A DNA stretch of 27,678 nt from a virus (IMGVR_UViG_3300044825_000459:1-27678); one strand, 5' to 3'. Positions 1 to 27,678 are shown, counted from the first letter of the stretch. Notes: generated by a model from the sequence alone, not told the origin. A program made the numbers and translations.

Positions 1-9
1 CGGTAGGCA

Positions 10-2847
10 TTATTTGAACTTATCCCATGCTCCGACAGTAGTGAGGCTTTGAGGCGTTCCGAAGCGTAGCGTATTGTCTACAACTCTTGCTGCCGCGTTA
101 GGGTCACTCATGTTTACTCCGGTCACAGTCGTATAGTAGTTTGTCATTGACGCTTCTTCGCCTCTACGGAAATCGGCGATGCTACCGGTGTTGATTGGCT
201 TTGTTGGATTGAGGGTTGGTGCTGTGTATGTGGTTGCCGGTGATTTTGCCAATGCCGCTGCCGCTGCTCTTTCCTCTCCAAGCTTCTTTAGTGCTGCCGC
301 TGTTGCTACTAGGTCTGCTTGCAACTCCGCTAGTTTTTCCTTTGTGGAAGCTGCGATAGCCGCAATCGCGTCTTCGTAATCTGTTTGGATTTCCTTTAAC
401 GCCTCTGCTAGTGCCTCTGCGTTTTCCTTCATGGCCTTGTTGAACTCGTCCATGGTGTTTTTATTGGCTTCGGCTAATGCTTCATCGGCCGCCGCTAGTG
501 CTTCGGTGAGAATGGCCTTTGACTCTGCCATCTTCTCTGAGTAATCCGCGTTTGCCTTTGCTAAGTTTTCTTTCAGGTCAGCGTTGATTTCGAGAATTGA
601 CTCATTGACATCAATCGCTACTTGCTTGAACGCGGTCATTAGTTGCGTCGTCGCTAACTTGCCGCCGGCGTTCATGGTTGCTGCTAGTTGGTCTAATCCT
701 GTTTCGGAAAGTCTATTTACCTGACCGTACAGGTCTTTGAGTTCGCTTTGTGTTTCGGTTGAAGCGCTGAGTAGCGCCTTTGCCATTTCGTTTCCAACTT
801 GCGGACCCGCTGCCACAACTTCTTCAATAAAGACCTGAGAGTAACCGGCTGCTTGTAGTGCCGCTGCGTTTTTCTGTAATTCCTTTGACGCTTCTAACTT
901 GTCTTTAAGTTGCGTAATTACATCGTCAGCGGTCTTTGCTCCGTCTTTGAAGATTTGGCTAATGTTTGCTGCCGTTCCGCTGGCAAATGCGTTGCGTAGG
1001 CGGTCGATAGATTGCTGCACGATAGAAGCTTGTTTTTCCGCTCCGGCTTTGCGTACATTGGCAATCTTGTCTTCCGCTGCTTTGTTGATTTCAAGAATCT
1101 TTTCAGCGTAATCCTTCTCGATTTCCGCATCGCGTTTCCTGCGGTCTTCGCGTGCCTTTGCGTATGCCTTGTTCCAAGCATCTTCGTTTTTCTGGAGTTC
1201 CTCGTTTTTCTTGTCAATGATTTTCTTTTCGAGGTCGGCATACTTCTTCGTTGTATCCGCGATTGCCTTGTCTCGTTTTTCGGCAGCCTTGACTCGCGCC
1301 TTGCCGTCAGCCTCGATTACATCGTTCATCTTCTCATGGAGTTTTACGACTTCCTTATTGGCCTTTTCAATGTCTTTAACGCGTTGCTTCGCTGCCTTTG
1401 CTGCCTCTGCCGCTGAGGTTCCTCCGCCTGTAACGCCGCCTGTATCTCCGCCAGTCTTCTTACCTGAGCCGTAAGTGAACGCGCCTTCGCCGTATCCTGC
1501 GTTTGTTTTCTTTAAGTCTGCCAAATTCTTTGCTGTTGTTTTGATTGACTCTGACGCTTTGTTTGCTCCGTCGGCAATTCCTTTTGCCCAGCCCATGCCC
1601 GGTATCTTGGCCAGCATACCGATGAACTTTCCAATGCCTCCGACAAGCAAGGCAAACCCGTTTAGGATTACTTGAACTCCAGCGATTACTATGCCTCTGA
1701 ATGTTTCGGATTTTTTCCACGCCCAAATAAATGCTGCTCCGAGAACCATAAGCCCTGTGACAATTAGGCCAATCGGGTTTGCTCGCATTGCGGCATTGAG
1801 TACTAGCATTGAAGCTGCTAAGCCGTTTGTTGAAGCGATAGACGCTAGCGTTGCGCCTCTCATTAGCGTTGTAACTACGACATAAAGTTGTTGCGCAACT
1901 CTTGTTGCGACTAGGGCTGCCCTGTAAGCGTAGAACGCAGTAGCAGCGGTTCCTAAAATTATCGCAAGCATTTTGAGTGCGTCTGCGTTTTCCTTGAAGA
2001 ACTTTGTTAGGCCGGTGATAATCGGTACAACCGCTTTTAACACCGCGAGTATTGCTGTGAATGCTGGCATGAGCATGTCACCGACTGCGACTTTTGCGTT
2101 TTGGAACTCTGCTTGCAAAGACTTCATCTTGTTTGCTGTTCCGCCGGCTGTACGCGCGTAATCGCCTTGCGCTAGTTTTGTCTGCTCCAGTACCAGCGCG
2201 TAAGTAACTTGCGCCTTAATCGCTGGATCCATTGCGCCCTTGATTTCACCGAAACCCATCGCCATTGCTTTTGCTTTTAGGGTTGTTTCGTTGAGTGCTA
2301 CGCCGTATCGCTTTAGCGGCTCTGTCTCGCCTGATAATCCTGAACGCAACGCGTTGATTGCTTCTTCGGTTGAAGTGTTATTGAATGAGCCTAAGTCTGC
2401 CGCTAGTTGTACCAGCGTCGTAGACATTTCGTTTGCCTTGCCTTGCCCGATACCGAACGCTTGGAACAAGTTGCCGTAGGTTCCTGCCGCTTCAATCGCA
2501 GCCTGATTAGACATACCCATGCTCTTTGCTGCGGTGTCGCCGAACTTGAATACTGAGTCTGCGGTGTCTCCGAATACGACCTTGACCTTTGATACGGACT
2601 CGGCCATGCTGGAAGCCGCCATGATTGTGTCTTTGCCGAATTGGACAATCTGCGTTCCCGCGAAGGCGACACCCATTGTTGTTCCGACTTGCTTAATCTT
2701 GCTCATGAAGTTTGTCATGCCGCTTGAAGCTGTGGCAACGCTGGTATCTATGCCCTTGATTGCGTTTTGCGCTTGCTGTAATCCTGCTTTGAGGCCGGCT
2801 ACATCTGCTTGTAATTCGATTAGTACTGGAGGGATTGCACTTGCCAT
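10..2847 (-). CDS. Tail tape measure protein
   Basis: 945 aa, Ala/Gly-rich and helical. It has a TMP-type core (DLGSFNN...ALRSGLSGETEPLKRYGV), hydrophobic repeats (ANPIGLIVTGL) and a long coiled coil. It lies downstream of the tail tube and chaperone. Its stop overlaps the next ATG (TAATG at 8-12). Confidence 0.93.
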   Translation of the reverse strand: MASAIPPVLIELQADVAGLKAGLQQAQNAIKGIDTSVATASSGMTNFMSKIKQVGTTMGVAFAGTQIVQFGKDTIMAASSMAESVSKVKVVFGDTADSVFKFGDTAAKSMGMSNQAAIEAAGTYGNLFQAFGIGQGKANEMSTTLVQLAADLGSFNNTSTEEAINALRSGLSGETEPLKRYGVALNETTLKAKAMAMGFGEIKGAMDPAIKAQVTYALVLEQTKLAQGDYARTAGGTANKMKSLQAEFQNAKVAVGDMLMPAFTAILAVLKAVVPIITGLTKFFKENADALKMLAIILGTAATAFYAYRAALVATRVAQQLYVVVTTLMRGATLASIASTNGLAASMLVLNAAMRANPIGLIVTGLMVLGAAFIWAWKKSETFRGIVIAGVQVILNGFALLVGGIGKFIGMLAKIPGMGWAKGIADGANKASESIKTTAKNLADLKKTNAGYGEGAFTYGSGKKTGGDTGGVTGGGTSAAEAAKAAKQRVKDIEKANKEVVKLHEKMNDVIEADGKARVKAAEKRDKAIADTTKKYADLEKKIIDKKNEELQKNEDAWNKAYAKAREDRRKRDAEIEKDYAEKILEINKAAEDKIANVRKAGAEKQASIVQQSIDRLRNAFASGTAANISQIFKDGAKTADDVITQLKDKLEASKELQKNAAALQAAGYSQVFIEEVVAAGPQVGNEMAKALLSASTETQSELKDLYGQVNRLSETGLDQLAATMNAGGKLATTQLMTAFKQVAIDVNESILEINADLKENLAKANADYSEKMAESKAILTEALAAADEALAEANKNTMDEFNKAMKENAEALAEALKEIQTDYEDAIAAIAASTKEKLAELQADLVATAAALKKLGEERAAAAALAKSPATTYTAPTLNPTKPINTGSIADFRRGEEASMTNYYTTVTGVNMSDPNAAARVVDNTLRFGTPQSLTTVGAWDKFK

Positions 2848-2850
2848 GTG

Positions 2851-3285
2851 TTATCCCTTCATTTTGCGGCGAACCGCGTTTGTAAATACCCGGTTTATTG
2901 TTCCGTTATTTATCAATGTTTTGCCGGCCGGCATAAGGAAAGGATACCGCACGCCTGACTTCCAACGCTTGCTTCCTAGTTCAACCGCGCGCGCGTACTC
3001 GACCGTTGGACCAACTGTCGCTATGTAACTGCCGAAGCCGTACCGAACTGTTGTTGTAATGCTGCGTCGTAATGTTCCTGTTACTACGTTTGGACCCGGA
3101 CCCGTTCCCGGTATGTGGCCTTGCCCGCGCGGGTGCGTTCCGGTGTTTGCGTTTTTCTTTGCTTCTCGTTCTACCGCTAAACCGGCTTGCGCAACTCCGT
3201 ACTCCGCTGCGTATTCCATTTGCTTTTCAAATGCGTCTAGAGCGCCGAATACTTCGGTTAAGTTGCGTATGATGATTGCGCCCAT
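2851..3285 (-). CDS. HK97 gp10-like tail completion/neck protein
   Basis: 144 aa with family-like motifs VVTGTLRRSI, VGPTVEYARAVELG and YPFLMPA. Confidence 0.8.
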   Translation of the reverse strand: MGAIIIRNLTEVFGALDAFEKQMEYAAEYGVAQAGLAVEREAKKNANTGTHPRGQGHIPGTGPGPNVVTGTLRRSITTTVRYGFGSYIATVGPTVEYARAVELGSKRWKSGVRYPFLMPAGKTLINNGTINRVFTNAVRRKMKG

Positions 3286-3516
3286 TTACCCGCTCGCTCG
3301 CTCTGCCTTCTCCGCTTTGACTTCTTCTACTGCTCCGGCAATCGCTATTAACCAATCCGCTGTACCGGCTGGCAATTCGTCTACTTGCTGCGGTGTCCAA
3401 CCGAATCGGTCAGCCATCGTGTAGTAGTACCAATGCTCATCGGGGTAGTCAAAGTTTTCGCTCCGACTGCCTCCGTTGAGAACCCATTTTAGCCGTTCGA
3501 GTTGCCGGTATCCGCT
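3286..3516 (-). CDS. Tail assembly chaperone, -1 frameshift extension (gpT-like part of a G-T fusion, about 186 aa total)
   Basis: The -1 frame is open from the slippery site to TAA at 3286-3288. It reads SGYRQLERLKWVLNGG...MADRFGWTPQQVDELPAGTADWLIAIA..., with a gpT-like FGWTPxxVxxLP motif. Not in the ORF track. Confidence 0.8.
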   Translation of the reverse strand, partial: SGYRQLERLKWVLNGGSRSENFDYPDEHWYYYTMADRFGWTPQQVDELPAGTADWLIAIAGAVEEVKAEKAERASG

Positions 3517-3845
3517 TTTGGGTCTGCCTCGTTCGTGTCATTTTTTGACAATGATGGGAACAGAGCCTTTTGCGCTTCCTGCGTTGCCTCGACCAATGCG
3601 TCGTAGTCCTTGATTTCTAATTCGTCTAGCGAACTTAGTTTTACGGACGGGATAATTAAGTCGAAATCCCAAGCTTCTACTAGCATCGCAACAACTGCGT
3701 CGCCGAGTGCTAATGCTTTTCCTAGGTCGCCTTCTTCTTTGTCTCCTGCGCGCATTACTGCCTTGCGGTCTTTTACTCGCAATAGCGCCGGGTCTTTTAG
3801 CGTTACTTTCGCGCCTGACGGAAGAGTGATTTCTGAACTTGCCAT
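3489..3845 (-). CDS. Tail assembly chaperone (gpG-like)
   Basis: 118 aa acidic protein after the tail tube gene, ending ...EADPK. AGGAGG RBS at 3853-3858. Confidence 0.82.
   Translation of the reverse strand: MASSEITLPSGAKVTLKDPALLRVKDRKAVMRAGDKEEGDLGKALALGDAVVAMLVEAWDFDLIIPSVKLSSLDELEIKDYDALVEATQEAQKALFPSLSKNDTNEADPKADTGNSNG
3516..3522 (-). other. Programmed -1 ribosomal frameshift slippery heptamer C CCA AAA
   Basis: X XXY YYZ pattern, in phase with the chaperone codons GAC CCA AAA GCG. Confidence 0.8.
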
Positions 3846-3865
3846 GTACTTGCCTCCTGTTGTTT

Positions 3866-3945
3866 GCCTTCCTTTATCTTACTGTAAATCTAGGGAGTAG
3901 GGGAGGGAGACCGGGAAGGCGTTCGGTCTCAACCTGCCCCTACTC
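3866..3945 (-). promoter_or_regulatory. Structured intergenic RNA: long hairpin with possible pseudoknot
   Basis: Arms 3895-3913 and 3924-3945 give 9+3+7 bp with bulges. The loop GCCUUCC (3914-3920) is complementary to GGAAGGC (3866-3872) just before the chaperone RBS. Confidence 0.65.
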
Positions 3946-3955
3946 TTGGAGATTG

Positions 3956-4942
3956 TTATGCGTATGTTCCGCTTGGCTTTGCGTTTTGGATTGTCCACTT
4001 GATTGGTGAGAATCCTAATGTCGCTCCTGCGTCGGTTGTATTTCCTTGACCGTTGATGTCTACTGAAATCTGTACGAAGTCAGAACCACGGTCAATCGCT
4101 GCCGCTACATACGCGCCCTTTGTTAGTACTGCGCGAATTTGTAGTGCTGTTGCTCCTGCACCTGATGCCCAGTTCAAAGAAATAGCCGGCTGTGTGTTTG
4201 TGATGTAGCGGGTTAATTCTGTGTCTGCTTCCATCACGAAAGTAAGCTTTCCAGTTACTTCTAGTGGACCGAGGAAGACGTTGAATGGGTTTTGGGTGTT
4301 GTTGATTCCGTAGACCGGTGTTACTGGTCGCTTCATGCTGATTTCGCCGGAGATTGAGTTGGTGATTGTTGTTCCGCCGATTGTTACAGTACCTTGCCAA
4401 ACCGGAGTTGGCAGGATTGTTGAGAATGTTGGTGTTGGTGTCGTTGCTGTTGCAGAAGCCCAGCCCGTTACCTTTGCGTCGTACTCCAACATTCCGTCTG
4501 CGTTGAACTTCAATGTGAAGTCTGAGAATTGGCAGCCCGGATACGCGCGTACTGCCGCTGCGTAGAAGTCTGTCAATGTGTATGAAAGAGGCTGAGCGTC
4601 TGCCGCTGCAACTGCGCTGTTCTCTAGTGACATTGTGTGTGTGAATGGCGCGCTTGCTCCTGTTGTTGCTACATCGCCTAGTAGACCGGCAATTGCGTAA
4701 CCGATTGTGTCCGCAAATGCTGCTCCGCTGAAATCGTATGTTGAGCGAGTACGACCCGGAATGTAGTTGTAATTCTTTAGGTTTGAACCACGGATACCTT
4801 CGTCGTAGAGTGGGTCAATGATGTCGACCGGCTTTAGGCTGCTCGCCATTACTGGTAGGTAGTCTGTTGGTGCTACTGCGGTTCCCTTTGTAACTTCTTT
4901 GGCAATACCTAAGTAGGACCGGACGGATTGTTGTACTGGCAT
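3956..4942 (-). CDS. Major tail tube protein
   Basis: 328 aa, Thr/Gly-rich beta protein with a tube-type N-terminus (YLGIAKEVTKGTAVAPT). Located between the terminator and the chaperone. Confidence 0.88.
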   Translation of the reverse strand: MPVQQSVRSYLGIAKEVTKGTAVAPTDYLPVMASSLKPVDIIDPLYDEGIRGSNLKNYNYIPGRTRSTYDFSGAAFADTIGYAIAGLLGDVATTGASAPFTHTMSLENSAVAAADAQPLSYTLTDFYAAAVRAYPGCQFSDFTLKFNADGMLEYDAKVTGWASATATTPTPTFSTILPTPVWQGTVTIGGTTITNSISGEISMKRPVTPVYGINNTQNPFNVFLGPLEVTGKLTFVMEADTELTRYITNTQPAISLNWASGAGATALQIRAVLTKGAYVAAAIDRGSDFVQISVDINGQGNTTDAGATLGFSPIKWTIQNAKPSGTYA

Positions 4943-5106
4943 TATTTCACCTCTTCTTCGGTTGAGTCAGACGCGGCTGACGGTTTTGATGTTGCTGTTG
5001 TTGGTGCTGCTTTTGCTTTCGCGTCGTCGTAAGACTCTCCGGCTTTTAGAGTAACGCCAAGCGTAGGATAGACACGCTCGTCGTGACCTTCGTTTTTGAT
5101 TATCAT
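4942..5106 (-). CDS. Small hypothetical virion-region protein (54 aa)
   Basis: MIIKNEGHDERVYPTLGVTLKAGESYDD...EEEVK. AGGAG RBS. Its stop overlaps the tail tube ATG (TAATG). Not in the ORF track. Confidence 0.7.
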   Translation of the reverse strand: MIIKNEGHDERVYPTLGVTLKAGESYDDAKAKAAPTTATSKPSAASDSTEEEVK

Positions 5107-5113
5107 GCTGCTC

Positions 5114-5602
5114 CTATGCTTGAATCATCTGTGTTACGTCGAATTGTATCTCAGCGAAGGTCTCTGTTGCTCCGCCTTCGTTTGTTGCTGGCTCTCCGTA
5201 ACTTGTACTGATTTCCGGTTCCGCTCCCTGCCACACTAGGTTGCCTGTTGCGTCGCCGAAATTGTGGTCTGCTCTTAGACGTGCCTTGATTGAGTCTATG
5301 AGCGTGTCGAATGCGGTCATTGCCGCTTCCGAATTGCGTTCCATTGAGTGCTGGTAAACCTGCAAGATGACCGAGTAATCCACTCTCTTCCAACCGTTGA
5401 ACGCTCCGCCTATTGCTATGCGGCTTTCGCGCTCGCTTTGGATAAAGATAACTACCGCTGCTCTGCTTAACTGGCCGGGTTGAGAATTGACTTGGTAATT
5501 AATGCGCTTCGGGAAGCTGGTAAAAATCTGATTGAGGCCGGTAATGTTTCCGGTGTTTAACCAATTGTATAAGGTGGCGCGTACGCCGGTGCGCCCTGCC
5601 AC
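5114..5602 (-). CDS. Putative tail terminator
   Basis: 162 aa, immediately upstream of the tail tube region. GTG start overlaps the previous stop. Assigned from position and size. Confidence 0.62.
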   Translation of the reverse strand: MAGRTGVRATLYNWLNTGNITGLNQIFTSFPKRINYQVNSQPGQLSRAAVVIFIQSERESRIAIGGAFNGWKRVDYSVILQVYQHSMERNSEAAMTAFDTLIDSIKARLRADHNFGDATGNLVWQGAEPEISTSYGEPATNEGGATETFAEIQFDVTQMIQA

Positions 5603-6492
5603 TAGCGAATCCGTCGGTAGAGGCTAAGCATCTCTAGGGCAATCGCCATTTCGTTGCCGAACTTGCTTGCTCCGGCCACATTGCCATTTGGCTGCGTCGT
5701 TACGTTCATGGTGAGCGAGTTATCTCCGCGTACCTTTAAGAAGGCCGTAGTAAGCAGTACACAAGCTTCTTTAATCGCCTGAGGTAAGTTGCCTATGGCG
5801 ACTGTGTTCGCGTGCGTAAAGGCCAGCGGAGCCGTTATAGGCACCGTCGTAGAGCCGTACACATAGTTGCTTGCCACGGTGACGCGCTCGCTGTTCGCTC
5901 CGTCGTAAATACGTAATTGCATTCCGGCCACAATGCCGTCTGCGGTCTGAACTGTGAGGGTACTCTGTCCGGCTGTTGCTGTCGCTATGAGGCTGTTTAC
6001 ATAGCCGGAGGTGTATTGGAAGGTTACAAACATTTGCTGTCTTGGTGCTGCTCCTACGCCGAAGGAGAGCGCTCCCTGTGAGGAGTAAGTTGTTGCCAAC
6101 TGGGATAGCGGCACAATGATTTGCTGGTCTTCGAACCACGCCTTTGATGGGTCGCTCAGTACCGTGAGGTTATTTGGGTCTGTTCCATACGACATGCTTT
6201 GTAGAGAAATGACCGGATTGTTGTTCGGGTGTATCGCTAGGTAGCCGCTGTTGCTGAGGCGTACTCGTTGATTCTCTCTTTGTGTAGACGCGTTCAAGTT
6301 TTGGTTGAGTGTTTCGTCCATGAAAGAAGAAGCTCGTAGAATTACATTTGCTAACTCTGCGTCTTGCGCTGCGGCATTTCCGCCGACGACTAGATTGTCG
6401 AAGTCAATCGCTGTCGGTGCGTTTTTGTATTCGGTAACGGTGATGTAAGGATTTTCAAAGAACGGGTGTTGCGTCGTTACTCCGGTCGCCAT
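5602..6492 (-). CDS. Head-tail connector/adaptor (HK97 gp6/SPP1 gp15-like) with a large beta-rich insertion
   Basis: N-terminal YITVTEYK...ILRASSFMD and C-terminal LPQAIKEACVLL...LSLYRR are adaptor hallmarks. At 296 aa it is far longer than a minimal adaptor. Confidence 0.72.
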   Translation of the reverse strand: MATGVTTQHPFFENPYITVTEYKNAPTAIDFDNLVVGGNAAAQDAELANVILRASSFMDETLNQNLNASTQRENQRVRLSNSGYLAIHPNNNPVISLQSMSYGTDPNNLTVLSDPSKAWFEDQQIIVPLSQLATTYSSQGALSFGVGAAPRQQMFVTFQYTSGYVNSLIATATAGQSTLTVQTADGIVAGMQLRIYDGANSERVTVASNYVYGSTTVPITAPLAFTHANTVAIGNLPQAIKEACVLLTTAFLKVRGDNSLTMNVTTQPNGNVAGASKFGNEMAIALEMLSLYRRIR

Positions 6493-6494
6493 GT

Positions 6495-6773
6495 TTAATC
6501 TCCGTCTGTTTTAATCCCGTTGCCGTTATCGTGTCCGCAGCGGCTGCACATCTTGAACCAACTGCCGAACCCGCACTCTACGCAAGTGTATCCGAGATTT
6601 TCGTTGTTAGTCGTTGCTCCCATTAGAGAAGCTTCGATAAATCCTTCGGCCTTCATTGCCTTTGCGTCGCTGTTGCTGACGGTGTAAATGCCTTGCTTAT
6701 TCGGTGTGTAAAGCCTGTTGCCTATTTGTGTTTCGCGTACACCTTTGTCCGGTGCCACCATTCTCTTTGCCAT
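6495..6773 (-). CDS. Hypothetical protein with C-terminal zinc ribbon (92 aa)
   Basis: Start re-called to MAKRM (AGAGGGGG RBS). Motif CVECG...CSRCG. Confidence 0.7.
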   Translation of the reverse strand: MAKRMVAPDKGVRETQIGNRLYTPNKQGIYTVSNSDAKAMKAEGFIEASLMGATTNNENLGYTCVECGFGSWFKMCSRCGHDNGNGIKTDGD

Positions 6774-6790
6774 GCTGCCCCCTCTGTTAA

Positions 6791-6828
6791 GAAGAAGGGG
6801 AGCGCTCGCGTGGAACGCTCCCCCTCCT
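6791..6828 (-). terminator. Hairpin after the major capsid gene (terminator/attenuator or mRNA stabiliser)
   Basis: GGGGAGCG (6797-6804) pairs with CGCTCCCC (6816-6823), followed on the minus strand by UUCUUCUU. Confidence 0.65.
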
Positions 6829-6838
6829 GCCTTACTTG

Positions 6839-8506
6839 TTATGCAGAAACAATACCTGATACTGCGCCGTTCCATGCTGGAGCGGTGCAGAAGAATGTTC
6901 CACGGAAGTAAGTTGAGAATTCGTAAGCGAACTGTGTTACAGGCCACTGAATACCCATGTAATCCTGAACCATGAAGTTAGACCATACGTCTGAAACCTC
7001 TGTGTCAGGGATTGGAAGTGTGAATGATAGAACTGGAGATACGCCCTGTGGTAACCATGGGTGTACTTCTAGGTCTACAGACTTTCCTGTTACTTCGTTT
7101 TGCAAACCAGTAACGATTGAACCGTATGTGGTTCCGCCGCTGCCCGGATTGTCAATTGTTAGACGGTAGTTCGCTGTTGAGCCGCTCTTGATTGCGTCTG
7201 AGAGTTGCTTACGGTCGTTACCGTTTAGAAGTACTAGGTCAGGGTCAGCCTTTACTGAATCGTAAAGTGATGCAAAGACTGTCTGGTATTCCGCGCCCGG
7301 GTTAGAGGTTGAGAATGTTGCGTTGATTGCGTTATTGAATCCGCTGTTTGGACCAAGAACTGTTGGAAGAATTCCGTCGTATCCTGTTGCGTAAGCAGAT
7401 GTGTCAGCAGCAGCGCGTGAAGCTGCGGCACCAGTTGTTGCGAATGGTGCTGTGTTTCCTGTGCGCTGGATTGAAGTTGCGCCCTGTACTGTGAATGTTC
7501 CAGTTCCCTTTAGAGTACCGATGTACTTTAGGTTTGCTGCGCCTGTAACTGTTCCAACATAAATGTTGTAACCAAGTGCGCCCGCTACTGGAGTTGAAAC
7601 TGTAACTGTCAAGACATCGCCTAGAGCAACTGCGGTTGACGCTTCTGTTCCGAGGATTGACTCTCCGAAGCCTGAACCTGAGATACCTGCGTCCGCTGTT
7701 ACGTTGACGAAGTATGTTGCCGCTGCTAGTGCTGTCTGTGAACCTGCCGCTACTGGAGAAGCAAGAGTGAATGTAGGTGCTGAAAGTGCGCCTGAGTATC
7801 CGCTTGCTGTTCCGCGTGCCATAAGCATCATGCGCTCTTCCATCAACATTGTTGCGTAGAGAGTAGATGTAGATGACAACTGGCGTAGGTCTTGGTATCC
7901 CATACCTGAGAAGTTAGCGTCGAATGACACGCTGTCAGATAGTGAGTAAGAGTTGTAAGGAAGAATTAAATCGTCTGCGGCGTAGGAAATCTTTGGACCA
8001 CGCTCGTAGTTGATTGAACCGAACTGTGTTGTTGTTGATTCGGTGATTCCCGGCCATGTGTTTCCAACTCCGCCTGTACCTGTACCTGTGTATCCAAGAA
8101 TGCGCTTGACACGGTGTGATGTGCCGACGCCCTTCTTGCGTGGGATACGGTTGCGTAGAGGTGTTGGACGTGGTGTTAGAAGCTTTGCAGGTGCTTCGAG
8201 GTCGAAGGCTGCGAAAGATGTTGACAATGGAGATGTAAGTGAGATGTCCTTTTGAATGTCTTGCATCGCTGTACGCTGTGAAGCGAGAGCAGAGTTTAGA
8301 CCAGCAAGTGCGTCACCTGTTAGTGACTTGTTTGCTACGAGTGCTTCGATTGCTGAGACTGGGTCTGCGGCTGGTGCAACTCCTGGAACAGATGAAGCGT
8401 TTGATAGAGCCTTACCGAGTGTATCGGTGTACTCCTCCATGCGCTTTGCTGCTTCTACCGGTGCTGCGTCGCCGAAGAGGTCTTTAGCGCGTGGCATTTC
8501 GGCCAT
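6839..8506 (-). CDS. Major capsid protein with an inserted Ig/FN3-like segment
   Basis: 555 aa directly after the protease/scaffold gene. AAAGGA RBS. Motifs FDLEAPAKLL.P..TPLRNRIPR and DLEVHPWLPQG. Followed by a hairpin. Confidence 0.85.
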   Translation of the reverse strand: MAEMPRAKDLFGDAAPVEAAKRMEEYTDTLGKALSNASSVPGVAPAADPVSAIEALVANKSLTGDALAGLNSALASQRTAMQDIQKDISLTSPLSTSFAAFDLEAPAKLLTPRPTPLRNRIPRKKGVGTSHRVKRILGYTGTGTGGVGNTWPGITESTTTQFGSINYERGPKISYAADDLILPYNSYSLSDSVSFDANFSGMGYQDLRQLSSTSTLYATMLMEERMMLMARGTASGYSGALSAPTFTLASPVAAGSQTALAAATYFVNVTADAGISGSGFGESILGTEASTAVALGDVLTVTVSTPVAGALGYNIYVGTVTGAANLKYIGTLKGTGTFTVQGATSIQRTGNTAPFATTGAAASRAAADTSAYATGYDGILPTVLGPNSGFNNAINATFSTSNPGAEYQTVFASLYDSVKADPDLVLLNGNDRKQLSDAIKSGSTANYRLTIDNPGSGGTTYGSIVTGLQNEVTGKSVDLEVHPWLPQGVSPVLSFTLPIPDTEVSDVWSNFMVQDYMGIQWPVTQFAYEFSTYFRGTFFCTAPAWNGAVSGIVSA

Positions 8507-8524
8507 GTGCGGTATTCCTTTCGG

Positions 8525-10702
8525 TTAGTTGGATTCGCTAGCGGTTTTGGCTTTGTTGAGGAACTCCTCGTACAGAGCCTTGTACCCCTTCGCTAAATCC
8601 GGGTCGGTTGTTGCGTCTGCTTTAGCCTTGTATGTGGCTGCCTTGACCAATAGGTCGTTTGACGCGTGGTCTATTGGCTTGATGGTTCTCTTAGGACCAC
8701 CGGCTACCGCGAGTGACTTTGCAGCCGCTAACTCAGTCTCCAAACCTACTGCCTTCTCTGACGCTGCCTCTTTTGCTGCAATCAGACCGGCAATCTCTGC
8801 GGTAAGGGATTTCGTTGCGCTCTTTACTGCTTCCTCCACGATGGCTTTGATTTCTTCCTCTACATTTTCAGTAGCGGAATCTTCTTTTGAAGCTTCTTCG
8901 GCAACTTCTTCCGCCGGTGCTTCGGTTGCTTCTTCAGCAACTGGTAGTTCCTGCTCTTCTAATTCTGTCTCTTCTACTTCGGCGCTCTTAGGTGTCTCGC
9001 TTGGTGCAACCATGTCAGCAGTTGTTACGTCGTCGCGTCCATGTGTTGCTTCCGGTGTATGGCAACCGCATTCGAGGCACTTGTTTTCTGCGCTCTTCTC
9101 TGCGTCTTCCTTTGCACCGAAGTACTTATCGCACATGCTCTTGATTGCGTCGTCCTTCATGCCGGCTTCTTTGCAGCGAGCCTTGTATGCCTTTTCTGTT
9201 TCGTCCTTCATCGGCTTCAATTCTTTGTCTTTGTGCGCCGATAGTTCGATTGTCTCTTCTTCCATGACTTCTCCCTCTGCCTTTTCGCCCTCGTACCAAG
9301 CGAATAGATGATGTACTGCTGATAGGAGGTGAGCGAGAGACATCTCTTCGTTATGCCCTGCGTCCATCTCGTTTGCTTCTACGACAATTAGTTGCGCTAG
9401 TGCTGTGCGTGCGTCTTCGTAAAGTTTTTTATCGAACTTGACTGCGTCTCCTGTTGCTAGGGACTTTGCAGTATTTACGATTTCTAGCGCTGTTGTCATG
9501 TCGAACTCCTCTTGATTATCCTGTAATTGTACAGACTTTTCTGTCTTGCGCTTATACTTCCCGCCGCGCTTCTTGTACTCGCGCACGACCCAAGCATTTG
9601 CTACCGCTGATGGGTATACGTCGAACTTTTCTTTTGCCTCTGCCTTGACTCGGTTGTACAAATCCTTGTCCGCAGGTTCAGACTTTTCCCCGCCTTCGTT
9701 GATTGAGGCGTAGTCCGGCTTCTTATCCTCTGCCTTCTCAATCAATTCTTCTACTTTCCAAATGCCCTTGTTTGCGTCGTCGCTCTTGGCAAGCACAAGC
9801 TGGCAATTAGGGTTTGCTGGTCGGTCTACTAGGCTGACTTCCACAATCTGTCCGTCAATGATTCTGCCGTTTGCTGCCTTCTCGTCACGCACAATGCGCG
9901 GACCTTTAATTCCAATGCTGAATCCCTTTAGGACTCCGGTGTCTACCTTCTTTACGCTGATTGGGTCTACGACTAGCGCGTGAATGTAATGTCCGTCTGC
10001 CTTCTTCTCGTATTCCTTTGCCACGCCGGCTGCGATGTTGCTGTGCTGCTCTCTGATGTTGCCGCCGCTCTTGAACCAGTCAGGCATTGCGCTGTCGAGC
10101 CATGTAGGGTCACAGATTTGCTGGTCAATGTCTATGGAGTCATCGGTCGCTTTGCCGTAAACCATCATTGTTCCGTCTGCGTTCTTGTCAGACTTTACAA
10201 TCTGAAAGAATGCTGTTGTTAAATCGTTCACGGTTGATTTCTCCTTAGTTTCGTTTTCTCTTAGTATTTTTTTCGCCCATGCCCACCCTGCGTCTCCGCC
10301 CCAAAGTAACCAAGCGATGTAGCCGGCGCTGTCTTTGCCCCAACCCTCGCCCTTCTTGTCTACTTCATGGCGTGCGAAGTACGAGTTCATTCGCTTTATC
10401 GTGTCTAATGATAGCGCCGCTCCGTTGGATAAATCTCTTGCGCGTGCTACCCCTACTTCGGTTCCGCCTCGGCCGTATTTCTTGCGTAATTCTAGGCCGC
10501 GCTTTGCGTTGTTGCGTACTTCCTGCGGTGGTACATGGCCGGCGCTCTTGTTTGCTTCCGGCTCATTGATGTATAGCGCTGCTAACTGCTTCTTTGCGTC
10601 TTCTTTTGTTTTGTGGCACCCCATGACGGTTCCGTCGCTGTCTTTAACAACAGGAAATCCTGAGCAGCCGCTCGTTCCCTCTTCGCCGATGTGGTATGGC
10701 AT
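8525..10702 (-). CDS. Multidomain prohead protease/scaffold protein
   Basis: Central HK97/XkdF-type protease (VYGKAT..SIDIDQQI, IREQH, LKGFSIG, EVSLVDRPANP). Acidic coiled-coil C-terminus consistent with scaffold. Three additional small domains. Confidence 0.85.
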   Translation of the reverse strand: MPYHIGEEGTSGCSGFPVVKDSDGTVMGCHKTKEDAKKQLAALYINEPEANKSAGHVPPQEVRNNAKRGLELRKKYGRGGTEVGVARARDLSNGAALSLDTIKRMNSYFARHEVDKKGEGWGKDSAGYIAWLLWGGDAGWAWAKKILRENETKEKSTVNDLTTAFFQIVKSDKNADGTMMVYGKATDDSIDIDQQICDPTWLDSAMPDWFKSGGNIREQHSNIAAGVAKEYEKKADGHYIHALVVDPISVKKVDTGVLKGFSIGIKGPRIVRDEKAANGRIIDGQIVEVSLVDRPANPNCQLVLAKSDDANKGIWKVEELIEKAEDKKPDYASINEGGEKSEPADKDLYNRVKAEAKEKFDVYPSAVANAWVVREYKKRGGKYKRKTEKSVQLQDNQEEFDMTTALEIVNTAKSLATGDAVKFDKKLYEDARTALAQLIVVEANEMDAGHNEEMSLAHLLSAVHHLFAWYEGEKAEGEVMEEETIELSAHKDKELKPMKDETEKAYKARCKEAGMKDDAIKSMCDKYFGAKEDAEKSAENKCLECGCHTPEATHGRDDVTTADMVAPSETPKSAEVEETELEEQELPVAEEATEAPAEEVAEEASKEDSATENVEEEIKAIVEEAVKSATKSLTAEIAGLIAAKEAASEKAVGLETELAAAKSLAVAGGPKRTIKPIDHASNDLLVKAATYKAKADATTDPDLAKGYKALYEEFLNKAKTASESN

Positions 10703-11005
10703 TTACGCGTTGTTGAACTGGCCGGTCATTAGAACGCCTACGATTGCTGTCTGCCCTGACTTGCATACCCCGTATAGTGCGTCGCCTGAGTAGAGGTCAA
10801 TGGTGAACTTGTTTGCTATGCCGGTGGTAGTGAACTTTGTTAGCACATACCCGTTTGTGACGGAGACGTTTGAAGCTCCCACATGACAGTCGTTTGTACC
10901 GTCAATGTTGTTGATGAAGACGGTCATCTTGCCCTGTCGCCCGGTGTTACGCACAATCTCTGCGGGTACATCGGTCAACTGTTGCGAGTAACTCTTTAGC
11001 GCCAT
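10703..11005 (-). CDS. Hypothetical head-region protein (100 aa, beta-rich)
   Basis: GAGGAG RBS, tightly packed between its neighbours. Confidence 0.7.
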   Translation of the reverse strand: MALKSYSQQLTDVPAEIVRNTGRQGKMTVFINNIDGTNDCHVGASNVSVTNGYVLTKFTTTGIANKFTIDLYSGDALYGVCKSGQTAIVGVLMTGQFNNA

Positions 11006-11127
11006 TAGGACTCCTCTGATTGTTCAGTAATTGTACCCTGTGTATCTAGTCTTTCGTCTGCCTGTTCCGGTATGCGGGTTATCCACACAATGCCTTCGCC
11101 GTCGTCTACGAATCTGCTCTTGCTCAT
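11005..11127 (-). CDS. 40-aa peptide, candidate immunity/inhibitor of the MuF-ART
   Basis: MSKSRFVDDGEGIVWITRIPEQADERLDTQGTITEQSEES. ATGA overlap with the ART stop and TAATG overlap with the next gene. Not in the ORF track. The function is inferred. Confidence 0.7.
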   Translation of the reverse strand: MSKSRFVDDGEGIVWITRIPEQADERLDTQGTITEQSEES

Positions 11128-12578
11128 TGAACCACCTTTACCGTAATTACCCTGACGAGTCTTCCTCCGAGCTCTTCTTCGCGTTTAGATACTATCTCAA
11201 ACTTTGTGCCAGCGGGTAGAAGCCACTCGCTCTCTTTTAAAGTCCTACCCGAGTCTATTACCTTTTCAATCGCTAATCCTTTTGTGCCGGCTGGATTGAT
11301 AATCTGTAATTGGGTAGTGCGTCCAAATTGTAATGCTTTTGACATGCTAGCCGTTGTAGACACAAATCCATTGTCTTGGAATACGCTGCCCGGTGCTGAT
11401 TCCCACACTTCGTCTGCGAACTTTCCTATTACGCCTCGGAGCGTTATGAAGCTCTTTTCTATTGGGTCTGTCGATAGGATTGTGTTTTGTATTCTTGCAA
11501 TTCTTTCGTCGAAGATTTGCTTGACGCGTGATTGTTCTACTGCGTCTCCGAGAGGTTTCCAATACTCATCGCCGGTTCGCAAATAGTCGTTTATGCGCTT
11601 GTACCCGCTGCCCTTGTAGAAGTTTAGAGCGTCGTATTCTTCTCGCGTTAATACTCCTAGTTTCGCGTCTTGGGCTTGTCCAATCATTCCTAGTCTTCTG
11701 CTTGTAAGTAATTCGATAACTTCCGGTTTTGTCGGTTTTAATGTTGGTGTGATGATAGTCATTCCGTCGGTTGGTTCCGCGTAGAAGCTTTCGTCCAGTA
11801 CTGGTAGTAATGCGCAGCGGCAGTTCGGGTGCGCCGGCGGTTGCGTATGTCCGCTCTTGAACGGTTGCCCTACCTGTACAACTTGCCCCTCGTTAGGCGC
11901 GCAGATGTCACAAGGCATTGCGCCGCTCCACTCCATCTTTTCGACTTCGTACTTTTGGTAATTCTGTATTGTCGCCATGCTCATTGCGCGGTTTTGCTCC
12001 GTGATTGCGATGGTTAGCGCTCGCGCCGGGTCGCCTATCTTTGCCGCTATGACCTTTGCTGCTCTGCCCGGTGAGAATCCGGCCGCTATTGAGTCGGATA
12101 GTGCTGTTCCGATTCTGTCGTAGCCGACCTTCGCTATGGCCTTGCTTACTATGCCCGCGTTATCGAGTATTTCCTTAAATGCTCCTGTTGGTCTGAACAA
12201 CAATGCCGCTGCCCTGTTGCCCGGCTTCCAGTTCGCCCAGTCTATGTACTCATCTGCCTTTGTGAGCGCTGCTTTGTCCGAGGTCTTTTCCGCTCTGTTG
12301 ATTGCCTCTGCGCTTGCGTCTAATCCAAGGAGGAATCCATCTGTGTAAATCTTGGTGAGCGCTGCTATTACCGGCTCCGGGTTAATCTTGACATTCATCA
12401 TCGCCCATGCTCGCGCGCGTGCGCGGTCTTGCGCGTTGTTATCTGTTACGAACGGTTGAGTATCTTGGTACGCCTCGTAGATTGCTTGCGCGTTGATACT
12501 CGCTCGTAATGCTGCGCGCATTGTGACCGAATTCTTTGCCGCTATGCGCACATCTGCTTTGTGTGCGCCCCAATTCAT
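11124..12578 (-). CDS. MuF (SPP1 gp7-like) minor head protein fused to a C-terminal VIP2/C3-like mono-ADP-ribosyltransferase
   Basis: MuF motifs: RALTIAITE, W...CDIC, PPAHPNCRC. ART motifs: ALNFYKGSGYKRINDYLR, LRG, GFVSTT, ESEWLLP (R-S-ExE). Confidence 0.9.
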   Translation of the reverse strand: MNWGAHKADVRIAAKNSVTMRAALRASINAQAIYEAYQDTQPFVTDNNAQDRARARAWAMMNVKINPEPVIAALTKIYTDGFLLGLDASAEAINRAEKTSDKAALTKADEYIDWANWKPGNRAAALLFRPTGAFKEILDNAGIVSKAIAKVGYDRIGTALSDSIAAGFSPGRAAKVIAAKIGDPARALTIAITEQNRAMSMATIQNYQKYEVEKMEWSGAMPCDICAPNEGQVVQVGQPFKSGHTQPPAHPNCRCALLPVLDESFYAEPTDGMTIITPTLKPTKPEVIELLTSRRLGMIGQAQDAKLGVLTREEYDALNFYKGSGYKRINDYLRTGDEYWKPLGDAVEQSRVKQIFDERIARIQNTILSTDPIEKSFITLRGVIGKFADEVWESAPGSVFQDNGFVSTTASMSKALQFGRTTQLQIINPAGTKGLAIEKVIDSGRTLKESEWLLPAGTKFEIVSKREEELGGRLVRVITVKVVQ

Positions 12579-14413
12579 GCTAGGTAGGCCTTCGCCAATG
12601 ACCTTGCCGTATCGAGGTCGCCTTCTACTGCGCAGCGGTTAAGTGCTTCGCCGACAATCGGGTCAATCATCTTGAACTCGAACTCTCGTTTGCGGGTTCC
12701 TTTTGCTGCCCACTTCATGAAGGCCTTGACTTCCGCTGCTACTTCTTCCGCCGCTGCTTGCGCTGGTACTTCTTCCGCCGGGATTACTTCGCTTTCTTCT
12801 ATCTCTGTTCCGTCTTGGTCAAGCTGCGTAGCACTTGTTGTTGTTGCCGCGTTAATCATTCCGTCAGGTGAGAATAGGTAGACGCCGCTTCCGCTTACGA
12901 GGATTGGCATGTCTGCTTGCGGTGTATCTAGTAATGGTAATCCGAGTTCGCTGCGGCGCTCGTTTACTGTCTTGCCCGCGCTTGTTATTTCAATCTGCGC
13001 TTTGCGTGCGCTCGCTTCGTCGTCTTGACGCTTGCTTGGTAATAAGCGGAACTCTAGTTCGCGTGGCATACCTAGATAAGCGTAGGAGAGGTTGGTTATT
13101 ACCTTGTTGAGCCAGTTTACTAATGGCTGAACTCCGAGTGCCTCTGCGCTGCCGGCCTTTCCTTCTTCGAATCCTGCTCCGCCTAATCCGCCTTTAGGGT
13201 TGTAACCAATCTCTGTTGGTTGTACTCCGAAGTGACCGCAGATGGAAGCGATAAGGAATTCGTCGAGTGTGTCCTTGAACTTCTCGCCGTATGCGTCGTT
13301 TGTGATTGGCGTAATGCCCGTTGGTAGTAGGCGTGCGCGCTTGCGCTGCTCTGTCTGTCCGGATAAATCGTCATTGAGAATGTTTTCCCAAGCTCTTAGC
13401 AAATCCGGGTTTGTTCCCCATGTTGCGTCGGTGCTGAACATCAGTTCCGGTAGAACTCCGTCTGTGTACTCCGCGCGAATCCATTGTTGTCTGCGTAGGT
13501 AAATGTCCGCTAGTGGTAGCGCTCGCTCAACCGGGCTGAATCCGTACACGCTTGTTGTTCGGCGGTTGCGTACTAGGTAAGCAAGGTCATCTGATGTGAA
13601 CTCGCCATCTGCCTTCGGGTCGTCATTGTTTGCGCTGAACTCTGCGCGTGGGAAGCCGTACAAGATTTGCTGGTATGCCGCTTGCGGTGGCATTGGTCGC
13701 ATTCCTCTGTCGTCTAGCATCGGCTTAATCGTTGCGCCGTCTAGAATCTGTAGGCCGTATAACTCTCCGCCTACTGTCTTTTGTGGCCAGATTGCGAGCG
13801 CGTCAATTACGAGGATTTCCTCTAGCGCGATGTTCAACCAATCTGTAAATGTCAGGCCGTTTGCTTTGTCCGGGTTTTCCCAGAATGTGCGTATGCGGTT
13901 GATTTCGTCGTTTAATTCTTCTCGCGCTTGAATCATTGCGCGTACATGGTCTCCTCCGTTTTCGGCCGCAATCTTTTCAGACGCGTCGTTACCGAGAACG
14001 ATGTCCCATTCTAGACCTGTTGTCTTTCCCTTAATTACTTCAATGCACCGGCGAAGAATGTCAATCTGCTCTGCCGCTGCTCTTAATGTTTTGAACGGTA
14101 CGTTGCGTGTTTCCGTGATGTTGATGTTTTGTGCAACTTGGTACTCGTACTTGCGCGGTTCCGGTCTTCCTGTTACTGGATTGACCGGGTTGATTGCGCC
14201 CGGTGTGATTGGGATACCCGGACCGAACGGTACTCCTGCTAGTAATGGGTTTCGTGGGAGCGGTGTTGTTGTTCCATAGTTTTGTCCGATTGCGCCCGGT
14301 ACTGCGTTTCGCATTTGCTGTTCCGTCATTGTTACTGCGCCCGCTGGAAGGTTTGGAGCCTTCTCAATGTCTGTGCCGGCTATTGCTTTTGCGATACGGT
14401 CGCGTAGACCCAT
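12575..14413 (-). CDS. Portal protein
   Basis: 612 aa after TerL. Motifs LYGLQILDGATIKP, YGFSPVE, ICGHFGVQPTEIG and TVNERRSELGL. Confidence 0.92.
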   Translation of the reverse strand: MGLRDRIAKAIAGTDIEKAPNLPAGAVTMTEQQMRNAVPGAIGQNYGTTTPLPRNPLLAGVPFGPGIPITPGAINPVNPVTGRPEPRKYEYQVAQNINITETRNVPFKTLRAAAEQIDILRRCIEVIKGKTTGLEWDIVLGNDASEKIAAENGGDHVRAMIQAREELNDEINRIRTFWENPDKANGLTFTDWLNIALEEILVIDALAIWPQKTVGGELYGLQILDGATIKPMLDDRGMRPMPPQAAYQQILYGFPRAEFSANNDDPKADGEFTSDDLAYLVRNRRTTSVYGFSPVERALPLADIYLRRQQWIRAEYTDGVLPELMFSTDATWGTNPDLLRAWENILNDDLSGQTEQRKRARLLPTGITPITNDAYGEKFKDTLDEFLIASICGHFGVQPTEIGYNPKGGLGGAGFEEGKAGSAEALGVQPLVNWLNKVITNLSYAYLGMPRELEFRLLPSKRQDDEASARKAQIEITSAGKTVNERRSELGLPLLDTPQADMPILVSGSGVYLFSPDGMINAATTTSATQLDQDGTEIEESEVIPAEEVPAQAAAEEVAAEVKAFMKWAAKGTRKREFEFKMIDPIVGEALNRCAVEGDLDTARSLAKAYLA

Positions 14414-14443
14414 GGTATCTCCCTAGTTAATGCCCCTTGTAAA

Positions 14444-15805
14444 TCAGGCTTGCGTAATGATAGCAGTACCACACTTGAAACAGCGACTTGCGCTTTTCGG
14501 CATTGGTAATCCGCACTTCGTACAGAAGTTTGCTAACGCCGCGAAGTATGTTGCTGCGCTGCTCGTTCCAATCAAGCTGCTAAACCCTTGCACCATCGCG
14601 TCTAACCTGTCCGGGCTGTCTGCGCTGTCCGGTGTCCATGTCGTCATCTGCTCTTCTAGTTTGTCAAAGTTACCTACATGCTTTATTCGGCCTTGCTCGT
14701 ACATCGCTGCTACCGGTTCCGCGCGAAGCTTCTTTCCAATGTGTACTCGAACTTCCTGAATCGGCAAACTCATGTCTACTTGACGGAGAACCGCTGTAAC
14801 CATGTCGCCTCCCTGATTTACTTCCACAAGGATTGAGTCTGCTTTGTGGTCACGGAAGACTTGTACCGCCTTTTGCGCCCATTCGTTAGGGCTGCCCTTG
14901 AATGAGTAATCTGCCAACACATAACCGTTGCCCGCTGCGTCGCTTCCGACTACGAGTATTCCGGTTTCGTCGCTGTCCTTTGTGTTTGTTACTGCCGGGT
15001 CAATGCTTACCGCTATCCGGGCTAGTGGAGGTGCTATCTCTACCCTGTTGCGGTCGATTACTCCTTTTGTCCAGAGTGCGCCTTCTACATCGTCAAGGAT
15101 TTCGCCGTACAACTCCTGTCGGCCTAGTCTTGTTCCGTTGTATCGTGCCTGTAATTCTACGAGTGCGCTCGGTGCTAGGTTCGCTGCGTTATCGAAGGTT
15201 GAACCTCTTACTACCTTGACGCTGCCGTCTTCTCTCGCTACTAACTGTCTGATAAGCGAGGTTGGTCTTGGTGTCGTCGTAATGATTGTCTGCGGGTGGT
15301 CGCCGAGGCGTAATCCGAATTGAAGCTGGTCAAATGTATCCGGGTAATCCCATGCTGCTAACTCGTCACACCATGCTCCGTGATGTTGCGGACCGCGTAG
15401 ACGGTCAGGCTCCGCCGCTGAGAAGAGTTTAATCCTGCTCCCGTTGGTGAGTTTGATGTCGCCGGTTGAGCGGTTGTAGTAATCCAATGCGCCGTATTGG
15501 TGGAGGATAGGGATAATGCCCGACTCTCCCTCTGCGCAGGTGTCTCGGACGTCGCCGAATGTCGGTGCGATTACTGCCCAGCGTGTCCAGTTATGCGTGA
15601 GCGCTTGCCACACAATCCACTCCGCTGCGGTGCGTGTCTTTCCTGCTCCGCGTCCGGCTAGGTACAACCAAATTGACCAATCTTCGTCAGTCGGTAATTG
15701 CTCTTCTCTCGCTAACACCGCTGCCCAAGTTGCCCGGCGCGCCGCGAGATTGTCTAATGAGGTCAATAATTCGGGCTGTGTGTTCAATGAGTTGCTGACC
15801 CTCAT
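14444..15805 (-). CDS. terL: Terminase large subunit
   Basis: Walker A AGRGAGKT, Walker B AWCDE, motif III ITTTP, nuclease SIDPA...DETG...DRLDA. Extra C-terminal CxxC-x10-CxxC. Confidence 0.96.
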   Translation of the reverse strand: MRVSNSLNTQPELLTSLDNLAARRATWAAVLAREEQLPTDEDWSIWLYLAGRGAGKTRTAAEWIVWQALTHNWTRWAVIAPTFGDVRDTCAEGESGIIPILHQYGALDYYNRSTGDIKLTNGSRIKLFSAAEPDRLRGPQHHGAWCDELAAWDYPDTFDQLQFGLRLGDHPQTIITTTPRPTSLIRQLVAREDGSVKVVRGSTFDNAANLAPSALVELQARYNGTRLGRQELYGEILDDVEGALWTKGVIDRNRVEIAPPLARIAVSIDPAVTNTKDSDETGILVVGSDAAGNGYVLADYSFKGSPNEWAQKAVQVFRDHKADSILVEVNQGGDMVTAVLRQVDMSLPIQEVRVHIGKKLRAEPVAAMYEQGRIKHVGNFDKLEEQMTTWTPDSADSPDRLDAMVQGFSSLIGTSSAATYFAALANFCTKCGLPMPKSASRCFKCGTAIITQA

Positions 15806-16157
15806 AGACTGTTACCTCCGCTGTAATCTTGGTTGGAGCGTCTAGCCCCAGTAGTTTGATTTCCTTCTCCGCTATCCGTAGCGCTGTGTCAATCGCCCGT
15901 AGGTCGCCTTCCTTTGCTCGCGGCCACACCGCCATGTGCATACGCTCAAATCTGTCTAGAACCGTATCCCGGTACTCCTCTAGGCTTGGTCGTATCATGC
16001 GCTCCGCTGCGCGCTGGTACATCTTGTATGCCCCGCTTGCATTCTTGAACCCGACTTCGCGTGCAATCTTCTCCCAAGTTACTCCTGCTCTGCGTAACTC
16101 GATAATCTGTAATTCTTTGTCGAGTACCGCTGGAGGGGGCGTTTTTTTCCTGCTCAT
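15687..16157 (-). CDS. terS: Terminase small subunit (N-terminal HTH)
   Basis: Motifs ELRRAGVTWEKIAREVGF, GDLRAID and KLLGLDAPTK. Immediately upstream of and overlapping terL. Confidence 0.78.
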   Translation of the reverse strand: MSRKKTPPPAVLDKELQIIELRRAGVTWEKIAREVGFKNASGAYKMYQRAAERMIRPSLEEYRDTVLDRFERMHMAVWPRAKEGDLRAIDTALRIAEKEIKLLGLDAPTKITAEVTVYEGQQLIEHTARIIDLIRQSRGAPGNLGSGVSERRAITD

Positions 16158-16705
16158 GCGTTTCCTTTTCCGTAGGATAAATAGTCTCCCATAATTTGAG
16201 TAATCTCGCTAGGTGGCAATTCTCCCGGTAACTCTATTGCTTCGTACAGCGCTGCTAGGTTCCTGTGCTTCGTTGCTCTGCCTCTTGCCCATGATGGGTT
16301 TTGCGTCTTCCCTGTTTCGGCGCTTCTTGCTTCTCTTCTTGAAGCTGCTACATCTACATCTATGTCTAGGTAGAACAGGTGCAGTTTGCCATGGCTCTTT
16401 GCTAGGTCGAAGAATGTCCGGCTCGCTAGTCTGTCGCCTTCTCCGTAAATGGTTGCGCCCTCTTGCTCTGCGTACTTGTAGAACTCCGGCATTTGTGTAA
16501 TTACGGTGTTGCCGAGGGTATCTGTTCCGCTGAAATGCAATCTGTCCCAGCCGAGAGAGAGAACCTTCCCTAGATTGGGTGACTCGTACTCTTGGTACTT
16601 GAACGGTTTGTCATACATGTTTACCTTCGCCCAGTCCTTTTGAAGCTCTTTTGTCAGAGTTGTTTTGCCGCTTCCCGGCTCTCCAATAAGGTAAATCGTG
16701 TCCAA
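16154..16705 (-). CDS. P-loop nucleotide-kinase-fold protein, candidate modified-base (5hmU) DNA kinase
   Basis: N-terminal YLIGEPGSGKTT, FSGTDTL, YGEGDRL and a lid-like RREAR. Adjacent to the TET/JBP gene. Confidence 0.75.
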   Translation of the reverse strand: MDTIYLIGEPGSGKTTLTKELQKDWAKVNMYDKPFKYQEYESPNLGKVLSLGWDRLHFSGTDTLGNTVITQMPEFYKYAEQEGATIYGEGDRLASRTFFDLAKSHGKLHLFYLDIDVDVAASRREARSAETGKTQNPSWARGRATKHRNLAALYEAIELPGELPPSEITQIMGDYLSYGKGNA

Positions 16706-16720
16706 TGCCCTCCCCCTATC

Positions 16721-17572
16721 TTATTCCGGGTTTTTCAGGTCGTTTGCCATCTTCTCTTCTCGCTGCGTGCGCTTTTCTGCGCCCTTTGCTGTCTCTACTG
16801 CGTAAGTAAAGCAATCTTTCATGCCCTTTAGCGCGTAGTACACGATTGAGTAGCGGTATGCGTCCTTCGCTGTTGCGTGCATTGGTGTTACTCCGTGAAG
16901 GTACTTGTATCCCGGGAAGAACAGCACCCAGCCGTCGCGGCAAGCGCAGGTTAGGTCGTACTCCGGGAAGTTTAGGTATCCGCCTCTCATGTCGCGTCGT
17001 ACTACCGGCATTGCGCTCCATGTTGCGTAATTGAATCCGTCGCGGTGGTATGGCAGGGTTGAGGCTTTGTTTACTACGCCGCTTGTCCATAATGCGTCGT
17101 CTGTCATCTTCCACTCGTTGTCAATGCCGCTGGTCGCTAGAGTCTCTGCGTCTTGCGCGAACAGGTGCGGTGCAAACTCTTTGAACATGTCGCCGAACTT
17201 TGTGGCGAACGCTACAAGGACTGCATGCTCTTCCGGTTGCTCGTTTGCCAATGTTGTTGGTCGGCAACTCTCTCTGCGCTGGAAGACCTTGCGTGGAGCC
17301 ATGCCGAATGTCCGGGATTGGTTTTCCATTCCGGTTCCTGCGCGCTTGGTAGTGCCGTAACGGATTGCCTTTACAGACGCTCGCAACAGATTGACTTCGT
17401 CTTCCATCGGCATGTAAGCGAGGATTGGTTCCTCTGTCTCTGCGTCAATGAAGATAGCCGCTTCTCGGCAATTCGCTTCTAAGTCAGGCACCGTCGTTCC
17501 CACAAGCTCTGTCGCTTGTTCTACGCTCATTACACGGGATACTCGGATTACTGGTAACTCAGATAGTTTCAT
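16721..17572 (-). CDS. TET/JBP-family 2OG-Fe(II) dioxygenase (DNA pyrimidine hydroxylase)
   Basis: HxD in PYHRDGFN, GGYLNFPEY, distal His in LHGVTP and the 2OG-binding Arg in RYSIVYY. Confidence 0.85.
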   Translation of the reverse strand: MKLSELPVIRVSRVMSVEQATELVGTTVPDLEANCREAAIFIDAETEEPILAYMPMEDEVNLLRASVKAIRYGTTKRAGTGMENQSRTFGMAPRKVFQRRESCRPTTLANEQPEEHAVLVAFATKFGDMFKEFAPHLFAQDAETLATSGIDNEWKMTDDALWTSGVVNKASTLPYHRDGFNYATWSAMPVVRRDMRGGYLNFPEYDLTCACRDGWVLFFPGYKYLHGVTPMHATAKDAYRYSIVYYALKGMKDCFTYAVETAKGAEKRTQREEKMANDLKNPE

Positions 17573-17717
17573 TCTGTTCCTTTTCCGCTCTATGTCGTTC
17601 CTTGTAGGCTTCGTATGCGATTTTCAGTAATTCTTCGTCGTACATTTGTTCAGGTCTGATTGATGCCCAGAACTTCTTTTCTCTGTATTCGTCCATGTCA
17701 ATCACATTGTCGTTCAT
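17559..17717 (-). CDS. Small hypothetical protein (52 aa)
   Basis: MNDNVIDMDEYREKKFWASIRPEQ... ATGA overlap upstream, and it overlaps the TET start downstream. Not in the ORF track. Confidence 0.65.
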   Translation of the reverse strand: MNDNVIDMDEYREKKFWASIRPEQMYDEELLKIAYEAYKERHRAEKEQNETI

Positions 17718-18349
17718 TGTGGAGCCTTTTCGCCGTAGTTTTCCTCCAGCAATTTTACCAGCGCGTCCGAGTTGCTCATGGCTCCGGTCTTCGCTCGGTA
17801 TCTGCCTAGTTGCTCAATCGTCCAGATGTACAGCGTGTTTTCCAATTCCACCATGAAGACCTTCGTGTCTACCGCCTTGTATCTGTCTGCTAGGCCTTCA
17901 ATCTGCGAGGCTATCTCTGCTTGTCCGGTCTTTGCTAGGCCGTCAATTACTGTCGGTGTTTTCTCTTCCTCTATGCGCGCCAGTACATCGTCGAACTCGT
18001 CATCGCCGTATCCCGTATGTTCTAGGTCGTTGAGTCGCTCTAGTAATTCTAGTAACGCGTTATTGTCGTACTCGCTGAGGTCGGTTGCTCTGTTGTCAAT
18101 AAGAACAATCTTTGCTGCGGTCTCTGCGTCTACTTCAATGAATGTCGCTTCAATCTCTGTCCAACCTAATTCTTTTGCCGCTGCGTAAGTGTGATTGCCT
18201 ACAAGGATTTCGTTAGTCGCCTTGTTAACCGTAATCGGCTTGTACTGTCCGTACTCGCTTAATGACTCCGCGATTAGTTTGATGTTTCCCCTGCGCGGGT
18301 TATTTGGATACTGATGTAACTGGTCTAATGGAACCTTCTCTGCGTTCAT
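17714..18349 (-). CDS. ParB/Srx N-terminal domain protein, paralog 2
   Basis: YPNNPRRG, YGQYKPITVN, ILVGNHT, KIVLIDN. Confidence 0.88.
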   Translation of the reverse strand: MNAEKVPLDQLHQYPNNPRRGNIKLIAESLSEYGQYKPITVNKATNEILVGNHTYAAAKELGWTEIEATFIEVDAETAAKIVLIDNRATDLSEYDNNALLELLERLNDLEHTGYGDDEFDDVLARIEEEKTPTVIDGLAKTGQAEIASQIEGLADRYKAVDTKVFMVELENTLYIWTIEQLGRYRAKTGAMSNSDALVKLLEENYGEKAPQ

Positions 18350-18957
18350 TCCGGTGCGCCTTCCCCTGAAATCTTTTCTATTAAGCGTATAAGTGCATTT
18401 GTGCTGCTTGGTAAGTCGTTTTCATTTCGGAATTGTTCTAGTTTTTCTGAAACCCACATGTAAGTTGGTTTGTTCATGTCGAACATGATAATTCTTGATG
18501 TGCGCTGATTGAGTGTCTCTTGCCAATCCTTTAGTGACTTGCCCATTACCGTATTGCGTAGTGCCGGTTCCGGTGTGTCGTACAGGCTTTGAAGCTCTTT
18601 CAGGTCTTTGTCTGTGTAACCGGTTGCGCTGAGGTCGCCGATTGAATCTAGTAAGCCGAGTAGCGTTGCGTCGTCGTATCCTCCTGCGTCGCTGGTCTTA
18701 TTGTCCATTAACACAATCTTTGCTGCGGTGTTTTCGTCTGCGTCAATGTATACAGCCTTGATTGTTGCCCAACCTAGTTTGCGTGCTGCTTGCGCTGTGT
18801 GATTACCTGCGAGGATTTCGTTTGTTCGCTTGTTGATTGTTATTGGTTTGTACTGGCCGTATGTCTCTAGGCTCTTTGCAATTAAATTGATGTCGCCTTT
18901 GCGCGGGTTATTCGGGTATGGCTTTAATGTTATTAGCGCTACTTCCTTGATTTCCAT
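18346..18957 (-). CDS. ParB/Srx N-terminal domain protein, paralog 1
   Basis: YPNNPRKG, YGQYKPITIN, ILAGNHT, KIVLMDN. Confidence 0.88.
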   Translation of the reverse strand: MEIKEVALITLKPYPNNPRKGDINLIAKSLETYGQYKPITINKRTNEILAGNHTAQAARKLGWATIKAVYIDADENTAAKIVLMDNKTSDAGGYDDATLLGLLDSIGDLSATGYTDKDLKELQSLYDTPEPALRNTVMGKSLKDWQETLNQRTSRIIMFDMNKPTYMWVSEKLEQFRNENDLPSSTNALIRLIEKISGEGAPE

Positions 18958-19159
18958 TGTCTGCCTCCTGCTCCAACTCTATCAAGAAGTCTTGCAGTTG
19001 CGTAATCTCAAGTCGCGCGTCGAGTAAGTCGTCCAAGCTGCTCAACAGAATGTTGCGCCGGTTTTTTTCAATGCCGGGTTCCGCCAGCATCGTTTGTATG
19101 TGGCGCATGGCCTCGTCAATGTCGCTGACGCTGGCCTCTTCCGTGATGACTATTGCCAT
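18908..19159 (-). CDS. Hypothetical helical protein (83 aa)
   Basis: Fills the gap between neighbours, with a plausible acidic helical sequence (LDDLLDARL). Confidence 0.6.
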   Translation of the reverse strand: MAIVITEEASVSDIDEAMRHIQTMLAEPGIEKNRRNILLSSLDDLLDARLEITQLQDFLIELEQEADNGNQGSSANNIKAIPE

Positions 19160-19168
19160 GTGGATACA

Positions 19169-19348
19169 TTAGCGTTGCTTACGCTCCTCGCGCTTGGCTT
19201 TGTACGCCTCGACTTCCGCCCGGTCGTAGTAGACATTGCGCCACTCTCTGCGCTTCCACTCCAGCGTTTTCCGGTGCTGGATTTGGCGCAGGTTGTTAAT
19301 GGTTATGCCTAGATACTCCGCGACTTCCTGAGAACTCATCTCTACCAT
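19169..19348 (-). CDS. MerR/Xis-type HTH DNA-binding protein (59 aa)
   Basis: MVEMSSQEVAEYLGITINNLRQIQHRKTL...YYDRAEVEAY. Overlaps the SSB stop. Not in the ORF track. Confidence 0.75.
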   Translation of the reverse strand: MVEMSSQEVAEYLGITINNLRQIQHRKTLEWKRREWRNVYYDRAEVEAYKAKREERKQR

Positions 19349-19719
19349 GCCGGCGCTTCTACCTTCTCTTCAATGTACTTTGTCTTTGCTGTTTGCCCTT
19401 TTGCTATCTTGGCAATCTCTGTTCCCACGATTTCCAGTCCGGTTACGGTCTTTCCGTCTTTGTTGGTGTATGTGCTTTGTGACAGCATACCTACAAGAAT
19501 TACTGAGTCGCCCTTTGCGTAGTTGTCTACAATGCCCTCTGCCTTTGAGCCGAAGAATGTAACTCGATACCACATGGTCTCGCCGTCTTCCCATGCTTGC
19601 GTGGTCTTGCTCTTGCGGCGCGGTGTATGCGCTACTGAGAAGCTTGCTATGGCGAGGTCGCCTACAAACTTGATTTCCGGCTCGCTGCCGATGTTGCCTT
19701 TTGTCGTGATGTTATTCAT
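19342..19719 (-). CDS. ssb: Single-stranded DNA-binding protein
   Basis: OB-fold motifs ITTKGNIGSEPE, WEDGETMWYRVTFFG and KGDSVILVG. C-terminus EAPAW. Confidence 0.92.
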   Translation of the reverse strand: MNNITTKGNIGSEPEIKFVGDLAIASFSVAHTPRRKSKTTQAWEDGETMWYRVTFFGSKAEGIVDNYAKGDSVILVGMLSQSTYTNKDGKTVTGLEIVGTEIAKIAKGQTAKTKYIEEKVEAPAW

Positions 19720-20050
19720 GTGCCTTCTCCTCTAGTATTTTTCTTGTTCCGTCGTCCAATAGTAATGCGAATCGGCCGTCAGGCAAAGTTATCGGCCACT
19801 CATGCGGTTCGCGCCAACTCGGCACCATGTATCCGCGCTCCTCTGCCCATTCCGGGTTGAGGTGGATACTGTCTGTTCCTAGATTGTGGCACTTGTGATG
19901 TACCGAAATTAGGTTTGCCGGCGTGTCCTTGCCTCCGCGTGACTTTAGTTTTCTGTGATGTAGTGCCATGCTCTCTTGTGAGGTTTGTCCGCAAACCTCA
20001 CAGTAATCTCCTGCGCGAAACCTCACAATCTCTACAACCTTCTTGTCCAT
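19712..20050 (-). CDS. HNH endonuclease
   Basis: Start re-called to MDKKVV (AAAGGA RBS). CEVCG...HHRKLKSRGGKD...NL...HHKCHN. Confidence 0.85.
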   Translation of the reverse strand: MDKKVVEIVRFRAGDYCEVCGQTSQESMALHHRKLKSRGGKDTPANLISVHHKCHNLGTDSIHLNPEWAEERGYMVPSWREPHEWPITLPDGRFALLLDDGTRKILEEKAHE

Positions 20051-20063
20051 CTTTGTTCCTTTG

Positions 20064-20516
20064 TTAATACCAAGGGTTGCCCTTTGCTGCGTTGCTTTGC
20101 CAGAATGCCCACGCTTTACAGGGAGTGCCGTATCTCTTGGTGATGTACCGTAATCCGGCCGTAATCTGAATACTAGCCTCTTTCGGCTTGTATGGGAACT
20201 TGTAATTACCCCATGTGCTTGGCAGGAACTGGAAGAGGCCGAATGCGCCGGAAGACTTGTTATGCGCGTGTATCCGCCAGCCGCTCTCGCGCTGTACAAG
20301 CTGCTCCAAGCATTTCCACTCTTTGCGCTCGCCCCATTGTGTCAGTACTGCCTTCTTCGCTGCCAGTTTTGGGTGTACTTGCGCGTGCTGCTCCGGTGTA
20401 ACTGTTAATGGCGTTGCTACTCCGGGAATTATTGAATTACAAAGTCCAACCAAGATGGCCGCTGTAAGGACTTTGCTTCTAATCTTTATTCGGCGGCCTT
20501 CCGCCCTTTCGCACAT
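20064..20516 (-). CDS. Secreted or membrane-anchored lytic transglycosylase (SLT/lysozyme-like)
   Basis: Catalytic RESGW, SSGAFGLFQ and AGLRYITKRYG...WY, with a hydrophobic N-terminal segment. The start codon is uncertain. Confidence 0.82.
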   Translation of the reverse strand: MCERAEGRRIKIRSKVLTAAILVGLCNSIIPGVATPLTVTPEQHAQVHPKLAAKKAVLTQWGERKEWKCLEQLVQRESGWRIHAHNKSSGAFGLFQFLPSTWGNYKFPYKPKEASIQITAGLRYITKRYGTPCKAWAFWQSNAAKGNPWY

Positions 20517-20596
20517 ACTCCGCAGAGTTGCTCTCCGTAATGCCATGCGCCATACGCGCAATTCTTTCGGCTTATCATGGTGTCGTTGCTATTCAT
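20486..20596 (-). CDS. Small Cys/His-containing hypothetical protein (36 aa)
   Basis: MNSNDTMISRKNCAYGAWHYGEQLCGVCAK..., AAAGGGG RBS. Confidence 0.5.
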   Translation of the reverse strand: MNSNDTMISRKNCAYGAWHYGEQLCGVCAKGRKAAE

Positions 20597-20657
20597 TTTC
20601 GTTCCCCTTTGATTGGTGATAGCGAATAGTGGGTTTAATTGTACCGGTAATTTCAGG

Positions 20658-20695
20658 TTCGGCCGCCGGGTTGAGAGACGGACGCGGCGGCCGAA
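20658..20695 (-). promoter_or_regulatory. GC-rich hairpin at the early/late boundary
   Basis: Perfect 11-bp inverted repeat TTCGGCCGCCG/CGGCGGCCGAA with a 16-nt loop. Confidence 0.6.
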
Positions 20696-20765
20696 GGGAG
20701 CGCAGTATTGGCTAGGCAAAGGTTAGGAAGCCGTCATGACCAAACTTGGCGGAATGATGGCCGCT

Positions 20766-20996
20766 TTAACGCTCGATTCTCCTGAATTCTGTCTCTTGCT
20801 GCTCTCTTTTCTTAATGTCTTCTTGAAGCTGCGCTACGAGGTATTGCTCCTCCGCTGCTTGTACAAATGAATCCAACACGCTGTCGAGGTTCATTAGGAT
20901 TGCCCACATCAGTTTTGGGTCTTTCCTGCGTGCGCCTTTACGCAACATCTTTGATGATGTCACCATGAACTCTCTGACAATTGGGTCGTAATTCAT
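20766..20996 (-). CDS. Hypothetical protein (76 aa)
   Basis: Start re-called to MNYDP because of a TAATG overlap with the previous gene. Confidence 0.65.
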   Translation of the reverse strand: MNYDPIVREFMVTSSKMLRKGARRKDPKLMWAILMNLDSVLDSFVQAAEEQYLVAQLQEDIKKREQQETEFRRIER

Positions 20997-21268
20997 TATT
21001 GAATCTTCCTCGCTCCTTCGGGTGCCATCTCCCACATCGCTGCGTTCAGCGCTTGGTAATCCAGTTTATCTGAAATCCAATTTATGCGGTCAGGCGTTTT
21101 CTGCGTGTCTAGTCCTGAGTCTTTGCAGAAATCTATGTACGGTCGGTTGCCTTTGTAATCCTTCATGAAATCGACCGCTGCTTGATAAGTAGGGTAGTCG
21201 TTGTCAATCCATAACATTACATTCCAACTCGCGTAATTCTTCCAACCGTTGTATGTATCTTCGCTCAT
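20996..21268 (-). CDS. Conserved phage hypothetical protein (YNGWxNYxxWNVxLWIDND type)
   Basis: The N-terminal motif is recognisable from widespread phage early proteins. Confidence 0.72.
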   Translation of the reverse strand: MSEDTYNGWKNYASWNVMLWIDNDYPTYQAAVDFMKDYKGNRPYIDFCKDSGLDTQKTPDRINWISDKLDYQALNAAMWEMAPEGARKIQ

Positions 21269-21399
21269 TTTGGTTCCTGCCCGTTAATACTGAAATCAAC
21301 ATAAAATCCTGTTTTGCAGGTAGGGCAAATGTCTCCCAATTCTTCTCCGTCAATTATTGCTACATACTCTGTGCATTTATCACACCATTGTTTTGTCAT
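21265..21399 (-). CDS. Small zinc-ribbon protein (44 aa)
   Basis: MTKQWCDKC...ICPTC, GGGAG RBS. Confidence 0.65.
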   Translation of the reverse strand: MTKQWCDKCTEYVAIIDGEELGDICPTCKTGFYVDFSINGQEPK

Positions 21400-21401
21400 T
21401 T

Positions 21402-21869
21402 TTATCTCCCTACTACCGAATAACGGTAACTCTCTTCGTCTTCCCGGCGCTGGTCGTCGTCCGGCTCTGGAATGTCTAGTGCCTCTGTTGCCTCTGTATG
21501 GCAGCAAGGTGTGATTGGGAACTCGTTTTCAATGTCGAATAGAAGCTCTGTAATCTTCCACTCGTTTTGTCCGTGATTGCACCAGTCACAAGTAAATTCG
21601 TCTGTTGGATTTACATACTGAATCTCTGCGAAGCGCGTTGCCTCTTGGATTGTGATTCTGCGGTGCTTGCTGCAACTGTCGGTGCAACTTTTGATTTCCC
21701 ATTTGTCGCACAAGGAACACGGGCAGATTGAATTATGGTTGATTGGTGCGCGTACTATGCCTACTGCGTGCGAAACTCTTAATTGACCGTCGCTCTTTGC
21801 CGCTGCTTCCATAATCTCTGCGGCAATCTTTTCGCGTAGGTCAATCTCTGCTCTCTTTAATGTTGTCAT
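21402..21869 (-). CDS. Cys-rich hypothetical protein (155 aa)
   Basis: GGAGGA RBS. Clusters CPCSLC, CTDSC, CDWC and TPCC. Confidence 0.7.
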   Translation of the reverse strand: MTTLKRAEIDLREKIAAEIMEAAAKSDGQLRVSHAVGIVRAPINHNSICPCSLCDKWEIKSCTDSCSKHRRITIQEATRFAEIQYVNPTDEFTCDWCNHGQNEWKITELLFDIENEFPITPCCHTEATEALDIPEPDDDQRREDEESYRYSVVGR

Positions 21870-22052
21870 TTACTTTCCTCCTTCGATAACCTTGTCAATC
21901 ATTTCTGTACAACTTCCGTAACCTAATGCGTTGCCGCCTTCTCCGACATAGCATGTGTCGCGCGTTGCGTATGTGAATGCTGCTACTAATGAAGCTGCTA
22001 CGGCTAATGCCGCAATCCTGCGTCGGATTACAAACTTGCGTTCCATTCTCAT
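21870..22052 (-). CDS. Small membrane protein (60 aa)
   Basis: RRR followed by a hydrophobic helix, then a two-Cys ectodomain. Confidence 0.68.
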   Translation of the reverse strand: MRMERKFVIRRRIAALAVAASLVAAFTYATRDTCYVGEGGNALGYGSCTEMIDKVIEGGK

Positions 22053-22399
22053 TATGCGACCTGCGCTTTTACTGTTGCTACTTGTAATTCTTCACAAAGG
22101 ATTGCGCTGATTACGCGCACTGCTTCTCTTGAACTGCCGCCAATGTTCCACACAATTTTTTCTTCTTCGTCTACTTTGTAATCGTATTTCCAGTCGTAGA
22201 TTGTTGCAATGGTTTTGGTTCCGTCTTGCTCTGTGACTTCAATTCCCCAATGGAAGAAGAACTTGTAGTCATCTCCTGCTCCCGGCTCTCCGAATACTGT
22301 TTGAAGCTGCTCGCGCGTTGCTGTGATGTAGCCTTGTAAGCAAGTACCTGCAACTTCTTCGGTGCGCTTGAATGTTCCGATTGTCTCTACTGTTGTCAT
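22052..22399 (-). CDS. Conserved phage hypothetical protein (115 aa)
   Basis: Motifs GTCLQGYI...FGEP, ATIYDWK and WNIGG. TAATG overlaps at both ends. Confidence 0.75.
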   Translation of the reverse strand: MTTVETIGTFKRTEEVAGTCLQGYITATREQLQTVFGEPGAGDDYKFFFHWGIEVTEQDGTKTIATIYDWKYDYKVDEEEKIVWNIGGSSREAVRVISAILCEELQVATVKAQVA

Positions 22400-22695
22400 T
22401 ATGCACCTGCTTTCGCAAAGTGAGTGTCTTTTGTATCTGCTGACCAGAAGTTTTTAACACAGTTGTTACCGAGGCGTATAACTTTGCCCTGCTCTGATGT
22501 TAATGGTAGGAGTGTGTCTGTCATCCACTCCCAACGAGCGATGTAACCTGTGTTTTCTGCCATTCCTTTGCCGCAATGTTCGCAAGTTGTTGTTACTCCG
22601 TCGCGCTCTGCTTTGCGTGTGTTTTTATCCCAGTCATCGTGTGCGCCCATTCCGCCGCAACGAATTACTGTTTCGTTTGCTGTTGTTGCTGTCAT
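22399..22695 (-). CDS. Hypothetical protein with zinc-binding motif (98 aa)
   Basis: Start re-called to MTATT behind the repeated leader. CEHCGK...GNNC. Confidence 0.7.
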   Translation of the reverse strand: MTATTANETVIRCGGMGAHDDWDKNTRKAERDGVTTTCEHCGKGMAENTGYIARWEWMTDTLLPLTSEQGKVIRLGNNCVKNFWSADTKDTHFAKAGA

Positions 22696-22802
22696 TTGCT
22701 TTCCTAACTGTTGGGAGACCTTGCTGGTCTCTGTTGTGATTAATTTAACTCCTCGAATTACGGTCTGTAAAGATGGCCGCCGGCGTGTCGGAAAGTTTTT
22801 TA
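22696..22802 (-). promoter_or_regulatory. Early promoter/leader repeat, copy A
   Basis: Minus strand: TAAAAAACTTTC...TTTACA-18 nt-TAAATT...CAACAGAGACC-AGCAA-GGTCTCCCAA...GTTAGGA..GCAAATG. Confidence 0.7.
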
Positions 22803-22907
22803 CGCCTCGCAATCGTGGCCGTACGCGTACTCCTCCCGGGTCATTTTCTTGTAGCACTCGCCGCAGGTGATGTGGGTGAGATTGTGGCCTCCGACGACGA
22901 TACTCAC
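22800..22907 (-). CDS. Small zinc-finger-like protein (35 aa)
   Basis: GTG overlaps the previous TGA. CGEC...GHDCEA. Confidence 0.6.
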   Translation of the reverse strand: MSIVVGGHNLTHITCGECYKKMTREEYAYGHDCEA

Positions 22908-23167
22908 TCTGTTACCGCCACTCCGTTTACTACGCGCCACCCGTTGCTGTGCTGGTATCCGCAGTTGAAGCAAATGCCTACGCGTACATCGTATGTCTGC
23001 GCGCAGAAGCACCCGGCCTCGCGTACTGTCGGTTCGCCTCGGTGGAAGTCGTAATGCAGCATCATGAGATACGACTCCGGGAAGCTCTTTCCGCAGTCAA
23101 AGCATTGGTATTTGTCCTTCTTTGTTTTCCACACAATGCCGGCTCCGTCGTCTACAAATCTGCTCAT
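22904..23167 (-). CDS. Zinc-finger protein with N-terminal SRFVDDGAGIVW motif
   Basis: C2H2-like YQCFDCGKSF...LMMLHYDFH plus a second CFC...CFNC site. GGAGG RBS. Confidence 0.75.
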   Translation of the reverse strand: MSRFVDDGAGIVWKTKKDKYQCFDCGKSFPESYLMMLHYDFHRGEPTVREAGCFCAQTYDVRVGICFNCGYQHSNGWRVVNGVAVTE

Positions 23168-23340
23168 TGGTATGCCTCCGCTAGCACTAGAACCTTGATT
23201 GCTGCCTCGATACCGTCCATCTTGCCGAGGTAGTAAGTTGCGCGCTCTGCTTGGTTTGAATGGTGGTAGCGTGAGTATTCCTCTTTTGCTTTTGTGTACT
23301 CGCGCTGTAACTGTCCGATTAGGCTGATTGTCTGTGTCAT
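23164..23340 (-). CDS. Hypothetical helical protein (58 aa)
   Basis: Start re-called to MTQTIS (GGAGG RBS, TAATG overlap). Confidence 0.68.
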   Translation of the reverse strand: MTQTISLIGQLQREYTKAKEEYSRYHHSNQAERATYYLGKMDGIEAAIKVLVLAEAYQ

Positions 23341-23771
23341 TAGATTGCCTCCGCCATTAGGCAGCGCATTTCTTCTTCCGCTGCGTCGATTGCTACTTGC
23401 ATGTTCTCCGGGTTTGATACATACCCTGCGCGGTAGCCGTTTTTGCTTGTCATGCGGCCATGCCACAATTCGTACTGACCTTGGATTTTGTAAAGTTTGT
23501 AACCACCGATTTTCTTGACTGGCACGATTGTTGCTCCGGCGTTGATGAGCGCTTGTAGGAGGCCAACTGTTTGGTATTTGGTTACAAGCTTGCAGAACAA
23601 TTCGTGTCCTGTTTCCTGCTCTTCGTTTTCGTCGAAGTAATTTAATCCTGCGCCGTCTGTGTAGAAGGTGTAACGCTGCTTCTTGTACTTGACGCTGATT
23701 GCGTTGTATGCATCTGTCTCTGAAAGTCCGAGTGCAATAATGTTTTTTTCGTACTTTGTCGCTGTTGTCAT
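23340..23771 (-). CDS. Hypothetical protein (143 aa)
   Basis: First gene behind leader copy B. Confidence 0.72.
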   Translation of the reverse strand: MTTATKYEKNIIALGLSETDAYNAISVKYKKQRYTFYTDGAGLNYFDENEEQETGHELFCKLVTKYQTVGLLQALINAGATIVPVKKIGGYKLYKIQGQYELWHGRMTSKNGYRAGYVSNPENMQVAIDAAEEEMRCLMAEAI

Positions 23772-23868
23772 TTGCCTGTCCTAACGCTTGGGAGACGCTG
23801 TCGGTCTCTGTTGCATTAATTGTGCCCCCGAATGGCACTTTTGTCTCCCGATTTCCGAAAGTTTTTTA
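23772..23868 (-). promoter_or_regulatory. Early promoter/leader repeat, copy B
   Basis: Minus strand: TAAAAAACTTTC...CACAATTAAT.CAACAGAGAC-CGACAGC-GTCTCCCAA...GTTAGGA...GCAAATG. Confidence 0.68.
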
Positions 23869-23876
23869 AAGTTTTT

Positions 23877-24248
23877 TTATTTTTTTTCTACGCGTACTTC
23901 CAGCCCGGGTACTCCGCCATAAATCTTCATGGCGTGTATTTCTGTGACTTGCCCGTCGTCTCCGTACGCTACGGAGGTGAGCGCGTCTAGCGCTGCTCTC
24001 ACAAGCTTGTCTAAATCCGGCGCTACGCTCGGTTCCGGTCTTTTGACCGTTTTGGGTCGCGGCATAATGAACAGGAGGGTGACTTTGATTGCTCCCTCTT
24101 CCGGCTTGCACCCGGCTAGGGTCGCTTCCCACGCTATGGTGGAACGCCAAACCGCGAGCGCGCTGCCCTGCGAGTGAAGCACTCGCCCGTTGATTACCTT
24201 CATGCTCCCTTGCGGAACTGGTAATCCGTTTACTCTGAACTCAATCAC
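23877..24248 (-). CDS. rusA: RusA-family Holliday junction resolvase
   Basis: PVPQGS, PDLDKLVRAALDALT and YGDDGQV. Confidence 0.93.
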   Translation of the reverse strand: MIEFRVNGLPVPQGSMKVINGRVLHSQGSALAVWRSTIAWEATLAGCKPEEGAIKVTLLFIMPRPKTVKRPEPSVAPDLDKLVRAALDALTSVAYGDDGQVTEIHAMKIYGGVPGLEVRVEKK

Positions 24249-24439
24249 ATTGAAATTGTAACCCGGCCATTTACGATTGCTGTTCCCGGCTGGTTATCTT
24301 CGTCTAGTAAAAACAAATCGTAGGTGCCTATGTTGTCCGGACCTTCAATTCCTTTTACCGTCCATGTTTTTGAGTTGATAATTACGCGGTCGCCAAATTG
24401 TAGGTGCGACGCGTCTGTTGTTACGAGCGTGCTTGTCAT
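24245..24439 (-). CDS. Small SH3/KOW-like beta-barrel hypothetical protein (64 aa)
   Basis: Start re-called to MTSTL (GGAGGAGG RBS). ASHLQFGDRVII...WTV. Confidence 0.68.
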   Translation of the reverse strand: MTSTLVTTDASHLQFGDRVIINSKTWTVKGIEGPDNIGTYDLFLLDEDNQPGTAIVNGRVTISM

Positions 24440-24473
24440 TTCACCTCCTCCGCTGTGAGGTAGATTACGTATA

Positions 24474-24502
24474 AGTGTAACCCTTACGGATAATCTGAGC
24501 AA
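24474..24502 (-). promoter_or_regulatory. Sigma70/SigA-like promoter overlapped by an inverted repeat
   Basis: TTGCTC (24502-24497), 17 nt, TACACT (24479-24474). Imperfect dyad at 24462-24496. Confidence 0.6.
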
Positions 24503-24505
24503 ACC

Positions 24506-24580
24506 CTACTTCCGGTGCGCTCCGTGATTGAATACAAGCACGAGCGTTAGCCCGATTAGGTAAATCGCTATCCACTCCAT
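24506..24580 (-). CDS. 24-aa single-helix membrane peptide
   Basis: MEWIAIYLIGLTLVLVFNHGAHRK with a GAGGAGG RBS. Not in the ORF track. Confidence 0.55.
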   Translation of the reverse strand: MEWIAIYLIGLTLVLVFNHGAHRK

Positions 24581-24599
24581 GGCCTCCTCCTCTCTGCGC

Positions 24600-25400
24600 T
24601 TAGACGCGCTTCAGTAAATCTTTCAGGTAATCCGGCATTGGAACCGCCTTTGCCCTTGCCTCTTCTTGAAGCTGCGCCAGCCTCTCAGACGCTTCGCGGT
24701 CGAGTCGTGCCTTTTCCCTAGCCCTTGCTGTCTCCTCCGCTCTAATGGCCTCCTGTGACTTCTTAGCGGGTGGTAGGGGTTCGTCCTCCCATTGCTCTGC
24801 GTTGAGCCATGTCGCCGGGTATGGCGTGTATGTGTCTTCCCGGTTAGGGTCTGCCGCGAATCTCTTTGCGCCGGCTAATGCCGCCTTGCGGTTCTCCGCT
24901 GACAGTTTGTCCCACGCTTTTCTTGCTGCTCCCTTTGCCGTTTTTCTTGGATACGCTTTCCAAAATAAATCGAACTCTCCGGGTGTTTCAATGGGTGGTT
25001 CATTAGGGTGTTTCATGAGACGTGAATGTCGCCCCGTAGCCGTCGTCAATGTCGGGTCGTTAGTGTCGTCAATGTCGGGTCGTACTTCTTTACGCGGCGG
25101 CGTTTTGTCGCCCCGTAACTTCTTTAACACGATTGTGTACCGGTGCGGTCTCCTGTCGTCTCGGCAGGTTGCCGACCCGCCTCCTCGCTTCTCGACCCAC
25201 AGCCAGCCGTCTTCCACAAGCTTGTTAATGCTGCGCTGAACTGTCCGGACATTGCAACTCGCCCGAGTCGCTATCGTCATCTGACTCGGCCATGCGTTAT
25301 CGCCTTCGTCTGTTGCGTGGTCAGCAATTACGAGCAGTATCATCTTTTCTGTCGTTGGTAAGTTGGTTCGCCAGACTTCGCTCATAATTCTGATACTCAT
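24600..25400 (-). CDS. Phage replication initiator (N-terminal winged HTH plus DnaD/O-like C-terminal domain)
   Basis: EKMILLVIADHA..EG..AWPSQMTIA...RTVQRSINKLVEDG and FDLFWKAYPRK...PYPATWLN...WED. Confidence 0.85.
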   Translation of the reverse strand: MSIRIMSEVWRTNLPTTEKMILLVIADHATDEGDNAWPSQMTIATRASCNVRTVQRSINKLVEDGWLWVEKRGGGSATCRDDRRPHRYTIVLKKLRGDKTPPRKEVRPDIDDTNDPTLTTATGRHSRLMKHPNEPPIETPGEFDLFWKAYPRKTAKGAARKAWDKLSAENRKAALAGAKRFAADPNREDTYTPYPATWLNAEQWEDEPLPPAKKSQEAIRAEETARAREKARLDREASERLAQLQEEARAKAVPMPDYLKDLLKRV

Positions 25401-25722
25401 GCGTGATTGCCTCTATCTCTTTTCGTTGTATTCCGTATTTGGTCAATTCGAGTGTCGCTATTTCCTGCGCGTACGACCCGTCGTTTTTCTTTAGCGCTGC
25501 TCGCTCTTTGGAAGACAGCCCGCCCCACATGCCGTAAATCTCGTGACGCATTCCGTAGGCGAGACACTTATCCCAAATCGGGCAGGAACCGCAAATCCTT
25601 CTTACCGGTTCCAGCCCAATGAGGTTGATGACTCGTTTGTCTTCTTCAATAATGTAGAAGAGGTTTGTTGGTGCGCCTTCACAAGCTGCGTCAGCCCAAT
25701 TTATTTGGTCGTACCCGGACAC
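25321..25722 (-). CDS. whiB: WhiB-family Fe-S transcription factor
   Basis: WADAAC...ICGSCPIWDKC...YGMWGGLS..ER (4 Cys plus the G-x-WGG turn). Start re-called to GTG at 25722. Confidence 0.93.
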   Translation of the reverse strand: MSGYDQINWADAACEGAPTNLFYIIEEDKRVINLIGLEPVRRICGSCPIWDKCLAYGMRHEIYGMWGGLSSKERAALKKNDGSYAQEIATLELTKYGIQRKEIEAITHEYQNYERSLANQLTNDRKDDTARNC

Positions 25723-26369
25723 CCGTTTACTCCGCTCGCGTCGTAGTAAGAGCAGTAAGAAGCGCAGAACCCTGCCCACTTTTCTGCCGGCGGCTGCGTG
25801 TTTGCTGCCGCCATTTGCTTAACTTCTTCCAGCCACTTGATTGCCGCTAGTGCCATGTCTTCGTCGTATGGCTCCCGGTGCGCTCGTATCTCGCTCATGA
25901 GGCCATCGCGCGGTACCGCTACTAGAGACACTTCGTTTACTGTGTATCCGTTTTTTGTTAGAAGGTAGCCGTACAGTTGAACTTGCCAACGCTGTTGTTC
26001 GTCCGGGAAGTATCTCAGGCTCTTCTTCTTTGTGGTCTTCCAATCCACGACGAGGCCGATGTCTTTGATAAATAAATCACAATGGCCTTTTAGTCCTTCG
26101 TACTCAAATGATTGTTCGATTAGAAAGTTGTCACCGAATGGGTCTTCTCTCTTAATCGCTTCGGCTATGCCGCTATGGATAAATGTTCCGAGAATTGACG
26201 CTAGTGACTCGGTGTCCGGGTTTGTCTTCGGTGCGTTTTGAAGCTGGTAGTAAACCTTGCGGCGGCAGCCTCCGATACTGCTAGGACCGATTTCTACTTG
26301 CTTGCTGCGGTCTCTGTTTTTATCGTAGGCGCTTAGGCTCTTGCTTAGTAAGTCGTTTAGGTCAATCAT
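25701..26369 (-). CDS. Cas4-like PD-(D/E)xK exonuclease
   Basis: IGPSSIGGC.R, GTFIH, GHCD...VVDWKT, QVQLY and C-terminal CxxxC...C (Fe-S ligands). Confidence 0.88.
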   Translation of the reverse strand: MIDLNDLLSKSLSAYDKNRDRSKQVEIGPSSIGGCRRKVYYQLQNAPKTNPDTESLASILGTFIHSGIAEAIKREDPFGDNFLIEQSFEYEGLKGHCDLFIKDIGLVVDWKTTKKKSLRYFPDEQQRWQVQLYGYLLTKNGYTVNEVSLVAVPRDGLMSEIRAHREPYDEDMALAAIKWLEEVKQMAAANTQPPAEKWAGFCASYCSYYDASGVNGCPGTTK

Positions 26370-26643
26370 TTTTCTCCGTCTTCCGAATTGTGTCAAGCAA
26401 GTATTGTGAGTCGAGCAGGATTGCCGGCGTCAAATCCTCCACATTGAGTTTTAATGCCTTCGTAACTTCTTCTCCGATTACATGTCGCCAGTAGTACTCG
26501 AACTCATGCGCTAGGACTTCCCAAGCGTTTACCGCTGTTCCGCCGTTCATGTTTTTTATACCTGAGTCGTTTACAACCGTTTTGTGCGCGTCTTCTCTAA
26601 TGAAGGCGAGCGCTTGGTCGTACAGGTGAATCTTCTCAATCAT
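26362..26643 (-). CDS. Hypothetical protein (93 aa)
   Basis: Overlaps both neighbours in operon fashion. Confidence 0.65.
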   Translation of the reverse strand: MIEKIHLYDQALAFIREDAHKTVVNDSGIKNMNGGTAVNAWEVLAHEFEYYWRHVIGEEVTKALKLNVEDLTPAILLDSQYLLDTIRKTEKND

Positions 26644-26773
26644 GGTGCATCGCTAATTCGGCAACTTCTTTTGCTGCCTCTTCGCGGCTTACACCCGGGT
26701 GCGTTTTGATGTACGCGTCTATGAAGCTCTCCAATAGGGATTGGTTTAGTCCTTCTTTGTTTTCTTTGCTCAT
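26636..26773 (-). CDS. Small hypothetical protein (45 aa)
   Basis: MSKENKEGLNQSLLESFIDAYIKTHPGVSREEAAKEVAELAMHHD, GGAAGGA RBS. Not in the ORF track. Confidence 0.62.
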   Translation of the reverse strand: MSKENKEGLNQSLLESFIDAYIKTHPGVSREEAAKEVAELAMHHD

Positions 26774-26785
26774 CTTTAATCCTTC

Positions 26786-26944
26786 CTAATGCTCGCAGGG
26801 TTCGTTGTAATCAAATTGGCAGAAATAGCAACCCATCTGTTCTCCATGCGCTTTACACACATACCGGAATTGACTTTGGTCGCAGCACATAAATGTCGGT
26901 TCATGGATTGTGTAGAACTTGTTTTGGTCAATCGCCGTCGTCAT
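26786..26944 (-). CDS. Small Cys-rich protein (52 aa)
   Basis: MTTAIDQNKF...MCCD...VCKAH...GCYFC...PCEH. ATGA overlap and GGAGG RBS. Not in the ORF track. Confidence 0.65.
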   Translation of the reverse strand: MTTAIDQNKFYTIHEPTFMCCDQSQFRYVCKAHGEQMGCYFCQFDYNEPCEH

Positions 26945-27309
26945 AGCGCCTCCATAGATGACCGAACAGATGTTCCAATGCTGCGCGCAATCTCTACTTG
27001 CGTTTTAATGCGCGCTGCGTTTGCTCTTGCTGCCTTCACTTGCGCCTCCGCCATTGCTACTTGTAAATGTAACTCTGCGTTTTCTAGTAGTGCCATGTCT
27101 TCTCTTTCGCTGACGGTGTAATTCTTTCCTGTCGGTGAAGACTTGGTGCTGTAAATCATTCTGCTACGCGCTATCGCAATTTCGTATTGCGCTTTGTAAC
27201 TGTTGTAATGGCTTTCGACTTCTACTAACTCGCTGTGTGAGTCGTCAATCTCTTTACTGAGGTCGTATAGTCGCTTCTCAATCTGCGCCGGTGTAACTAC
27301 ATTAGTCAT
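26941..27309 (-). CDS. Coiled-coil protein, possibly a UvsY-like recombination mediator (122 aa)
   Basis: Helical heptads with a TVSERE motif, near the Cas4-like exonuclease. The function is a weak inference. Confidence 0.55.
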   Translation of the reverse strand: MTNVVTPAQIEKRLYDLSKEIDDSHSELVEVESHYNSYKAQYEIAIARSRMIYSTKSSPTGKNYTVSEREDMALLENAELHLQVAMAEAQVKAARANAARIKTQVEIARSIGTSVRSSMEAL

Positions 27310-27433
27310 TTGTTCTAATCTCCCAACGCTCCGGTACAAACTTCCAACAGCGTAAGCAGCAAAGTTCGAACCAATCGTGTCCTATGATTGAGCAAACCAG
27401 TTTTTCTTTTACGAGGTGCCAAAACTTACTCAC
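27302..27433 (-). CDS. Small DUF1660-like Cys/His protein (43 aa)
   Basis: MSKFWHLVKEKLVCSIIGHDWFELCCLRCW..., pattern CxxxGHxW...CxRC. Overlaps both neighbours. Confidence 0.6.
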   Translation of the reverse strand: MSKFWHLVKEKLVCSIIGHDWFELCCLRCWKFVPERWEIRTND

Positions 27434-27677
27434 CGGCAAGCTCCTCTTCATCTAACTCGCTAACGCTGTCCGCGATGTCTGTCTTGTCTTGTACAACTGA
27501 TAGATGTTCCTTCGCCTTGCGCTTTTCAATCTCCATGACCTTCCATGAATCTGACGCGTAACCAAATGGGTCAGGTGTTAGTTGGTATCCGGCTGTGTCC
27601 AATGCTTTGCCAACCGTAACTCCGTCGAGGTTTAATGCCTCTGCGAGTCGGTGGATACTGACTTGCTGATGGTTGAT
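27426..27677 (-). CDS. Partial hypothetical protein (5' end outside the window)
   Basis: Open frame ...INHQQVSIHRLAEALNLDGVTVGKALDTAGYQLTPDPFG...EEELAGE*. Confidence 0.6.
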   Translation of the reverse strand: MNHQQVSIHRLAEALNLDGVTVGKALDTAGYQLTPDPFGYASDSWKVMEIEKRKAKEHLSVVQDKTDIADSVSELDEEELAGE

Positions 27678-27678
27678 T

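Follow-up and report, generated by a model that had tools for sequence, protein, structure and literature searches.

The AGCT sites of this phage form an oriented motif that is held at even spacing by compensatory turnover within phage genes, and this is a real selective signal. Forty-three co-oriented sites run through the window, by which we mean the whole stretch of 27,678 nucleotides that was analysed (IMGVR_UViG_3300044825_000459, a freshwater bacterial virus of the WhiB actinophage family; judged against relatives, about 11 kb of genome are missing from the record). Across this family we found that the base after AGCT (+4) tracks the thymine-modification cassette, and that one-way orientation tracks a duplicated ParB gene. 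Our tentative explanation, to which we give somewhat less than an even chance, is that a thymine dioxygenase clamped by ParB recognises or loads at these sites, that a ParB heterodimer restricts it to one strand, and that other AGCT is purged in addition. The array and the one exception to it are as follows.

279..27445, minus strand: array of 43 sites, all in one orientation and regularly spaced; motif 5'-VVV-AGCT-T-S-W-3', T being preferred at -6 (read on the plus strand, S-A-AGCT-B-B-B)
AGCT starts on the plus strand, sites 1-15: 281, 349, 1027, 1813, 2728, 3672, 4245, 5515, 5764, 6331, 6630, 7421, 8181, 8891, 9798
Sites 16-30: 10874, 11450, 11786, 12822, 13391, 14575, 14727, 15324, 16343, 16644, 17505, 18593, 19036, 19641, 20299
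Sites 31-43: 20827, 21544, 21993, 22305, 23083, 23587, 24004, 24670, 25219, 25684, 26242, 26725, 27439
11169..11174, no strand: non-conforming site GAGCTC, at the MuF-ART gene's variable 3' end

Context, enrichment and spacing of the AGCT sites

A recount returned the figures of the preliminary description: 44 AGCT in the window, 43 of them preceded by A on the plus strand (27 GAAGCT and 15 CAAGCT, together 42, and one TAAGCT at site 4245, which thus has A at +5 in place of S) and one by G, the GAGCTC listed above being the sole non-A case. The base 3' of AGCT on the plus strand is G in 18, T in 14, C in 12 and A in 0 cases, AAGCTG and AAGCTC being common as had been reported and CAGCTT and GAGCTT each having a count of 0; the palindrome AAGCTT makes up 14 of the 43 sites. 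GAGCTC is missing in relatives L002, L003, L081 and L083, where a conforming site is found at 12207 instead, and other strains carry indels at 11162-11169.

The bias was not reproduced by the codon-preserving shuffles that had been suggested as a check. In 300 genome-wide synonymous codon shuffles AGCT was expected 95.0±8.3 times (44 observed) and AAGCT 21.3±4.2 times with a maximum of 33 (43 observed), with GAAGCT at 7.2 (maximum 14; 27 observed) and CAAGCT at 4.8 (maximum 11; 15 observed), versus expectations of 21.0 for CAGCT (0 observed), 20.4 for GAGCT (1 observed) and 32.4 for TAGCT (0 observed). A codon or protein artefact is ruled out by this failure of the shuffles together with the use of all three reading frames (8/20/15). 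Contigs of run X1, possibly the window's own source, showed 0 differences from it; an assembly artefact is excluded because class-A relatives from other IMG/VR samples obey the same AGCT rule. The palindromes GATC and ATAT are depleted in the window and AGCT is depleted in zero-class relatives, while the kept AGCT context in the window is not.

Our data show that AGCT-core sites are selected for, beyond mere tolerance. Under a constrained null (synonymous MCMC forbidding AGCTV and TAGCT, 99 samples) the coding strand should carry 10.6±2.6 VVV-AGCT-T-S words with a maximum of 21, and it carries 42, so that 42 of 148 encodable positions are in use; the roughly 4-fold over-representation thus persists with the other contexts forbidden. 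T is missing at -1 to -3 in 43/43 sites, T at -6 occurs in 23 of 43 used sites versus 50 of 291 unused encodable sites, and the footprint extends to -6 and +9. The mean gap is 647 bp and the largest 1270, with a CV of 0.42 (about 0.97 for random placement) that is lower than all 20,000 random draws; short gaps number 2 against 9.3 expected, and long gaps 0 against 5.7. Among class-A relatives, losses pair with gains 29, 41, 135 and 136 bp apart, site 4245 has replacements 410 and 592 bp away, and all gained sites match the motif. The over-representation under forbidden contexts, the even spacing and the longer motif had escaped the preliminary description.

That description had also raised the question of genome strand versus coding strand, which an antisense Ntn gene in relatives answers. 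Among its 7 non-palindromic sites, 6 obey the rule on the genome strand only (2 of the 6 being one site common to near-identical G007 and G036), 1 on either and 0 on the mRNA strand only. This shows that the AGCT rule tracks the genome strand, not mRNA, and the same gene rules out an RNA-level cause, e.g. an mRNA-cleaving toxin. The genome strand that the rule follows is also poor in T at silent positions: in the two-ParB clade the T fraction at four-fold sites lies at 0.11-0.21, versus 0.25-0.41 in 18 others, and this bias flips in the antisense gene; G030 is polar yet not T-poor. T use showed no gradient away from the sites, and therefore gave no sign of a limited working range. On the top (main coding) strand there are 14 GGTCC versus 0 GGACC, and the non-palindromic words GGACC, GCATC, AGAAC and GCCGT are each lost from one strand only.

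The cassette and its variation among relatives

The genes relevant to these patterns are listed below.

18346..18957, minus strand: ParB-like paralog 2, 203 aa (Pfam ParB_N; own paralog clade)
17714..18349, minus strand: ParB-like paralog 1, 211 aa (Pfam ParB_N; second paralog clade)
16721..17572, minus strand: TET/JBP-family dioxygenase, predicted thymine hydroxylase, 283 aa (Pfam Tet_JBP, E 4.3e-8)
16154..16705, minus strand: P-loop nucleotide kinase 3, candidate 5-hydroxymethyluracil DNA kinase (Pfam Ploopntkinase3, E 7.3e-22; start codon uncertain)
15687..16157, minus strand: likely terminase small subunit (ORF; from its position before the large subunit)
14444..15805, minus strand: terminase large subunit (Pfam Terminase_6N and 6C)
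19712..20050, minus strand: HNH endonuclease (Pfam HNH; considered as a candidate reader or cutter solely under a rival explanation)
25321..25779, minus strand: WhiB regulator, actinobacterial-host marker (Pfam Whib)

The AlphaFold model of ParB paralog 2 matches Noc, ParB and KorB structures (Foldseek). No HTH is evident in the ParB model, the middle of which is of low confidence, and neither the monomer model nor the fold search supports a ribbon-helix-helix reader at the ParB C-terminus. No ParA was found among the 39 scanned window proteins. The dioxygenase scores 33 bits, just under the curated cut-off of 34.9; it is 43-47% identical to actinophage proteins annotated as Tet-like J-binding protein or thymidine hydroxylase, and its H176, D178 and H226 show no variation across 19 aligned homologues. 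There is no amino acid:DNA transferase (AADT) gene between kinase and dioxygenase, the AADT being absent in this phage and present in 84-88% identical relatives. The PHROG 645 match of the putative terminase small subunit bears a different label. Host assignment by whiB is described in the accessible text of PMC6802176; no cultured relative of the capsid protein was found in the phage collection.

The polarity index is 0.86-1.00 in 13 two-ParB-type records, the unrelated G030 among them, and 0.11-0.42 in single-ParB records with at least 20 informative sites. Of the 13, 3 come without the ParB region and were placed in this type by their kinship. The two-ParB class B keeps AGCTG on the top strand only and is depleted in TG on that strand only (0.39-0.64 top versus 0.98-1.21 bottom), whereas the single-ParB G244 and G247, with the same cassette genes, keep GAGCTG and its reverse about equally and are TG-depleted on the bottom strand (0.57 and 0.63) as well as on the top (0.63). 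Class A and class B TETs share 84-88% identity but differ in preferred +4 base. The class B preference for AGCT-G and then AGCT-A resembles that of one ParB-dependent enzyme, which in the available part of PMC13229309 prefers NTG and then NTA. Other related phages keep only AAGCTT, or both orientations equally, with fully symmetric AAGCTT arrays in G008, G009, L029 and L097. In G010, where AGCT is unpurged, AAGCTT is enriched (60 versus 29.5) and evenly spaced; tiling is therefore separate from purging. Exceptions among two-ParB records are the non-polar L110 and L116 (0.30, 0.28), the partly polar L101 and L102 (0.67, 0.51) and L107, from which AGCT is nearly missing; polar tiling is seen with just two independent ParB duplications.

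The presence of TET, which had been put forward as a basis for comparing relatives, turned out to be no predictor: 8 near-complete TET phages have 0-1 AGCT, and with closely similar ParB and TET, G243 and G035 have 1 AGCT each versus 28 AAGCTT in G242. AGCT lies below 0.3/kb in 98 of 168 overlapping loci of at least 9 kb. A scan of the 8 zero-AGCT genomes for a substitute tiled word gave only one weak match in G027, and the scan, which also missed the known tiling of G242, G245 and G024, was of limited power. On trees of all widely shared genes the kept and zero states change at least 3 times (6 on the HNH tree), lower counts arising only in two patchily present genes. No gene presence or absence separates the kept from the zero groups, and no gene or residue does so convincingly; the antisense Ntn/proteasome-like gene fails as a diagnostic, since it is also in zero-AGCT G243 and G035. 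The cultured ParB-TET phages Nigel and Tonitrus are untiled, with AGCT CVs of 0.96 and 1.07 in their first 50 kb. N4/N6 methyltransferases number 0 in 38 phage records. In 52 candidate host genomes we identified no AGCT restriction system, with C5 methyltransferases in 12 and N4/N6 enzymes in 4.

Possible explanations of the array

In the explanation we favour, a ParB dimer would hold the dioxygenase and bind a pseudo-palindrome some 16 bp long, with T at -6, the AGCT core and A at +9; it would act over a working range of perhaps a few hundred bases, so that sites would be needed at least every 1.2 kb or so. With a single ParB gene the dimer would be a homodimer, the motif symmetric or indifferent to orientation, and both strands would be modified. 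With two genes a heterodimer would form, the left half-site would be relaxed, the sites would be co-oriented and the top strand alone would be modified; on that strand modifiable T may be costly and hence depleted. A separate AGCT cutter, probably host restriction, would eliminate all other AGCT, the kept sites being spared by the modified T that they would carry in a TS context. S at +5 does yield a TS dinucleotide, the T-hypermodification context reported in the accessible text of PMC6449724. The available sections of PMC13229309 describe ParB as activating phage T-dioxygenases on dsDNA and model the dioxygenase at the place of ParB's DNA-binding domain. Enrichment, spacing, turnover, genome-strand polarity and the T-poverty of that strand speak for this explanation, as do the links of ParB number to motif symmetry and of the cassette to the +4 base. 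Counting against it are the phages with near-identical cassettes and hardly any AGCT, the kept/zero changes that no gene explains, the untiled cultured phages, the two-ParB exceptions, the small number of polar duplications, the absence of T-poverty in G030, the differing +4 bases of such similar TETs, and the failure to identify an AGCT restriction system in a host. The stronger form, a grid of loading sites every few hundred bases for a sliding ParB-dioxygenase clamp that ParB duplication made polar, giving one-strand hypermodification genome-wide, strikes us as rather doubtful.

The most serious competitor, itself unlikely, is that a host factor reads AGCT (GATC in some hosts) and the phage benefits from its recurrence about every 1 kb, e.g. 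by marking DNA as self or by signalling the strand for repair; the cassette would then only set the contexts that survive an AGCT cutter, with the ParB heterodimer making protection one-stranded. This would retain the link between ParB and polarity, and host switches would account for the repeated kept/zero changes that no phage gene explains. GATC tiles too, with flank rules in G245/G246, L354 and G011, a polar context in G003 and even spacing in the TET-less G012-14. However, unpurged G010 and G011 are enriched for AAGCTT only, and therefore not any AGCT suffices; the preferred flanks shift with the phage cassette, the footprint reaches -6 and +9, one candidate host uses AGCT neutrally (o/e 0.92 in 100 kb), and in the available text of 10.1101/380360 the lake Actinobacteria bins are without methylated motifs. 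Improbable by comparison is that the phage HNH nuclease, terminase or a primase nicks or primes at the sites in the service of a directional process (the lagging strand of rolling-circle replication, packaging or ejection), with T modification picking the strand used. Genome-strand polarity and a ceiling near 1 kb suit Okazaki-scale or nick-scale spacing, the cassette adjoins the terminase, the HNH gene clusters with all 10 zero-AGCT genomes and unpurged G012-14 are without it, and one-strand nicks occur in T5 and phage tf. Against this, the symmetric AAGCTT arrays would suffer two-strand cuts, the HNH tree requires its 6 kept/zero changes, and symmetry would have no reason to follow ParB number.

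The preliminary description had offered two readings. According to one, AGCT is a restriction site surviving only under an overlapping top-strand modified T, the site itself bringing no benefit, which we regard as very unlikely. What stands of it is the tie to one strand and to the thymine-modification cassette (+4 base, polarity with ParB number, antisense gene), the scarcity of AGCT in so many loci and the top-strand GGTCC/GGACC contrast agree with it, and restriction enzymes blocked by TS contexts are reported in the accessible part of PMC6449724. "Tolerated only" fails: about 11-15 randomly spaced sites are predicted, versus 42 with a CV of 0.42 and compensatory gains. Tolerance is already contradicted as the sole cause and probably survives as the purge layer of the ParB-dioxygenase explanation. 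According to the other, BAGCT and AGCTV are sites of an orientation-dependent Type III-like enzyme kept co-oriented as in T7, a precedent (T7/EcoP15I) found in the available text of PMC12707154 and one that the four words lost from a single strand would fit. It is already contradicted as the sole cause, and we give it scarcely any credence: enrichment, spacing and turnover are not expected, and avoidance cannot create enrichment. In addition, a third of the array is palindromic, relatives hold AAGCTT only or GAGCTG and CAGCTC in equal numbers, and strand-asymmetric avoidance of Type I/III sites proved not to be systematic in the accessible part of PMC6286503.

Relation to known systems

The closest known system is the ParB-dependent phage T-dioxygenase (5mYOX clade C1) hypermodification cassettes of PMC13229309, with related 5-HMUDK/AADT pathways in PMC8989533. 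Going by the available text of the former, the likenesses are a ParB adjoining a TET/JBP dioxygenase, a P-loop kinase, terminase linkage, no adjacent C5 methyltransferase, AADTs in relatives and a sequence-context preference; in contrast, this phage has two ParB paralogs, no transferase, a genome-wide tiled motif and one-strand polarity, and the terms "two ParB" and "heterodimer" are absent from that text. With ParB-parS and the KorB-KorA clamp (as cited in the same text) it shares the ParB-CTPase fold and, putatively, a dimeric reader with a pseudo-palindromic footprint. The non-palindromic sites all point one way, as do T7 EcoP15I sites in the accessible text of PMC12707154, unlike which the sites here have a palindromic core and are enriched, evenly spaced and compensated when lost.

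The array differs from ParB-parS in its dozens of low-information co-oriented sites spread evenly through coding sequence, and in having neither an evident HTH DNA-binding domain nor a ParA in the window. ParB-parS relies on a few strong sites near the origin. Short genome-wide motifs that serve a distance-limited or directional DNA process are otherwise familiar from Dam GATC, whose spacing serves MutH repair and which is unoriented and host-methylated, from the host-chromosome signals Chi and KOPS, and from the one-strand nick sites of T5 and tf and mycobacteriophage stoperators, which are longer and fewer. As far as we are aware, none of these alters its symmetry according to how many copies a partner gene has. 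A literature search, with most subscription papers outside its reach, returned no prior description of such tiling.

The available text of PMC13229309 leaves open by what means ParB switches on phage thymine dioxygenases and whether it directs them to particular DNA; the genomes described here supply a candidate site, a spacing and a natural contrast in which either one or two ParB genes accompany the same downstream enzymes. Such signals escape word-count surveys, regardless of what turns out to read them. If the polar clamp is real, the phage DNA would be hemi-modified genome-wide, and site orientation, restriction-site orientation and silent base composition would have been rewritten strand by strand. 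Hypermodifying a complete dsDNA genome on one strand only would count as a new way of countering restriction and as a tool for strand-selective DNA labelling.

An oriented and selected array of AGCT sites

A recount of AGCT in the window reproduced exactly the numbers of the preliminary description, and the context bias reported there did not arise in 300 synonymous shuffles of the window. Relative to these shuffles AGCT is halved (44 observed versus 95 expected): on the + strand CAGCT (0 versus 21), GAGCT (1 versus 20) and TAGCT (0 versus 32) are lost or nearly so, and AAGCT is doubled (43 versus 21). Read on the coding (top) strand, which is the - strand of the window, the 43 co-oriented sites take the form VVV-AGCT-T-S-W, are spread over all three frames and never have T at positions -1 to -3, while T occupies position -6 in 23/43 used sites versus 50/291 unused positions able to encode AGCTT. 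GGACC (0, versus 14 for GGTCC) and other words are likewise lost from the top strand only.

Further words are depleted in the window, with near-total loss of GATC (1 versus 76 expected) and of ATAT (0 versus 39), for which we know of no restriction enzyme. GGATG/CATCC and CCWGG are also nearly lost, and ACGT is reduced, the next coding-strand base being A or C in 16/16. The set of purged palindromes varies between close relatives.

Against a synonymous MCMC null (99 samples, AGCTV and TAGCT forbidden), AGCTT was found 43 times versus 25.2±4.6 and the full motif 42 times versus 10.6±2.6, occupying 42 of the 148 positions able to encode it. Gaps between sites average 647 bp (CV 0.42, maximum 1270), with both short and long gaps missing, and 20,000 random placements, uniform or restricted to encodable positions, never reached this evenness. 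Relatives sharing 83-96% nucleotide identity often carry a replacement close to a lost site (15353 for 15324, 16384 for 16343, 6195 for 6331, 2593 for 2728, and 4655 or 4837 for 4245), the sites at 3672, 14575 and 22305 being lost without a near replacement; all sites gained match the motif, and the odd GAGCTC site is missing in four relatives. The AGCT-core sites are selected for.

Relatives, ParB copy number and strand

The window record is a 27.7 kb tailed-phage fragment with its genes on the - strand; relatives measure 35-43 kb. Its WhiB gene points to an actinobacterial host, whiB having served as a host-assignment marker in the consulted portion of PMC6802176, and the runs containing this phage are freshwater or lake metagenomes. 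No close capsid-protein relative was found among cultured phages of the phage collection. Features discussed here are:

Window 16154-18957: two ParB-like genes, TET/JBP dioxygenase and P-loop kinase, upstream of the terminase (domain matches)
Window 11124-12578: MuF protein fused to an ADP-ribosyltransferase domain, in a region highly variable among strains
L193:5911-6501 (twin G001), antisense: Ntn/proteasome-like gene carried by relatives

Such ADP-ribosyltransferase domains were already known in freshwater phages (PMC6802176, same portion). The window dioxygenase shares 43-47% identity with gp2-type proteins from other actinophages, cluster B mycobacteriophages among them. Absent from the window cassette are the amino acid:DNA transferase and c72, a 347-aa gene, both of which class B relatives place between TET and kinase; if the kinase acts on 5hmU, phosphorylated thymine could be the end product.

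We compared 39 whole or nearly whole records (G numbers) and about 240 loci (L numbers). AGCT falls under 0.3 per kb in 98 of the 168 overlapping loci at least 9 kb long, both with and without TET. Among 4-6-mers, AGCT, alone or within a longer word, ranks first for even spacing in 9/29 records (GATC in 5/29).

Table. AGCT contexts among relatives
Class A: V-AGCT-T, polar
Class B: V-AGCT-G, some A, polar
Class C: AAGCTT exclusive or enriched
G244/G247: AGCT-G, either strand
G245/G246: AGCT-C, either strand
G024/G251: mixed, symmetric
G012-14: AGCT unpurged; C5 methyltransferases and Mom-like gene

The base after AGCT tracks the genes after TET: in two distinct lineages of ParB, G accompanies one type of transferase (ADDT65, together with c72), T accompanies c131/c132 or no modifier gene, and C or a mixture accompanies the other transferase with an FAD oxidoreductase. 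Other architectures were also seen. G003 (L194-L195), which seems to lie between classes A and B, is two-tiered, with 102 AGCTG plus 15 AGCTTC sites spaced about 2.5 kb, and its GATC contexts are polar (M-GATC-R). The ParB-TET-kinase phage G250 (L374-L375; L353) is very dense in GATC (896) and AGCT (389) over 37.5 kb. G012-G014 (L213-L216, L250-L251), where ParB adjoins the Mom-family gene, show even GATC spacing and a strong silent-site depletion of the dinucleotides AA and TT.

Site polarity goes with the number of ParB genes. Thirteen records of two-ParB type have polarity indices of 0.86-1.00; three of these, in which the ParB region is cut off, are placed by kinship. Single-ParB records offering 20 or more informative sites score 0.11-0.42. 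A quick tree places one ParB duplication common to classes A and B, L305/L306 and L101/L102, and a second, independent one in G030/L108/L110. The cleanest contrast sets G244/G247 against class B, where downstream enzymes are the same and ParB number differs: the single-ParB pair has GAGCTG and CAGCTC about equal (25:27 and 28:36) and TG depleted on both strands, whereas in two-ParB class B both the retention of AGCTG and the depletion of TG are confined to the top strand. Exceptions are L110 and L116 (two ParBs, AGCT unpurged, no polarity), L101/L102 (partial polarity only) and L107 (AGCT almost absent); single-ParB L117 (74% GC) reaches 0.55, and in single-ParB L308 all 5 minor sites face one way. 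G030 is polar yet not T-poor. This unrelated phage (L244-L245), which carries a C5 methyltransferase besides TET and its two ParBs, has polar AGCTT tiling (CV 0.52); in place of T depletion it shows a pronounced GC skew (0.26), which may reflect cytosine modification on one strand.

Whether the rule follows the genome or the coding strand, left open in the preliminary description, is answered by the antisense gene of relatives in favour of the genome strand: six of its seven non-palindromic AGCT, one of these six being counted in two near-identical genomes, fit the genome-strand rule only, and the seventh fits either. Four-fold-site T on the top strand is 0.11-0.21 in the two-ParB clade (8 records) versus 0.25-0.41 in 18 others, the window phage (silent T 0.14) and G001 (0.11) being among the lowest. 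On its own strand that clade's antisense gene has T 43-56 and A 6-15 per about 100 sites, a reversal by which silent-site composition follows the genome strand. The Ntn-hydrolase/proteasome-subunit-like gene runs opposite to the main strand in class A, class B and some of class C, but gene calling puts it on that main strand in G242, G243 and G035.

How the sites may be read

In the portions consulted, PMC13229309 describes phage ParB proteins activating T-dioxygenases on dsDNA, one such enzyme preferring NTG, then NTA, with the dioxygenase modelled in the position that ParB's DNA-binding domain would take and a KorB-like clamp suggested; PMC8989533 places kinase and transferase steps after 5hmU, and PMC6449724 locates T modifications at TG and TC, with restriction blocked. 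From these results we infer that a dimeric ParB-dioxygenase would read the AGCT-core sites. A ParB homodimer would yield symmetric or orientation-free sites and modification on two strands, and a heterodimer a relaxed half-site, co-oriented sites and modification on one strand. AGCT purging is a second layer, since AAGCTT is tiled even in G010, where AGCT is unpurged.

Several points stand against reading by the ParB-dioxygenase. G243 and G035 have 1 AGCT each, although their ParB and TET closely resemble those of G242; a scan of limited power found no substitute tiled motif in zero-AGCT genomes, and no phage gene or residue among the compared relatives separates these from tiled ones. AGCT is not tiled in Nigel and Tonitrus, and no gradient of T use was seen around sites. 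Nor was a host AGCT system found in the candidate host MAG and family examined: AGCT use is neutral in the Actinomycetota MAG carrying a capsid relative, whose family has few methyltransferases. A capsid relative is also present in a Polynucleobacter MAG, MAG binning being weak evidence of host. Because of these points two rivals are still live: a host factor reading the sites as a signal, which we consider unlikely, and use of the sites as nick or priming points, which seems rather improbable.

The lake Methylopumilus bin BS12 has methylated AGCT-core motifs with flank preference (e.g. GMAGCTKC) that resemble the phage motifs, according to the consulted portion of 10.1101/380360.

The ParB-dioxygenase cassette type is already published. 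Neither an evenly spaced oriented motif nor duplicated ParB or one-strand T modification in phages was found described in the literature searched, mostly non-subscription, or in the portions of PMC13229309 consulted, and PMC6286503, likewise in part, reports no systematic strand-asymmetric avoidance of Type I/III sites. The oriented site array is a real, selected and unusual feature of this phage, and its mechanism is likely tied to the ParB-dioxygenase cassette.

Follow-up and report, generated by a model that had tools for sequence, protein, structure and literature searches.

We found that the gene for a phage minor head protein with a C-terminal ADP-ribosyltransferase (ART) domain is coupled to a 40-aa ORF, that a core of about 13 residues in this small ORF is exchanged together with the ART among related lake phages, and that the same core has been grafted onto other small genes away from the head module. 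We lean slightly toward the model in which the late core is an immunity peptide that would block the ART, and in which the copy on a zinc-finger-like gene would do the same early in infection. Its two parts stand differently: that the core of the coupled peptide binds and blocks the ART appears fairly probable, and that the zinc-finger graft acts against virion-injected ARTs of this subtype is an even call. The coupling, the intact catalytic residues of the ART, the joint swapping of ART and core in a single cassette, and the grafting onto several carriers are demonstrated at the level of sequence.

The window, by which we mean the whole stretch of DNA that was analyzed (27,678 nucleotides), is one 27.7-kb virus record (IMGVR_UViG_3300044825_000459:1-27678) and a partial genome. 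Among the 39 ORFs scanned with Pfam and PHROG, every recognized gene lies on the minus strand: an exonuclease, WhiB, a replication initiator, RusA, a small-gene cluster, SLT, HNH, SSB, a ParB-like gene, an oxygenase, terminase, portal, MuF, and the head and tail genes. WhiB is described as an actinophage marker (PMC6802176) and points to Actinomycetota as the host phylum. The GTDB matches do not name the host, since they are phage contigs that were binned into MAGs from several phyla. No integrase was recognized among the 39 ORFs of this partial genome by Pfam or PHROG, nor among the 19 of 58 listed ORFs scanned in the complete relative G025, whose other 39 ORFs are, by position, orthologs of window genes or opposite-strand frames.

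The MuF-ART gene (11124..12578, minus strand) encodes 484 aa. Its Phage_Mu_F domain covers aa 155-257 (11808..12116, minus strand; Pfam E 1.8e-13), and its ADPrib_exo_Tox domain, the exchangeable part, covers aa 310-472 (11163..11651, minus strand; Pfam E 1.7e-14). The portal gene (12575..14413, minus strand; Pfam and PHROG) lies directly upstream, so that an N-terminal MuF domain, a head-module context, and an adjoining portal gene are all present. The enzyme domain has the features of the R-S-ExE (Alt/VIP2) group: R381, S407 (in STT), E449, and E451 are invariant among 61 aligned homologs, and the model (pLDDT 93.3) shows a VIP2/C3-like fold. The best Foldseek matches are CDTa, Plx2A, and VIP2 (top 10 matches with E of about 1e-13 to 1e-12 and TM of 0.69-0.76), and the ART profile matches VIP2 at E 1.5e-22, with 6DRE and 6DRH also found. 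Judging from the ExE motif, the window ART would transfer ADP-ribose to protein Arg. A tblastn search of annotated phages with the window ART gave nothing at 1e-6; the cultured relatives discussed below were reached with the whole MuF-ART protein and two other ARTs as queries.

The 40-aa ORF (11005..11127, minus strand), a candidate immunity micro-peptide, starts MSKSRFVDDGEGIVW, and its ATGA overlaps the stop of the 484-aa gene. It comprises a core, RFVDDGEGIVW (11083..11115, minus strand), and a tail (11011..11046, minus strand). For the 12 core codons, eight orthologs picked by position and ART subtype give pS 0.56 and pN 0.12, hence a pN/pS of 0.215, which indicates that the core is under purifying selection at the protein level, as a sequence-only reading of this DNA had suspected. 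A pN/pS of 0.22 from a second set is circular, because that set was picked by motif, and the position-picked set was used instead. The tail has a pS of 0.21, compared with 0.56 in the core (same eight orthologs), and holds TACAAT and GAGGAG, the latter being the ribosome site of the next gene; the tail therefore looks constrained as DNA, beyond coding need. A sigma-70 scan of 11011..11046 found no full promoter. The next gene, of 100 aa (10703..11005, minus strand), lies outside the ART cassette: It also occurs behind a short MuF, and in relatives a 93-aa gene takes its place. The 40-aa peptide has no family in Pfam, PHROG, or NCBIfam, its profile has no match in the PDB below E 0.9, and an ESM Atlas query gave no usable match. 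The DDGxGI stretch resembles the G1 box of GHKL ATPases, a reading that we rejected because most cores lack DxGxG.

We surveyed MuF C-termini at 160 loci from viral and metagenome contigs, namely, the best 80 of 549 and the best 80 of 373 confirmed matches. Together with earlier loci and the window, 167 contain MuF; 12 run off the contig, and 111 distinct C-termini are left, of which 31 are VIP2-like ARTs, 52 are other extensions, and 28 are short. The C-terminal effector is thus variable among relatives. In this collection, 29 of the 31 VIP2-like MuF-ARTs are followed by an ORF of 20-85 aa starting between -14 and +20 of the stop, nearly all with a 4- or 8-base overlap; in the remaining two, one has a 208-aa ORF beginning with the core and one meets the end of its contig. 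Of the 52 MuFs with other extensions, 42 are followed by small ORFs of different kinds, each specific to its type. Behind short MuFs a small ORF was scored in four of 28 cases, two of these being the following large gene truncated where the contig stops. An effector-type-specific small ORF directly downstream is therefore a regular part of the layout. Within the last 60 residues of 126 proteins, we found no in-frame fusion of ART and peptide.

Across the ART-linked ORFs, the core reads roughly [RKN]-F-x(4-7)-G-[IL]-x-hydrophobic. Behind all 80 non-VIP2 MuF ends (28 short and 52 other), which have no such ORF or ORF types of their own, the core profile scores at most 4.5 bits. Since the profile was trained on positives, we held out whole ART clusters, and 20 of the 31 peptides still score above the 95th percentile of 79 negatives. 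The 11 held-out misses comprise one cluster of seven, three singletons, and one other, so the core family may be more than one. Co-occurrence of core and ART, which the sequence-only reading had proposed as a check, is borne out in VIP2-like cassettes and does not extend to the 80 other MuF ends.

Similarity among cores follows similarity among ARTs (rho 0.80 over 29 rows, partial 0.79, a partial value reached in none of 1000 permutations, with the reservation that related rows are not independent), and follows MuF similarity at a rho of 0.25. The tail tracks the MuF backbone (rho 0.55, 29 rows) and not the ART, and the ART itself barely tracks MuF (rho 0.20). Because the core follows the ART and the tail follows MuF, the exchanged cassette is ART plus core, with its junction just behind the core; these sequence comparisons demonstrate that the two are swapped as one unit. 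The tail is shared with other cassette types. The co-variation of core and ART shows linkage rather than binding, since plain linkage of neighboring genes would also give it. A far less favorable reading would make the small ORF nonfunctional, left over from cassette exchange and from a promoter or ribosome site conserved in the tail. We regard this as very improbable: Conservation of the tail as DNA, common to other cassette types, would fit it, but the core is constrained at the protein level, 29 of the 31 loci keep the overlapping start, and the core is found again after the ARTs of Gordonia and Bacillus phage records.

Systems that pair a MuF toxin with a small immunity ORF are already known. 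MuF proteins enter heads, from which injection of the effectors is presumed (PMC5576092, PMC9503650), and ARTs make up 14% of 191 MuF toxins (PMC5576092). The window locus resembles the MuF polymorphic toxins described in that work in its MuF N-terminus, its variable C-terminal effector, its position in the head module, and the presence of a small ORF behind toxin-bearing but not short MuFs. It differs in that the toxins, as reported there, occur only in temperate phages, mostly of Firmicutes, whereas here we have WhiB-bearing freshwater phages without an integrase among the scanned ORFs; further, the accessible text of that work describes neither a conserved motif nor a second genomic copy. 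Bxa, a MuF-fused ART of a Bacteroides stercoris prophage, is lethal to bacteria because it modifies Arg, and Bsi, a small adjacent nonenzymatic protein, binds and neutralizes it (PMC11699363). In size the two differ: Bsi is no shorter than 92 residues (K89 and E92 are important), and the core here has about 13 residues in a 40-aa ORF. The Bxa locus also includes an ADP-ribosyl hydrolase (BAH), whereas the 39 window ORFs gave no Pfam or PHROG match to such a gene, and the available text on Bxa and Bsi (PMC11699363) mentions no distant second copy.

Two further systems are alike in part. The R-S-ExE ARTs of two pairs, Tre1/Tri1 and TreX/TriX, are blocked by short elements of their immunity proteins, residues 27-33 of Tri1 and 80-86 of TriX, which reach into the active site of the ART (PMC11606950, PMC8120803); these elements are helices within folded proteins of secretion-system loci, in contrast to the free-standing micro-ORF of the window. 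T4 Alt is an Alt/VIP2-family ART that resides in the head, is injected with the DNA, and modifies host proteins (PMC9503650, PMC8120803), but it has no MuF fusion, and the ORF after alt in the T4-like phage CC31 lacks the core. By analogy with MuF toxins and Bxa/Bsi, the MuF-ART would be packaged and would modify bacterial Arg residues, and the late peptide would protect the cell while heads are built. The 13-residue core would bind and block the ART domain as a minimal immunity peptide, entering the cleft through its Phe and G-I-x-hydrophobic residues, and the coupling would yield about one peptide per ART during head assembly.

For VIP2-like ARTs of freshwater phages, an attack on eukaryotic grazers, a Trojan-horse idea, has been proposed instead (PMC6802176), and the peptide would then be a chaperone, a packaging aid, or an activator, not an inhibitor. 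The best fold matches of the window ART are indeed actin-modifying toxins, and two cores are fused to large head-region ORFs (L060/L062 and GMA6 orf14), which would suit co-packaging. This reading nevertheless seems unlikely to us. Many other extension types occupy the slot, each with a small ORF of its own, which is the antibacterial toxin-immunity layout (PMC5576092); the window ORFs include no binding or pore component recognized by Pfam or PHROG; the identity of the window ART to eukaryote-targeting toxins is 17-23%; and an activator on an early gene would be of little use if the target lay outside the host cell.

A second copy of the core, RFVDDGAGIVW (23129..23161, minus strand), stands at the N-terminus of an 87-aa Cys/His-rich, zinc-finger-like gene (22904..23167, minus strand), which starts MSRFVDDGAGIVW; its zinc-finger Pfam matches fall below the curated cut-offs. 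Between 11083-11119 and 23129-23165, 33 of 37 nt are identical. Two of the four differences are synonymous (TTC/TTT and GGC/GGA), and the other two fall in one codon (GAA/GCC, Glu/Ala). The self-match of the core DNA scores 54.5 bits (E 6e-8), compared with a mean of 30.1 and a maximum of 37.4 bits for the best self-match in 100 trinucleotide shuffles, and is therefore far above chance. The coordinates, the ATGA coupling, the 33/37 match, and the two synonymous differences that had been read from the DNA earlier were all reproduced. By its position the zinc-finger gene would be early. A repeated leader lies upstream of the small-gene cassette that contains it (23757..23821, minus strand) and again just downstream of that cassette (22681..22745, minus strand), the two copies being 80% alike over 66 nt (54.5 bits in the window self-comparison); the copy at 23757..23821 is a candidate early promoter or leader. 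The zinc-finger model is too poor for use (mean pLDDT 51, residues 1-15 below 50), and the ESM Atlas returned only generic C2H2-like clusters.

The motif is absent from the zinc finger in 18 distinct outgroup sequences, which start right before the first CxxC, and in all eight motif-free zinc-finger records where the MuF is resolved, it is short and without an ART. As far as these orthologs show, a zinc finger that is free of the core in outgroup phages received it by grafting. Within the window's clade, it is joined to the zinc finger through spacers of differing length, with the core itself intact. Altogether the motif occurs on five different carriers, four with CxxC and one without. Besides the zinc finger, these are a 65-aa protein without CxxC (G001 and G005; extended in G026), a 45-50-aa CxxC protein (G004, G025, G027, and G028), a zinc ribbon (G031; seen by eye at a GTG start, the best locus profile score being only 7.8 bits), and a fifth carrier in the distant L170, where the core resembles L170's own late peptide. 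G001 has two second copies, in two slots, and several second copies share one slot, upstream of the same small membrane gene. Early copies vary in synonymous codons and keep R-F and G-I, in a set picked by motif and thus partly circular. In one close relative, the Ile of the early core is changed to Ser (GAGSVW). A further decayed-looking early variant reads TESSEGIVF.

The sequence-only reading had suggested that the core is a sacrificial Arg decoy or that, by way of the zinc finger, it steers the ART to another target. Arg is the residue that R-S-ExE ARTs modify (PMC11699363, PMC8120803), and CxxC motifs in four of five carriers would suit retargeting. Arg is present in all early copies seen; by our own anchoring, however, the position holds Arg in 20 of 28 distinct late cores, Lys in four, and Asn in four, and the peptides of Forza and S4-3 have Lys. 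With Lys or Asn in place of Arg in 8 of 28 late cores, an Arg decoy becomes less likely; the best-kept positions are instead the hydrophobic F and the G-I-x-hydrophobic stretch. The interchangeable carriers, which are unlike in sequence and include one with no CxxC, likewise make retargeting by the zinc finger less likely. Both ideas are weakened accordingly, and we consider either of them improbable.

In all eight records whose contig shows both a second copy and a MuF, the latter carries a VIP2-like ART. They include the complete genomes G025 and G026, which were found only via the DNA pattern of the early motif and typed afterward, both with a MuF-ART. Among 80 RusA-centered loci, matches of at least 10 bits occur in seven of 10 in-clade loci and in none of the 70 loci of the outgroup, although many of these extend only a short way on the side of the slot; of the in-clade loci without such a match, two end before the slot and the third is G031. 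In 20 non-VIP2 records, nine of them near-complete, there is no second copy above 9 bits. When near-complete genomes are chosen by MuF alone, the copy is present in two of four with an ART vs. none of nine others (Fisher P of about 0.08, calculated by hand). The ART genomes G011 and G015 and the scanned parts of G057 show no second copy, nor do five annotated phage records show a convincing one, the best other start scoring 10.9 bits on the opposite strand of Forza.

Seven of the eight second-copy records fall in one portal-tree clade (support 100/100), and every MuF locus with a portal identity of at least 84% is a VIP2-ART. Since seven of eight positives thus belong to one all-ART clade, the pattern represents only two independent origins. 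A tail-pattern search for a clade member with a non-ART MuF returned 12 stretches, all ART, two on new contigs and 10 on ART contigs already in the set; P0143, described below, nevertheless hints that genomes of this kind exist. The second origin is L170, which is separate from the window's clade and has its own ART subtype with a second copy of matching type.

This distribution bears on whether the second copy does anything. The late peptide could be cognate immunity and the second copy a passenger, its start and first 13 codons duplicated once in the ancestor of the clade and surviving carrier swaps as small-gene recombination keeps gene starts. We find this possible but rather doubtful. It would account for one clade giving seven of eight cases, for several copies sharing a slot upstream of the same small membrane gene, for a copy that mismatches its own ART in four of eight, and for decayed-looking variants such as GAGSVW and TESSEGIVF. 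It accounts less well for the separate origin in L170 with a different subtype, for the two copies in two slots of G001, for spacers to the carrier that vary in length while the core stays intact, and for synonymous codon change while R-F and G-I persist, the last seen in the partly circular motif-picked set.

We ranked each phage's own late peptide among 33 by resemblance to its early copy. It comes first in the window, third in L170, sixth in G025, and seventh in G003 (where the L003 peptide was used, its core being identical as far as the G003 contig reaches), but 12th in G031, 13th in G026, 16th in G004, and 31st in G005. The early copies of these last four are nearest to the window's subtype. 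Orphan immunity genes of bacterial polymorphic toxin systems are modules kept without a matching toxin, sometimes stacked. The mismatched early copies of G004, G005, G026, and G031 and the tandem cores of P0128 are alike in sequence terms; however, orphan immunity genes are whole proteins in bacterial chromosomes, and here we have a linear motif fused to phage genes. A strict two-stage system directed at the phage's own ART, as the sequence-only reading had it, is thus harder to maintain, given an early subtype mismatched in four of eight phages, three ART genomes outside the clade without a copy, and seven of eight positives in one clade.

Under our preferred model of an inhibitor supplied both late and early, the distribution suggests that the second copy would be made before the head genes and would quench injected ART. 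In the window's phage, the early copy matches the phage's own late peptide and might therefore serve as a timer. In relatives with swapped ART cassettes, it would be orphan immunity against co-infecting kin in which this subtype persists. The carrier domain probably serves as a passive, stabilizing vehicle. According to a 2025 meeting report (PMC12254948), what MuF effectors do in the phage cycle is still unknown. If an inhibitor is also encoded away from the late operon, the ART would be expected to act in the cell just infected, and this would favor injection and a bacterial target and disfavor the published proposal of an attack on grazers.

Outside the surveyed loci, we examined eight annotated phage ART loci and found the core in Forza gp81, at the N-terminus of GMA6 orf14, and in an unannotated ORF of S4-3, from hosts that are Gordonia (Forza and GMA6) and Bacillus (S4-3). 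These three, together with L386, score above all 79 negatives and lie outside the training set of the profile. Profile scores are weak for LazerLemon gp9 and the Manatee Spring ORF, and in Enterococcus phage AE4_2, Mycobacterium phage Turbido, and CC31, the ORF that follows the ART is unrelated and lacks the core. A matching ART was found in six of 401 Actinomycetota genomes searched, with no downstream ORF above 7 bits in the core profile. One bacterial stand-alone ART (L357) is followed by an ORF with a core-like start, a by-eye match that we did not count because the core profile gives it only -1.7 bits.

More broadly, and tentatively, the linear motif of about 13 residues may be a complete, portable inhibitor of VIP2/Alt-type ARTs, found behind phage ARTs across host phyla, which freshwater actinophages graft onto early genes, with several specificities stacked, so as to time their own injected ART and disarm ARTs delivered by the virions of competing kin; we would put this at somewhat less than an even chance. 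If it holds, toxin-immunity warfare between phages would take place inside one cell. An inhibitor of 13 residues would fall far below the size of the ART immunity proteins in the papers cited here and be cheap to synthesize, and it would explain a class of small "hypothetical" ORFs behind phage ARTs. The core can be tested in the cultured phages Forza and GMA6. The core family, its graft onto early genes, and the stacked cores are the new part, and we found no description of them in open-access main texts, with the proviso that the tables of PMC5576092 may list some of the ORFs.

A search of 1.84 billion representatives with the core profile gave 20 matches. Three are spurious (TPR, repeat, and cadherin proteins), and the other 17 are small ORFs of the same kind as at these loci. 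Two of the 17 stand out: P0128, in which a pair of cores, each of its own subtype, lies in tandem, and P0143, in which the same tail bears another immunity type.

Among the MuF loci collected, at least four further types of extension are attached to the same MuF (for example, at L086, L074, L053, and L047), one of them ending in Y-x-I-L-N-R and another zincin-like, with E-x-Y-A-E. Each of these types is paired with its own kind of 45-85-aa ORF, and together the extensions and their partner ORFs are a rich polymorphic set.

The core is also seen in tandem or on larger ORFs. The database protein P0128 is a 78-aa ORF with two tandem cores, of different ART subtypes, followed by the shared tail. 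Fused cores form the N-termini of two head-region ORFs: one of 208 aa (L062:11188-11814), whose C-terminal domain resembles those that extend the C-termini at L137, L141, and L164, and one of 1009 aa, orf14 of Gordonia phage GMA6 (L227:1609 onward). At a bacterial locus (L357:854-1929, genome G353), a GTGA overlap joins a stand-alone ART frame to a 202-aa ORF that opens with a core-like stretch and also contains CxxC and SseB-like domains. The main background matches of the core profile, at 7-9 bits, come from the start of a 43-aa ORF that follows a 118-aa ORF ahead of the tape measure region (3286-3845); these two ORFs are likely a tail assembly chaperone pair.

The DNA of the peptide tail (11011-11046) is kept throughout the clade, whatever the cassette, and contains TACAAT 24 nt upstream of the start of the next gene; it may hold a late promoter. 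A 100-aa gene lies at 10703-11005; at this site relatives have either that gene, a 93-aa gene or neither, and the state of the site is independent of MuF type in the relatives compared.

Ahead of each of two small-gene cassettes lies one copy of a 66-nt repeat (22681-22745 and 23757-23821; 80% identity between copies) with an internal inverted element, GAGAC...GTCTC. The repeat is a candidate for an early promoter or leader, and recombination likely takes place there.

Ahead of the terminase, 16154-18957 encodes a P-loop nucleotide kinase, a Tet/JBP-like oxygenase, and two ParB-like paralogs with 71% DNA identity over 220 nt. This region is likely a DNA-modification cluster; an amino acid:DNA transferase is present in the related phage G025.
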